NCBI GenBank assembly: GCA_018303245.1
Contig: JAGVYM010000010.1
Location: 1 to 33,688, forward strand
DNA from: Candidatus Woesearchaeota archaeon
Lineage (GTDB): Archaea; Nanobdellota; Nanobdellia; Woesearchaeales; ARS49
Reading direction: 5' to 3'
Length of the DNA stretch: 33,688 bases
Shown here: one piece after another, positions 1-33,688 of the stretch
How positions within the stretch are numbered: the first letter of the stretch is position 1
Layout of the letters: each line of letters begins with the position of its first letter
Translations under genes and position numbers: made by a program
Notes under the pieces: generated by a model
Database searches by the model: none
The model's input: only the letters and a program-made list of their open reading frames with translations
What the model was told of the DNA's origin: nothing

Positions 1-1
1 A

Positions 2-247
2 GGGAATATTCCTCCCGCAAATCGTCCTTTTGTTGTTCCAAGAGCAATGAACTATTTTATGGGCGCAGGATTCGCAGTAGGGCTTGCTCTTGTGGTAAAA
101 GGAAACGCTGAAGAAAATGTACAGTTAGAATATTTCGGTGCTGGAATAGCGACATATTCGGTGATCTATGCGGCGAGTGTGCATTTTATTTCTCCGCTAA
201 TCGCAAAGTCTATTAACCATCGTTTTTCACAAAAACATCAACCGTAA
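2..247 (+). CDS. 3' part of a hydrophobic (membrane) protein gene, open to the left window edge
   Basis: The frame has no stop from nt 2, and the track ORF begins at internal ATG 47. The translation (GAGFAVGLALVV, GAGIATYSVIYAA) looks like TM helices. No family recognised. Confidence 0.35.
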   Translation, partial: GNIPPANRPFVVPRAMNYFMGAGFAVGLALVVKGNAEENVQLEYFGAGIATYSVIYAASVHFISPLIAKSINHRFSQKHQP

Positions 248-580
248 CTTGTTCCCGAGCGGATACACCCCAACTACATCTCCATCGAGACGGTTCCAGC
301 GTAAATATTTTTGGATTTTGCGCATTTGCGTGTTCAAGCCAAACAGCGATCGCCTGCAGCTTCCGCTTTTGATTTCGATGTAGCGTTTACAGACTCCTTT
401 TTCACACCTATAAACAATAAAAATGTCTGGTTGTGCGATCGCGTGTTTTTTCTTAGTTAAAGGATATTCTGTTTCAATGGCGATGACTTCCTCTTTGTCA
501 ATGCCGACGAGCTCGGGGTTTTCAAGAATTAAGGTTTTGAGCTCTTCGTGCCGCTGCAAACTGCCGCGTTCGTAGTGCAT
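227..580 (-). CDS. small PD-(D/E)xK nuclease-fold-like protein (putative)
   Basis: 117-aa ORF. The motif order IETEYP ... AQPDIFIV ... YIEIKSG fits the E / PD / ExK signature of restriction-endonuclease-like folds. Assignment by eye only. Confidence 0.4.
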   Translation of the reverse strand: MHYERGSLQRHEELKTLILENPELVGIDKEEVIAIETEYPLTKKKHAIAQPDIFIVYRCEKGVCKRYIEIKSGSCRRSLFGLNTQMRKIQKYLRWNRLDGDVVGVYPLGNKLRLMFL

Positions 581-651
581 TCTTCGAGTAAGGTGTGTAG
601 ATATATAATGATTTCTTTCAATTTATGCAAAAAGGCAAATAGTTTAAGGTT

Positions 652-948
652 CTATTCTCGACGCGGAAGTTTTGACTGGGCGAAATAAACTTTAAACAAA
701 GTGGTATCTGATTCAGCTGGCGTGCGGTCCTTCATAAGGGTTCTAGAGAGTGCGAGTGTGGTGTCAACGAGTGCAGGTCCGCAATGGACACGGCCCAAAT
801 CTGCTTGTTGATTCATCCAGAATGCATAGTTGGCAAGGGCAACGCCTGCCTCGACATAGTTTTGCGCGGTAAGAGCTGGCTTGATTTTGTCAGCATACGC
901 GTCGTGAAGTCGGTGGACTAATTCAACTGCAGTAAGGGGAGTATTCAT
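652..948 (-). CDS. hypothetical alpha-helical protein
   Basis: 98-aa ORF with non-repetitive, helical-looking sequence. No motif recognised. Confidence 0.45.
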   Translation of the reverse strand: MNTPLTAVELVHRLHDAYADKIKPALTAQNYVEAGVALANYAFWMNQQADLGRVHCGPALVDTTLALSRTLMKDRTPAESDTTLFKVYFAQSKLPRRE

Positions 949-1106
949 TCTTTGTTCAAATCAGCGATATCTTTTTAAACGTTTTGACTTCTTTTCAACA
1001 GTTGGGCTTAATTTGCAGCTTGCTGCTATTAGTGCCCAACTTTGAAATAAGAAATTGTCTTCTCACTTCCAATGGAATTCAGACAATTTCTATATTCGAA
1101 GAGTAC

Positions 1107-1181
1107 GCCGCGGTCGTATAGTCCGGTCAAGTATGCTGCCCTTTCGAGGCGGTCACCTGGGTTCAAATCCCAGCCGCGGCA
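1107..1181 (+). tRNA. tRNA-Glu (anticodon UUC), 75 nt, CCA not encoded
   Basis: Hand-folded cloverleaf. Acceptor GCCGCGG/CCGCGGC. Anticodon stem CTGCC/GGCGG with loop CTTTCGA (anticodon TTC at 1143-1145). T arm CTGGG-TTCAAAT-CCCAG. Discriminator A1181. The D arm AGTCCGGTCAA is typical of archaeal tRNA-Glu. Confidence 0.9.
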
Positions 1182-1182
1182 T
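1160..1182. repeat. attL-like core (3' end of tRNA-Glu)
   Basis: GGTTCAAATCCCAGCCGCGGCAT. Degenerate copies occur at 7701-7718 and 7037-7048. Confidence 0.5.
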
Positions 1183-1188
1183 CTGATT

Positions 1189-2385
1189 GTGCCTAAGCCG
1201 TTTATTCAGACGAAAAGAGGATACAGGGGTTACTATTGTAAAAATTCTGCAAACTTAGATTATTTCAGACGGTTAATCGCTAAGTTTGAATCCAGAGATT
1301 TGAGCTATGTTAGACGGCTTCGCCTTCTTCAAGATTTGAAAATTGTTGTTCACTTTACAGAGAAAGACCTTAAAGAACTTGCCAGAGAGGATATTGACCA
1401 GATTGTTGCGCGGGTAAATACTTCGCAAAGTTCTGAAAGTGCCAGTGATTTTAAGACGCATTTGAAAATTATTTGGAAGTTAATCCTTCCAGAAACAGAT
1501 GAAAAGAATAGACCAGATGAATCAATAACGCCTTATGTAGTGAGACATTTGAAATCGTACATAGATAAGAGCAGACAAAAGAGAAGAATAGACAAGCTCT
1601 CATGGGAAGAGTTTGAACGCATTGTAACTTTCTTCAGCGATAAGCCATGCATTCAGGCGTACTTGATGTTAGCACTTGAAAGTTTGGGAAGACCTCAAGA
1701 GCTTTTATGGCGCAAAATAAAAGACGTGGAATTATACGACAACTACGCCAAAATTTATCTCTCAAGTCATGGAAAAGAAGGTATAGGTATTCTTCAATGC
1801 ATTGATAGTTATGCTTATCTCACTTCGTGGCTCAATGAACACCCTTTCAGAAAAAATCCAGATGCGTTTCTTTTCGTTAATTCAAAGGGTGACCAATACT
1901 CAAATTTTGCTATTAACAAACATATGAGGATTGCCTGTGAAAAACTGCAAATCAATAAGCCGATAACGTGCTATTCTCTCAAAAGAAACGGCGTAACTCT
2001 GCGCCGTTTAAGAGGAGATACGGATGTAGAAATACAGCGTGCGGCGCGGTGGTCAAGCACGAAACAACTCAAAACTTATGACCTTTCAGACCAAGATGAT
2101 GCGTTTAAACTTGAACTTGTGAAAAGAGGGCTTATAGAGCCAGAACATGGTTTTGAACACTTGAAGCCGAAAACCCGCCCTTGTGTTCACTGTGGCGCGT
2201 TAAACAAGTTTACAGATGTGACTTGTAACCATTGCAATAGACCGCTGGATAGAAAGCGAATTCTTGAACTTCAGCGCGAAGATGAACTTAGAGCACTCAA
2301 AGACTTTATGACAATCCCTCAAGTAAAAGAACTCTTCGAGACGGTGTACAGATTAAAGAAGAAAGTGGAGGGAAGGTCAAAATAA
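1189..2385 (+). CDS. tyrosine recombinase/integrase with C-terminal zinc ribbon
   Basis: Track ORF is 1072..2385. LGRPQELLWRKIKDV is box-I Arg-like. YSLKRNGVTL aligns with box II HxLRHxxA. RWSSTKQLKTYD carries the candidate catalytic Tyr. CVHCGALNKFTDVTCNHC is CxxC...CxxC. Start is set to GTG 1189, the first canonical start after the tRNA. The ORF stays open back through the tRNA to ATG 1072, so the start is uncertain. Confidence 0.75.
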   Translation: MPKPFIQTKRGYRGYYCKNSANLDYFRRLIAKFESRDLSYVRRLRLLQDLKIVVHFTEKDLKELAREDIDQIVARVNTSQSSESASDFKTHLKIIWKLILPETDEKNRPDESITPYVVRHLKSYIDKSRQKRRIDKLSWEEFERIVTFFSDKPCIQAYLMLALESLGRPQELLWRKIKDVELYDNYAKIYLSSHGKEGIGILQCIDSYAYLTSWLNEHPFRKNPDAFLFVNSKGDQYSNFAINKHMRIACEKLQINKPITCYSLKRNGVTLRRLRGDTDVEIQRAARWSSTKQLKTYDLSDQDDAFKLELVKRGLIEPEHGFEHLKPKTRPCVHCGALNKFTDVTCNHCNRPLDRKRILELQREDELRALKDFMTIPQVKELFETVYRLKKKVEGRSK

Positions 2386-2426
2386 GCAATCAAGAACTCT
2401 TCTTTCATCAGAATATGAGGCTCCTC

Positions 2427-2675
2427 TTAATATTTCTTCTTTATTTTTTCATAAAGCTCTTTTATTCTTGAATCTTCTCCATAATTAACCCAAATGCCTT
2501 TTTTGCAATCATCTACAAGAATTGAATAATCATATCCGATAGTTATTATTGCTGACCCGTTTAGTCCTTGGAGAATTTCCTCATTTTTTGTCCGAGATAA
2601 ATTATGAAATTTCCATTCTTTGACATCTTGAGCTAACCTCAATACTTCTTCAAGTGTTGGTTTTGTTTTTGCCAT
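2427..2675 (-). CDS. hypothetical small protein (element cargo)
   Basis: 82-aa ORF that ends 1 nt after the upstream ORF in a tightly packed same-strand array. No motif recognised. Confidence 0.5.
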   Translation of the reverse strand: MAKTKPTLEEVLRLAQDVKEWKFHNLSRTKNEEILQGLNGSAIITIGYDYSILVDDCKKGIWVNYGEDSRIKELYEKIKKKY

Positions 2676-2676
2676 T

Positions 2677-2919
2677 TTATTCTTCCTTTGGTTTTAGTTC
2701 AGGAAATAACTTGTAAAGTTCTTGTCGTGTTTGTATATATGCATTTCTTGAACCTAAACATTCTTTCATCAAATTAAAACTTGCCTCGTCAAATGCACCG
2801 CATCGCTGCCAGCCGCGATTAGCATTTTCATATGATGCTCTTCGTCTTTCTGCTTCTGTAGTTTCCTTTTCTAAAAATTTCACGAGAGCTTGCAATTTTT
2901 CGGTAATATCTTTACTCAT
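2677..2919 (-). CDS. small helical protein, paralogue of 3421..3636
   Basis: 80 aa. It shares EKLxxLVKxL near the N-terminus and YxLFPxLxxK at the C-terminus with the 71-aa ORF at 3421..3636. It overlaps the upstream ORF by 8 nt. Confidence 0.55.
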   Translation of the reverse strand: MSKDITEKLQALVKFLEKETTEAERRRASYENANRGWQRCGAFDEASFNLMKECLGSRNAYIQTRQELYKLFPELKPKEE

Positions 2920-3424
2920 TGTATTCCACTCGGACTTTTTTATGTGATTTCAAGATTTTTGATTTGATGTATTCTTTTAATCCTTCTTCTGTTTTGTAAA
3001 AGACGTTTCCAGCTAAAACACTTTGTTTTCTTCTTCCTATTGAGCAATTGTTTGGACTGCGGTCACCGCCCTCTATGCTTGTTATTTGAACATCAATTTC
3101 AACTTCAGTTTCATCAGTTAATTCTAACGTTTTTCTGACTGCGTCATCCAAATCAATATTTTTTATCTTAGGACTTGTTCTCAGGAAGGTATTCCCTGCT
3201 CCACAATACATGGCAGAATTACGATAAAAATGTCTTACGATTTCAGAATCTAACTTTTTCTCTTTACTTAATCTTCTAATGGCATCTTGAATTTCATAAT
3301 TAGCAATAGCCGGATTTGTTTCTAAGTAAATTTCAACTGACTTTGCTACTCTTCGTTTATGTTCATCATAAACTCTACTTCCAACTCCAAAATTCTGTTC
3401 GCCCAAGATTGTTGTAAGGTTCAT
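2912..3424 (-). CDS. hypothetical protein (element cargo)
   Basis: 170-aa ORF with a 4-nt overlap with the upstream ORF, suggesting coupling. No motif recognised. Confidence 0.6.
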   Translation of the reverse strand: MNLTTILGEQNFGVGSRVYDEHKRRVAKSVEIYLETNPAIANYEIQDAIRRLSKEKKLDSEIVRHFYRNSAMYCGAGNTFLRTSPKIKNIDLDDAVRKTLELTDETEVEIDVQITSIEGGDRSPNNCSIGRRKQSVLAGNVFYKTEEGLKEYIKSKILKSHKKVRVEYNE

Positions 3425-3636
3425 TTTTGTAGGTCTGGGAAAAGTTGGTAAATTTGTTCTCGCACGCTTTGGTATGTTTCAACTCGGGCAGCGTTTTTTA
3501 TTTTCGGGAGATTGTCATATGCTTGTACAAATCTTCCTCCATACGGTGCACTCTCTTCTTTTCTCTCAGATTCTATCTTGTCATCAAGAGATTTGACCAA
3601 TAAACGTAATTTTTCTTCGTATTCGTTTGATTCCAT
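3421..3636 (-). CDS. small helical protein, paralogue of 2677..2919
   Basis: 71 aa. The TATA-like CTTTATAAA lies 23 nt upstream of the ATG, consistent with a leaderless layout. Shares terminal motifs with 2677..2919. Confidence 0.55.
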   Translation of the reverse strand: MESNEYEEKLRLLVKSLDDKIESERKEESAPYGGRFVQAYDNLPKIKNAARVETYQSVREQIYQLFPDLQK

Positions 3637-3659
3637 GCTTCAAATTTCACATTTACTGC

Positions 3660-3668
3660 TTTATAAAG
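3660..3668 (-). promoter_or_regulatory. TATA box for 3421..3636
   Basis: TTTATAAAG lies 23 nt from ATG 3636. Confidence 0.45.
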
Positions 3669-3706
3669 CTTTCTGAAGAGACAACTCGAAAGTAGTAAAT
3701 ATTTAT

Positions 3707-3842
3707 GGTTGCGGGACAGTGCAAGGCATAATCCCAAAGTGCCTTCTGGATGCCTTACGGTGTGCTTGAACTGTCCTGAGATACGTCCCAAAGCCATAGG
3801 CAAACCAAACGCTAACCGTCTCTGGCGCGTTTCTCCACCGCG
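3707..3842. other. GC-rich structured intergenic island (possible ncRNA, terminator or ori-like element)
   Basis: GGACAGTGCAAG (3714-3725) pairs with CTTGAACTGTCC (3765-3776), 11 of 12 bp. A nested GCAT/ATGC sits inside. TCCCAAAG is repeated at 3733 and 3786. GCGCG-TTTCTCCAC-CGCGC forms a hairpin at 3826-3844. The two track ORFs here look spurious. Confidence 0.3.
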
Positions 3843-4031
3843 CTATTCGCGTCTCTTCGCATCAAGCCAGTGTTTCTTATGCGCCCACACGCGCTCACGT
3901 TTAATTCCAGTAACGCTGACTATTTCCCACCACGGAATTCTGGGGCTGTCTTCTAAGAGAATCCAAACTATTGTGCGTTCTTCCTGAATGCGTTTCCATT
4001 CGGGGCGTAAGAGTTTCTTCACCCAATTCAT
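3843..4031 (-). CDS. small basic Trp-rich protein, HTH-like (possible regulator/excisionase)
   Basis: 62 aa. An ATGA start/stop overlap with the upstream zinc-ribbon gene argues it is translated. IPWWEIVSVTGIKRERVW looks like helix-turn-helix. Confidence 0.45.
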   Translation of the reverse strand: MNWVKKLLRPEWKRIQEERTIVWILLEDSPRIPWWEIVSVTGIKRERVWAHKKHWLDAKRRE

Positions 4032-5092
4032 TGAACACCTTTTGATTTATTCTTTACAACAAAACAATCAACCTCATCGTTTTGTTCACGAATGATAATT
4101 GAGTGTTTATCTTTGTGTACCAAAAAATCAAGATGCGCTCGTGCTTTGTTGTAGCGCAGGTCTTTTCCAAAGCTAAGCATTATTTCTTGAATTGTTTCAG
4201 GAGTTACTTTCATACCAATGTAGTGTTCAGCAAGATGTTCTTTAATGCGAATAATCACTGCTTTCTTTTTGGATTCTCTCTCTTTTTTGAGAAGGGCTTT
4301 TTCTAATTTAACTGCTTGATGTTCTTTCTCTATTTTTCGCAGTCGTGTGATTCTTTCTGTTACCAGTTGTTTGAACCTCATTGCAACACTTACTTCTATT
4401 GAAAGGCGGTTTACTGCGTAAAAATCTTTATTGATTTTGTAATATTTGCTTGAACGCTGTCCAACAAAGCGCAAGTATTCTTGTTTGTTTTGTACATCAA
4501 TATCGGTGAAGTCTAAGTTCGTGATGGCTTTTTCTCTTTCAAGTTCTTTGAGCCAATCGTGAAGTTTGGATTTATTATCCTCAGACATACCTAAAAGAAG
4601 ACGCAGTTCATCAAAATATGCAACCTCTAAGTATTTGACTGCGTATACAATTTGGAGTTTTTTGATAGACTTTTCTGCGCTTTTTGCACGTTCTAATTGG
4701 TTTTCAACAAATTCTGTTAAGGACTCTACATCACAGCTCCCATCAGGCAAACGGAAATTTTTCTGAAAGTCACGTTCCAGTTCTGATGCCTGAACTGTGG
4801 GCGCAGTTTTGATTTTTTCTAGGGGTTGCGCGTTTGAGAACTCTTTGTCGATTTTTTGAGTAAACTGGCTTGAATCAGTGGCTGTTTTTTCTGAACTCAA
4901 AGTGTTGTTTTGGTTCGGAAGAGAACTGAAATGGTTATTTGAGTTCTGAGATGAACTGTCAATTTTGATAGTGTTCTTGGCTAAACCCATTGTGGAAAGT
5001 ATGGACTTTTCGTTGCACTGTTCGCATAAGCGATTAGGGTTTGAAAGAACGCTAATAATTACGCCACACTGAATGCAATGAACATCAGCCAT
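4028..5092 (-). CDS. zinc-ribbon protein with S/N/Q-rich linker and about 250-aa C-terminal domain (replication or DNA-binding candidate)
   Basis: CIQCG...CEQC at the N-terminus. Start is set to ATG 5092, preceded by AGGTGA. The track starts the ORF at GTG 5101. Confidence 0.7.
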   Translation of the reverse strand: MADVHCIQCGVIISVLSNPNRLCEQCNEKSILSTMGLAKNTIKIDSSSQNSNNHFSSLPNQNNTLSSEKTATDSSQFTQKIDKEFSNAQPLEKIKTAPTVQASELERDFQKNFRLPDGSCDVESLTEFVENQLERAKSAEKSIKKLQIVYAVKYLEVAYFDELRLLLGMSEDNKSKLHDWLKELEREKAITNLDFTDIDVQNKQEYLRFVGQRSSKYYKINKDFYAVNRLSIEVSVAMRFKQLVTERITRLRKIEKEHQAVKLEKALLKKERESKKKAVIIRIKEHLAEHYIGMKVTPETIQEIMLSFGKDLRYNKARAHLDFLVHKDKHSIIIREQNDEVDCFVVKNKSKGVQ

Positions 5093-5337
5093 CCTGCTCA
5101 CCTAAGACTTTCTTCCGCACGTATTCGCTTTTTGATGAACCTTTGGGAATAGAACCTTCAATTTTTGCAAGTTCGATAGAATTAACTTTGTGTCACAAGG
5201 GTTTTTATGTTTTGGCTGTTTCTGTTGCATTGTCATCGGCTCTTTTTGAAGTGGGCGTTGTCGCGTCCGCTTTGATTTTTTCTTCTGCATTTTTGATTAG
5301 AATTCCCACATTATCTAACAAGTCCTTCAGGATGGCT

Positions 5338-5574
5338 TCACTGTGCATTTTTCCACCCTGCAAGCCATCCATCAACTGCGGTCTTTTTCTCTTGAGGTTC
5401 AATTTGAGAATTTGCAATTTCTTGACTTTCTGAATCATCAGATTCCAGTTCAGATACCAGTCTGCGTAAAACTGATGCTTTGCTGGTGTACGCTTTCCTT
5501 GCTTCGCTGGATAGCTTTGCATACAGCGCATCGTCGAAAATCACAGTTATCGTTTTGTTCACTTTGGCTTTCAT
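5338..5574 (-). CDS. ribbon-helix-helix (CopG/Arc-like) DNA-binding protein
   Basis: KTITVIFDDALYAKL (beta strand plus helix) followed by SKASVLRRLV fits RHH. TATA TTTAAATA lies 22 nt upstream of the ATG. Confidence 0.6.
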   Translation of the reverse strand: MKAKVNKTITVIFDDALYAKLSSEARKAYTSKASVLRRLVSELESDDSESQEIANSQIEPQEKKTAVDGWLAGWKNAQ

Positions 5575-5596
5575 AGTATTTGTTAGGAGTACCTAT

Positions 5597-5647
5597 TATT
5601 TAAACCTTTCTGAATGGAAAACCTTTTAAAATCTGGAAACTCTGGAA
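5597..5647. promoter_or_regulatory. divergent promoter region with direct repeat TCTGGAA x2
   Basis: The TATA for the minus gene (TATTTAAA, 5597-5604) and for the plus gene (TTTTAAAA, 5624-5631) each lie about 22 nt from their ATG. TCTGGAA occurs at 5632 and 5641, between the TATA and ATG 5654, and may be an RHH operator. Confidence 0.4.
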
Positions 5648-5653
5648 TGTGTT

Positions 5654-6115
5654 ATGTTGCCGTTTGAAAAAGAGTTTCCCGAATTGGGAGAAAACTTAAC
5701 CACTATGTCTTATTTTATGTTGGTTGAAGAAGCCGCATTTATCAGATATGCGTATTTTGCTCAAAGACCTATGTCCACTCCGGAGTATTATTCTTTTCTT
5801 TTAGGTTTTGAAATAGGTCGTCTTGAAAGGGATGCTAAGTACGCGATTAAAATTGGAATTTACCCCCTTCCACATTTCATTGAAATGGAAAAGATGGCTA
5901 AAGGAGTGGGTGCAAAAGCGTCATATAAGAGGACACTTTCTATCCTTGAACGATTAGCGAAGTGGGGATTTTTGAAAAAGAGACCTGTTCAACATATGAA
6001 GGAGAAATTCTTTTGGGTTCTGAATCCTCCATTCTTGCAGAAATATGGAAGCCAACTCAAGGCAATAGAAGAAAAATCTCCTCTTGTGGAGAAGCAAAAA
6101 GAAGCGAAAACTTAA
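5654..6115 (+). CDS. hypothetical protein, winged-helix-like C-terminal half
   Basis: 153 aa. SYKRTLSILERLAKWGFLKKR resembles a wHTH recognition helix plus wing. Confidence 0.5.
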   Translation: MLPFEKEFPELGENLTTMSYFMLVEEAAFIRYAYFAQRPMSTPEYYSFLLGFEIGRLERDAKYAIKIGIYPLPHFIEMEKMAKGVGAKASYKRTLSILERLAKWGFLKKRPVQHMKEKFFWVLNPPFLQKYGSQLKAIEEKSPLVEKQKEAKT

Positions 6116-6144
6116 TATATTTCTATTATATCAGTTGATATAAC

Positions 6145-6450
6145 ATGACTGAACTCATAAATTCGCACGGAGAGAACATTTTGCGTTTTCCTAGACTTGA
6201 TACTGTGCTTATGGTTGAGGAGTTTATCAAAGCGCATGACGGAGAGTTGAAAAAGCGCAAGCTCTGGGAGTCGCTACCGAAAAAGATGATGTATCAGACC
6301 TTTTGCGTTGTCATTGATTATTTGCTTCAATCACACAAGCTTTCAATTGATGCAGAAGGCAAGATTGGCTGGATGTACTATCCTGAAACCGCAAAGAGAT
6401 ATTGCGAGAGGGCTGACTTAGGAAGACGCAAAATCAAAAAGTTTAAATAA
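6145..6450 (+). CDS. hypothetical small protein (wHTH-like)
   Basis: 101-aa ORF on the same strand as its neighbours. No firm motif. Confidence 0.5.
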   Translation: MTELINSHGENILRFPRLDTVLMVEEFIKAHDGELKKRKLWESLPKKMMYQTFCVVIDYLLQSHKLSIDAEGKIGWMYYPETAKRYCERADLGRRKIKKFK

Positions 6451-6470
6451 AAGTAAGACCTATCTTACTT
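6442..6470 (+). promoter_or_regulatory. TA-module promoter with palindromic operator
   Basis: TTTAAATA (6442-6449) is followed by the perfect inverted repeat AAGTAAGA-CCTA-TCTTACTT (6451-6470), which ends 1 nt before ATG 6472. Confidence 0.45.
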
Positions 6471-6471
6471 T

Positions 6472-6738
6472 ATGGAAATCGCTATAACGACGATGAGTTC
6501 AAAAGGGCAGATTGTGATACCTAAAGAAATGCGCTCACGCATAAAAGAAGGTGAAAAAATAGTTATTTTGGAGCGAGATGGTCAATTTGTACTCAAGTTA
6601 GCTCGCAATCTGGACAAAAACTTCAAGGACGATTTGGAGTTTGCAAGAAGGACTGAAGACGCGTGGAAAAGCTACGATAGAGGAGAGTTTAAGTCAAGTT
6701 CTGCAGAGGATTTCTTAAAAGAATTAAGCAAATGGTAA
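6472..6738 (+). CDS. AbrB/SpoVT-fold antitoxin
   Basis: SSKGQIVIPKEMRSRIKEGEKIVILERDGQFVLKL is a classic SpoVT/AbrB swapped-hairpin motif. It overlaps the toxin gene by 7 nt. Confidence 0.8.
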   Translation: MEIAITTMSSKGQIVIPKEMRSRIKEGEKIVILERDGQFVLKLARNLDKNFKDDLEFARRTEDAWKSYDRGEFKSSSAEDFLKELSKW

Positions 6739-6986
6739 TGCCTATAGTTGAGCGAAGAACAGAGTTTGATAAATCCGTCCAAAAGCTAAAAGATGGCTTG
6801 TTGCGAGAAAAAGTTCATAAGCAGATTGCAAAAATAATACAAGACCCTGAACTCGGCAAGCCGATGATGTACGCGCGAAAAGGAACAAGGGAAGTCTACA
6901 TTCCCCCTTTTCGCTTGTCGTACGCATACCTTGCTGAAGAAAACAAGATAATCTTGCTCGATTTATATCACAAAGACGACCAATAG
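6732..6986 (+). CDS. RelE/ParE-family toxin
   Basis: 84 aa. PELGKPMMYARKGTREVYIPPFRLSYAY...IILLDLYHKDDQ matches the RelE/ParE C-terminal consensus (GKP..G..e....fRl.Y......I.ll...HKd). Confidence 0.8.
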   Translation: MVMPIVERRTEFDKSVQKLKDGLLREKVHKQIAKIIQDPELGKPMMYARKGTREVYIPPFRLSYAYLAEENKIILLDLYHKDDQ

Positions 6987-7036
6987 GTTTTAAGTAGTTG
7001 CAGTTCATCAAGGCAGTTAACTTCTGGCACTTAGCT

Positions 7037-7048
7037 CAGCCACGGCAT
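7037..7048. repeat. att-like repeat copy A (CAGCCACGGCAT)
   Basis: Identical to the last 12 nt of copy B. It matches 11/12 to the tRNA-Glu 3' end CAGCCGCGGCAT. Confidence 0.4.
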
Positions 7049-7082
7049 ACAATTTTTAGTTCATTTACGGTAGTTCACCGTT

Positions 7083-7583
7083 TCACTCAGGAATATGATT
7101 TATGTTCAGTCCTCGCTTTGGAAATCTTGCAGTTAAATTTTCCCTAATTACGTAGTCACCAAAACTAACAATTGCCAAAGCCATTGCTTTAAATCTGCCA
7201 ACTTGTTCCATTTTCTTTTTTTGGTATGGATGAAACATAACCCAAACAGAATGTTCTAATCCGTTAATTTTGTGTTCATCACCCTCATACTGAAAATTAA
7301 AGTCCTTATTTATCTGCACTTCAACAGTTCCAGAAGAATAGTTGAATCTTTGAAAAATTTCATCTCTCTCCAAAACACCTTTTTCTGTTTTAATATACTG
7401 CCAAGGTTCTCTTATGCTGCTTTCTCGAGGAGAGTTTCTAAATGAGTTTGTTACTTTTAAAAATAATTCAGCTGGATTTCCAAATAAAAGAACAGGCCAA
7501 TTATCATAAATTTTGAGTTTGCCTTCTAATATGGCTTCGTCATTACATTCTTTGAGTTTATCTAAATATTCACTTAATTTCAT
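7083..7583 (-). CDS. hypothetical protein bracketed by the two att-like copies
   Basis: 166-aa ORF with non-repetitive sequence. No motif recognised. Confidence 0.6.
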   Translation of the reverse strand: MKLSEYLDKLKECNDEAILEGKLKIYDNWPVLLFGNPAELFLKVTNSFRNSPRESSIREPWQYIKTEKGVLERDEIFQRFNYSSGTVEVQINKDFNFQYEGDEHKINGLEHSVWVMFHPYQKKKMEQVGRFKAMALAIVSFGDYVIRENLTARFPKRGLNINHIPE

Positions 7584-7700
7584 GTGTTTATTTGAAGAAA
7601 GTGGGTTTTTAAAGCTTACTGGCAGGCTAACTAAACAGTGACAATTTTGTGCTTAGAATGACTGTGTACTGATTAGTGCCGTAATTGAACTTTTTTCATC

Positions 7701-7718
7701 GGTTCCCAGCCACGGCAT
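7701..7718. repeat. att-like repeat copy B (degenerate tRNA-Glu 3' end)
   Basis: GGTTCCCAGCCACGGCAT versus tRNA GGTTC(AAATC)CCAGCCGCGGCAT. 17/18 positions match, with one 5-nt gap. Confidence 0.5.
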
Positions 7719-7730
7719 TTTTCTCACACG

Positions 7731-7831
7731 ATAATTCATATGATTATTCATATCCATTATCCACGCACTTTTTAAGCGATTTGTAGAGATTTCGACCACA
7801 AACCTTTTAAAGCCTTAAATAATTCATATGA
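7731..7831 (+). promoter_or_regulatory. upstream region of the giant-gene operon with three ATTCATAT boxes and TATA-like elements
   Basis: ATTCATAT occurs at 7734, 7746 and 7822. ATAATTCATATGA is repeated at 7731 and 7819. The second copy contains the 10-bp palindrome TTCATATGAA. TTTTAAAG (7805) and CTTAAATAA (7814) are TATA-like. Confidence 0.35.
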
Positions 7832-7874
7832 AAATTCAGGCACAGCACCCGAACAAAAAGAGGATGGTTTTACT

Positions 7875-8036
7875 TTGAGCACAGGCATCACGCGCCGCTT
7901 GCAGCGAACGCCGAAAGATCAGTATACGGTGACGATTCCTAAAACGTTGGTCAAGCTTCTCAAGTGGAACAATAAAGACGAGCTTGAGTTTGATTTTGAG
8001 AACGGTAAATTGACGCTTAAAAGGGTGAGAAAGTGA
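7875..8036 (+). CDS. small AbrB/SpoVT-like DNA-binding protein (53 aa), not in the ORF track
   Basis: The frame is open from 7776. Translation is ..YTVTIPKTLVKLLKWNNKDELEFDFENGKLTLKRVRK. The only in-frame start is TTG 7875. Its stop, TGA 8034-8036, overlaps GTG 8033 of the giant gene (GTGA). The start is uncertain, and a frameshift from ATG 7828 is not excluded. Confidence 0.5.
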   Translation: MSTGITRRLQRTPKDQYTVTIPKTLVKLLKWNNKDELEFDFENGKLTLKRVRK

Positions 8037-11000
8037 AGCGTGCCCTCTTGCTCCTGGTTCTTCTTGCAGTATGTGCTGCTGCAGTCAATGTGACCGAGAA
8101 CGTTGTAGTTAACGTGAACGTCTCGCCGTCCAATGTTTTTGTGGAAGAGCAAACTTCAAGTTATTTGCCGTCAGCAGGTGCAAACGAGTCAGTCTCAGTT
8201 ATTGAAAGAGTTCACGTTATTGAAGTTGTAGAATCTCCTATGATTAAACGAGAAATAACGCCAGTTCAAAACAACACTAAGATAAACGAGACAGAAAACA
8301 TTACAGAACTCGCAAGAGAAATGGATGATGAAGTGAACCTTTCTGCCTGGATTGAAAATGGAACAGAGGTGTTGCCTGAACTTGTTCCCGAAGTAGCTCC
8401 TGAACCGGTGATTCCATCAGTCGAAGTTCCATCCGTTGAGACTCCAACAAGTTTTGGTCCGGTGCAAGAGCAGGATAGTGAGTTGGTCCGCGTGCCTGAG
8501 GTGATAGCTCCGGTAATTTTGCCTTCGCAGATAAATGAAACGCATAACGTTACTGGACGCATAAATTTCAAAGCGTTGGTGCGTGATGCAAAAGGAAATG
8601 TGCTTGATGCGCAAATCGTGGTGAAAGACCGATTGGGCGCAGTGGTCGCAGAAGAGTTGATTGGCGCGCGAACTGTTGCGCAAGAACTAACAGTGCCAAC
8701 CGGTCCAGTTGATGTGGAGATAGAATTCGCACAAGGTCCGATTACAAGAGTGACGCTTGATGAAGCAAACCTCTCCGAAAGCCAAGGGTTTGTCCGTGTG
8801 GACGATGTGCCAGAGCCAATAGGTTGGGTGAGCGTGTATGCAATCGACCCTTCCCAAGTTATTTTCGAGCAGGGAAAGTTGCACGCGGTTGCACAGGGAA
8901 ACGCGCTCTATAAGTGCAAGGACTGGGATTTTGACGCGCGTGTGTGTGATGGAAATTGGACTCTTGTTCAAGCTCTTGTTCCAGGTCAACCCTACGTTGT
9001 TGAGATAAGTTCAAGTGATCCTGCGTTCGGGGAAATAATTGCGACGGAGGCAATACACTTGGATGAAAATGGAACAGTGCTTGAGAATATTTATCCCGCA
9101 ATAAGTGCCATTGATAATGTCTGGTCATCATTGATTCCTGCGAATCATTCAGTTCGTGTCACGTTTGAAAAGAATCTCACCAACGGAAACGTGATAGATT
9201 TCATAGGACAAAGTAATGGGACGTTTGTAGACATCCAAATCTACCGTGCGGGTACAAGCGAGTTTGTCGGTAGGACTGGTCCGATGGATTTACAGGAGTG
9301 GCGTTTTGTTGAGCTTTCAAATCTTTCAAGTTCATCAGATACGTTCGATTTGCGCATTGTAGGTCTTCTCCCGCCAGTCTGTAGCCCAGATGATGACTGT
9401 TTGATTTCGCAAGAACTTCCATTCATGGAGTTTGAATATATTCATGACGAAGCGGCTACGGCGAATGGAACGGCAGGGGTTGCGGTTTACTCAGAGAGTG
9501 GAACTGTTTCTCCACGCTATCGCAACTGGAACATGACTACTCAGCAATGGGCGGGTGAGACCACGGCGCTTGCGAATACAGGAGAAGCGTCATGGGTCGT
9601 GTTGCGAAGTAGTCATGAGTTTGATAGCCAATTTTTCTCAGGAGTTATAGGTACAGATACGAATGTTTCGCTCCAGGTTGGTCAGGGCTTCAACTCATCT
9701 GGTGGTGTTAACTGGACCATAAGATATAACCTTTCGGCAGATGTTCCCAACACAGGTCTGCGCTCTCTTGATATCGGAGTTGAAGATGTTTCAGGTAATG
9801 CGGTTGTAGTGTTCGAAACAAGTGCTTCGGGTGACACAGGGGTGGCGCTCAGTGTTTGGAATGGCACCACGCTTGATGCAGAGCAGACATTCAATATCTC
9901 TTCGAGCGGAGGAGTCCAATGGATTCGCGCAGTTTCCCGTTCGAGCACAAATGAAGTGATGATTCTCACACTGAACAGTTTGAATGACTTGTATGCGACT
10001 TTGTGGAACGGCAGCTCGTTTGTAAACGCGACTGGCTTTACTATTACAACAGATACCGGAGTTACAACCGATGAGGTCTTTGACTTTGTCTGGGAGTCCA
10101 ACGGGAATGGTTTAGTTGTTTACCGTGAGAATAGTAGCACGTCGATTCAGTATAGAACATTCAATGGGGGGACAAGAAGTTGGAGCGCGGCTGGTAATTT
10201 CTTCACGCTTGATGGTGGAAGTCCAACTGAGTTCAAGCTCTGTGCTGACCCGACTTCAAATTATGTTGGATTTATTTCTTCCGACTCAACTGATGATGTG
10301 AACGCCGTGATTTGGAATGGCACCGCGGTGGAGACTTCTCCTGCTGCTCCCTCGGAAATTGCCGCGGTTGAGCCCAATACTGCTCCTGCGCGCAATGTTG
10401 GCTGTGTTTGGTCAGTGGATGGCAGGAATGCGACCTTTGTTTTTGTTGATGCGAATGCGCCAACTGATGATTTGATTTCTTTTGCAAGGTATAACAAGAC
10501 GTCTTGGTCTGTTTCAAGTTTGGCAAGCCCTGAACGGTCTGAAACAGTCACGGGAGGACCCAGCATCGAGCGTTTGGAAGCTTACATAAATCCGTTCACT
10601 TCAGAAATTCAAGTTCTTACATTGGATGCTGGAGGAAACGATGACTTGCATTCCGCGCTCTGGAACCGAACTTCGTGGGTGGTGAGTTCCGGAGGGAATT
10701 ACTTTTTGGAAACGACCGTGTCGTGTGGCGGTGGGACGACGCAGTGCGCGGACTTTGTCTGGAACGCATTTGATCCTGCTCCGAACCTGACGTTGAGTGT
10801 TCCTCAAGGTGCGTCGTTCAACCAAAGCGACATCATCAACATCACGGTGAACGCTTCGGACAACTATCAGGTGGACAAGGTGAACATCACGATATACGCG
10901 CCAAATGGAACCTTGCTTCAGTATAACCTGACGCTTGTGCAAGGGAACTCGACGTCTGGTTTGTACGCGCTGAATTTCACCAACACTACCTTTACGCTGG

Positions 11001-14000
11001 GAAGGTATAACTTTTCGGTTGAGGCAAATGATACGAGCACGCACGACAATAGTAATTTTACCTCTGGCTTTTTTACCATCGCAAACGTGACTTCTTGTCC
11101 AGCAGTACTGCTTGCGAATACGACGCTTGCACAGAACATTTCTGCGACAGGTAGTTGCCTTTCGTTTGGAGAAAACAACATCATGCTCGACTGTAATGGA
11201 TTTGCCATCCGTTATGACAGTTCAGGCACAGGGGCCGCTTCTGGAATAACTGCCAGCGATAAAGTGAATGTCACGATTAAGAACTGTGTTCTCATAGATT
11301 CTTCTCTTGTGGGCGGGGAAAGTGTAGCGCTTAATCTGACGAGGACCAATCAAAGCTCGCTGACCAATCTTACTGTTCAGACGAATGGTACTAATGATAA
11401 TTATGCGCTGTTCATGTTGCACTCGTTTGAGAACACGCTGGTGAATCTGACGCTGCGCAGTAATGGCAGCGCGGGAAACAATACAGTGGTTTATCTGATA
11501 AATTCCTCAAGGAATAACTTCACACAGCTTACTGCGAGTGCGAACGGTTCTGCCAACAACACCGGGATTCTGGTGCAGGCAGCGCACGGGAATAGTTTCG
11601 TGAATGTTGCGCTGAACACATCGGGAACCTCAAGCTATGGAGTGGAGATTCGTTCAAGTGAGAACAACACGTTCCAGAATATTAGTTTGCGTACTGTGCA
11701 ATGGATTAACGCGAGTGTAAGTGCTGCGACGAATTTTACTAATACTGCTTTCGTCACCGGAACTGGTAGCCTGCTTTATCCTGGAGTTGTGACGATGACA
11801 GGGACGCACGACATCACTTCGACCAAAGTCGCTCTGACTTCGAATAGGACGTTTGTCAACAGCACCAATCTTTCGTTCCTGAACGTTTCCGCGCAAGTCG
11901 CTTTGTTCAGCATTAATTTCACCAGTCCTGCGATGCTTTATGATCAGAACGATAACGGTAGCTTTATCGATTGTACTTCGCCGCGTTGTGTTAACGTGAG
12001 TTTTGCAAGCAATGTCTTCACTTTCAACGTGAGCAGCTTTACAACATACGCGGCTACCGCGTCGCTTCAAAATGTCACGTTCAGCATCTCTGATATGCCT
12101 GATCCGGTGAGTCGCGGGGGCCAGTTGAATTACACAATCATTGTGAACAATACGGGAACAGAGACTGCGTTTAACGTGACGGTGAATTCTACCTATGCAT
12201 CAAGTGTGGTGTTTGATAGTTCTTCTCCATCAGCTGCTGGAAACATCACGTTCAGTTTGGGAAACATTAGCGCGGGAAGCGTGTTCATGATTAACATCAC
12301 GGTGAATGTGAGTCTTTCATCATGGAATGGTACGCTTTTGAACCACTCGGCGAACGTCACGTTTACGAACGCGTCTGGTCAAGCGACTTTGCAGGCCACA
12401 AGTCAGCTTACGCTGGTGAGGGGAACTCCGGGAATTAGTACGAGCATGACTGATTCTCCTAGTCCAGTTATGGTGGGAAGTACGTTGAGGTATAACATTA
12501 CGGTGAACAATTCAGGTGATGATACTGCGTTCAATGTGAGCGTGTTGGAGTCGTATCCTTCGGGTGTTGTGTTTAACAATAGTTTTCCTTCGCCAAGTTC
12601 GGGGAATGAGACATTTACAATTGGTACGCTTGCGCCGAACCAGTCGACCACAATCAATATCACAGTAAACGTAAGTTCAGGTGTGGCGAACGGTACAACG
12701 CTCAATAATTCCTATATGGTCACGTTTGGGAATGCTTCGGGCATGAATAGTTCGGTGACCAACAGTACGTTGACGACCGCGCAGGCGACGTTTGTGGCGA
12801 ATGTGAGTGCGAACATGAGTGACTCTCCTGATCCTGTCGTGCGGGGGGCACAGCTGAATTATACAATAACTATCAACAACACAGGAAGCGATGGAGTGTA
12901 CAACGTGAGCGCGGTGGAGTCATATCCTGCAGGAGTGGTTTTCCATAGCTCTTCTCCAAGTTCCAGTTCAGGGAATGGTACTTTTATACTTGGCAATCTC
13001 ACTGCAGGGACGGGTACGACTGTTAACATCACTGTGAACGTGACCGCTTCCAACGCGACGTCATTGAACAATACTGCGGCGATTAACTTTTCGAATGTGG
13101 CAGGGTTGACGACGACCATCAGCGCAAGTACGCTCACATTGGTGCGTGGATTTCCAAGCATGACTGCGAGTGTTAACGATACTCCTGATTTTGTTTTAGT
13201 GAACAAGAGTGTTCTTTACCAAGTATTGCTCAATAATTCAGGTGATGATACTGCGTTCAATTCCACCTTGGTGTTGACCTATCCGACTGGAACGATTTTC
13301 AACGCGAGCGCGCCGGTTCCGGTGTTGGGAAACACCAATTTCACAGTGGGTAATTTCTCTCCCAACCAGACCTTGCTGGTGAATCTGACGCTCAATGTAA
13401 CCAGCGCGGTTGAGAATGGGACAAGTCTGAACTTGTCAGGTGTGCTTTCGTTTGGAAACGCGTCGGGCTCAAACACGAGTGTTGTTGCAAGTGTGCTCAC
13501 CACTGTCCGTGGTTTCCCGTTCATTGTAGTGACGCATTCTGACTCTCCTGATCCAGTTTTCAGAGGCGCAACTCTGGTCTATACGGTGAATGTGACGAAC
13601 GCAGGTTATGATATCGCTTACAACACGACCCTTGTGGAAAGTTATCCTTCAAATACAACTTTCCTTAACGCATCGCCCGCTCCTTCAATTGGCAATTCCA
13701 CGTTTAATCTGGGTAACCTTTCGATAAATAGCTCTGCAGTTGTTGTTATACTGCTGAATACTACAACAGGAATTGCGAACGCGACCCAATTGAATAATTC
13801 GGTCAACGTGTCTTTTGTGAATGGTTCAAGCGAGTCATCTGAAGTGAATGTTTCAGTCTTGACAACAGTCATTGCAGGTTCTGCTCCTTCAGTCGTATCA
13901 AGTGGTCCGTTGAACCGTACCAACCTGACGATATCTACGCAGGTATTCAGCGCAAATGTTACGGACGATTCATCTGCAAATTTCACTTGCCTGCTTGCGA

Positions 14001-16558
14001 TTGACAGTTCTACAAATATGACAAACAGTAGTGTTCAGAATAACACCTTGCTTAACTTTAGCGGGACAGGACTCGCGCAAGGGAATCATTCCTGGAACGT
14101 TGCGTGTACTGACCTTTCCGCAAACACCAATGCGAGCGAGACGCGTATATTTGTTGTTGACTCGACAAGTCCTGAGTTCAACTCGCTCTCGCTCAATCCC
14201 AACAGCTCTGCAGGGCTTGACCCGGGAGCGGCGGTTGTCTTTACCGCAAATGTGAGTGATAATTATACCTCAGTGGATACAGTAGTTCTGCATATTTTGC
14301 GAAATGGCAACGCTGTGCAGAACACAACCATGACGTTGAATGCGAGCACGGGTTTGTTTAACGCGACGGTCAATGTGACGGAAAGCGCAGCGTATGGCGC
14401 GTTCATTGTCGCAAATGATTCGTTCGGGAATCAGGGGACTTCGACGGCGGTGAACTTTACAGTTGAGCTTGATAACAATTGGATTCAGCCGTCCTCTCTT
14501 GGCGCGTTTGTCGCAACCCCTGGTCAGAATATAAGTTTGGGGACGCTGGTCATCAACAACAGTGGTGACTATCGCAGGTCGTTTAACATAAGTTCTACAT
14601 TGAATGGAACTGCATTCAACGAGTCTGCTTTTACCATCAACGGCGGTCAGTTAAGGTACATTCAGGTCAACGTCAGCGTTCCATTAAGTTCGGGAGTCTT
14701 GCTCAATAACCTTACCATCAACTCCTCTGCCGGAACAAGTAACATATTTGTAGATGTGAATGGGAGCGATTTCAGCCAGACTAATGTGAGCTTTATCATA
14801 GTCACAGTCGATGACGCGTTCCTGTTCACCAATTTCACGACCATTCCTGTTTCAGTCACGCAGGGACAGTCTAGTGTCGCAATCCAAGCGCAGGTGAAGA
14901 ATATTGGGACCAGAAACGCAAGTAATGTTACTTTGAATATCACGCTTCCTTCGGAGTGGACAGTGCAGGGAGGAAGTACGAGCGCGAGTTTTAGTGTGCT
15001 TGAGCCAAATGACACTGAAATTTTGAACGTGCTTGTTGCAATCCCAACGACTGCTGCGACCGGGTATAAGAGTGTGTTCGCGAGCGTGGATGGAGTTAAC
15101 AATTCAGGCACGGTGCTTTCTTCGCAGAATTTGACGTTGAACGCGACTGGGCAAGTGCTTGTCGAATCAGCGCAAGGGGTCTTCGGGAAGCAGGGTTCAG
15201 GGGGTTCTAGTGGGTCGGGTAGTTCAGGAAGTGGAGCGGGAGGTGCTGGCTCAAGTGGTCCAGGTGGTGTGGCTCCAGGAACTTTTGGAAAGTCCACGGA
15301 ACACGCGGTCCTGGTCACCAATGAAACTATTGAAGTTGTGCGTGGCTCGCGGATTGTGTTTCCGCTGCTTGTCACAAATGTTTACAACAATTCGTTGATG
15401 AAGAAAGTTTCTCTTGATGTTGAGGGAGCGCTTGCAAGGTATGTGCAGTGGAATCCTCAAGTGCTTGAGACTATATTGTTTGGGCGAAGCAAGGTGTTTG
15501 AGGTTGAAGTTGCCGCTCCGCTCTACGCGAACCGTTCAGAGATTAACATCACGTTCGCAATTACTTCAGAGCTGGAATCTGAAGGTATAGTGTACAAAGC
15601 AGGGGTTCCTTTCGCAGAGACGTTTAAGAAAAGCGTGATTGAGTACAAGACGATTCGTGTGGTTATTCGTGAGGTGAGTCCCGCCCAGGCCAAGGAACAG
15701 TTTGTTGGGGTTGAGGGTTTGTACGAGCAGGTTGTTGCGAAGAAATATCCAACTGCCAAGGCCGATATTTTGCTTGAGCTTCTTCGGAACGCGATGTACG
15801 CGCAGAATTATGAGGACGCAGTCTATATTGCTGGAAAGCTCAAGATTTTGCTTGAGAAAGAGCTTGAGGCGGGAGCCGCGATTGAAGCGCTTAAAGAGCG
15901 CATCGCGCAGGCAAAGGATGACGGGCTCGATGTCCGGGAAACAGAAGAAATCCTTGCGTTGGCGGCGAAAGCGTTTGAGGTTGAGGATTTTGAGAAGGCG
16001 CTTGCTCGGGCTGACGAGGCGGTTGCGATTCAGTTCATTGAACTCAAAGGCGCGTTCAACATAGTGCGTTTGGTGGAAAAATATTGGTGGATGATTGTTC
16101 TTATTGCAGGAGCGGCAAGTACGGGAACCTATGTTGGCTGGAGGAAGATATATGTGAAGTACATTGCTTATCGCTTGGAACTCCTTGAGAGCGAGCAGGT
16201 GAGTGTCCAAAAGACGGTGAAGGAAGTTCAGGAGCAATACTTTGTGAAAAAGGAGCTTGGCTCTGATGCGTTTTATGATGCGATGGAAAAGCTCGTTAAA
16301 AAGACAGAGAGTGTTCGCGGTGCGGTGCTTCGTTTGCGGTTGCGCCGTGCGCACATGTTGGGCGCGCGAAAGGCGCTTGAAGTGGAGCTTAAGGAGCGCG
16401 CAAGTTTGCAAGAAGAACTACGAAAGCTTCAGGAAGATTATTTTGTCAAAGGAAAGCTTTCGGGGAAAAGGTATGGTGTGCAGAGTGAGAGTCTGCGTTT
16501 GCTTACGGTTGAGGTCGACGCACGCATTGCGGTGTTGCGCAAGAGGTTGAAAAAATGA
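8033..16558 (+). CDS. giant (2841 aa) membrane-anchored, heavily sequon-decorated surface protein
   Basis: Uninterrupted 8.5-kb ORF. N-terminal signal peptide MKRALLLLVLLAVCAAAV. P/E/V linker. WNG-repeat region. Parallel beta-helix turns. Five DUF11-like repeats and Ig-like segments. G/S linker (15187-15285). TM helix YWWMIVLIAGAASTGTYVGW (16081-16140). About 140-aa cytoplasmic coiled coil. Confidence 0.9.
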   Translation: MKRALLLLVLLAVCAAAVNVTENVVVNVNVSPSNVFVEEQTSSYLPSAGANESVSVIERVHVIEVVESPMIKREITPVQNNTKINETENITELAREMDDEVNLSAWIENGTEVLPELVPEVAPEPVIPSVEVPSVETPTSFGPVQEQDSELVRVPEVIAPVILPSQINETHNVTGRINFKALVRDAKGNVLDAQIVVKDRLGAVVAEELIGARTVAQELTVPTGPVDVEIEFAQGPITRVTLDEANLSESQGFVRVDDVPEPIGWVSVYAIDPSQVIFEQGKLHAVAQGNALYKCKDWDFDARVCDGNWTLVQALVPGQPYVVEISSSDPAFGEIIATEAIHLDENGTVLENIYPAISAIDNVWSSLIPANHSVRVTFEKNLTNGNVIDFIGQSNGTFVDIQIYRAGTSEFVGRTGPMDLQEWRFVELSNLSSSSDTFDLRIVGLLPPVCSPDDDCLISQELPFMEFEYIHDEAATANGTAGVAVYSESGTVSPRYRNWNMTTQQWAGETTALANTGEASWVVLRSSHEFDSQFFSGVIGTDTNVSLQVGQGFNSSGGVNWTIRYNLSADVPNTGLRSLDIGVEDVSGNAVVVFETSASGDTGVALSVWNGTTLDAEQTFNISSSGGVQWIRAVSRSSTNEVMILTLNSLNDLYATLWNGSSFVNATGFTITTDTGVTTDEVFDFVWESNGNGLVVYRENSSTSIQYRTFNGGTRSWSAAGNFFTLDGGSPTEFKLCADPTSNYVGFISSDSTDDVNAVIWNGTAVETSPAAPSEIAAVEPNTAPARNVGCVWSVDGRNATFVFVDANAPTDDLISFARYNKTSWSVSSLASPERSETVTGGPSIERLEAYINPFTSEIQVLTLDAGGNDDLHSALWNRTSWVVSSGGNYFLETTVSCGGGTTQCADFVWNAFDPAPNLTLSVPQGASFNQSDIINITVNASDNYQVDKVNITIYAPNGTLLQYNLTLVQGNSTSGLYALNFTNTTFTLGRYNFSVEANDTSTHDNSNFTSGFFTIANVTSCPAVLLANTTLAQNISATGSCLSFGENNIMLDCNGFAIRYDSSGTGAASGITASDKVNVTIKNCVLIDSSLVGGESVALNLTRTNQSSLTNLTVQTNGTNDNYALFMLHSFENTLVNLTLRSNGSAGNNTVVYLINSSRNNFTQLTASANGSANNTGILVQAAHGNSFVNVALNTSGTSSYGVEIRSSENNTFQNISLRTVQWINASVSAATNFTNTAFVTGTGSLLYPGVVTMTGTHDITSTKVALTSNRTFVNSTNLSFLNVSAQVALFSINFTSPAMLYDQNDNGSFIDCTSPRCVNVSFASNVFTFNVSSFTTYAATASLQNVTFSISDMPDPVSRGGQLNYTIIVNNTGTETAFNVTVNSTYASSVVFDSSSPSAAGNITFSLGNISAGSVFMINITVNVSLSSWNGTLLNHSANVTFTNASGQATLQATSQLTLVRGTPGISTSMTDSPSPVMVGSTLRYNITVNNSGDDTAFNVSVLESYPSGVVFNNSFPSPSSGNETFTIGTLAPNQSTTINITVNVSSGVANGTTLNNSYMVTFGNASGMNSSVTNSTLTTAQATFVANVSANMSDSPDPVVRGAQLNYTITINNTGSDGVYNVSAVESYPAGVVFHSSSPSSSSGNGTFILGNLTAGTGTTVNITVNVTASNATSLNNTAAINFSNVAGLTTTISASTLTLVRGFPSMTASVNDTPDFVLVNKSVLYQVLLNNSGDDTAFNSTLVLTYPTGTIFNASAPVPVLGNTNFTVGNFSPNQTLLVNLTLNVTSAVENGTSLNLSGVLSFGNASGSNTSVVASVLTTVRGFPFIVVTHSDSPDPVFRGATLVYTVNVTNAGYDIAYNTTLVESYPSNTTFLNASPAPSIGNSTFNLGNLSINSSAVVVILLNTTTGIANATQLNNSVNVSFVNGSSESSEVNVSVLTTVIAGSAPSVVSSGPLNRTNLTISTQVFSANVTDDSSANFTCLLAIDSSTNMTNSSVQNNTLLNFSGTGLAQGNHSWNVACTDLSANTNASETRIFVVDSTSPEFNSLSLNPNSSAGLDPGAAVVFTANVSDNYTSVDTVVLHILRNGNAVQNTTMTLNASTGLFNATVNVTESAAYGAFIVANDSFGNQGTSTAVNFTVELDNNWIQPSSLGAFVATPGQNISLGTLVINNSGDYRRSFNISSTLNGTAFNESAFTINGGQLRYIQVNVSVPLSSGVLLNNLTINSSAGTSNIFVDVNGSDFSQTNVSFIIVTVDDAFLFTNFTTIPVSVTQGQSSVAIQAQVKNIGTRNASNVTLNITLPSEWTVQGGSTSASFSVLEPNDTEILNVLVAIPTTAATGYKSVFASVDGVNNSGTVLSSQNLTLNATGQVLVESAQGVFGKQGSGGSSGSGSSGSGAGGAGSSGPGGVAPGTFGKSTEHAVLVTNETIEVVRGSRIVFPLLVTNVYNNSLMKKVSLDVEGALARYVQWNPQVLETILFGRSKVFEVEVAAPLYANRSEINITFAITSELESEGIVYKAGVPFAETFKKSVIEYKTIRVVIREVSPAQAKEQFVGVEGLYEQVVAKKYPTAKADILLELLRNAMYAQNYEDAVYIAGKLKILLEKELEAGAAIEALKERIAQAKDDGLDVRETEEILALAAKAFEVEDFEKALARADEAVAIQFIELKGAFNIVRLVEKYWWMIVLIAGAASTGTYVGWRKIYVKYIAYRLELLESEQVSVQKTVKEVQEQYFVKKELGSDAFYDAMEKLVKKTESVRGAVLRLRLRRAHMLGARKALEVELKERASLQEELRKLQEDYFVKGKLSGKRYGVQSESLRLLTVEVDARIAVLRKRLKK
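9527..10672 (+). repeat. coding repeats with [WFY]-N-x-[TSG] motif, beta-propeller-like
   Basis: The motif aromatic lies at aa 499, 609, 658, 710, 761, 820 and 877 (WNMT, WNGT, WNGS, FNGG, WNGT, YNKT, WNRT). Spacings are 110, 49, 52, 51, 59 and 57 aa. Confidence 0.5.
11190..11700 (+). repeat. right-handed parallel beta-helix (PbH1/NosD-like) coding turns
   Basis: Five successive 25-27-aa units: NQSSLTNLTVQTNG.., FENTLVNLTLRSNG.., SRNNFTQLTASANG.., HGNSFVNVALNTSG.., ENNTFQNISLRT. They are preceded by VNVTIKNCVLIDSS. Confidence 0.6.
12070..13875 (+). repeat. five tandem DUF11-like (conserved repeat domain) coding repeats
   Basis: The anchor codon CCT of the (D/T)xPD/S motif lies at 12098, 12458, 12827, 13184 and 13547, giving spacings of 120, 123, 119 and 121 aa. 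Consensus: SDSPDPVxRGxxLxYTIxVNNTGxDxAFNVxVxESYPxGVxFxxSxPxPSxGNxTFxLGNLxxxxxxxxNITVNV. Confidence 0.8.
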
Positions 16559-17472
16559 AGGTCGTGTTACTCATTTTGTTGCTTTCCACACTGGTTGTCG
16601 CTGCGTCTTCAGAGGATGCCCGAGAGGCGTATTTGAACGCGACGGTGCACGTCGAGCAGATGAAACGGGCAGGTTTTCCGCACGGTTTGATGGATGGCTT
16701 GCTTCAGGATATGGAAATCGCGCTCAAAGGTAAGAATGCGTCAAAACTACTCCAGACTGCTTTGATTCTCAACCAGACAGAAGAGGGAATACTGAGAGCG
16801 CAGGAATATTTTGCAGAGCTTGAGTCTGCCCGTTTGCAGGGTTTGCAGCCTGGCCAGAATTTCTCAATGGTCATCCACTATGCGCAACTGATTGCGTACA
16901 AGCGCGAGCAAGCTTTTGAGGCTCGTGATGAACTTAAGAGAGTGGAGGAGATTATCGCAGGAGCAGAGAATATCAATCTGTCGCGGGTGAATGAACTGTT
17001 GCAGGAGGCGCAGGATTCATTTGCGAGTGAGAAGTACGAGCTGATTCCTGGCTTGGTGAACCAGACTGAGGTCGCGTTGGAAGACGCAAAAGTTGCCGCT
17101 GCGCGTAACCGTGCTCTTGCCCGCCTTGCCCGTCGTAATCTGTTGAGTTTTGTCGAGGATAATTGGTTGAGCGTGCTTGTTGTGTTGTTGATTTTTTCCG
17201 TGCTTGGCCTCTGGGGATTTGTGGAGGGCAGGGTTTTTTATGCCGCGAAAAAGGTGCGAGTGCTGGAAAGCGAGCTTGCCGCCGCGCATGAGGGGCTGTT
17301 GCAGGCGCAGAAAGAGTATTACTCTGGAGAAAGTGGAAGGTCGACCTATGGAGCGCGGACCGAAAAGGTGCATGAGAAACAGCGAGCAATTAGCAGCCAG
17401 CTCCACGCCTGGCGTGAACTGCATGCCAAATACTTGAAGACGGCCGTTATCGCGCGATTCAGGCCAAAGTGA
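16555..17472 (+). CDS. signal-peptide plus C-terminal-TM anchored helical protein, partner of the giant protein
   Basis: ATGA start/stop overlap with the giant gene, with GAGGT 8 nt upstream. Signal peptide MKVVLLILLLSTLVVAASS. TM helix WLSVLVVLLIFSVLGLWGFV. The cytoplasmic tail carries the same Q-E-x-Y-[FY] motif as the giant protein. Confidence 0.75.
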   Translation: MKVVLLILLLSTLVVAASSEDAREAYLNATVHVEQMKRAGFPHGLMDGLLQDMEIALKGKNASKLLQTALILNQTEEGILRAQEYFAELESARLQGLQPGQNFSMVIHYAQLIAYKREQAFEARDELKRVEEIIAGAENINLSRVNELLQEAQDSFASEKYELIPGLVNQTEVALEDAKVAAARNRALARLARRNLLSFVEDNWLSVLVVLLIFSVLGLWGFVEGRVFYAAKKVRVLESELAAAHEGLLQAQKEYYSGESGRSTYGARTEKVHEKQRAISSQLHAWRELHAKYLKTAVIARFRPK

Positions 17473-18334
17473 AGACTTCTTGCTCAGGGTAGACGACGAT
17501 TCCTTGTCCCGTCTTGATTTGGAAAGGAACGATTTTTTTCTTGAAGCCGCTTCCGCGCATCTTGAGGATTTCAAACGCGCTTTCACGCACGTTTCCCTGT
17601 CGCAGGTTGTAGAAGATGAATACTCCGTCCGCGAGGAATTCTTCTGAGCCTGAACTGCTGAGCTTAACTCCAGGATCGTTCGATTCGGAGATAAGGAATG
17701 TCGTTGCCCCTATTTCCTTGAAAATGTTGAATAGTTGTTCGATATAGATTCGGTAGGATTCTTCTTTGCCGTATAGTGCCGAGGCGACTGCGGAGAGCGA
17801 GTCGATGGCGACGCGGTCGGGCTTGTAATCGGAAGGGATAACCATTGGGCGGATGTCGATGAGAAGTTCTCCTTTGATGCGTTCCATCATGGCGTCTATT
17901 TGGCGAGTGATGTCCATGGGTGTGAATTTGCGTATCATGAAGTGTCCACTTTTTTCAAGGGGGGCTATGTCCCAGCCAAAATCTTTCATGTGTTTGCGCA
18001 ATGTTTCCGGTGTTTCTTCAAGGGTTATGTAGAAGACGCGTTCTCCCGCTTTCGCGGCGTGATAGAGTGTTTGGAGACAGAAGATGGTTTTTCCGCTTCC
18101 TGGTCCCCCGATGGTGAGGATAGAACTTCCGCGGGGGATTCCGTTCATGAAAAGTTCATCAAGTCCCACCACTCCTGTTCCAACATACTCTTGTCCGCTG
18201 ATGGGAATCTTGCGGTGAGGTTGGGCTTCTTGGAGTTTTTGTTGGATATGTTCTTTTATTTTTGCCGCGTCAATGAGTGGCCTGTGGATTTCAGTAGGGG
18301 ATGTTGTTTGAGCGGGAACCTCTTTTTTTGGCAT
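17459..18334 (-). CDS. single-domain KaiC-like (RecA-superfamily) ATPase
   Basis: GLDELFMNGIPRGSSILTIGGPGSGKT (Walker A), YITLEE (catalytic Glu pair), RVAIDSLS (Walker B), FLADGVFIF. The 3' end overlaps the convergent gene by 14 nt. Confidence 0.9.
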   Translation of the reverse strand: MPKKEVPAQTTSPTEIHRPLIDAAKIKEHIQQKLQEAQPHRKIPISGQEYVGTGVVGLDELFMNGIPRGSSILTIGGPGSGKTIFCLQTLYHAAKAGERVFYITLEETPETLRKHMKDFGWDIAPLEKSGHFMIRKFTPMDITRQIDAMMERIKGELLIDIRPMVIPSDYKPDRVAIDSLSAVASALYGKEESYRIYIEQLFNIFKEIGATTFLISESNDPGVKLSSSGSEEFLADGVFIFYNLRQGNVRESAFEILKMRGSGFKKKIVPFQIKTGQGIVVYPEQEVFTLA

Positions 18335-18357
18335 ATTATGTAATGGATGGTTTGTTG

Positions 18358-18423
18358 TTTAAAAAGTTAACTTTGAGTTTGCTGGTAAGTTGTTCCTCAC
18401 AAAGAGTGATAAATGTATATAAA
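18358..18423. promoter_or_regulatory. divergent promoter region (two TATA boxes)
   Basis: The minus-strand TTTTTAAA (18358-18365) lies 23 nt from KaiC-like ATG 18334. The plus-strand TATATAAA (18416-18423) lies 22 nt from ATG 18446. Confidence 0.45.
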
Positions 18424-18445
18424 CATGGTTGGCGGAAAGGGTCAC

Positions 18446-19216
18446 ATGCGTGCATCAGGATGGCTGGTCAGTGTCGGCGTGGTTGTTTTTGTGGTTCAGG
18501 CAATCGTGGTGCTCACCCAGCAGCAGAATGCGTTCCTGGCAGGGGATGGGTTGTCGGTCGTGCTTGCTCTTGCCGCTGCGCTAGGCTGTCTTGTAGTCTG
18601 GAAAAAGCTGCAGCACGCATTTTACTTGGAAAAAAAAGGCTGGCTTTTGACCAGTCTTGCGTTCTTCTTGTTTGCGTTTGGTGACGGAATTTGGGCGTAT
18701 TATGAATTTTTTCATCTTTCACAGCTTCCTGTATTTCTTGTCCCGCAGATTTTTTGGACGCTGGCGTACGTGTTTTGGATTTTTGGCCTCAAACAGTTTT
18801 TGGAGACGAGGTTCTTTCCTTCCCGTGCTCCTGTGATAGGCGTAATGGCTGCTTCCCTTGGACTCGCGGTTCTGCACGCGTACAAACCATTCCTGCAGTT
18901 GATACATGACGGTCGTTTGCTGATTTTTCTGAACAGTTTGTATGTGTCATATGATTACATCTTGCTTGGCCTCGTGGTGCTTATTATCGCTCCGTTTATT
19001 GTGCACCACACGCGCCTTTTAACAACCTGGGTGTTGCTGAGCCTTGCGATTGTGGCGAGGATTTTGTTTGATTTCATTTTGGTGAACTCGCACGCGTACT
19101 GGTCTGGCCACCCCGCGATATTACTGTATAGCGGGGCTTATGTACTGTGTCTGCTTGCCGCCCATGCAAAGCTTGGAATTTTCCAAGACGTGGTGAGGAA
19201 ATGGTTGTATCATTGA
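18446..19216 (+). CDS. polytopic membrane protein (about 7 TM)
   Basis: The track ORF starts at ATG 18413. I prefer ATG 18446 because a TATA box sits at 18416-18423, which would give a leaderless transcript. The sequence is hydrophobic throughout. The stop overlaps the next gene by 16 nt. Confidence 0.65.
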   Translation: MRASGWLVSVGVVVFVVQAIVVLTQQQNAFLAGDGLSVVLALAAALGCLVVWKKLQHAFYLEKKGWLLTSLAFFLFAFGDGIWAYYEFFHLSQLPVFLVPQIFWTLAYVFWIFGLKQFLETRFFPSRAPVIGVMAASLGLAVLHAYKPFLQLIHDGRLLIFLNSLYVSYDYILLGLVVLIIAPFIVHHTRLLTTWVLLSLAIVARILFDFILVNSHAYWSGHPAILLYSGAYVLCLLAAHAKLGIFQDVVRKWLYH

Positions 19217-19680
19217 TTATCACGCGCGGTGAGAAGACGACCGATGCGTTTTTGACGCAGCTGCAAAAGGTGAGCGGCGAGATCGGGATTTGTGTCCTAC
19301 TGATGCGAAAGTATGATGAAATGGTGCGTCTTCTTGCAAAAAAGAACATCAAGAGCGATGGTTTTTTGTTTGTGGATGGTTGTTCCTCTCCTGACGAAAC
19401 AAACATGATTCACACGTCGCTTGATAACCTTACGTTGATGAGCATCACAATAAATGAGGCAATCCAGGCCTTGCCTAAGGAACGGCGTTTTGTCGCGTTT
19501 GATGCGTTCGGTACGCTTGCGCTCTATAACGCCCCGCGTGTCGTGGCGAAGTTCGCGTTTTTCCTCAACCAGCAGGTGCGCGAGCTGGGTATGGATTGTG
19601 TCTGGATTGTCGCGCGTGAAGGTCTTGACCCAGAGTTGCTCGCGACTCTCAAGCAGTGTGCGGACGTGATTGAGGGATGA
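19201..19680 (+). CDS. P-loop-less KaiC-like domain protein (DUF835-like), copy 1
   Basis: Start at ATG 19201, preceded by GGTGAGGA. GICVLLMRKYDEMVRLL.., RRFVAFDAFGTL (Walker-B-like), GMDCVWIVAREG and CADVIEG align block-for-block with the KaiC-like genes of this window. No GxxGxGKT is present. Confidence 0.65.
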   Translation: MVVSLIITRGEKTTDAFLTQLQKVSGEIGICVLLMRKYDEMVRLLAKKNIKSDGFLFVDGCSSPDETNMIHTSLDNLTLMSITINEAIQALPKERRFVAFDAFGTLALYNAPRVVAKFAFFLNQQVRELGMDCVWIVAREGLDPELLATLKQCADVIEG

Positions 19681-19689
19681 CGCACTACA

Positions 19690-19697
19690 TTTATATA
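19690..19697 (+). promoter_or_regulatory. TATA box for 19733..20095
   Basis: TTTATATA lies 35 nt upstream of ATG 19733. AAGGAGGA at 19722-19729 is RBS-like. Confidence 0.45.
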
Positions 19698-19732
19698 GTT
19701 CACTCCCGAGAGAGAGTGCAAAAGGAGGATGT

Positions 19733-20095
19733 ATGCCCGAGTTGATTTATGTTCTCACTGACGCACTTGTTGTCCTTGGACTGGCAATCGCGCTCGTGTT
19801 GTATTACATCCAGCGCAAAAGGCTTTCTCCGGGACTGCTCAGGGAGATTTTTAACTGGCTTGCCGGATGCCTGTTCTTTCTTGTGTTGTTCATGGTGATT
19901 GCCAATGCGTCAGAGCTTGGTCGTTTGACACATCCGTTGATGACTGATGTGTTGCATGCTCTTGCGTTGCTTGTCGCCTTGTGCGCGCTTCGTTCTGCCT
20001 TGCTGTTTGTCCAGTTTGCGCATAAGTATGGTTTTCATCAAAAACTCTTCCAGTTTGTCCGCGTCCGTCATCACTCTATCAGGAATCAGAGGTAG
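19733..20095 (+). CDS. small polytopic membrane protein (3-4 TM)
   Basis: Internal ATG 19733 is chosen because of the TATA box plus RBS; the track starts the ORF at 19670. Hydrophobic segments include LVVLGLAIALVLYYI, LAGCLFFLVLFMVIA and LHALALLVALCAL. Confidence 0.6.
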   Translation: MPELIYVLTDALVVLGLAIALVLYYIQRKRLSPGLLREIFNWLAGCLFFLVLFMVIANASELGRLTHPLMTDVLHALALLVALCALRSALLFVQFAHKYGFHQKLFQFVRVRHHSIRNQR

Positions 20096-20097
20096 GC

Positions 20098-20583
20098 ATG
20101 CCGGTAAAGGTTCGACTGACGCGAAGCGGGAAAATCTTTGAAGTGTTTATTTCGACATTGCAGAAATACAAGGAAGCGATAGGAATTTGCGTGCTCGTCA
20201 CACGGCCATACCAGACGTTTGTCCGGACCATGCAGGATAAAGGGCTTGATGTTCAGAAGATGTTTGTGCTTGACCTCTGTGGTTACGCGGATGCTTCGAA
20301 TGTGGTGTGTGTTGCTCCTGCTGATTTGACCTTGCTTAATCTTGCGGTTGAAGACATCGTCGCTGAGCTTCCGCCTCAACGAAAATTTTTGGTGTTTGAA
20401 TCGTTCAGCAGGCTTACAGTCTACAATCCGCCAAAGCTTGTGGCAAAGTTTGCCATTGCGTTTTTCAAGCACCTGCGTGCCCTGGACGTCGAGTGTTCTA
20501 TCATCGTCGCTCAAGATGGTCTTGATGCCGAGCTCTTGGCAGCGTTGAAACAAGCGGCTGATGTCATTGAGTATGTTGAGTGA
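20098..20583 (+). CDS. P-loop-less KaiC-like domain protein (DUF835-like), copy 2
   Basis: Starts 2 nt after the upstream stop, with GAGGT as RBS. ICVLVTRPYQTFVRTMQDKGLDV, KFLVFESFSRL, VECSIIVAQDG and AADVIEYV are paralogous to 19201..19680 and align with KaiC-like core blocks. No Walker A. Confidence 0.7.
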   Translation: MPVKVRLTRSGKIFEVFISTLQKYKEAIGICVLVTRPYQTFVRTMQDKGLDVQKMFVLDLCGYADASNVVCVAPADLTLLNLAVEDIVAELPPQRKFLVFESFSRLTVYNPPKLVAKFAIAFFKHLRALDVECSIIVAQDGLDAELLAALKQAADVIEYVE

Positions 20584-20675
20584 GCAAATTATTTTGTGTT
20601 AAACTTTTGTTTGTCTAGTTCAAGTCTCCACTCTTGTGGGGAGGAGGGAGGAGTCTGAAAACTAGCTCAGAATAC

Positions 20676-20790
20676 TGGGCCCGAGGAGACTCGAACTCCC
20701 GACCACTGGTGATCTTAGCCATCCGGGTTTGTTGTTTGTGCCAGATGTGGTCGTATAAGACCAGCGCTCTACCAGCTAAGCTACGGGCCC
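20676..20790 (-). tRNA. tRNA-Ile (anticodon UAU) with a 42-nt intron at the canonical 37/38 position
   Basis: Minus strand: GGGCCCG TA GCTT AGCTGGTA GAGC G CTGGT CTTATA [42-nt intron] C ACCAG TGGTC GGGAG TTCGAGT CTCCT CGGGCCC A. The mature length would be 73 nt. CCA is not encoded. The splice junction is ambiguous by 1 nt because of C/C. Confidence 0.85.
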
Positions 20791-20815
20791 ATAGGTGGGA
20801 GTTCGAAGAAGGCAG

Positions 20816-20823
20816 TTTTAAAG
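20816..20823 (-). promoter_or_regulatory. TATA box for tRNA-Ile
   Basis: The minus-strand CTTTAAAA lies 25 nt upstream of the tRNA 5' end. Confidence 0.5.
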
Positions 20824-20840
20824 CTTGTGGCTATTAAGGT

Positions 20841-20865
20841 GGAAAAAAAGTAAAAAAGTAAAAAA
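20841..20865 (-). terminator. oligo-T terminator after the lipoprotein-like gene
   Basis: The minus strand reads TTTTTACTTTTTTACTTTTTTTCC immediately after stop 20866-20868. Confidence 0.5.
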
Positions 20866-21972
20866 TTAACTCATCGTGCCTTCAATCGAGTCACGCCAGG
20901 CGTCAAAGTCTTCAGTGGTGATGAAGATGTGTGGCGGCAGATCCACGATGCGTGGGTCAACCGGAGTGTTTTTGACACCCCAACGCTCATAGGTCGAGGA
21001 GATGGTATAACTCTCGCGATCAAGCAAGGTTCCGTCTGCAGCAAGTTTATCGATGACTACGGGCAGCTCGTGCGAGTCGAAATAAAACTTGATCTTGGCA
21101 CCTGCATGCTCCGCGTGCAGATAGGTGTTCTCGCCATCTTTTACAATACGTTGTTCGCTGCTCTCTTTGCTGGTGAACGTGAGAGACAAGATGGAGATAA
21201 GTTTTCCCGCAGGAAGATTGATTGATTGGTCGCTTGTATCAACTTCAAGGGGAGTCTCGCTTGCGTAGTTTGCAAATGTATCAAGGGGGCTTTTCACATA
21301 ATAGGGCAGGATGAGCTTGAGGATATTGCCTGCGCTGATCCCTCCTGCGCGGTAATATTGTTGTTGGAAGTATTTGAGGAATTCAATAGGTATCAGGGAC
21401 GCGTCTTGTTTTTTGTCTCCAGTGAGGTGGAGCTTGATAATTCCTGCAGGATAGAGCGAGGCTCCCAAGCTGCCCATGCGTTTTGTGGTGGACATTTTTT
21501 GGTTCTTGTACGTGTCCCACCAGTGTGCGGAGACGTCTCCGACCCAGACATTGAGCGTGGTGTCCATTGTGTCCCAGTAGAGAAGTCCGGGAGCAGCAAA
21601 GGGCCATTCGCCGGTGCTTCGTTTGGTTCCAGATGCGTAGACGATGTGTGCTCCGTCGGAGTAGACATAGTTTGTGGGCGCTTTTTCAAGGAGTGATTGT
21701 GCGAGTTTTTTGATCGGAGGAAGAGGTGCAGGTGTTTGTTCGATTGGGGTTTCGATAACCGCGGGCATCTCAATCGCAGAGTCTATGGTGGGTGCTAGCT
21801 GTAGTGCTTCCGCGCGCTTTTCTGGTGCCGGGCAATCTGTAGGGAATTCGGCGAAGCTTCCGTCGCTGCACTGGACTGCGAACACGACTGCTCCGGTCAG
21901 GGGGGATTGGTTTTGACATGCTGCTAGTGTGAGCAGGAGAATGGTTAATGTGCACAACGCGATGGTTCGCAT
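20866..21972 (-). CDS. secreted lipoprotein-like protein
   Basis: Start is set to ATG 21972, with AGAGGTGA 5 nt upstream; the track uses GTG 22029. MRTIALCTLTILLLTLAAC is a signal peptide with a lipobox-like LAAC. The mature part has no recognised family. Confidence 0.7.
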   Translation of the reverse strand: MRTIALCTLTILLLTLAACQNQSPLTGAVVFAVQCSDGSFAEFPTDCPAPEKRAEALQLAPTIDSAIEMPAVIETPIEQTPAPLPPIKKLAQSLLEKAPTNYVYSDGAHIVYASGTKRSTGEWPFAAPGLLYWDTMDTTLNVWVGDVSAHWWDTYKNQKMSTTKRMGSLGASLYPAGIIKLHLTGDKKQDASLIPIEFLKYFQQQYYRAGGISAGNILKLILPYYVKSPLDTFANYASETPLEVDTSDQSINLPAGKLISILSLTFTSKESSEQRIVKDGENTYLHAEHAGAKIKFYFDSHELPVVIDKLAADGTLLDRESYTISSTYERWGVKNTPVDPRIVDLPPHIFITTEDFDAWRDSIEGTMS

Positions 21973-22161
21973 AAAGTTCACCTCTTTTTTTATTTTGCAA
22001 AACAAGACGCAAAACAATTTTTTTGGCACGCCTCGGTTTGTTGAGACTGTTACTCTAAATTAGTATATAAAAGTAATGTATTACTATACGAATTAGTGAT
22101 TTTTGTATACTGGCTGATTGGTGATTTTTCTCACAGAGTGAGCGGAAAGAAGGTAGCTTAT

Positions 22162-23832
22162 TTATTTAGAGAGGTTGTGGCCGCGGTGGCTGTCAACCAT
22201 TAAGAAGAGGTGGTTTGCTTTGTATTTGAACTCGTCGGCAGCGACTCTTGTGAGGATTCCTTTTTTCTTCAACTCATCGATATAGCTTAGAATCTGGTCG
22301 CGGCTCAAGCTTTCTTGCCGTAAATCTTCGAACTCGCTCGCTCCGATCGGTCCCAAAAGTTCGGAGAAAAGCTCTGCGAGTTTTTTCTCGATTTGGTCTT
22401 TGGTTGAGAAGAGCACTCTGATTGGTTTTATTTCTTTGACAGGTTTTAAGGGCAGGGTAAAAAAGAAAGTGGTTCCTTTTCCGACAGCGCTTTCAAGCCA
22501 GATTTTTCCGTTCTGTGAAAGCACAATTCCTCTGCATATTGCAAGCCCAAGTCCGTTTCCTCCATTTCCTCGGTACATAGTTTGCTCTGCCTGGAAGAAT
22601 GGCTCGAAAAGTTTGAGTTGGTCTTTGGGCGAGATTCCGACTCCTTGGTCTTTGACGCTGAAACGGATGAAGTCCCGCTCGAGTTGTGCGGTGACAAGGA
22701 CAGTTGTTTTTTCTTTTGAGAACTTGACTGCGTTGCTTAAGAGGTTGCGTAGGACTTGGGTGAGTCGGTCAGGATCTGTTTCAATGATGGGAAGCTTGCC
22801 GAATTTTTCAGTTATTATGATGTGTTTCTTAGGCATGAACCCTTGCATGTACGAGATGACTTCGCGCGCGGTTTTTGCCACATCGGTTTTTTTGAAGTTG
22901 AATTTGAGGCGCGCCGCTTCGATGCGCGAGATTTCAAGGAAGTCAGCTATTATGGTGTCGAGTCGGTCTGCGTTTCGCATGATGACTTGAAGGCCGTCTT
23001 TTTGTTTCTTGTTGAGCTTGCCATAGTATCCCTGTTCGAGCATTTGGAGCTGTGCTTTCATGGGCGTCATGGGGCTGCGAAGTTCGTGTGACGTGATGCT
23101 TAAGAATCGTGTTTTTGCCTGATCGATTTGTTTACGTTCCTCGTCGAGTTTACTTAATGCCTCGGTTGCCGTGTCGAACACGGTTCCGAGTTCTTGGAGT
23201 TCGTCGTTGGTCTGGATGTTTGCTTTTGCCTTGAAGTTTCCTTCGGAGAGCTGGTGGGCGGCGGTGTAGAGCTGCTTTATCGGCTGGGTGAGGAGTTGGG
23301 TTGAGTGGTACGCGGCTGCGAGTGCTATGGCTGCGCTCGCCAAGACGAATATGATGATAGTAACAAGTCCCTTCGGCAGATAGTTATAGGAGGTAGGAGG
23401 GGAGATGAGGCCCATGCGCAGGGTTCCTTTCGTTCCAACAGGATAGGCAATATCGTGGATGGTGCCTTCGGGAGTTTGGAGCATGAGTGTGTTTGTGGCA
23501 TGTTCGAGCGAAGGACCGTTCGCATGGATGATTTCTGGAGAGACGGGTTGTGCTTGGGCTACTACTCCGCGCGCATTTGTGATGAAAACGTATGCGATTG
23601 ACGGGTCGCTTTTTTTGAGTGTTGTGAGTTGTGCTTGGGCTTCGAGAAGGTTGTGGCTTGAGAGCGCGGGGAGTGTCTTTTGTACGGCTTGAAGTGCAAG
23701 GGCGTTTCCGCGGGCATGCATTTCCTCGGTGCGGATGTCGGCGAACGTTTTCCAGGAGATTGATACTGCGGTAAGTGCGAGAAAAAGAATGATTCCTACG
23801 CTAATCAAGGTGAATTTGGTGCGTAAGTGCAT
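22162..23832 (-). CDS. membrane sensor histidine kinase (2 TM, extracellular loop, HAMP, HisKA, HATPase_c) with an extra ~85-aa C-terminal extension
   Basis: HAMP: PIKQLYTAAHQLSEGNFKAKANIQTNDELQELGTVFD. H box: SHELRSPMTP. N box: LLSNAVKFS. G boxes: DQGVGI and GNGLGLAI. Start is set to ATG 23832 on the basis of a TATA box and GAGG; the track ORF begins at 23910. Confidence 0.9.
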   Translation of the reverse strand: MHLRTKFTLISVGIILFLALTAVSISWKTFADIRTEEMHARGNALALQAVQKTLPALSSHNLLEAQAQLTTLKKSDPSIAYVFITNARGVVAQAQPVSPEIIHANGPSLEHATNTLMLQTPEGTIHDIAYPVGTKGTLRMGLISPPTSYNYLPKGLVTIIIFVLASAAIALAAAYHSTQLLTQPIKQLYTAAHQLSEGNFKAKANIQTNDELQELGTVFDTATEALSKLDEERKQIDQAKTRFLSITSHELRSPMTPMKAQLQMLEQGYYGKLNKKQKDGLQVIMRNADRLDTIIADFLEISRIEAARLKFNFKKTDVAKTAREVISYMQGFMPKKHIIITEKFGKLPIIETDPDRLTQVLRNLLSNAVKFSKEKTTVLVTAQLERDFIRFSVKDQGVGISPKDQLKLFEPFFQAEQTMYRGNGGNGLGLAICRGIVLSQNGKIWLESAVGKGTTFFFTLPLKPVKEIKPIRVLFSTKDQIEKKLAELFSELLGPIGASEFEDLRQESLSRDQILSYIDELKKKGILTRVAADEFKYKANHLFLMVDSHRGHNLSK

Positions 23833-23867
23833 ATGTTCCTCTTTTAGTGCAGAATATCGAAGGAGAG

Positions 23868-23876
23868 TATTTAAAG
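23868..23876 (-). promoter_or_regulatory. TATA box for the histidine kinase
   Basis: The minus-strand CTTTAAATA lies 35 nt upstream of ATG 23832, with AAGAGGAAC just before the ATG. Confidence 0.45.
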
Positions 23877-23899
23877 TCTTTGGAGAAGGTAAGCGTGGT

Positions 23900-24418
23900 C
23901 TACTTCTCAATCACGATTGTTTTCTCGACGTACATGCAGCAACGGGGAATGAATTTTTCTTGTTCGTTGAGCGCGTAGAAGACTGCTTTTGTTTTGGTCT
24001 CGCGGATTTTGTTGAGCAGCACAAAGATGAGGTCTTCAACGCCTTCTGTTTCTTTGTAGCTAAACAGGTTGGTTAGCGAGTCGAAGACAAGGTAATCGTA
24101 TTCTTGCTGGATGATGGTGTGGAGCGCAGCGAACGCGTCTGAGATGGACGTAGGGCTTACGAAGTAGCATTCTTTTGGGATGTCTTTTGCTTCTTTGAGC
24201 GAGCGGGTTATGGCGTCGACAAACAGGATGTTGTCAGTCTTGATTTTGTTTTTTTTGAATAGTTCCTTCAAGGCCCCGTATGTCTTGTTCAAGGTGACAT
24301 AGCAGACGCGTTTGTCGCTTAATGTCTTTATGGTTTCAAGAACGATTTTATTATACTCGATGCCAGGCATGAGTAAAAGGATGGTCTGATTGTCGGAGAG
24401 TTCTTTGATGATGTCCAT
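23900..24418 (-). CDS. P-loop-less KaiC-like domain protein (DUF835-like), copy 3
   Basis: RVCYVTLNKTYGALKELFKKNKI, DYLVFDSLTNL (Walker-B-like) and TKAVFYALNEQE follow the KaiC-like block order. No Walker A. It starts 2 nt after the CheY gene. Confidence 0.6.
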   Translation of the reverse strand: MDIIKELSDNQTILLLMPGIEYNKIVLETIKTLSDKRVCYVTLNKTYGALKELFKKNKIKTDNILFVDAITRSLKEAKDIPKECYFVSPTSISDAFAALHTIIQQEYDYLVFDSLTNLFSYKETEGVEDLIFVLLNKIRETKTKAVFYALNEQEKFIPRCCMYVEKTIVIEK

Positions 24419-24420
24419 GA

Positions 24421-24771
24421 TTATGCCATCTTTTTTACTTTTTTGATGAGTTCGTTGATGTCGAACGGTTTTTGGATAAAGTCGATGATGTTGCCGTTCG
24501 AAAGAAGTTGTTCACGTTCCGCGTCGCTTGTCCGCACTGCGCTGCAATATACAATCTTGATTCCTTTGATTTTCTTGACGATGTCGCGCACCGGGGTTCC
24601 TGGCATCATGATGTCAAGCAGGATGAGGTTTGGTTTGACAGTCTCAAGTTTCTTCAAACAGTCATCACCGTCAATCGCCAAGATGGTGTTGTAGCCTTCA
24701 CGCTCGAGGATGGTCTTGATTGTCTCACGGATATCTGCCTCATCGTCGACAATCATGATAGTCTTGGGCAT
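24421..24771 (-). CDS. stand-alone CheY-like receiver protein
   Basis: IMIVDDEADIRE, LILLDIMMPG (phospho-acceptor Asp), YCSA and FIQKPF (conserved Lys). Confidence 0.9.
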   Translation of the reverse strand: MPKTIMIVDDEADIRETIKTILEREGYNTILAIDGDDCLKKLETVKPNLILLDIMMPGTPVRDIVKKIKGIKIVYCSAVRTSDAEREQLLSNGNIIDFIQKPFDINELIKKVKKMA

Positions 24772-24795
24772 GGTGCTTGCAGAACTTGTTTTCGC

Positions 24796-24803
24796 ATTTA
24801 AAC
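24796..24803 (-). promoter_or_regulatory. TATA box for the CheY operon
   Basis: The minus-strand GTTTAAAT lies 24 nt upstream of ATG 24771 (leaderless geometry). Confidence 0.45.
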
Positions 24804-24864
24804 GTTTCGTTTGCTGGACCTTGGCTCAAAGAAAAGACGGTAGTTAAAAGCAAAGTTTTAGCAA

Positions 24865-25317
24865 TCACATTAAGTTTTTCATCTTGTTCCATTTCTGGAC
24901 GGTGAGGCTCGTATCGTCTTGGGTTTGAACCTCGAGGCTTTCGATTAAGAGTTGGCCAACTGGTCCTTTAGGCAGGACTTTTTGCAGTGTTTCTTGAAGT
25001 GCTTTGAGGAATTTTTTGGCTTGTGCTTGTTTGGTGAAGTGAGCGTTGAGTGCTACGGGAGATTCAGTCATGGCTTCGAAAAATCCTCCTTTTTCAAAGA
25101 GGAATCGTTCGTATGATTTCTCGCCGATGACATCCATGCCTAAGTAATACATCGTCTGCTTCATTTTTTTCTCAAGGAGGTTTACAAATTTGACGAGTTC
25201 GTCGCGTGCGCGTTCCTGTTCTGCAAAGTCCTGTTCGAGGCTTTTTTTCTTTCTGACTTCAAACGGCAAAAGTTCTCCTACATCAAGCAATGGGACTGAA
25301 AAATGGTTGGTGTTCAT
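24865..25317 (-). CDS. hypothetical protein translationally coupled to the V4R gene
   Basis: 150 aa. ATGA overlap with the V4R gene stop. No motif recognised. Confidence 0.6.
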   Translation of the reverse strand: MNTNHFSVPLLDVGELLPFEVRKKKSLEQDFAEQERARDELVKFVNLLEKKMKQTMYYLGMDVIGEKSYERFLFEKGGFFEAMTESPVALNAHFTKQAQAKKFLKALQETLQKVLPKGPVGQLLIESLEVQTQDDTSLTVQKWNKMKNLM

Positions 25318-25799
25318 GGTGACCTCCTAATCGTGCATTCAAGGACAGAGCCGCTGATTTTAACAGTGCAGTCCATGTTGGTTTTGAATAGGAATGAGAA
25401 CATTCCAGCTAAGGCCGCGCAAGGTAGGATTCCATGTTCTGGACCAAGTTTAACTGATGGGTTCCGTAGTGGGCAGTCCCTGATTTTGATGGATGCTGTT
25501 TTTTTTGAGTTGTCAAGCGCGTTGATTTCGGGTTTTCCTAATCCGAATGTTTCAAAAATTTCCTCAAGGACTTTGAGCAAACCCTCGCTAGTGGACCCGA
25601 CTTTTTTCGCGTAGTCTTCCATGCTGGAGTTGATTGTTTTTTTCACAAGGGTGTAGGACTTTTTTGGATCAACGCTTTGCAGCGCGACGAGTACTTCTGC
25701 CGGTAGCATAACTTGTTTCTTTCCGAGAATCTCTATCTTTCCGTCCGAAAGATCGAGTTGGCGTGCGAAAAGAAGTTTTTTGAGGAACGGTGAAAGCAT
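25314..25799 (-). CDS. V4R (4-vinyl-reductase-like) small-ligand-binding domain protein
   Basis: The N-terminal LLFARQLDLSDGKIEILGKKQVMLP hairpin and the Cys-bearing core CPLRNP...GILPCAALAGMFSFLF...C resemble V4R/XylR-N-type proteins (COG1719-like). Assignment by eye. Confidence 0.65.
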   Translation of the reverse strand: MLSPFLKKLLFARQLDLSDGKIEILGKKQVMLPAEVLVALQSVDPKKSYTLVKKTINSSMEDYAKKVGSTSEGLLKVLEEIFETFGLGKPEINALDNSKKTASIKIRDCPLRNPSVKLGPEHGILPCAALAGMFSFLFKTNMDCTVKISGSVLECTIRRSP

Positions 25800-25821
25800 A
25801 TTGTGAAAGAGAGAGGTTCTG

Positions 25822-25900
25822 TTTTAAATAAGTTCGTGTTTCTTAGGTTTTGGCTGTGTTGTTGTTCCCCAGGCGTGAAAATAGGAAATGTTTTTATAAA
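25822..25900. promoter_or_regulatory. divergent promoter region between the V4R and FIST operons
   Basis: The minus-strand TATTTAAAA (25822-25830) lies 22 nt from ATG 25799. The plus-strand TTTTTATAAA (25891-25900) lies about 100 nt upstream of FIST ATG 26002, which has an AGAGGT RBS. Confidence 0.4.
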
Positions 25901-26001
25901 CGAAACAATTAAGGACTCACGTCGAAGGTATGAGGTGATGCCAAAACGCCGGTTAGTTGCTTGTGGCGGATTCTCTCCTGTTCGTCAAAAGAGGTAAGAC
26001 T

Positions 26002-27303
26002 ATGAATAAGCAGAATCTTGTTGTCGGAATTGGATGTTCTAAAAACAAAGACGGTTACGTTGCCGCGTGCGATGCCGCCGGGCAGGCGCTCAAACAGCTT
26101 GGAGGCAAAAAGCCAACAATCTCTTTTGTGTTTTACGCAGGAGAATACAATCCTAAATCGCTTAACAAAGGGTTTCTTAACGTTCTCGGGAAGACTGAAT
26201 TTGTCGGTGGATCAACTGATGCAGTCATTTACAAGACTGAAATCATTCCTGTGGGTGTTGTTGTCTGCTCGTGGTATTCGGAGTATTTGCACGTTGGTGT
26301 TGCATCTTCTGATAATGTGCGCAAGAATCCGTATGCTATTGCCAAGAAAACAGTGCTTGATGCAGTTCACAAGATTTCAGTGGATAAATATCTCGATTCG
26401 TATATGCAGTTTGCCCGCATGAAAAAGGAAGACTTGGCTAGTCTGACAAGGATTCCGTCTTTTTTCACGTTCTTGTTCACTCGTGGATATGAGCAGAACA
26501 GGATGGGGAATGAAGATATCATCATCGAGGGGACCGCGGATGCGATCGGACATTATATCCCTATTTTTGGAGGATCGCTTGGTAATAATATGGACAAAGT
26601 TTTCAGAGGCGAGCCGTACGAGATTTATACGTTCCATTCAGGAAAAATCTACAAGGACGGTCTTGCAGCAGTATTTGCATATTCAGGTCTTGTGTACAGC
26701 AATTCAATCGCGCACGGCGGCGAGCCCATGGGGAAGCTTGGCTACATTTCGAAAGTGAAGGGTGGTGGTTTTGTCGTTTCAGAAGTTTGTGACAAGCCCA
26801 TAAAGCAGTGGTATGCCGAGACGTTAGGAGTGCCGCTTAAGAAGTTCGTGAAAAATATTCTTTTTTACACGCAGAAATATCCTCTTGGATTCCCTGATGG
26901 GTACGGTAACATTGTTATGCGCGCAGGTGGTGTTCCATTTGGCAATGATCTTTCCTACATTGCACCGTTCAGGGAGAATACTCCGGTCTGGGTGATGAAT
27001 ATTGAGGCTAACAAGCTTATTGTGAAGGCGCCGGAACAGATTAAGAAGGACATCAAGCAGCATCTTGGCAAGGCTCTCACGCCGCTGCACACGTTTGTCG
27101 TATCCTGTTCATCGCGGCGCAGGATTCTTGATTCGAAGAGCTCGAAGAAAGAGCTTCAGACAATCGCGAAGATGTCAAAGTTACCCCTTGTTGGGTTTTG
27201 CAGTTTTGGCGAGATAGGTTCCCGTCCTGCTGAGACGTGTCATTACAATCATCTCTGTACGAATCTGTTCAATTTATACAATGAAATCCTGCCGGATCTC
27301 TAG
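26002..27303 (+). CDS. FIST-domain sensor protein (FIST_N plus FIST_C)
   Basis: Start at ATG 26002; the track uses TTG 25957. SFVFYAGEY...FVGGSTDAVIY is FIST_N-like. PLVGFCSFGEIGSRPAETCHYNHLCTNL matches the FIST_C ending (GfytyGEi....fHNqT). Confidence 0.8.
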   Translation: MNKQNLVVGIGCSKNKDGYVAACDAAGQALKQLGGKKPTISFVFYAGEYNPKSLNKGFLNVLGKTEFVGGSTDAVIYKTEIIPVGVVVCSWYSEYLHVGVASSDNVRKNPYAIAKKTVLDAVHKISVDKYLDSYMQFARMKKEDLASLTRIPSFFTFLFTRGYEQNRMGNEDIIIEGTADAIGHYIPIFGGSLGNNMDKVFRGEPYEIYTFHSGKIYKDGLAAVFAYSGLVYSNSIAHGGEPMGKLGYISKVKGGGFVVSEVCDKPIKQWYAETLGVPLKKFVKNILFYTQKYPLGFPDGYGNIVMRAGGVPFGNDLSYIAPFRENTPVWVMNIEANKLIVKAPEQIKKDIKQHLGKALTPLHTFVVSCSSRRRILDSKSSKKELQTIAKMSKLPLVGFCSFGEIGSRPAETCHYNHLCTNLFNLYNEILPDL

Positions 27304-27308
27304 GACTT

Positions 27309-28583
27309 ATGATGCAAGAGACTGCTTTTGGAGAATTGCATGCCGATGAGCAGTTGGTGCACGATTTCGAAATGCAAAGGGCGCGCGATGAAGTGCGTCT
27401 TCGCGAGATTCTTGATTCATATCCTGACAAGAATAATATAGACCCTGACACGCTTCCGTCTGAAACTTGGGGCTTGCTTGCCTGGGAATTCATGGACCTT
27501 GGTTTGAGGGATCGGATACTTGCAGGGATGTTTCGTCATTCGCTTGCCCGCGCGAAAAAAGCGATGCCGATTTATGAACAATCGCTTGCGTACGTTGATG
27601 TTTGTCCTGAGCTTTTTGAGTCGATGGAACAGCTTGTGCAGATTCCTGTTCTGGTAAAAGATGGCCTTCATGGCTTTCGGCAGAAAGTGCGGTCAAATCC
27701 TTCGCTGTTGCGTCCAACTGATAAAGCTGTCCTGATGACGCCGTATCTTTCCGGGGGGACCGGGATTGATAACCAGACTGTTGGTAAATCTACACCGACG
27801 TGGATTAGTGAGCGCGATCTGGAAAGAGAGAGTCTTGCGCTTGCGTTCCGCTGTTTTCTTCCGGGTGGTTTTTCAAAAGCGATGAAGTTTATGAATTTTT
27901 ACAATCTCGCACACAAGGGGGGCGAGGAAATCAAGCGTGCAATCAACCATTTGGGTGCGCAGGTTTTCCTGCCGCGCAGGCCCGAGGATAGCGTTGAACA
28001 GTGCCTTGAATATATGGACCTCTTTGGCATCACCGCGCTTGCGGCTGTTCCTCAGTCCCCTCGTGATAAGAAAGGAGCTCCTAAAGGAGGTGCAGTTTCA
28101 TTCGACGATCTTTATGCTCGTAAGGCTGAGCTGTTCGGAAGCAAAGGAACAGTCAAGAGCGCGTTTGTGACCGGGTTTGCCATTCCTGAAAGTGTAATCA
28201 ATCTTGCGCAGCGAAATTCGCTCAATCTTTTTTCAACGTGGGGCGCAAGCGAAGCGATTCCTGGTGCAACATCGACAGTTCTTGGCCCGCCTACTCGTAT
28301 TTGTAAATACAATAATCAGCATCTGCTGTATTTTCCCCATTATCTTGCAGTAATGGATTTGACGGGTGCGCAGCCACGTTTCTGCCAGCCAGGTGAGGAA
28401 GGATTGCTTCTTGTGACAACAATTGCTCGTGATGGGACATTGTTCATAAACTATGCCATTGGGGACAGGGCAACAGTAATCTCCAATCACTGTGAGTGTG
28501 GAAGGACAACACCAGTGATAGGCAAAATCCGTCGTGAGGATAACCCTGGTGAACTCTCAAGTGGAGGATGCAGGTACGCATGA
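27309..28583 (+). CDS. PaaK / coenzyme-F390-synthetase / LuxE-like adenylate-forming enzyme lacking the C-terminal subdomain
   Basis: IPVLVKDGL is a ligase N-terminal motif. TPYLSGGTGIDNQTVGKSTP is a P-loop SSGTTGKPT with an insertion. GLLLVTTIARDGTLFINYAIGDRATVISNHCECGRTTPVIGKIRRED matches GELVxTxL...PxIRYRxGD...CxCGR...GRxDD. The ORF ends 12 aa later. Confidence 0.75.
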   Translation: MMQETAFGELHADEQLVHDFEMQRARDEVRLREILDSYPDKNNIDPDTLPSETWGLLAWEFMDLGLRDRILAGMFRHSLARAKKAMPIYEQSLAYVDVCPELFESMEQLVQIPVLVKDGLHGFRQKVRSNPSLLRPTDKAVLMTPYLSGGTGIDNQTVGKSTPTWISERDLERESLALAFRCFLPGGFSKAMKFMNFYNLAHKGGEEIKRAINHLGAQVFLPRRPEDSVEQCLEYMDLFGITALAAVPQSPRDKKGAPKGGAVSFDDLYARKAELFGSKGTVKSAFVTGFAIPESVINLAQRNSLNLFSTWGASEAIPGATSTVLGPPTRICKYNNQHLLYFPHYLAVMDLTGAQPRFCQPGEEGLLLVTTIARDGTLFINYAIGDRATVISNHCECGRTTPVIGKIRREDNPGELSSGGCRYA

Positions 28584-30031
28584 CAATCCGCATCACGAAT
28601 TTCGTGGGCGGCAAGTTCCATGATTCATTGGATGGAGCATTTAGTGTTTCAAGTCCGTTCTTTGATTACGCGGTTGACGTTCCCAATTCGTGTGTTCTGG
28701 ATTTAGGTGACGCGTTTTCAGTCGCAAAAAAAGCGCAAGTGGCATGTGCGAGCCTGTCTTTTGAGGCGCGTCGTGAAATTCTCAAAAAAGCTGCAGAACG
28801 ATTCATCATTTCTGATGAGGAGCTGGCACATTTGGTCAAGATGCAGGGCATGCCTATCCGGTTTGTGAAACAGCACGCCATGTATTCGCGTGAGTTGTTT
28901 TTTCATACTGCGAATGCGGCAGAGCGTAGGCATGGTCATGCTTTGGGCCACCTTGGGGAAAGCATGGACGTGCACGGCTTTGAGCTTAGCCTTCCTCCAG
29001 AGGGGATTGCCGTTGCGTTCATTCCGCCCAATGACCCTGCGGAGGCCGCGTTTGTCCTTTCGCATGTTGTGATGAGTGGCGCAGTGATTATCATAAAGCC
29101 AAGCCAGCAGGAGCCTTATATGGCGTTGAAAATTGCAAGCTTGTTGACTGAGTGCGGGTATCCTCCAGGCGGAATCAATGTTGTTCATTGGAATACTGCG
29201 GATGCAACCCGTTCAGAGTTGACACATTTTTTACTGCGTGATTCAAAATATCGTATTTTTATGGGAGATTATGATAGTGCGCATACAATGTTTGCTTCTG
29301 TGGAGAACAGGAACGCAAAGAACTGTATTTTTTCCGCAGGAAAATCAAAAGCGATTGTGGATGATGGGGCAGATCTTGAGCGCACGGCAGAGAGCATCAT
29401 TGAGTCATCTCTTTATTGGACTAATAATTGTGTTTCGACGAAATCAGTCATCGTTGTGGGGGAACAGAATGCCAAGCGATTGAGTGAAATTCTGGAGCGC
29501 AAGTTCAGGGATTTTATGGTTGGAGATCCGTTTAATCCTGACACGACAATAGGGTATGTTGATGAGAAAACACTCGATGAGCTTGAGCAGGTAGCAAGAG
29601 GGCAGAATGATTTTTCTTATGCTCACTTCCACCATAATTTTGTAAGGGTTAATAAGTTTCAAATGAATCCGCTTCTTGTTTGGCTACCGCATCCTGATGC
29701 CGAGTCGCCATTTGTTTCACATGAGTTTCCATACACCCTTGCAGTTATGTCAGTCCCAACGTTTGAGGACGCAGTGCATTTTGTCAATGAGGCGAGTGGT
29801 TTTCTGCTTGAGAAAAAGTCAATGGCGGTTTCGTTGTATGCAACTGAAGCTTCATTTACTGACTTCGCAAAGAGCAATCCCGGAAAACTTAAAAGCATTA
29901 TTGGGCTAAAGTCCCATTTGCTGTTTTACAACAAGCCATCGACGTGCCTCTCGCCTCATTTGAGGCATCAGGGGACTGATCTTACTGGTTTTTTATCGCG
30001 GCCTATGACGATTGTTGATTCAAAAATCTGA
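28568..30031 (+). CDS. aldehyde-dehydrogenase-superfamily protein of the CoA-acylating / acyl-CoA-reductase (EutE/PduP/LuxC-like) type
   Basis: IIIKPSQQEP, INVVHW and IFMGDYDS are cofactor motifs. FSAGKSKAIVDDGADLERTAESII replaces the ELGGK motif, as in G(A)GNPPxVVDETAD. WTNNCVSTKSVIV carries the catalytic Cys in an NNxC..(E/T)K context. An alternative start at ATG 28580 forms an ATGA overlap with the ligase stop. Confidence 0.75.
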   Translation: MQVRMTIRITNFVGGKFHDSLDGAFSVSSPFFDYAVDVPNSCVLDLGDAFSVAKKAQVACASLSFEARREILKKAAERFIISDEELAHLVKMQGMPIRFVKQHAMYSRELFFHTANAAERRHGHALGHLGESMDVHGFELSLPPEGIAVAFIPPNDPAEAAFVLSHVVMSGAVIIIKPSQQEPYMALKIASLLTECGYPPGGINVVHWNTADATRSELTHFLLRDSKYRIFMGDYDSAHTMFASVENRNAKNCIFSAGKSKAIVDDGADLERTAESIIESSLYWTNNCVSTKSVIVVGEQNAKRLSEILERKFRDFMVGDPFNPDTTIGYVDEKTLDELEQVARGQNDFSYAHFHHNFVRVNKFQMNPLLVWLPHPDAESPFVSHEFPYTLAVMSVPTFEDAVHFVNEASGFLLEKKSMAVSLYATEASFTDFAKSNPGKLKSIIGLKSHLLFYNKPSTCLSPHLRHQGTDLTGFLSRPMTIVDSKI

Positions 30032-30071
30032 AGTTGTACAAGTCTAAAGTGAATAATAAAAAGAAAGGTTT

Positions 30072-30800
30072 CTACTTAAGAACAATCATCCCCTTGTCCG
30101 CAATTTTCATGGGAATGGGATCGCGTCGGTGATTGGTTCGTCGCATTTTTACGACACGAATCGCGCGGTCTGCTTCGCCGCCAAGGCCTGCGCTGTGGAG
30201 GGTGATGACTGAGTCCGCGACAAATTCTAGGAGGCCTTCCCGGCTCAAATTTCCTCCTCCTGATGTAACATCGAGCGGGGGTTCGCCGTCCAGTTCAGCA
30301 GTCATTACAACGGTGCAGTCAAGTTCTTTCAGGAAACGCGAGAGCTTGTAAAGTTCTGTGCGCAGCTGGAACGTGTCCCCTTTGAACGACATCGAGAAGA
30401 TTGACACCGAGTCGATTACCACTCGCTTGATGGCGTATTTGGAAATCAAGGTTGCCATTTCTTTCTGCATGTTCGGGCTTTCATAGGGCTTGAATGAGAG
30501 GAAGAAGCATTGTCGTTTTTTCTCGAATTGGTCGAAATCCCAGCCAAACATGCTTGCATCTGCTTTTAGAGACTCCACATTTTCATCAAAGGTAACGACA
30601 AGGCCGGGCTCGTTGTTAAGCGCTCCGTTGTAGATGTATTGGAGGCCAAAAATTGTTTTGCCTGAACCTGGGCCGCCCGATATCATGATGAGTGAGTTTT
30701 TCACAAATCCGCCTTCGATTGCAGGGTCGAATCCAGGTATGTTGGTCTTGATTCGTTGAAGGTTGTATTTTTTGGAGGGCTGTTTGGTTTGTTTTTTCAT
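30072..30800 (-). CDS. single-domain KaiC-like ATPase (second of adjacent pair)
   Basis: IPGFDPAIEGGFVKNSLIMISGGPGSGKT, VVTFDEN, RVVIDSVS and FVADSVITL. Confidence 0.9.
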   Translation of the reverse strand: MKKQTKQPSKKYNLQRIKTNIPGFDPAIEGGFVKNSLIMISGGPGSGKTIFGLQYIYNGALNNEPGLVVTFDENVESLKADASMFGWDFDQFEKKRQCFFLSFKPYESPNMQKEMATLISKYAIKRVVIDSVSIFSMSFKGDTFQLRTELYKLSRFLKELDCTVVMTAELDGEPPLDVTSGGGNLSREGLLEFVADSVITLHSAGLGGEADRAIRVVKMRRTNHRRDPIPMKIADKGMIVLK

Positions 30801-30802
30801 GG

Positions 30803-31567
30803 TTACTCCTTGGTGTCGTGTACGGTGATTCCATTGCTAGCAATTTCAAAACCGTGAACGCCGCTGTCGCTTTTTGTTCCTCTCATCTTTCGCACGAGCA
30901 GTGAGCGGGAAGTCTGCCAGGCATTGATTTCAAAGGTCATAAGGATAATTCCATCCGCGATAAACTCTGAAACGGTGTCTCTTGACAAAAATTCTCCTTT
31001 TTCAGGTGCTTCAGATGTTACCATGCTTGTGCAGCCCATCTGTTTGATGTCGTACAAGAATCCGTAGACGAATCTTTTGACGACGAAGTCTCCAAGAATT
31101 GGAGGAGAAAAGAATGCTTTGTAGTTCATGATGTCGCGCAGCGCGATGTCTTTGATTGGCGTGTAGACTGGCGCATTGACCGAAAGTGTTGAAAGTGAGT
31201 CGATGACGAGCCGTTGGATTTTTCGTTCTTTGACTTCTTTTTTGATGAGTTCGATGGTTTGTGTTGTCAAGTCATGGATTGGGACATGCATGAGCGTGAG
31301 CATTCCTGTTTTTTCAAGTTTTTTTAAGTCAAGCCCGATTTGCATCGCCTGTTCGCGCAAGTCATCAAGGCTTTGTTCAAGGGTAACATACATGCATTTC
31401 TCTTTGAACTTTGAGGCGCCGTTGTACAGAAATTCAAGCGTGAAGAGGGTTTTTCCTGTTCCTGGTGTTCCGATGAGAAGAATTACTGCTCCTTGAGGAA
31501 GTCCTCCTTGGACGAGCTTGTCAAATCCTTTGATGCCAGTTGGTACTCGTTTGGGCACATGAATCAC
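30803..31567 (-). CDS. single-domain KaiC-like ATPase (first of adjacent pair)
   Basis: IKGFDKLVQGGLPQGAVILLIGTPGTGKT, YVTLEQS, RLVIDSLS and FIADGIILM. AGAGGTGA RBS. The stop lies 2 nt before the next KaiC-like start. Confidence 0.9.
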   Translation of the reverse strand: MIHVPKRVPTGIKGFDKLVQGGLPQGAVILLIGTPGTGKTLFTLEFLYNGASKFKEKCMYVTLEQSLDDLREQAMQIGLDLKKLEKTGMLTLMHVPIHDLTTQTIELIKKEVKERKIQRLVIDSLSTLSVNAPVYTPIKDIALRDIMNYKAFFSPPILGDFVVKRFVYGFLYDIKQMGCTSMVTSEAPEKGEFLSRDTVSEFIADGIILMTFEINAWQTSRSLLVRKMRGTKSDSGVHGFEIASNGITVHDTKE

Positions 31568-31604
31568 CTCTTTGGTACTACTCCGTTGTTTATCGTATTT
31601 ATAG

Positions 31605-32819
31605 TTATGCTTTGGGAGTTATCTCTATGCTGGCAGGCGGTCGCTCCGCTTCTTCTGTCACGTTTATCCACGAGCGGATGTCGTGTTCGAGTGTAAATAT
31701 TTCGCTTAAGTCCCGCATGAAAAAGACAAGCGCGTTGTCGACGAGTGTGAGATTCGCGACGACCATGATGTTGCTTCCGTCTTTGCAGTGGAGGGGGATG
31801 ACGAGGTCCTTGACGACCTGGTTTTTCTTGCAGGAGGTTATCGAGTCGAGGATTTTCTGTCGGACTTCTTTTTTGGGGAATATTTGAGAGAGTCCCTTGT
31901 CGCGGTCGTGCAGGTCTTTTTTCTGGTAGCCGGTGAGCTTGGTGAGCGTGTTGTTCGCAATGAGAACATGGTCATGTGTGTCAAAGGCAAGTACAGGGAC
32001 TCCTGCTTTCTCGATGAGTGCTTCAACGAAGTCTTTTTGTGAGCGAAGCTCGTCCTCTGTTTTTTTCAAAGGAGTGATGTTGCGCGAGAGGATAAGGATG
32101 CTGTTGATGCTTCCGTCATTGTTTTTGATGGGCGAGATGGTTTCAAGGCTCCAGAGGTGGCTTCCTTCTTTGTATCTTCCTTCGAACGTGGTCATTTTGC
32201 CGTGTTTTGCGGCGGCAAGCGCGCTTTTGAGTTTTGGCTTGTAGTCGTCCTGCAAAAAGCGGGCGAGTTGTTCTGCGTCGCAGGATTCTTTTGCACGGTA
32301 ATGTTTGATTGCACTTTCGTTCATGAAGATGGATTTTCCGCTGGTGTCAAGCAAGACGATGCAGTCAGGTGATGTTTGGGCGAGCACGCGGTAGCGTGCC
32401 TCGAGTTCTTTCTCGAGGTGTTCCGCGCGTTCTTTAGCTTCCAATGCTTCTCCTAGTTTGAGTTCTTCTTTTTTCAGTCCGACTTTCTCGACGGCAAGTT
32501 TGAGGCTTACTAGAATGCGGTCAAACGCTTTGGCGAGTTCGCCTATTTCATCAGTTCGTTCTTTTCCTTCGACGTGAATGTCGAGTTTTCCTTTGCTGAT
32601 GTCTTCGATGTTGCGCGTGAGCTTTTGGATAGGGTGGGTGATTGAGTACTCGGTCCGAAGCCCGATGGCGATAGCGGCAAGGAAGAGCAGGAAGACGATG
32701 GAGATTCCAGTCACCATGGTACTGTTGAGCGCGAAGAGTTTGAGTGCCGCTATGAATGCGAGTGCTCCAACGAGAAGGATGAAGAGCAGGCTGCCCGTGA
32801 GTTTTATTCCTATTTTCAC
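31605..32819 (-). CDS. membrane HAMP-PAS-PAS sensor without recognisable output domain
   Basis: GTG start with a GAGGT RBS. Two N-terminal TM helices. HAMP: HPIQKLTRNIEDISKGKLDIHVEGKERTDEIGELAKAFD. A coiled coil follows. PAS-like blocks begin at YRVLAQTSPDCIVLLDTSGKSIFMNESA and FVEALIEKAGVPVLAFDTHDHVLIANNT. Confidence 0.8.
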   Translation of the reverse strand: MKIGIKLTGSLLFILLVGALAFIAALKLFALNSTMVTGISIVFLLFLAAIAIGLRTEYSITHPIQKLTRNIEDISKGKLDIHVEGKERTDEIGELAKAFDRILVSLKLAVEKVGLKKEELKLGEALEAKERAEHLEKELEARYRVLAQTSPDCIVLLDTSGKSIFMNESAIKHYRAKESCDAEQLARFLQDDYKPKLKSALAAAKHGKMTTFEGRYKEGSHLWSLETISPIKNNDGSINSILILSRNITPLKKTEDELRSQKDFVEALIEKAGVPVLAFDTHDHVLIANNTLTKLTGYQKKDLHDRDKGLSQIFPKKEVRQKILDSITSCKKNQVVKDLVIPLHCKDGSNIMVVANLTLVDNALVFFMRDLSEIFTLEHDIRSWINVTEEAERPPASIEITPKA

Positions 32820-32862
32820 CTTGAAAACCTCTTTCTTAGACTGGCAATTTGAACAGTGGATG

Positions 32863-32870
32863 TTTTAAAG
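32863..32870 (-). promoter_or_regulatory. TATA box for the HAMP-PAS / KaiC-like operon
   Basis: The minus-strand CTTTAAAA lies 43 nt upstream of GTG 32819. Confidence 0.4.
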
Positions 32871-32989
32871 GTGTTCGTGAATCGCCACTCTCCTCTATTC
32901 GTTCTGGTGATTCTCGACATGATTCCCCTTTTAAAGTGCTTCAATGCGCGCAGTCTTTTTATGCTTTGCGTTATGTGTTCTGAAGAATG

Positions 32990-33604
32990 CTAAAGTGACT
33001 GTCGTGCAGGTCTTATGGTGGTAATTCCTGCGGAACGTATTGCGCTGATTGGGTGAGTGGAGCAATTACAGACTGCACGGCCTTGGATGTTGTTGAACGT
33101 GCAGTCTACAGATGGTGTTGAGAAGCTTCCTTTGGTTATGATGAATGTTCCTTGCGGGATTCCGTAGAGGTCCATGAAATAGTATGTTGAGCGCTGGTCT
33201 TTTGGAACGCGCACGAGCGTTTCGGTGTTAATGCTCAAGAACCCGCCTTCATTTCCGTTTAGCGTTTTACCTTTTGACATATCGAGTGTTCCAAAGTGAG
33301 AGGTTCTTTTCACGACAAAGTTGATGGTTGCGAGTCGTTCTGGTCCTTGCGTTGCGAATCCATCTGAGGTGTCAAGTGCGGGGAGCGCAATCTGCTCGTA
33401 GAGTTGTCTTGCGACTTCACCGCAGCTTCCTTGTGGGAACGTGACCGCGTAAGTTTCAAAGAATCTGTTGACAGTGTCATCAAGCGTGAGCGCGTAGGAG
33501 TTTTCTTTAACAACTGCGCCTGTTGGAGTTCCACCAAATTGAACCATCGCGCCTGTGAGAAGTAAGATGAAGATAATGCCTGCCAGTGCAACGCGTAGTT
33601 CCAT
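32990..33604 (-). CDS. secreted or membrane-anchored hypothetical protein
   Basis: Start is set to ATG 33604; the track uses TTG 33622. The N-terminal hydrophobic segment is MELRVALAGIIFILLLTGAMV. Confidence 0.6.
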   Translation of the reverse strand: MELRVALAGIIFILLLTGAMVQFGGTPTGAVVKENSYALTLDDTVNRFFETYAVTFPQGSCGEVARQLYEQIALPALDTSDGFATQGPERLATINFVVKRTSHFGTLDMSKGKTLNGNEGGFLSINTETLVRVPKDQRSTYYFMDLYGIPQGTFIITKGSFSTPSVDCTFNNIQGRAVCNCSTHPISAIRSAGITTIRPARQSL

Positions 33605-33636
33605 ATTGTCTCTTTTTCGCAAAAGTATGGTTGAAG

Positions 33637-33646
33637 AATATAAAAA
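33637..33646 (-). promoter_or_regulatory. TATA box for 32990..33604
   Basis: The minus-strand TTTTTATATT lies 32 nt upstream of ATG 33604. Confidence 0.4.
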
Positions 33647-33688
33647 GCTATGCGCCGTCCGTGCTTAAGCCAAAAAGTCAAATCTCTG

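Follow-up and report, generated by a model that had tools for sequence, protein, structure and literature searches.

The window analysed here, a 33,688-nucleotide stretch of DNA from a Candidatus Woesearchaeota archaeon (contig JAGVYM010000010.1), carries a putatively regulated operon for surface proteins, and its source is Woesearchaeota-like (DPANN); all relatives of the locus that carry a name are Woesearchaeota or Nanobdellota. The reading that we favor, with moderate confidence, is that the operon regulates its own expression and encodes an adhesin-like giant protein, anchored in the membrane and N-glycosylated, together with a paralogous co-anchor; the cytoplasmic hairpins of the two are probably linked to KaiC signaling, and adhesion, any host contact, complex formation and signaling are all inferred. 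The giant-partner pair, which has no family name so far, can be regarded as a candidate contact-and-signaling device because it lies beside KaiC-like signaling ATPases in many relatives.

Organization of the operon

The operon comprises three genes:

7875-8036, + strand: AbrB/MazE/SpoVT-fold ORF, 53 aa, TTG start, GAGGA 10 nt upstream
8033-16558, + strand: giant surface protein gene, 2841 aa, GTG start, GGGTGA 5 nt upstream
16555-17472, + strand: partner gene, 305 aa, ATG start

The giant ORF has no internal stop. The TGA stop of the AbrB-like ORF overlaps the GTG start of the giant gene at 8033 by 4 nt (GTGA), and the TGA stop of the giant gene overlaps the partner ATG in the same manner (ATGA, 4 nt). 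A sequence-only reading of this DNA had described the three ORFs and both overlaps, which proved real and correctly placed, and the three genes are, as far as the sequence tells, translationally coupled. The wider claim of that reading, a secreted, membrane-anchored and glycosylation-prone giant coupled to an anchored partner, with helical cytoplasmic tails in both, is also supported by the present analysis.

Architecture of the giant protein

The following features were assigned upstream of the anchor region:

8033-8098, + strand: signal peptide, aa 1-22, hydropathy highest (2.28) over aa 4-22, KR before it
8372-8530, + strand: P/E/V-rich linker, aa 114-166, read from the translation
8570-11092, + strand: conserved head module, aa 180-1020, composed of beta-sandwiches, a propeller and an Ig domain
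9476-10762, + strand: ~7-bladed beta-propeller ("WNG" repeats), aa ~482-910, from AF2 and Foldseek
10781-11020, + strand: Big_7 Ig-like domain, aa 917-996, Pfam E 1.3e-4, slightly short of the cut-off
11141-12067, + strand: probable right-handed beta-helix, aa ~1037-1345, one weak BLAST match
12089-13873, + strand: five DUF11 (TIGR01451) repeats, aa 1353-1947, from Pfam and NCBIfam
13880-15085, + strand: Ig-like/NEW3 beta-sandwich stalk, aa 1950-2351, Big_13 E 5e-5, NPCBM_assoc E 7e-11
15185-15268, + strand: G/S-rich linker, aa 2385-2412, read from the translation

The ectodomain thus runs from an acidic linker through the propeller head, the probable beta-helix, five DUF11 repeats and the Ig-like stalk to the G/S linker, and the domain list given by the sequence-only reading was largely right. 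Both linkers that it named are evident in the translation, the five DUF11-like repeats are matched by Pfam DUF11 (E 2e-23) and NCBIfam TIGR01451 (E 1e-20) as five copies with a ~360-nt period, and its Ig-like segments correspond to the Big_7, Big_13 and NPCBM_assoc matches, the Big_7 region being conserved in homologues. The WNG repeats that it noticed are present (W-N-G/x motifs at aa 499, 561, 609, 658, 761 and 877), and the claim can now be extended to the fold: the region is modeled as a ~7-bladed beta-propeller, since the AF2 model has about 28 strands that fall into sets of four, and Foldseek matches it to the cytochrome cd1 propeller, sialidases, fucose lectins and sortilin (E 1e-6 to 1e-8), which, at 8-13% identity, are generic propeller matches. 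The whole 840-aa head module, all-beta in its AF2 model (pLDDT 77, pTM 0.68), is 32-54% identical in the giants P0002-P0010 from Woesearchaeota and related DPANN archaea. As for the beta-helix turns proposed earlier, the region has no Pfam match, and its one BLAST match (E 5e-7), a stretch of P0012 that Pfam confirms as Beta_helix/NosD, lends weak support to a probable right-handed beta-helix.

Both the giant and the partner begin with a hydrophobic signal-like segment. The giant contains 179 N-x-S/T sequons against 54 +/- 6 in shuffled sequences, all of them before aa 2505, and the cytoplasmic tails of both proteins contain none. The giant is predicted to be exported by Sec and then N-glycosylated, and would project from the membrane as an adhesin-like fiber whose propeller head may bind to another cell or surface, the ligand there being probably a glycan or a protein.

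Homologous membrane anchors in the giant and its partner

The membrane-proximal features of the two proteins are as follows:

15686-16555, + strand: partner-like anchor module of the giant, aa 2552-2841, with a helical ectodomain, a TM helix and two cytoplasmic hairpin repeats
16082-16141, + strand: giant TM helix YWWMIVLIAGAASTGTYVGW, aa 2684-2703, aligned with the partner TM helix and followed by RK..K
16226-16474, + strand: two cytoplasmic motif copies of the giant, aa 2732-2748 and 2799-2814, Q-E-x-Y-F-V-K-x-x-L-(S/G)-x-x-x-(x)-Y
17167-17223, + strand: partner TM helix, aa 205-223
17305-17349, + strand: conserved tip of the cytoplasmic helical hairpin of the partner

The partner is built of a signal peptide, a helical N-glycosylatable ectodomain of ~185 aa, a TM helix and one cytoplasmic helical hairpin. 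In its AF2 model (pLDDT 95.5), the hairpin consists of a helix at aa 204-257, a turn at aa 258-261 and a second helix at aa 262-296, and the most conserved residues of the family, Q252, K253, Y255, Y256, G261, R262 and Y265, are found at the turn. All six sequons of the partner precede the TM helix; N28, N73-x-T75 and N102-F-S104 are invariant in full in the family, and N141 is invariant as a residue. The family comprises at least 782 clusters at 50% identity, every named member being a DPANN "hypothetical protein", and no Pfam model was found for it. The giant TM helix is only moderately hydrophobic, weaker than that of the partner and under the hydropathy threshold used (1.6), and basic residues follow the helix in both proteins. 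Hydropathy, alignment and sequon placement together support the topology claimed earlier for both large products, a signal peptide with a single C-terminal TM helix.

The sequence-only reading had also seen a likeness "in character" between the membrane-proximal region of the giant and the partner, which turns out to be real homology. BLASTP relates the giant C-terminus to the partner with an E of 3e-4, hhalign aligns the anchor with the partner over 224 columns (98%, E 2e-13), and an HMM built only from stand-alone partners matches the giant at aa 2552-2762 (i-E 1e-19) and aa 2772-2841 (i-E 6e-10). Mean identity is 37% among giants, 27% among partners and 21% between giants and partners whether or not they share a locus, a pattern that indicates an old duplication of the anchor whose products were kept as a pair. 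The partner is, by these alignments, an ancient paralogue of the C-terminal anchor module of the giant, with one hairpin in place of two, and it may assemble with the homologous module into a hetero-oligomeric base in the membrane.

The KaiC neighborhood

Signaling genes are located immediately downstream of the partner:

17459-18334, - strand: KaiC-like ATPase, PF06745 E 1e-53, convergent, overlapping the partner 3' end by 14 nt
18413-19216 with 19147-19680, + strand: multi-TM protein then inactivated KaiC (DUF7504-like), first pair
19670-20095 with 20098-20583, + strand: multi-TM protein then inactivated KaiC (DUF7504-like), second pair

The KaiC-like ATPase, which is absent from the sequence-only account, is the strongest conserved neighbor of the pair among the loci compared. 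In the window it is convergent and not co-transcribed, and orthologues 44-87% identical to it lie beside the giant or the partner in at least 12 loci and neighbor most loci of this kind, often together with inactivated KaiC (DUF7504-like) genes, which are P-loop-less KaiC homologues; the adjacency is also seen in the P0009 contig, L031 and L032. In five loci, a KaiC domain is fused to a wHTH directly 5' of the giant gene. No KaiC gene was found within the flanks examined in L001/L016 and L010, and the association of the two multi-TM/DUF7504-like pairs with the giant locus is looser. Histidine kinases and response regulators occur nearby, and in L031 the KaiC gene is separated from the surface-protein gene by CheR, CheD and CheC; some of the KaiC proximity could be incidental because the neighborhood is a dense signaling island.

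In the crenarchaeal archaellum, ArlX, a coiled-coil protein anchored in the membrane, is the docking partner of the KaiC-like ArlH. The hairpin tips of the giant and the partner (Q-x-x-Y-F/Y ... G-x-x-S/G-x-x-x-Y) are putative sites at which the neighboring KaiC-like ATPase, or the inactivated paralogues of that protein, would dock, and such docking would couple the surface complex to the KaiC and two-component signaling island of the cell. KaiC-family ATPases have been predicted to regulate archaeal surface structures (PMC4858521). On the basis of gene neighborhood, the cytoplasmic hairpins probably connect to KaiC signaling.

This evidence could be taken further, to a pair that is mainly a transmembrane receptor for which adhesion is incidental. 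A ligand or contact at the ectodomain would change the helical bundle and the TM helices, and the tips would then control the KaiC-like ATPase, which would in turn affect transcription by way of a DNA-binding domain, either fused to it or encoded separately. The extracellular helical bundle, TM helix and cytoplasmic hairpin with a conserved tip do resemble the topology of sensor modules, and the constant KaiC and inactivated KaiC neighbors, the wHTH-KaiC fusions and the chemotaxis and two-component genes all fit. The tails are, however, short (82 and 138 aa), and domain searches found no known output or signaling domain in them; the C-terminal extensions of some partner-family members are only low-complexity coiled coil and therefore provide no informative domain fusion for the tail. 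Moreover, a 2500-aa repeat ectodomain is far larger than known sensors need, and the evidence for this reading is gene neighborhood throughout. We consider it the foremost of the alternatives, and unlikely.

Conservation and plasticity of the pair

The giant gene followed by the partner gene is kept in every related locus where the 3' end of the giant is available (the window, L001/L016, L002, L003/L004, L005/L009, L006-L008, L013, L017 and L031, the last being a Nanobdellota genome), which bears out the pair as a conserved unit. Of the three-gene arrangement expected in relatives, it is this pair that holds, whereas the AbrB fold is confined to the nearest clade. The giants of relatives range from 2.3 to 4.9 thousand residues, with variable DUF11 copy number and other domains swapped in, and the head module is duplicated in P0006.

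Such plasticity bears on a structural reading, in which the giant would be the main S-layer-like envelope glycoprotein and the partner its membrane stalk, by analogy with SlaA/SlaB or tetrabrachion, rather than an adhesin or sensor. Co-transcription of a large N-glycosylatable protein with a smaller anchored one, signal peptides and C-terminal TM helices in both, and a helical membrane-proximal stalk would all suit a surface canopy, and the Foldseek matches include one S-layer protein, 7ptp, at a TM-score of just 0.10. Against this, so plastic an architecture is what one typically sees in adhesins, not in proteins that form lattices, the dedicated fold-variable transcription factor and the KaiC linkage suggest conditional expression, the giant has its own anchor, unlike SlaA, and none of the solved S-layer proteins was matched in sequence or fold. 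An S-layer role seems rather improbable.

The predicted upstream regulator and its promoter

The 53-aa ORF matches PF04014 (MazE/AbrB/SpoVT) at 31.0 bits (E 2.4e-7), above the Pfam gathering cut-off of 24.7 bits. Orthologues with the same overlap with the giant gene occur in L010, L011 and L014, all recovered by similarity to the giant head module, and the ORF in the JGI contig L012 is identical to that of the window, as is the giant N-terminus there. Compared with L010, 19 codons are identical, 20 changes are synonymous and 15 are non-synonymous, which indicates purifying selection. The promoter region contains three elements:

7731-7750, no strand assigned: upstream operator-like copy ATAATTCATATGATTATTCA, a direct repeat of the 7819-7838 site with a CATATG core
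7805-7812, + strand: archaeal TATA-like box TTTTAAAG, preceded by purine-rich AAACC, read from the sequence
7823-7837, no strand assigned: candidate operator with the palindrome TTCATATGAAAATTC, shortly after the TATA box

The ATAATTCATATGATTATTCA copy is 88 nt from the 7819-7838 site, and no such repeat occurs within the genes. An equivalent of the TATA-like box, AAAGCTTTTAAAT, is found at a similar distance 5' of the AbrB ORF in L010, L011 and L014. The exact 15-mer TTCATATGAAAATTC occurs once each in L011, L014 and three copies of the window locus, always at this promoter, and nowhere else in the 30 loci compared; loci of the wHTH type lack it and have TAAGTGCRAA in common instead. The 53-aa protein is predicted from its sequence to be a DNA-binding autoregulator, which would bind the candidate TTCATATGAAAATTC site at the transcription start region. 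The same site could also serve another regulator.

The AbrB-like ORF had been put forward as a conserved neighbor of the giant gene. This is true of the nearest clade (the window and three relatives); elsewhere the position is taken by wHTH, RHH or HTH proteins or a wHTH-KaiC fusion. Since the gene directly 5' of the giant almost always encodes a DNA-binding protein whose fold differs between loci, the conserved feature is "a DNA-binding protein", not "AbrB".

The same ORF might be dismissed as a leftover antitoxin or part of an integrated element, with KaiC nearby by coincidence, leaving a generic giant and a neighboring membrane protein with no common function. PF04014 is indeed an antitoxin family, an integrase element of low GC and ~6.5 kb reaches to within about 150 nt of it on the upstream side, gene callers missed the ORF, and other genes replace it in more distant loci. 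The ORF nevertheless lies outside the att repeat at 7705-7718, its overlap and purifying selection persist in the three relatives, the promoter palindrome is conserved, no downstream toxin domain was found with Pfam or NCBIfam, the replacement genes all encode DNA-binding proteins, and the KaiC orthologues recur across loci. This explanation, already largely refuted by conserved synteny, is very improbable.

Least credible of all is an assembly artefact, in which repeats that had collapsed or been wrongly joined would have produced a chimeric 8.5-kb ORF. Five DUF11 and other repeated Ig-like units can be mis-joined in metagenome assemblies, and the L006 orthologue is split into three ORFs. However, assemblies of two further samples (ERZ4903055 and ERZ27254752) yielded the same 2841-aa protein, identical throughout, L012 shows 100% identity to residues 1-296 of the head query (about aa 180-475), the internal DNA repeats are just 62-79% identical even over the best 53 nt, and collinear orthologues span aa 1338-2841 (49-69% identity) and the head (43-51%), so that mis-assembly is unlikely.

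Comparison with known systems

The giant resembles giant repeat adhesins of bacteria and archaea (DUF11/TIGR01451 proteins, methanogen adhesin-like proteins and RTX/Bap-type proteins such as LapA) in being very long and secreted, with Ig-like/DUF11 extender repeats, ligand-binding modules of beta-helix or propeller type close to the distal end and rapid domain shuffling between relatives. It differs in its anchor, a helical-bundle/TM/cytoplasmic-hairpin module with a stand-alone paralogue instead of a T1SS retention plug, a sortase/LPXTG or a PGF-CTERM anchor, in being a predicted target of archaeal N-glycosylation, and in a linkage to KaiC-like ATPases rather than LapD/LapG-type control.

SlaA/SlaB of Sulfolobales and tetrabrachion of Staphylothermus combine a large glycosylated surface protein with an alpha-helical stalk, a C-terminal TM anchor and Sec signal peptides. 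The likeness lies in a large glycosylatable protein co-transcribed or continuous with a TM-anchored alpha-helical stalk, whereas neither sequence nor fold matches the giant or the partner. SlaA is not known to carry its own anchor, nor SlaB to be a paralogue of SlaA, and no conserved cytoplasmic tail, KaiC link or dedicated small regulator is known in either system. Those proteins form lattices.

Giant membrane-associated proteins of DPANN archaea are also represented by the SPEARE proteins of Nanohaloarchaeota, reportedly proposed by Hamm et al. in 2019 to act in host contact. SPEARE proteins contain protease and restriction-endonuclease domains; neither these domains nor SPEARE homology was found in the giant.

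In the ArlX/ArlH system, the membrane protein to which a KaiC-like ATPase docks is monotopic and has a cytoplasmic coiled coil, and here, too, a single-domain KaiC-like ATPase is genomically tied to a cell-surface structure. KaiC-family ATPases are also associated with archaeal type IV pili (PMC4858521). The giant locus, in contrast, has no pilin, ArlI/ArlJ or T4P genes, its membrane partner has a large extracellular domain, and the KaiC contact is here only proposed.

Finally, like the swapped-hairpin proteins of PF04014 in autoregulated TA operons, the 53-aa ORF is a minimal DNA-binding domain heading an operon that it probably regulates. The gene downstream is, however, that of a giant secreted protein and not a toxin, and in related loci wHTH or RHH proteins fill the same position.

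Results

Three coupled genes and the integrity of the giant ORF

An operon of three overlapping genes had been proposed by the sequence-only reading, and all three ORFs exist exactly as it described them:

7875-8036, + strand, AbrB/SpoVT-like ORF (AbrB ORF), 53 aa, TTG start
8033-16558, + strand, surface protein (giant), 2841 aa, GTG start
16555-17472, + strand, anchored protein (partner), 305 aa, ATG start

The overlaps it named are also present, GTGA between the AbrB ORF and the giant gene and ATGA between the giant and partner genes. Shine-Dalgarno-like sequences lie 10 nt upstream of the AbrB ORF start (GAGGA) and 5 nt upstream of the giant start (GGGTGA), and the three genes are translationally coupled. 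Near position 8000, the GC content rises from ~0.38 to ~0.47. In two copies of the window locus (L029 and L030), the public gene calls entirely omit the AbrB-like ORF, a short frame that begins with TTG, so that protein databases derived from these calls would lack it.

Misassembly of the giant ORF is unlikely, and an outright assembly artifact has a very low likelihood, because the 2841-aa protein was assembled identically in two further ENA samples, ERZ4903055 and ERZ27254752, giant aa 1338-2841 are covered by collinear orthologues with 49-69% identity, and the DNA repeats inside the gene are only 62-79% identical to one another. A JGI contig carrying another copy of the locus (L012) is 100% identical over approximately giant aa 180-475, and its AbrB ORF and giant N-terminus are also identical to those of the window. 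In the locus of a close relative (L006, 2-5263), the giant gene is broken into three ORFs of 262, 1072, and 414 aa, and the nearly identical contig L007 is intact across the region that is split; the split reflects either frameshifts in the L006 assembly or a pseudogene.

Domain architecture of the giant

The domain order of the giant, in amino acid positions, is as follows:

114-166, P/E/V linker
180-1020, conserved head of ~840 aa
~1037-1345, probable beta-helix (BLAST only)
1353-1947, five DUF11 repeats (Pfam, NCBIfam, and DNA-level copies)
1950-2351, Ig-like Big_13 and NEW3 domains
2385-2412, G/S linker
between the G/S linker and the helical region, further beta-sandwich region
C-terminus, helical region, TM helix (2684-2703), and 138-aa charged helical tail

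The N-terminus, MKRALLLLVLLAVCAAAV, is signal-peptide-like, and the protein contains 179 N-x-S/T sequons, compared with 54 +/- 6 in composition-preserving shuffles, all of them before aa 2505. This excess and its distribution point to a long ectodomain that is N-glycosylated and to a C-terminus in the cytoplasm. The giant bears predicted signatures of both export and glycosylation.

The region previously described as WNG repeats is real and can be recast. The head, modeled by AlphaFold2 from a nine-sequence alignment, is all-beta (pLDDT 77, pTM 0.68), with ~28 strands at aa ~482-910 grouped in fours, that is, approximately seven four-stranded blades, a number counted from the DSSP string only. 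Foldseek matched the head with a probability of 1.00 to solved propellers, among them cd1 nitrite reductase (cytochrome cd1), sialidases, the AFL fucose lectin, sortilin, and Sec12. Because of the four-stranded blade pattern and these matches to solved propellers, aa ~482-910 is predicted to be a beta-propeller. The five DUF11-like repeats, also anticipated, were borne out by PF01345 (83.3 bits against a cut-off of 24.6, four stretches), TIGR01451 (73.3 bits against 24), and five copies in the DNA, which place the giant, by profile score, among the DUF11/TIGR01451 repeat proteins. The proposed beta-helix turns fared less clearly: the region matches the Beta_helix region of protein P0012 by BLAST with E 5e-7, but Pfam Beta_helix/PbH1 (PF13229) gave no match to aa 1001-1350 even at E <= 1, so that aa ~1037-1345 is a probable right-handed beta-helix not counted as a PF13229 member. 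Among the segments left unassigned, Pfam matched none of aa 1-480, the propeller, or the beta-helix-like region, and PDB sequence searches with the giant and with the partner returned no matches.

The partner is related to the anchor of the giant

The partner had been noted to resemble the membrane-proximal region of the giant in character, and this resemblance can be upgraded to true homology. By BLASTP, partner aa 101-279 align with the helical, TM, and tail region of the giant (E 3e-4), and a profile-profile comparison of six partners with six giant C-terminal modules gave 98% probability and E 2e-13 over 224 columns. An HMM built from 67 stand-alone partners only matched the giant at aa 2552-2762 (i-E 1e-19) and again at aa 2772-2841 (i-E 6e-10); the giant therefore has the module plus a second copy of its cytoplasmic repeat. 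These alignments identify the partner as a paralogue of the giant anchor. Over 121 shared columns, the mean identity is 37% between giant modules, 27% between partners, and 21% between giant module and partner, whether from the same or a different locus, and the duplication is therefore old, with both copies retained.

The AlphaFold2 model of the partner is very confident (pLDDT 95.5) and consists of a signal helix, a multi-helix ectodomain bundle, a TM helix (aa 204-257) running on for ~30 residues into the cytoplasm, a turn (aa 258-261), and a return helix (aa 262-296). The tip of this hairpin holds the most conserved residues of the family, Q252, K253, Y255, Y256, G261, R262, and Y265, and the giant has two such tip motifs, at aa 2732-2748 and 2799-2814. 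Foldseek assigned no fold to the partner model; the matches were all to generic long helices (best E 0.08, TM-score <=0.27).

We define the anchor family by a signal peptide, a helical ectodomain of ~180 aa, a single TM helix, and a hairpin on the cytoplasmic side whose tip has the consensus A-Q-x-x-Y-F/Y-x-x-G-x-x-S/G-x-x-x-Y; giant aa 2552-2841 and the 305-aa partner each match its HMM. When 1.84 billion cluster representatives were searched with the family profile, at least 782 clusters scored at E <= 1e-3 and 331 members at E <= 1e-10, mostly 260-360 aa long, some being the C-terminus of 1500-3500-aa proteins. Pfam showed no consistent family among the 67 partner-family members, and the tails of longer members (P0107, P0134, P0207, and others), searched for an informative domain fusion, revealed none and contained only low-complexity K/E-rich coiled coil. 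Membership in the methyl-accepting chemotaxis proteins was considered and rejected, as no MCPsignal domain (PF00015) occurs in the tails of the giant and partner or in any of the 67 members and the hairpins are only ~80 aa long, compared with the long cytoplasmic hairpin of that class. All named members are hypothetical proteins of Woesearchaeota or Nanobdellota, the one match among GTDB species genomes is Candidatus Woesearchaeota RIFCSPLOWO2_12_FULL_46_25, and the best homologues of the giant are also Woesearchaeota proteins, all of which supports the DPANN attribution.

Conservation of the pair and replacement of the upstream regulator

The giant and partner are conserved as a pair. Every related locus that includes the 3' end of a giant gene has the partner-like module at the C-terminus of the giant followed by a stand-alone partner (the window, L001/L016, L002, L003/L004, L005/L009, L006-L008, L013, and L017), the two genes usually overlapping by 4 nt, and in a Nanobdellota genome (L031) the pairing is seen with a 1758-aa surface protein. 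One further locus (L022, 9494-13169) contains a head fragment of 475 aa and partner-like module fragments of 175 and 173 aa and looks like a decayed copy of the system.

The expectation that relatives would share the three-gene arrangement held in part: the giant-partner order is kept behind an upstream DNA-binding gene, but that gene is of the AbrB type only in L010, L011, and L014. In the loci that the head alignment retrieved, one of the following immediately precedes the giant start:

AbrB/MazE ORF, 53-63 aa, same overlap: window, L010, L011, L014
wHTH-like ORF, 67-73 aa: L016, L018, L019, L022
RHH-like ORF, 54 aa: L020
double-HTH protein, 172 aa: L021
wHTH-linker-KaiC fusion: L002, L015, L017, L027

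L020 has, in addition, a wHTH-KaiC fusion just upstream of its RHH ORF. What is conserved is therefore the presence of a DNA-binding protein, the fold of which has been replaced repeatedly, and the fusion, judged from its domains, ties DNA binding to the KaiC-like ATPase. Stand-alone and KaiC-fused wHTH sequences are weakly similar (hhalign probability 40%, E 3e-4), consistent with the same general fold, and we do not claim orthology.

The AbrB/SpoVT-like assignment of the 53-aa ORF was confirmed by Pfam for the ORFs of the window, L010, and L014: PF04014 scored 31.0 bits in the window against a gathering score of 24.7, and 28.6 and 24.8 bits in the orthologues, scores that assign the ORF to the AbrB/MazE/SpoVT superfamily. 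A type II toxin-antitoxin (MazEF-like) reading was rejected on the grounds that there is no toxin and that synteny with the giant gene is conserved; the sole coupled downstream gene encodes the 2841-aa secreted protein, which has no toxin family match in Pfam or NCBIfam, and the NCBIfam MazE/PrlF equivalogs score far below their cut-offs.

AbrB-type loci have in common a AAAGCTTTTAAAT-like TATA box and, downstream of it, the palindrome TTCATATGAAAATTC, located at 7823-7837 in the window. L011, L014, and the copies of the window locus each contain the exact 15-mer once, and no further occurrence was found in the 30 loci examined, a pattern that points to conservation of the palindrome at AbrB-type loci. 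Archaeal repressors usually bind at or after the TATA box. The wHTH-type loci do not have TTCATATGAAAATTC and instead carry TAAGTGCRAA upstream of the small ORF, which in L018 is also found upstream of the KaiC gene. Short tandem arrays with TTCATAT or TATGA half-sites were observed upstream of AbrB-type promoters (L010, ~6100-6230; L014, ~2610-2720; L011, ~1370-1600), as exemplified by TTCATATTTCTA with five repeats in L010, and may represent extra regulator-binding sites or phase-variable repeats.

A KaiC-like ATPase accompanies the pair

The gene at 17459-18334 encodes a protein assigned to the KaiC-like (RecA-superfamily) ATPases by PF06745 (182 bits against a cut-off of 26.6), and its translation has intact GGPGSGKT (Walker A), LEET (catalytic EE), and AIDSLS (Walker B) motifs. 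Orthologues with 44-87% identity lie beside the giant-partner pair in L002, L003/L004, L005/L009, L006-L008, L015, L017, L018, L020, and L027, and others are found in L031, L032, and the contig of P0009; none was seen in L001/L016 or L010 within the flanks examined. The ATPase gene lies either immediately beyond the partner in convergent orientation (overlapping it by 14 nt in the window) or directly upstream of the giant. DUF7504-like genes accompany it at these loci, and their products align with KaiC (hhalign 93.5%, E 2e-7), with the P-loop replaced by MPGIEYNK. The Pfam DUF7504 (PF24336) matches are below the cut-off (17.6-17.7 bits against 27), and the literature searched contained no mention of DUF7504. 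The three such proteins of the window are best interpreted, from these alignments, as inactivated KaiC that has lost the P-loop. They are part of a dense signaling island (17459-32819):

17459-18334, 30072-30800, 30803-31567, KaiC-like ATPases
18413-19216, 19670-20095, multi-TM proteins, each gene overlapped by the following P-loop-less KaiC gene
19147-19680, 20098-20583, 23900-24418, P-loop-less KaiC homologues (DUF7504-like)
22162-23910, HAMP histidine kinase
24421-24771, response regulator
25957-27303, FIST protein
31605-32819, HAMP-PAS protein

In L032 (2634-8998), a ParA/MinD-like ATPase precedes a divergent 503-aa partner-family member, and a KaiC-like ATPase in convergent orientation and two DUF7504-like genes come after it, which suggests that the anchor family may also work with other cytoplasmic ATPases. 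The KaiC-like protein ArlH binds the membrane coiled-coil protein ArlX. KaiC-family ATPases have been predicted as regulators of archaeal pili and archaella (PMC4858521), and a role in archaeal signaling hubs has been proposed for them in work that PMC5847659 cites. In the Nanobdellota locus (L031, 1-15382; GCA_051819805.1, JBNJHD010000001.1), the chemotaxis genes CheR, CheD, and CheC separate the KaiC-like ATPase from the large surface protein/partner pair, and a vWA-DUF58-MoxR ATPase trio lies just downstream; predicted regulators of the same kind have been reported near archaeal type IV pili (PMC4858521).

A putative adjacent integrated element

Upstream of the operon is a low-GC island of ~6.5 kb (1107-7718; GC content 0.37-0.39 against 0.47), with these features at its left side:

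1107-1181, tRNA-Glu(TTC), adjoining the island
1072-2385 (ORF call), tyrosine integrase, in the island

The true start of the integrase is probably after the tRNA. The 3' end of the tRNA, CCCAGCCGCGGCAT (1169-1182), recurs as CCCAGCCACGGCAT at 7705-7718, with 0 matches in 100 shuffles, and the two sites are candidate attL and attR of an integrated element whose end is ~150 nt upstream of the AbrB ORF. No att repeats emerged from a seed-based search; this pair was spotted only by eye and then confirmed by pattern search. Inside the island (6472-6986), an 88-aa ORF with a weak precomputed MazE/AbrB match overlaps the start of an 84-aa ORF, and the two may form a small toxin-antitoxin-like pair; the 88-aa ORF is a second AbrB-fold gene of the window, unrelated to the giant operon.

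Discussion

The model we favor, with slightly better than even confidence, joins four elements. The giant would be an adhesin-like fiber with a propeller tip, the partner and the homologous module of the giant would form a hetero-oligomeric membrane base, the hairpin tips might dock the KaiC-like ATPase or the inactivated KaiC proteins, and the AbrB protein would autoregulate the operon through TTCATATGAAAATTC. The structural and genomic facts in this model are much firmer than its functional links.

The pair might instead be primarily a sensor, a reading that overlaps the favored model and that we consider unlikely. It underlies a bolder proposal, likewise improbable in our judgment, that the giant and partner are a new kind of archaeal outside-in signaling device, a DPANN-specific host-contact sensor on a KaiC hub. 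The propeller head would contact a host cell or surface, and the contact signal would travel down the helical, hetero-oligomeric anchor and reach the conserved hairpin tips in the cytoplasm, which would recruit or release the KaiC-like ATPase and its inactivated paralogues; the ATPase might then reset transcription, including that of the operon, via the fused wHTH or a separate AbrB, RHH, or wHTH protein. An S-layer or stalk pair, like SlaA/SlaB or tetrabrachion, is quite unlikely, as the architecture of relatives is plastic, the giant has its own anchor, and the regulators are dedicated; there was no PDB sequence match indicating S-layer homology, and the sole S-layer match in Foldseek had a TM-score of 0.10. 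That the genes are not a functional unit, or are a toxin-antitoxin remnant, is very improbable: synteny, purifying selection, and the operator shared between loci largely refute it.

How DPANN archaea recognize, hold, and respond to hosts is a largely unknown field, and the giant surface proteins often noted in their genomes have rarely been dissected. The locus offers testable parts: a conserved propeller head that could be the ligand-binding tip; an anchor family, as yet unnamed and at least 782 clusters in size, that supplies both the giant C-terminus and its obligatory neighbor; and a cytoplasmic hairpin whose tip is conserved, a KaiC-like ATPase that recurs, and a defined operator sequence. 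If the proposed links are true, this would be the first surface complex shown to be connected to the proposed archaeal KaiC signaling hubs and would give a handle on contact-dependent regulation in episymbionts. If they fail, what remains would still be a new, well-delimited family of membrane anchors that merits a Pfam entry.

Judged against Pfam 2025, NCBIfam, PDB, and the literature searched, three things appear to be undescribed: the anchor/partner family, the obligatory pairing of the partner with a giant carrying the same module, and the recurrent link of the family to KaiC-like ATPases and fold-variable DNA-binding proteins. Both the AbrB ORF and the KaiC-like ATPase belong to families already known, and the giant itself is a new member of a familiar class, the giant repeat adhesins.

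Follow-up and report, generated by a model that had tools for sequence, protein, structure and literature searches.

Inactivated KaiC-like domains (DUF835) are known as fusions to membrane sensors, and in 2017 Makarova, Galperin and Koonin reportedly described such inactivated KaiC-like (iKaiC) domains and proposed archaeal KaiC-like ATPases as signaling hubs. Both DUF835 (PF05763) and MEDS (PF14417) are iKaiC domains, and the archaeal single-domain KaiC-like proteins are represented by the structures PH0284 (2dr3), PH0186 (2zts), and SSO2452 (2w0m). We know of no single-domain KaiC-like ATPase that has been experimentally characterized in DPANN archaea. In cyanobacteria, KaiC output runs via the two-component proteins SasA/CikA and RpaA. 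Two further relatives are ArlH, which binds ATP through its Walker A motif, and the hetero-oligomers of Elongator Elp4/5/6 and Rad51 paralogues, RecA-fold rings of the eukaryotic RNA/DNA machinery that contain non-catalytic subunits. Fusions of the types REC-DUF835(iKaiC), iKaiC-REC, and MEDS(iKaiC)-REC have been catalogued (Galperin et al. 2018, PMC5847659).

Here we analyze a window of 33,688 nucleotides (the whole stretch of DNA under study) from a small DPANN archaeon that lives in groundwater. An island of ~15 kb within it holds three KaiC-type ATPases with Walker motifs, three non-catalytic KaiC copies, and two-component sensor genes; this combination of active and dead copies distinguishes it from other archaeal KaiC-like ATPases. 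The signaling design as such has already been proposed for archaea, and the island is not a new kind of system: because fusions of receivers to inactivated KaiC domains are described in other archaea, we regard it as a variant of a known design.

Catalytic and P-loop-less KaiC-fold proteins

The six KaiC-fold genes are as follows:

KaiC1, 17459..18334, minus strand: single-domain KaiC-like ATPase (PF06745 E 1.3e-53) with GGPGSGKT, VAIDSL, and KMR
KaiC2, 30072..30800, minus strand: single-domain KaiC-like ATPase (PF06745 E 2.9e-56), beginning 2 nt past the KaiC3 end
KaiC3, 30803..31567, minus strand: single-domain KaiC-like ATPase (PF06745 E 7.7e-56, match in two stretches)
sK1, 19201..19680, plus strand: P-loop-less KaiC-fold protein, 159 aa, with weak DUF7504 and DUF835 matches
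sK2, 20098..20583, plus strand: P-loop-less KaiC-fold protein, 161 aa, AlphaFold pLDDT 95.4
sK3, 23900..24418, minus strand: P-loop-less KaiC-fold protein, 172 aa, AlphaFold pLDDT 86, at the center of a CheY-iKaiC-HK operon

KaiC1–3 are typical archaeal single-domain KaiC-like ATPases (PF06745 E around 1e-55), with an intact Walker A (GGPGSGKT or GTPGTGKT), an hhhDS Walker B, and KMR; alignment places a ~30 aa insertion behind Walker B in KaiC3, a difference from other archaeal KaiC-like ATPases. Against the NCBIfam KaiC equivalog they score 134–159 bits, far under the 408-bit cutoff. Like cyanobacterial KaiC, they lie with a histidine kinase and a response regulator; unlike it, they are single-domain, and there is no double-domain KaiC in the island and neither KaiA nor KaiB in the window. 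There is no evidence that the island oscillates. A KaiB-like-V4R-iKaiC fusion (P0152) is present in the sK-related family.

A motif check found no Walker A in sK1, sK2, or sK3, and KMR is likewise missing; Walker A is absent from 269 of 272 family members. In the aligned block, the catalytic E-E position reads N-K in sK3, R-K in sK1, and R-P in sK2, and all three lack the N-terminal segment and the entire C-terminal KMR(G) β-hairpin region of KaiC1–3. These pseudo-KaiCs keep the rest of the RecA/KaiC core, but having lost the P-loop as well as the catalytic glutamates and the KMR(G) segment at the C-terminus, they cannot hydrolyze ATP.

sK1 and sK2 are close paralogues (40% identity, E 2e-43). 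Their relation to sK3 is marginal in pairwise comparison (E 0.061) and was recovered by an independent profile–profile comparison (probability 97.3%, E 2.4e-11). Pairwise similarity to KaiC is not significant (sK2 against KaiC1, E 7.4), while hhalign of the sK3 family against KaiC1–3 gave E 8e-5. Among 39 sK3-family members, Pfam matches were to DUF7504 (34), DUF7090 (31), KaiC (24), DUF835 (17), and Elongator Iki1 (10), although none of sK1–3 reaches a Pfam gathering threshold. The best PDB matches of the sK2 and sK3 AlphaFold models were PH0284, FlaH, KaiC, SSO2452, PH0186, and Elp456, with query-normalized TM-scores of 0.7–0.74 for the best of them; Foldseek ranked PH0284, KaiC, FlaH, and PH0186 highest for sK2, with Elp456 also matched, and PH0284, FlaH, and KaiC highest for sK3. 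By TM-score the models cover about half of their Foldseek targets (TMt about 0.5); part of the ring interface is probably missing.

At E ≤ 0.01, sK3 has 146 homologues, whose sources among the matches listed are DPANN; the family comprises 1985 clusters (50% identity) at E ≤ 1e-3 and 889 at E ≤ 1e-10. Its length is conserved, the YVTLNKT and FDSLTN motifs are invariant or nearly so, and strongly conserved polar residues (N44, K45, T46, D68, D113, and S114) occupy the former nucleotide site. These residues could serve ligand binding or phosphorylation instead of simple docking. The family size and motif conservation indicate that the pseudo-KaiCs are under selection rather than in decay. Some sK3-family members carry the JGI label FlaH.

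The initial annotation had placed three Walker A/B KaiC-like ATPases at the coordinates above, which Pfam (PF06745, 1e-53 to 3e-56) and the motif check confirm, and had aligned the three short proteins with the KaiC core; hhalign recovered the same blocks, in agreement with the Pfam family matches and the AlphaFold/Foldseek results. Its term "three paralogues" holds for sK1 and sK2 but is imprecise for the distant sK3: sK1/sK2 and sK3 are two subfamilies with separate genomic partners, the latter within a separate, very large DPANN family.

Comparison with the described iKaiC domains (DUF835, MEDS) shows the same dead-ATPase KaiC/RecA fold, tied in archaea to receivers and to membrane/PAS sensors. 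The sK family gives sub-threshold to moderate matches to DUF835 and KaiC, with sK1–3 below the DUF835 threshold. It is a large family in its own right, observed here in DPANN genomes, and in Pfam it matches DUF7504 and DUF7090 best. Unlike the iKaiC fusions, sK1–3 are minimal stand-alone proteins of 159–172 aa, each encoded by a separate gene beside that of a CheY or membrane protein, and sK3 differs from the known forms in belonging to a conserved CheY-iKaiC-HK triad. ArlH/FlaH (archaellum, PDB 4yds) shares the single-domain KaiC-like fold and is among the best structural matches of sK2 and sK3, but sK1–3 lack Walker A and have no NCBIfam ArlH match, and archaellum genes are absent from the window. 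Similarity to Elongator (the Elp456 structural and Iki1 Pfam matches) is at the level of fold only, Elongator and the Rad51 paralogues being without signaling context.

Genomic partners of the P-loop-less proteins

Each P-loop-less gene lies beside a receiver or a membrane protein:

CheY, 24421..24771, minus strand: stand-alone CheY-like receiver (PF00072 E 3e-19), ending 2 nt before sK3
Histidine kinase, 22162..23910, minus strand: membrane protein, HAMP-HisKA-HATPase_c (Pfam), with a conserved ~90 aa C-terminal extension; start probably at 23832, and a 556-aa gene call exists
Lipo387, 20866..22029, minus strand: secreted, lipoprotein-like; no match in a Pfam search; between kinase and KaiC1 in relatives (L008–L010)
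TM7, 18413..19216, plus strand: polytopic, about 7–8 helices by hydropathy; no Pfam family; overlaps the sK1 start by 16 nt
TM120, 19733..20095, plus strand: small membrane protein, 3–4 helices by hydropathy, 2 nt upstream of sK2

The receiver residues D9, D10, D53, S77, and K101 of CheY are intact as read from the sequence. The operon context of sK3 is conserved in ~40 genomes: CheY lies no more than two genes upstream of the sK3-type gene in 31 of 36 DPANN loci, mostly with gaps of −4 to +3 nt, and the kinase no more than two genes downstream in 26 of 35. The cytoplasmic part of the kinase, extension included, is about 49–63% identical across ~28 DPANN loci, and tandem (CheY-iKaiC)x2 units occur in four loci (L009, L015, L016, and L026). 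Judged by this gene order, sK3 appears translationally coupled to the CheY receiver, an arrangement that mirrors the known REC-iKaiC fusions.

The TM7 family, with invariant D91, W94, E98, D181, R216, and D220 in its alignment, always precedes an sK1-type gene and overlaps it (by 4 nt in L048–L051; adjacent pairs also in L054–L056). By analogy, TM7 and sK1 together look like a split DUF835-type receptor. TM120 is conserved in the 76%-identical relative L001 and has gene calls in L002. Genomic context thus points first to the CheY receiver and the membrane protein as sK partners, not to the active hexamers.

Linkage to KaiC is looser. Across DPANN, CheY-sK3-HK is often succeeded by a HAMP-PAS sensor and then by a Walker-A KaiC on the same strand. 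A Walker-A KaiC was present in 12 of 40 sK3 loci, on the same strand and downstream of CheY-iKaiC-HK in 10 of the 12, and a KaiC1-type orthologue was the commonest KaiC in that position. A KaiC ATPase lies within 10 kb in only about one-third of sK3 loci, many of whose contigs end early; since most lack a nearby KaiC, sK3 may act without one. CheY-iKaiC-HK-Lipo-KaiC1 forms an unbroken gene string in L008–L010, and an iKaiC gene directly adjoins a KaiC gene in L018, L021, and L048.

Extent and conservation of the island

The remaining genes of the island and its flank are the following:

Giant protein, 8033..16558, plus strand: 2841 aa, secreted/surface, with C-terminal membrane anchor and coiled-coil tail; precomputed Pfam matches CLIPPER and NPCBM_assoc
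p305, 16555..17472, plus strand: signal peptide, helical stalk, transmembrane helix, and coiled coil; its 3′ end overlaps that of KaiC1 by 14 nt
p150, 24865..25317, minus strand: no match in Pfam or NCBIfam; kept with the FIST operon in L056 (60% identical)
p161, 25314..25799, minus strand: L056 orthologue 52% identical, directly upstream of FIST
FIST, 25957..27303, plus strand: FIST_N + FIST_C sensor protein (Pfam E 1.1e-16 and 8.3e-15); start probably at 26002
PaaK-like enzyme, 27309..28583, plus strand: divergent member of the adenylate-forming enzymes, resembling PaaK and coenzyme F390 synthetase (sub-cutoff NCBIfam matches, E 1.8e-11 and 4.6e-11; PDB PaaK E 0.0026)
Aldh, 28568..30031, plus strand: aldehyde dehydrogenase/LuxC-like acyl-CoA reductase (Pfam Aldedh E 1.7e-33, LuxC E 5.5e-9)
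HAMP-PAS-PAS sensor, 31605..32819, minus strand: membrane protein; HAMP 59–106, PAS 151–249 and 264–360 of 404 aa (Pfam)

The HAMP-PAS-PAS sensor has no output domain and lies upstream of KaiC3-KaiC2, an operon link that resembles the proposed single-domain KaiC hubs; the HAMP-PAS to KaiC3 pair is kept in L008–L010. p305 is similar to the C-terminal end of the giant protein (BLASTP E 2e-4).

L001 keeps the left part of the island, and the diverged relative L056 keeps nearly all of its genes at 33% to 82% identity, the highest being KaiC2. The skeleton of the island is found again in other Woesearchaeota, beside homologous giant surface proteins: in L008–L010, the order is HAMP-PAS-KaiC ... CheY-iKaiC-HK-lipoprotein-KaiC-p305-giant protein. 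Homologues of the giant protein adjoin the module in L001, L056, L008, L010, L023, L026, and L028, and p305 does so in L008, L010, L023, L026, L031, L035, L036, and L056. L008–L010 lack p150, p161, and the FIST-PaaK-like-Aldh unit, so not every part of the island is obligatorily linked.

The initial annotation stands in most respects: its coordinates, KaiCs, and P-loop-less copies hold, Pfam supports its HAMP histidine kinase, CheY receiver, FIST protein, and HAMP-PAS-PAS sensor without output domain, and hydropathy its two polytopic membrane proteins. Its V4R protein (25314–25799, p161) is not supported: we found no V4R match in Pfam even at E ≤ 10, a profile search of the PDB gave no match, and comparison with a relative that truly contains V4R showed no similarity. 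The annotation had named two outcomes that would contradict it, short ORFs that do not fold as KaiC/RecA-like domains and a gene order unique to this contig; the AlphaFold/Foldseek matches and the synteny in L001, L056, and L008–L010 speak against both. That the parts work together agrees with the recurrence of CheY-iKaiC-HK, HAMP-PAS, and Walker-A KaiC in DPANN, but "one integrated circuit" suits the island less well than a description as several modules, each at the level of an operon, that travel together.

A candidate signaling supermodule and its alternatives

On balance, we favor the explanation that the island is a conserved DPANN-archaeal signaling supermodule in which the P-loop-less copies couple receivers and membrane sensors to KaiC ATPases. 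Two other explanations deserve consideration, each of which we judge unlikely. P-loop-less proteins might, in the initial annotation's version, enter the KaiC1/2/3 hexamers as decoy or poison subunits, the resulting dead-site hetero-hexamers, comparable to the Elongator Elp4/5/6 or Rad51-paralogue complexes, tuning ATPase activity stoichiometrically. The match of the sK2 and sK3 models to the KaiC/RecA core, with Elp456 among the structural hits, the Iki1/Elp5 matches in 10 of 39 family members, the three adjoining iKaiC and Walker-A KaiC gene pairs, and the equal numbers in the island (3 + 3) would suit such mixing; yet the N-terminal segment and C-terminal β-hairpin are missing from the sK proteins, as is probably part of the ring interface (TMt about 0.5), their tightest and best-conserved couplings are to CheY and membrane proteins, and most sK3 loci have no KaiC nearby.

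It is similarly doubtful that sK3 regulates the kinase–receiver pair independently of KaiC (for example, as a scaffold, phosphatase-like factor, phospho-sink partner, or small-ligand sensor), with sK1 and sK2 as soluble domains of membrane sensors and the KaiCs as a parallel pathway. Conservation of the CheY-sK3-HK core far exceeds that of any KaiC linkage, the conserved kinase extension could dock sK3, and the invariant or nearly invariant polar residues cluster at the former nucleotide site. Against this explanation, at least 10 loci, which come from several DPANN lineages, carry a same-strand Walker-A KaiC farther downstream, the L008–L010 KaiC shares one unbroken gene string with the kinase, and iKaiC-KaiC gene pairs exist. 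Finally, that the short ORFs are decaying KaiC remnants in a chance pile-up of signaling genes, as their insignificant pairwise similarity to KaiC and sub-threshold Pfam scores might suggest, is extremely improbable and is refuted by the large family of conserved length and motifs, the highly confident AlphaFold models, the operon context kept in ~40 genomes, and the L056 island.

In the supermodule that we favor, three operon-level units travel together. The membrane histidine kinase would phosphorylate the stand-alone receiver, which would bind the adjoining sK3 as its effector partner; CheY-sK3 would then be the split-gene counterpart of the response regulators of REC-iKaiC/DUF835 type that methanogens are known to have. 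TM7 and TM120 would bind sK1 and sK2 as P-loop-less KaiC-fold cytoplasmic partners, and these pairs would be split-gene counterparts of membrane-anchored DUF835 receptors. HAMP-PAS-PAS-KaiC3-KaiC2, together with KaiC1, would supply sensor-coupled catalytic KaiC-type ATPases. We postulate that the pseudo-KaiCs serve as docking modules that pass the state of the receiver or membrane sensor to these ATPases, most likely through contacts between KaiC folds. The integrating output would then be the ATPase or phosphorylation state of the catalytic KaiCs, with a likely link to the giant surface protein encoded nearby and to p305, the paralogue of that protein.

Active and P-loop-less KaiC-like proteins

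The initial annotation described a signalling island built around six KaiC-like genes, and its gene content and coordinates held up. The genes needed here are as follows.

17459-18334, minus strand: KaiC1, a single-domain KaiC-like ATPase with Walker A motif
30072-30800, minus strand: KaiC2, a second such ATPase
30803-31567, minus strand: KaiC3, a third such ATPase
19201-19680, plus strand: sK1, a short P-loop-less KaiC-like protein (inactivated KaiC, iKaiC)
20098-20583, plus strand: sK2, a second such protein
23900-24418, minus strand: sK3, a third such protein
18413-19216, plus strand: TM7, a membrane protein
19733-20095, plus strand: TM120, a smaller membrane protein
22162-23910, minus strand: histidine kinase (HK)
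24421-24771, minus strand: CheY receiver

The claim of three single-domain ATPases with Walker motifs was confirmed by domain scores and a motif scan. KaiC1-3 (242-291 aa, one KaiC domain each) belong to the KaiC ATPase family, scoring 182-191 bits against Pfam PF06745 (E 1e-53 to 3e-56) and carrying Walker A (GGPGSGKT or GTPGTGKT), Walker B (hhhDS) and a C-terminal KMR. We rejected a bona fide circadian KaiC identity because these proteins are single-domain, whereas circadian KaiC has two tandem domains (about 500 aa); NCBIfam PRK09302 gave 134-159 bits against a cutoff of 408, and the Pfam matches of the 24 scanned window proteins included neither a KaiA nor a KaiB family. KaiC3 differs from KaiC1 and KaiC2 by ~30 extra residues inserted behind Walker B (residues ~130-160), and Pfam matches this protein (30803-31567) in two stretches. 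The gap between the KaiC3 and KaiC2 genes is 2 nt, and the pair could be a two-gene equivalent of a double-domain KaiC.

The short paralogues had been said to align block-for-block with the KaiC core, and we recovered the same blocks when the sK3 family was aligned with the three window KaiCs (hhalign, E 8e-5). AlphaFold models of sK2 (pLDDT 95, pTM 0.90) and sK3 (pLDDT 86, pTM 0.86) had as their best Foldseek matches in the PDB the archaeal KaiC-like proteins PH0284, PH0186 and SSO2452, followed by FlaH, cyanobacterial KaiC, RadA/RecA and Elp4/5/6; for the top matches (PH0284, KaiC, FlaH and PH0186) E ran from 1.6e-6 to 1e-4, with query-normalised TM-scores up to 0.74. The fold of sK1 was assigned via its 40% identity to sK2. 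A pairwise BLAST of sK2 against KaiC1 left the relationship invisible (E 7.4), and hhalign of a small sK1/sK2 alignment against the window KaiCs returned a probability of 3%, while a profile of the sK1/sK2 group built without sK3 matched the sK3 family at 97.3% probability (E 2.4e-11). Thus, with pairwise and small-alignment comparisons blank, the link of sK1 and sK2 to KaiC runs through the sK3 family and structure. We conclude from the models that sK1-3 have a predicted KaiC/RecA-like fold (P-loop NTPase clan), in line with the initial reading of all three short ORFs as RecA/KaiC-like domains.

As the initial annotation had noted, none of the three contains GxxGxGKT. Beyond the window, GxxGxGK[ST] was missing in 269 of 272 relatives, and the three remaining matches sit in helix 1 and not at the P-loop position. 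The loop has gone beyond mutation and been shortened away, and in the sK2 and sK3 models strand 1 and helix 1 are only 1-2 residues apart. The catalytic Glu-Glu position after strand 2 reads N-K in sK3, R-K in sK1 and R-P in sK2, within a block (TLNKT, VTRPY or LMRKY) that aligns with TLEE/TFDE of KaiC ATPases. sK1-3 also lack the KMR motif: their sequences stop at the strand that corresponds to 'ADGVI' and do not reach the KMR(G) segment. All catalytic motifs have been lost from sK1-3. That the sK proteins are true subunits of KaiC rings, acting there as decoys, is a rival reading that we consider unlikely.

In the HMM searches proposed earlier, KaiC or DUF835 signal was present in sK1 and sK3, always below gathering scores, and no Pfam gathering threshold was reached by sK1, sK2 or sK3. 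PF06745 (gathering 26.6 bits) gave 15.1 bits for sK3 and no match for sK1 or sK2, DUF835 (PF05763; gathering 33.1 bits) gave 13.2 bits for sK1, and DUF7504 (PF24336; gathering 27 bits) gave 18.1 bits for sK1, 17.6 bits for sK3 and no match for sK2. We detected 146 sK3 homologues at E<=0.01. The Pfam matches among 39 sK3 representatives were DUF7504 (34), DUF7090 (31), KaiC (24), DUF835 (17) and Elongator Iki1 (10), all of them RecA/KaiC-type families. Since 34/39 relatives match DUF7504 (at E<=0.01, best E 5.4e-9; PF06745 24/39 at the same cutoff, best E 1e-6), it is the nearest Pfam family, with the window proteins below its threshold. An ArlH/FlaH identity for sK1-3 was dismissed (no NCBIfam match, no Walker A); the sK3 family, used as a profile against PDB sequences, returned only FlaH (E 0.13), and the Pfam matches of the scanned window proteins contained no archaellum (Arl/Fla) family.

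A word-index homology search with sK2 found 4 proteins only. An exhaustive profile search went far deeper: clustered at 50% identity, 1985 groups reached E<=1e-3 and 889 reached E<=1e-10. sK1-3 are conserved proteins and not decaying genes. A pseudogene or decay origin of the short ORFs is ruled out by this family size, by the number of homologues and by conservation in a diverged relative (L056). The P-loop-less family is under purifying conservation. One relative, P0152 (456 aa), is a fusion of a KaiB-like domain (E 4e-5, below cutoff), V4R (E 1.9e-9) and iKaiC (KaiC E 1e-6), a direct domain-level link among a KaiB-like fold, V4R and pseudo-KaiC. A third iKaiC subgroup (about 180-195 aa) adjoins Walker A KaiC genes in L018, L021 and L048 and a PAS protein in L026.

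The CheY-sK3-kinase operon

Further signalling parts proposed for the island, namely a HAMP-HisKA-HATPase_c kinase, a CheY receiver, a HAMP-PAS-PAS protein with no output domain and a FIST protein, were borne out by Pfam. The kinase and receiver are members of a two-component system (HisKA E 8.4e-16, HATPase_c E 1e-29, REC E 3e-19), and the H-box SHELRSP and the receiver residues D9/D10/D53/S77/K101 can be read from the sequence. To survey their context, we called ORFs in 40 DPANN loci encoding an sK3 relative and labelled them by the window proteins. Of the 36 loci with upstream sequence, 31 have a same-strand CheY receiver no more than 2 genes upstream, with CheY-to-sK3 gaps mostly of -4 to +3 nt, and an orthologous kinase lies at most 2 genes downstream of the sK3-type gene in 26/35; both are present in 23 loci. 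The CheY-iKaiC unit is duplicated in tandem in L009, L015, L016 and L026, and in many loci a single iKaiC gene is preceded by two or three CheY genes; both patterns speak for CheY and iKaiC working as a pair.

The cytoplasmic part of the kinase, including a C-terminal extension, is conserved at about 49-63% identity over about 28 loci; the sensor part is variable (total protein 429 to 1081 aa). From this conservation and the synteny, we conclude that CheY-iKaiC-HK is an orthologous, widespread and conserved DPANN triad, in which sK3 is coupled to CheY and the kinase at the operon level. The extension (22162-22440) is an unannotated stretch of ~90 aa after HATPase_c, kept at about 50-60% identity in about 28 DPANN kinases; against Pfam it gave winged-helix-type matches only, all sub-threshold, and could serve as a domain for docking or for DNA binding.

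The triad is recurrently linked to HAMP-PAS sensors and Walker A KaiCs. In 13 loci a HAMP-PAS protein is encoded downstream of the sK3-type gene, no more than 6 genes away and on the same strand (16/40 have one anywhere in the locus), and a Walker A KaiC occurs in 12/40, downstream and on the same strand in 10, in a set in which many contigs end early. That sK3 acts solely on the kinase-receiver pair, or else binds a ligand, is a second rival reading that we regard as improbable.

Membrane pairs, surface proteins and island conservation

The two polytopic membrane proteins were as expected, with about 7-8 (TM7) and 3-4 (TM120) predicted helices. The end of the TM7 gene is overlapped by sK1 (16 nt), and a gap of 2 nt separates TM120 from the start of sK2. 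Among distant relatives, sK1-type genes (L048-L051, L054-L056) always have a homologous 7-8-helix protein upstream, with a 4-nt overlap in the loci with gene calls (L048-L051). In gene arrangement, sK1-type proteins are coupled to a membrane protein. The TM7 family has invariant charged residues and matched no Pfam family apart from one stray sub-threshold Ceramidase hit. DUF835 is a membrane-anchored iKaiC family, to which the TM7 and sK1 arrangement is functionally analogous; we did not accept sK1 as a member, because its score is below threshold and the membrane part is encoded by a gene of its own, which overlaps sK1, and not in the same polypeptide. The distant DPANN locus L048 (7177-11576) has the order TM7-iKaiC-TM-TM-TM-iKaiC-Hemerythrin-KaiC-giant surface protein, with three small TM proteins between the iKaiCs and a Hemerythrin-KaiC fusion; the arrangement suggests an O2- or iron-sensing input to a KaiC ATPase in a module of this type.

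Gene order, which the initial annotation had made a test of the island, is not unique to this contig and is kept in L001, L056 and L008-L010. L001 (about 76% identity at the sK2 orthologue) retains giant protein-p305-KaiC1-TM7-sK1-TM120-sK2, where p305 is the gene beside the giant surface protein. An alignment-based metagenome scan found 6 loci, of which L056 is the sole long one. This diverged relative has essentially all island genes, with one TM7-sK pair versus two and with the FIST-operon neighbours p161 and p150 rearranged; identities are 82% for KaiC2, 71% CheY, 68% KaiC1, 63% kinase, 60% p150, 56% sK3, 52% p161, 47% FIST, 45% p305, 44% PaaK-like, 35% TM7, 33% aldehyde dehydrogenase (Aldh) and 33-39% sK. 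L008-L010 keep HAMP-PAS-KaiC3 and a contiguous string of CheY, iKaiC, HK, the lipoprotein-like Lipo387, KaiC1, p305 and giant protein, without the TM7-sK insertion and without the FIST-PaaK-like-Aldh unit.

Homologous giant surface proteins flank the module in at least L001, L008, L010, L023, L026, L028 and L056. The window copy (8033-16558; 2841 aa) is very rich in N-x-S/T sites and ends in a TM helix and coiled coil; p305 (16555-17472, 305 aa) resembles its C-terminal stalk-TM-coiled-coil (E 2e-4), and the 3' end of the p305 gene overlaps that of KaiC1 by 14 nt. A tight operon at 25957-30031 encodes FIST, a PaaK/F390-synthetase-like adenylating enzyme of divergent sequence and an aldehyde dehydrogenase/LuxC-like reductase; its role may be the synthesis or sensing of a small acyl or aldehyde compound. 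With p161/p150 (24865-25799) it is kept together in L056 and absent from L008-L010. The V4R assignment for 25314-25799 did not survive: there was no match to Pfam V4R (PF02830) at E<=10, the PDB profile search was blank and hhalign against the V4R-containing P0152 was negative, leaving only a loose cysteine/glycine pattern by eye.

The scaffold is also present in Rifle-aquifer groundwater metagenomes, and homologues of its proteins are almost only from DPANN (Woesearchaeota, Pacearchaeota, Nanoarchaeota, Iainarchaeum, Undinarchaeota). G+C is 47-50% at 8-33.7 kb versus about 38% in the first 8 kb, where two features were found.

1107-1181: tRNA-Glu, in the low-G+C first 8 kb
1072-2385: phage-integrase-family ORF, in the low-G+C first 8 kb

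Several other ORFs in 1-8000 had no Pfam match. This region, with its tRNA-Glu and integrase, stops just before the giant surface-protein gene and looks like a mobile element integrated at a tRNA gene. Over 8000-33688, GC skew is positive throughout (0.02-0.27) and AT skew (+0.003 to -0.26) is zero or negative, both independent of gene strand. Following an early dip near 3-5 kb, the cumulative skew climbs monotonically, which makes it appear that the whole window is on a single replichore or has a strand-specific mutational bias.

A proposed bridge between two-component systems and KaiC-like hubs

KaiC-like ATPases and their inactivated homologues were reportedly proposed as archaeal signalling hubs by Makarova et al. 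in 2017. From gene adjacency and known fusions, we infer as the most likely mechanism that CheY and sK3 would form a split REC-iKaiC response regulator and TM7 and sK1 a split DUF835-type receptor, and that their iKaiC domains may dock onto KaiC1-3, passing on phosphorylation or the state of a membrane sensor. As candidate inputs or outputs we see the conserved giant surface protein and p305, and the island contains no DNA-binding output. Most DPANN archaea live attached to host cells. A dedicated and so far undescribed pathway shared by DPANN, in which giant surface proteins and p305 report surface or host-contact state through HK, CheY and pseudo-KaiC adaptors to KaiC ATPases, with the pseudo-KaiCs as the physical bridge from two-component signalling of bacterial type to the KaiC network of archaea, is a proposal to which we give a low probability.

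Fusions of the kinds REC-DUF835(iKaiC), iKaiC-REC and MEDS(iKaiC)-REC occur in Methanomicrobia, Thermoplasmata and Thaumarchaeota (PMC5847659), and the linking of inactivated KaiC domains to receivers and sensors, next to active KaiC hubs, is a principle already known. We found no description of the DPANN CheY-iKaiC-HK module in the literature searched, a search that did not extend to Makarova et al. 2017. Within that literature, four things appear undescribed: the minimal stand-alone family and its subgroups across DPANN lineages, the conserved triad with its kinase-specific C-terminal extension, the split membrane-protein/iKaiC pairs and the linkage to homologous giant surface proteins.

The connection of KaiC-like hubs to two-component systems in archaea is largely untested, and the hubs themselves are a proposal. 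The window and roughly 40 DPANN loci offer a compact set of conserved parts (the triad, membrane protein plus iKaiC, and sensor plus KaiC pairs, with homologous giant surface proteins in about seven related loci), which makes the hub hypothesis directly testable. A further result is a large protein family, as yet uncharacterised, that comprises about 2,000 clusters at 50% identity. Finally, these loci suggest that a dedicated sensory circuit has been kept in archaea that have small genomes and depend on a host, a point relevant to host perception by such cells.

Follow-up and report, generated by a model that had tools for sequence, protein, structure and literature searches.

We identified in a Candidatus Woesearchaeota genome two adjoining genes, referred to here as the ligase and the reductase, whose products probably act together as a CoA-independent, two-component reductase of carboxylic acids. 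Like LuxE and LuxC, enzymes of the bacterial light organ, they would convert an acid to an aldehyde; we put the probability of this reading at roughly 0.6. The whole stretch of DNA that was analysed (hereafter, the window) is 33,688 nt long. The pair belongs to a conserved six-gene module of DPANN archaea, made up of a V4R-like protein, a FIST protein, the ligase, the reductase, a small protein that we call SM150, and one or more KaiC-like ATPases. No account of the module turned up in the literature, and as far as that literature goes it is undescribed.

The first gene of the operon (26002-27303, + strand; ATG at 26002, TAG at 27301-27303) encodes a stand-alone FIST_N plus FIST_C protein of 433 aa (Pfam FIST, 61.7 bits; FIST_C, 55.5 bits), and a Shine-Dalgarno-like GAGGT (25991-25995) lies 6 nt 5' of its start codon. 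The ligase, a PaaK-like adenylating enzyme of 424 aa that comprises the N-domain only, starts at 27309, 5 nt past the FIST stop (27309-28583, + strand; TGA at 28581-28583). The ATG of the reductase, a LuxC-like protein of the ALDH superfamily (28580-30031, + strand; 483 aa), overlaps the ligase TGA at 28580, and an alternative start lies at 28568. A preliminary description of the locus had reported this packing, including the 5-nt gap, the TGA/ATG overlap and the second ATG, and its coordinates were verified. The three genes were confirmed as real and as abutting or overlapping; their co-transcription was inferred from gene spacing only. Divergent from the operon, on the minus strand, are the genes for a V4R-like small ligand-binding protein (25314-25799) and for SM150, a 150-aa protein of unknown function (24865-25317). 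The 202-bp divergent intergenic region contains a TATA-box-like element, TTTTTATAAA (25891-25900), read directly from the DNA; it is a candidate for a shared archaeal promoter, whose function is untested. Convergent with the operon are two tandem genes for single-domain KaiC-like ATPases, of 242 aa (30072-30800, - strand; PF06745, 190.9 bits) and 254 aa (30803-31567, - strand; 189.5 bits), so that the two flanking KaiC-like genes proposed earlier were borne out at about 190 bits each. Tandem KaiC pairs also occur at loci L006 and L035 and at the P0229 locus.

The ligase gave only a weak AMP-binding match in Pfam (15.6 bits) and no match to Pfam LuxE (PF04443), and its NCBIfam matches (PaaK, F390 and DVU_1553) were all sub-threshold. 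The family profile of the ligase aligned to PaaK structures across the entire N-domain, and a broad family profile matched PaaK at E = 2.5e-51 but EhpF (E = 0.012) and the LuxE chain 7xc6_E (E = 0.064) only weakly. The AlphaFold (AF2) model of the ligase (pLDDT 87.7) was disordered only in the Lys259 loop, the cysteine tail and the first 7 residues, and Foldseek returned the N-domains of PaaK1, PaaK2 and BT_0428 (TM ~0.65) as well as EhpF (3hgv). Judged from sequence comparison, the ligase derives from PaaK-like stock and falls outside Pfam LuxE. Because Pfam LuxE gives no match and LuxE and EhpF match so weakly next to PaaK, the LuxE-like architecture described below may be convergent, and function cannot be transferred by homology. 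Two features noted previously were also examined. The insertion in the P-loop (A3 motif, 27750-27800, + strand) is real: it comprises 6 aa within SGGTGIDNQTVGKSTPT, is confined to the 5 closest of 17 family members, and lies where pLDDT dips to 63 in the window protein, while the other 12 of the 17 read SGG------TKGxPTPT in the A3 alignment. The N-terminal extension had been put at ~100 aa, but relative to PaaK it is only ~45-50 aa, with a single long helix at residues 3-36; the rest aligns to the N-terminal helical region of PaaK.

At its C-terminal end, the ligase stops 15 residues past the hinge Arg409 and 12 residues past the KIRREDN block. All 17 close homologues likewise stop 12-15 residues after the hinge Arg, and R409, G420 and C421 are invariant among them. 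Homologues measure 395-427 aa and all end at the same point, as do 46 non-redundant relatives in all. An assembly frameshift was ruled out as the origin of this end, since all homologues stop there and the next gene overlaps the stop. The preliminary description was right that the C-terminal subdomain is missing, but its word 'truncated' misleads: the family is natively built in this way, and the short form is no defect. The tail cysteine follows the hinge Arg by 11-12 residues within a conserved, disordered Gly-Cys tail (window residues 417-424, pLDDT < 50), and a G/S-C pair at window Cys421 is kept in 46/46 non-redundant relatives. A full-library profile search gave 134 matches at E <= 1e-10, full-length PaaK-type proteins among them; many 350-400-aa proteins among the matches listed align through to their own C-termini, and the ..G-C.. 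tail terminates every one of the 16 short matches read. In one relative (P0077), a phosphopantetheine carrier domain follows directly after the tail, which fits a thiol-acceptor role for that position. We predict that the segment from Arg409 to Cys421 (RREDNPGELSSGGC; 28533-28571, + strand) is a flexible, acyl-accepting arm, and that the ligase is an acyl-protein synthetase of LuxE-type architecture.

This prediction rests on comparison with LuxE, which also lacks the C-terminal subdomain and carries instead a ~20-aa motif, TRxxKGCxLS, in which Cys364 is acylated (PMC9157457). R409 and C421 of the ligase parallel R355 and C364 of LuxE; both proteins are ANL N-domains with a cysteine tail that accepts the acyl group, as predicted in the case of the ligase. 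The family-wide Gly-Cys tail therefore supports the earlier proposal of an acyl-adenylate or thioester former beside a thioester reductase, working by LuxE/LuxC logic, and does so more strongly than could be seen from the sequence alone. In LuxE, Lys238, which lies in a loop, and Arg355 at the hinge carry out the adenylation chemistry, and the arm must travel >30 A to reach Cys296 of LuxC (PMC9157457). By analogy with the Lys238 loop, Lys259 of the ligase (codon 28083-28085, + strand) is a candidate to stand in for the A10 lysine that the ligase lacks: it lies in a disordered xKGG loop (residues 253-260, pLDDT < 50), is invariant in the A3 alignment and is nearly invariant (K208-G209) across the wider family. 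However, Lys259 and Lys238 occupy different places in sequence, and the reach of Lys259 into the active site is unconfirmed. EhpF/EhpG is another known case of an N-domain-only ANL protein paired with an ALDH: the annotation gives EhpF as an AMP-binding protein (353 aa) and EhpG as a member of the ALDH family. EhpF is a solved ANL enzyme of ~346-369 aa. The reductive direction of EhpFG is reportedly only a proposal, made by Bera and co-workers in 2010.

The tail also bears on whether the two enzymes are coupled at all. The ligase could be a PaaK-like synthetase directed at CoA, an amine or an alcohol, and the reductase a CoA-acylating aldehyde dehydrogenase or acyl-CoA reductase acting on free acyl-CoA, with no part played by the tail cysteine. 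The relatives NatL2, ClxA and AjiA1 form amides or esters, PaaK-family amide/ester ligases (6siw, 6tm4, 9s3l, 6wuq) are among the structures nearest to the ligase, and the curated NCBIfam name of the nearest short relatives is 'AMP-dependent CoA ligase'; acyl-CoA might also be made with a trans-acting partner, and LuxC has been published to reduce free acyl-CoA in vitro. Yet a Gly-Cys tail in 46/46 relatives, together with its replacement or extension by a carrier in P0077, is hard to explain if the cysteine is idle. The ligase also lacks the ANL C-terminal subdomain, which provides the tunnel for CoA/pantetheine and the catalysis of the thioester-forming step (also PMC9157457), and SM150 was ruled out as a detached ANL C-domain, there being none among its Foldseek matches. 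We consider this uncoupled arrangement unlikely.

The reductase exceeded the Pfam gathering thresholds for both Aldedh (116 bits) and LuxC (35.8 bits), and the higher Aldedh score speaks against a LuxC-like reading; against NCBIfam equivalogs all scores fell far under the cutoffs. N151, K173, C284 and E382 are invariant. The cysteine in an NNC context and the replaced ELGGK motif reported earlier were recovered, as Cys284 and as IFSAGKSK in place of LELGGK; the latter puts Phe251 at the position of the general-base Glu, which is Phe or Tyr in 7/7 aligned orthologues. Because the catalytic residues are kept and the hydrolytic general base is lost, the residue pattern fits a predicted acyl-thioester reductase. 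Acylating dehydrogenases that depend on CoA or phosphate and work in the oxidative direction typically lack the general base as well. Where ALDH has Glu195, the orthologues have Gln, Ala, Phe or Ser, and a residue other than Glu there is compatible with NADP(H).

We propose that the PaaK-like N-domain would convert a carboxylate and ATP to an acyl-adenylate, with the adenylation lysine supplied from within that domain, possibly by Lys259. The acyl group would then pass to Cys421 as an acyl-enzyme thioester, and the arm would swing to the reductase and hand it to Cys284. The reductase would reduce this thioester with NAD(P)H and release the aldehyde, without hydrolysing it because the water-activating Glu is absent. 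The chemical steps, the direction and the substrate are all inferences, set upon an architecture, residues, a disordered tail and a linkage that we observed. There are no biochemical data for any member of either family.

The same parts could in principle run backwards, the aldehyde being oxidised to a thioacyl on Cys284 and passed to Cys421, after which the ligase would turn acyl-S and AMP into acyl-AMP and, with PPi, into acid and ATP. If so, the pair would let energy-poor DPANN cells oxidise an aldehyde without CoA and with energy conserved as ATP. The reductase is nearer to ordinary oxidative ALDHs than to LuxC, a thioacyl intermediate without a general base must pass to an acceptor other than water, and the overall reaction would lie near equilibrium on textbook free energies (an estimate, not computed). 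Class I/II aminotransferases, whose usual substrates are amino and keto acids, occur within the cluster at L004/L005 and L029 and recall amino-acid fermentation routes, but the module has no conserved enzyme that would generate an aldehyde, such as a keto-acid decarboxylase or oxidoreductase. All characterised analogues, LuxCE and also CAR, run reductively, and no N-domain-only ANL enzyme is known to us to work in reverse. We therefore regard this direction as very unlikely.

The reductase adjoins the ligase in 39 of 46 loci, and 5 of the 7 exceptions are contig ends, leaving 39/41 assessable loci; stop/start overlaps or few-nt gaps were seen in the window, L003, L004, L006, L008, L035 and L036. 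Within 6 kb of the ligase we found FIST in 29 loci, V4R in ~24, SM150 in 22 and KaiC in ~20. These loci span Woese-, Aenigm-, Micr- and Iainarchaeota, Altiarchaeales and Nanoarchaeia, and the association holds even at ligase identities of only 24-37%. The three-gene order, V4R and KaiC are thus conserved across DPANN phyla, although the module is larger than the three-gene set first proposed, in which SM150 was missed. The dedicated FIST subfamily (69 clusters, ~431-435 aa, 68 of them 41-97% identical) has the same module wherever context is visible. The window V4R-like protein reached no Pfam threshold itself and matched MJ1460 (2osd) only weakly (E = 0.32), but its earlier assignment stands through orthology: it is 33-47% identical to proteins in L003, L001 and L008, two of which carry precomputed V4R matches (PF02830). 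SM150 shares 44-60% identity with the protein encoded next after the reductase in L001, L003, L006 and L008, and lies directly 3' of the reductase in most other loci. Its 50 homologue clusters (all ~151-154 aa) gave no Pfam match; its AF2 model (pLDDT 87.4) found no PDB match at E < 1e-3, the best being a weak AdoMetDC-like fold (TM <= 0.45). Its invariant residues are H5, D12, Y58, D62, Y69, E70, R71, E81, E85, H93 and D135.

FIST and SM150 are more conserved than the two enzymes. L035-type loci, for example, are 56-58% identical to the window in FIST and 49-56% in SM150, but only 24% in both ligase and reductase. This would not be expected of mere regulators; it counts against the favoured reading and suggests that the two enzymes may not be the heart of the system. 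One possibility is a protein or protein-bound substrate: the pair would modify a carboxylate group carried by FIST, by SM150 or by a KaiC-like ATPase, or would act, much as LysW-type pathways do, on an intermediate bound to a carrier. FIST and SM150 would in that case be the real targets or carriers. FIST and SM150 are translationally coupled to the enzymes, SM150 is rich in invariant polar residues without a recognisable catalytic fold, and the L004 order acid, aldehyde, aminotransferase echoes carrier-protein amino-acid pathways. Against this, FIST and SM150 both lack a conserved acidic tail at the C-terminus and any carrier-type motif, we know of no ALDH-type enzymes that reduce protein carboxylates, and some contigs, bacteria-labelled and other, have the pair but lack FIST or SM150 (L028, L030, L038, L045-L051, L055). 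We give a protein substrate only a slim chance. Since the pair also occurs without FIST in bacteria-labelled contigs, the pair is the more widely distributed unit and FIST was added to it in a particular lineage.

For the carboxylic-acid reductase that we favour, the PaaK ancestry, the V4R partner and the aminotransferases of some loci are weak hints that the substrate is a small organic acid, such as an aryl acid. No paa catabolic genes were found in the window, in agreement with the preliminary description, or in any related locus examined; that the module serves signalling rather than catabolism is an untested inference. Our best guess, a hypothesis from gene context only, is that FIST and V4R would bind the substrate or product and would either control the enzyme pair or report the metabolite to the KaiC-like ATPases and neighbouring two-component proteins.

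Reading of the sequence placed three plus-strand open reading frames, packed or overlapping, where the preliminary description had put them. The gene for the FIST protein runs from an ATG at 26002, with GAGGT 6 nt 5' of it, to a stop at 27301–27303. The gene for the PaaK-like adenylating enzyme (hereafter the ligase, 424 aa) begins at an ATG at 27309, 5 nt past the FIST stop, and ends in a TGA at 28581–28583. The gene for the ALDH/LuxC-like protein (hereafter the reductase, 483 aa, ending at 30031) begins at an ATG at 28580 that overlaps the ligase TGA; the same frame has another ATG at 28568. The same description had taken the ligase to be truncated, which did not hold. A word-index homologue search returned 18 clusters of ligase homologues, 395–427 aa long except for one partial, from Nanoarchaeota and Woesearchaeota-type metagenome bins. 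The stop lies 12–15 residues past the hinge Arg in all 17 aligned ligases; in the window protein the hinge residue is Arg409, in ...CECGRTTPVIGKIRREDN, and the protein ends 15 aa beyond it. That is, every homologue stops at the same place and the protein is complete. Shortening by a frameshift or assembly error was ruled out by this common endpoint and by the next gene overlapping the stop codon. The insertion described in the P-loop proved to be real, comprising 6 aa, and occurs only in the 5 closest of the 17 ligases, the other 12 reading SGGTKGxPTPT. The N-terminal extension had been put at ~100 aa and is actually ~45–50 aa, because PaaK residue 7 aligns to position 46 of the ligase profile.

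An AlphaFold2 model of the ligase, built from the family alignment, was a single PaaK-type N-domain (pLDDT 87.7, pTM 0.88). Disorder was found only at residues 1–7, 253–260 and 417–424, the last being the Cys tail (pLDDT<50). The loop at 253–260 holds an invariant lysine, Lys259, in an xKGG motif. In the tail, Gly420-Cys421 is invariant across the 17-sequence alignment, and Arg422 just after it is nearly so (GGCRY). We also observed that C332, H338, C395 and C397 (window about 28302–28499) form a Cys-x5-His plus Cys-x-Cys set that is invariant in the close family; the wider family of Cys-tailed ligases keeps the equivalents C270, H277 and C332, and C334 is nearly invariant. This pattern suggests a structural metal site, possibly for zinc, adjoining the hinge.

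The ligase has diverged too far for Pfam, reaching 15.6 bits for AMP-binding, under threshold. Its best NCBIfam match, also sub-threshold, was the short ‘DVU_1553 family AMP-dependent CoA ligase’ model (43.7 bits), and this match runs up to profile position 328 of 331. The NCBIfam models for PaaK and F390 synthetase matched only the last ~60–80 residues, again below threshold, and the ligase fell under the PaaK equivalog cutoffs (NF041878, 42 bits vs 700; TIGR02155, 19.7 vs 646). The Pfam LuxE model, PF04443, did not match the ligase at E≤0.01. A broad profile of the ligase family matched PaaK at E=2.5e-51, EhpF at E=0.012 and LuxE at E=0.064, the last being chain 7xc6_E and extending across just 54 N-terminal residues. 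Direct homology of the ligase to LuxE, for which we looked, was thus not demonstrable, given the null result with PF04443 and the value of only E=0.064 for 7xc6_E. No NCBIfam model matched the wider Cys-tailed family at cutoff. On profile scores the Cys-tailed family is PaaK-derived, and on the same scores the ligase should not be filed under the LuxE family. The LuxE-like architecture of the Cys-tailed ligases is thus either very ancient or convergent.

Structural comparison also pointed to PaaK. A Foldseek search of the PDB with the ligase model returned the N-domains of BT_0428, PaaK1 and PaaK2 at TM of about 0.65, and PaaK-type phenylacetate-CoA ligases and PaaK-like ligases (2Y27, 2Y4O, 4R1L, 6SIW, 9S3L) are the best matches in both sequence and structure, over the whole N-domain. 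The window ligase shares with them the N-terminal helical region, the P-loop, the A5 and A7 motifs and the CxCGR...R hinge block. Unlike PaaK, it lacks the ~100-aa C-terminal subdomain bearing the catalytic Lys (A10), lacks a paa gene context, has an extra N-terminal helix of ~45 aa and, in its subgroup, carries the 6-aa P-loop insertion; it scores 20–42 bits against PaaK models whose curated cutoffs are ~650–700.

The reductase matched Pfam Aldedh at 116 bits and Pfam LuxC (PF05893) at 35.8 bits, above the gathering threshold of 21. The LuxC match is the weaker of the two and spans just profile positions 87–258 of 401; the protein aligns with ordinary ALDHs across ~340–400 residues. All NCBIfam ALDH equivalogs gave ≤79 bits against cutoffs of 450–900. 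Domain content, key residues and curated cutoffs together ruled out a plain PaaK annotation for the one enzyme and a plain ALDH annotation for the other. A hydrolytic ALDH requires Cys302, Asn169 and the general base Glu268 of the ELGGK motif. The seven reductase orthologues keep N151 as the oxyanion Asn, K173 (in KPS) as the cofactor Lys, C284 (in NNC) as the catalytic Cys and E382 as the equivalent of Glu399. In all seven the general-base Glu is Phe or Tyr; the window protein reads IFSAGK, with Phe251 at this position. Judged by aligned residues, the reductase fails the requirements for a hydrolytic ALDH, having the Cys and the Asn with the Glu replaced by Phe. With Phe or Tyr in place of the general base, a thioacyl-enzyme intermediate would not be efficiently hydrolysed. 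The position equivalent to ALDH Glu195 has no Glu in the orthologue alignment; the evidence for NADPH-dependent thioester reduction is only indirect, resting on the retention of K173 and E382 and on this missing Glu, and the activity is inferred. Loss of the general base is the state that would be expected of a thioester reductase, or of an acylating dehydrogenase.

The preliminary description had likened the coupled pair to LuxE and LuxC, and the features that this likeness calls for were found: a ligase consisting of an N-domain only, a Gly-Cys tail, and an adjacent partner that reaches the LuxC threshold. LuxE has no C-terminal subdomain and carries instead a C-terminal motif of ~20 aa, TRxxKGCxLS, in which Cys364 takes the acyl group from acyl-AMP; Lys238 in a loop and Arg355 in the hinge stand in for the usual Lys/Arg pair, and the tail must swing >30 Å for delivery of the acyl group to LuxC Cys296 (PMC9157457). 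Like LuxE in the LuxE-LuxC structure (7XC6), the window ligase has only the ANL N-domain and a flexible Gly-Cys tail just past the hinge Arg, the Cys following that Arg by 12 residues as against 9 in LuxE. The invariant Lys in its disordered loop parallels Lys238 of LuxE but lies in a different loop, and it can be regarded only as a candidate substitute. In both systems the two genes are adjacent, and the partner belongs to the ALDH superfamily, keeps a catalytic Cys and lacks hydrolytic activity, the last by prediction in the window protein. Pfam LuxC matches the window partner above threshold, whereas the ligase has no Pfam LuxE match. The window further differs from LuxCE in having no luxD or luxAB, an archaeal host, and FIST, V4R, SM150 and KaiC partners. 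We infer that myristate is an unlikely substrate.

The architecture of the two proteins, the conservation of their residues and the linkage of their genes are observations. We concluded that ligase and reductase constitute a LuxCE-like, CoA-independent carboxylate reductase; its chemistry, direction and substrate are inferred. The ligase would adenylate a carboxylic acid, the acyl group would pass to Cys421 of the ligase tail (the acylation itself being inferred) and from there to Cys284 of the reductase, and reduction by NAD(P)H would yield the aldehyde. Three alternatives remain: operation of the pair in reverse, conserving ATP; enzymes that act without coupling to each other, with CoA or a different acceptor; and a substrate that is a protein or a carrier-bound group.

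A second precedent is EhpF/EhpG, annotated as a 353-aa AMP-binding protein and an ALDH-family protein that are encoded side by side in phenazine clusters. EhpF is, like the window ligase, an ANL enzyme without a C-terminal domain (~346–369 residues solved; 3HGU/3HGV/3L2K), and its ALDH-family partner is likewise encoded alongside. EhpF (3HGU/3HGV) was among the Foldseek PDB matches of the ligase model, lower in the list than the PaaK-type N-domains, with TM to target of 0.63–0.64, but identity is only 13%, rmsd is 6–7 Å and the profile E is 0.012. EhpF/G belong to a secondary-metabolite cluster (D-alanylgriseoluteic acid), whereas the window pair lies among sensor and ATPase genes. Bera and colleagues are said to have proposed in 2010 that EhpF/G reduce one carboxylate of phenazine-1,6-dicarboxylate to the aldehyde. 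Carboxylic acid reductase (CAR; A-PCP-R, e.g. 5MSC) shares the chemistry that we propose, namely activation by ATP, a thioester on a swinging thiol and reduction by NADPH to the aldehyde. CAR, however, is a single chain whose arm is phosphopantetheine and whose reductase domain is of the SDR type, whereas the window pair would use a protein Cys as the arm and an ALDH-type reductase.

A search of the full library with the ligase profile gave 2525 matches at E≤1e-3 and 134 at E≤1e-10, the latter including full-length PaaK-type proteins. Among the matches listed, many proteins of 350–400 aa align to within 1–3 residues of their own C-terminus. All 16 of the short relatives that we read have a ..G-C.. 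tail (e.g. QTGCTVWE, EGGCEVW, QGCAGA, FGCQAD), and the xKGG loop is also kept in them. Across genomes and metagenomes, the tail Cys (G/S-C) is kept in 46 of 46 non-redundant ligases. In one library protein, P0077, a phosphopantetheine (PP-binding) carrier domain follows straight after the Cys tail. Two others, P0068 and P0098, have an N-terminal O-methyltransferase (Methyltransf_2 plus dimerisation domain) fused to the Cys-tailed ligase. The three fusions suggest natural-product-type roles for the bacterial Cys-tailed ligases.

The ligase and reductase genes are adjacent in 39 of 46 non-redundant loci, and contig ends explain 5 of the 7 exceptions. On contigs labelled Ignavibacteriales and Anaerolineales the pair stands alone. 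In archaeal (DPANN) contigs it is embedded with V4R-like, FIST and SM150 genes and one or two KaiC-like ATPase genes, an arrangement that we call the module. In these loci FIST immediately precedes the ligase, its stop codon often overlapping the ligase start, and SM150, encoding a protein of ~150 aa, usually lies directly downstream of the reductase. In the window SM150 is relocated to 24865–25317 on the minus strand, beside the V4R-like gene, and its product is 44–60% identical to those of the post-reductase genes elsewhere. Contigs with the module are labelled Woesearchaeota, Aenigmatarchaeota, Micrarchaeota, Iainarchaeota, Altiarchaeales and Nanoarchaeia, with ligase identity down to 30–37%. 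Several others carry the labels Bacillota, Armatimonadetes or Elusimicrobia; these are short, and some may be DPANN sequence that was binned wrongly. The closest relative of the module (71% ligase identity) is on contig L009 (CAYHOF010000011.1), apparently the same 42,886-bp contig as that of library protein P0170; the labels conflict, being ‘Methanosarcinales archaeon’ for the contig and ‘Nanoarchaeota archaeon’ for the protein. As the preliminary description had reported for the window, paa-type catabolic genes were absent, and none were seen in the related loci examined.

In a variant found at loci L035 and L036 and at that of P0229, FIST is 56–58% and SM150 49–56% identical to the window proteins; at L035, ligase and reductase have drifted to 24% identity. 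The variant ligases are 454–477 aa long with tails ending ...GSCALD or ...HSCAGE, and the reductases, of 429–442 aa, keep the Cys. FIST and SM150 are better conserved than the enzymes, which is unexplained and warns against calling them mere regulators. Other loci carry insertions: L004/L005 have an SDR together with an aminotransferase of class I/II, L029 has an aminotransferase, and L019 and L022 have a protein of ~520 aa with a Rossmann start. Between ligase and reductase, Micrarchaeota- and Iainarchaeota-type loci have an inserted gene for a protein of ~310–350 aa. From the sequences read, this is a polytopic membrane protein at L017 (10083–11039), L018 (10163–11128) and L024 (10080–11123), and a 311-aa gene occupies the same slot at L059 (3772–4707). 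The three membrane proteins carry the motif NLxGDIRDTxFD. The NxxGDxxD-like pattern hinted at a UbiA-type prenyltransferase; the L017 sequence had no Pfam match at E≤1, so we left the protein unnamed. Through it the module may be connected with a membrane or lipid substrate. The lineage-specific extra genes resemble a set of tailoring enzymes that act on a small molecule.

The FIST protein matched Pfam FIST (FIST_N) at 61.7 bits and FIST_C at 55.5 bits, both above threshold, which bears out its earlier naming. It shares the FIST_N + FIST_C architecture with NosP-type sensors; its subfamily is stand-alone and is linked with the enzyme pair instead of a kinase. The NosP model (NF041558) gave 26.8 bits against a cutoff of 450. 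The subfamily comprises 69 clusters, 68 of them at 41–97% identity to the window protein and most ~431–435 aa long, and its members are located in the module wherever context is visible. The V4R-like protein (25314–25799, minus strand) had no Pfam match, including to PF02830, and a profile of it matched MJ1460 at only E=0.32. Its orthologues at L003 and L059 have unmarked V4R matches, and the one at L008 has a weak match. The V4R assignment rests on orthology to V4R-bearing proteins and lacks a direct profile match. SM150 also had no Pfam match. Its model (pLDDT 87.4) has a beta-alpha-beta4-alpha topology and found no PDB structure at E<1e-3, the best being a weak AdoMetDC-like fold (TM≤0.45, E≥2e-3). 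No ANL C-domain was among its structural matches, which ruled out a detached ANL C-terminal subdomain. The AdoMetDC-like hint raised the possibility of a pyruvoyl enzyme, which was ruled out in turn, the candidate Ser 68 and Ser 127 not being invariant. Many polar residues of SM150 are invariant, suggesting a site for binding or catalysis.

Downstream of and convergent with the reductase gene are the two KaiC-like genes that had been described as flanking the unit, at 30072–30800 and 30803–31567 on the minus strand; they match PF06745 at 190.9 and 189.5 bits, and their translations have intact Walker A motifs (GGPGSGKT and GTPGTGKT). A third KaiC-like ATPase gene lies 8 kb upstream of the module (17459–18334, minus strand; PF06745, 182 bits). 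In total the window has three intact KaiC-like genes and one relative without Walker A. Three minus-strand genes lie head-to-tail at 22162–24771, adjoining SM150: a HAMP-HisKA-HATPase histidine kinase (22162–23910), a 172-aa KaiC-like/DUF7504-like protein with a weak DUF7504 match and no Walker A (23900–24418), and a stand-alone receiver protein (24421–24771). A HAMP-PAS protein is encoded at 31605–32819. Homologues of the DUF7504-like and receiver genes adjoin the module at L006, and a DUF7504-like homologue is close by at L027. Archaeal KaiC-like ATPases have been viewed as ‘signal hubs’, an idea of Makarova et al. 2017 in the form in which PMC5847659 cites it, and the window resembles such hubs in having single-domain KaiC-like ATPases beside two-component and PAS/HAMP proteins. 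A signalling connection of the module is consistent with these neighbours and is not proven by them.

Two other features of the window were observed. GC content is 0.36–0.44 in the first ~8 kb (0.36–0.40 over 1001–8000), compared with 0.44–0.51 in the rest, and a tRNA-Glu(TTC) gene at 1107–1181 overlaps the start of a phage-integrase-family open reading frame (1072–2385); positions 1–8000 look like an element integrated at a tRNA gene. An open reading frame of 2841 aa at 8033–16558 (plus strand), with DUF11 repeats and NPCBM_assoc and Big_7 domains, probably encodes a surface or adhesin-like protein, a type that DPANN archaea commonly have.

The catalytic logic proposed here has a known example in LuxCE, and EhpFG has been suggested to follow it. 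What appears to be new is that the Cys-tail architecture and an ALDH-like partner are common to a large family derived from PaaK, and that in DPANN archaea this family is in fixed association with a dedicated FIST protein, V4R-like and SM150 proteins and KaiC-like ATPases. We found no publication that describes the module or links FIST, V4R or KaiC with a ligase-reductase pair, and prior mention in the supplementary neighbourhood tables of the main KaiC survey is not excluded. A broader proposal is that the six genes form one undescribed system widespread in DPANN archaea, in which a small aldehyde, or a metabolite derived from it, is formed or consumed by the CoA-independent carboxylate reductase and bound by the dedicated FIST and V4R proteins, with the KaiC-like/two-component network providing the readout. 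We regard this proposal as possible and rather unlikely. Bolder still is a version in which the pair oxidises aldehyde, working in reverse without CoA and conserving ATP.

If the pair is a carboxylate reductase as concluded, CoA-free carboxylate reduction of the LuxCE type would extend well past bioluminescence and one phenazine pathway, and the large, uncurated family of Cys-tailed adenylating enzymes with ALDH-like reductases would offer compact two-protein alternatives to CAR for aldehyde production. If the six genes do form one system, these reduced symbionts would have in it a circuit of their own for metabolite-based signalling or host sensing. In DPANN archaea genomes are very small and conserved systems specific to a lineage are few; because the six-gene module is nonetheless kept in at least five DPANN lineages, it is likely to be important to them, be it for interaction with hosts, for salvage of lipids or metabolites, or for signalling. 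For FIST domains and archaeal KaiC-like ATPases, whose ligands and outputs are largely unknown, the module would provide a concrete biochemical partner.
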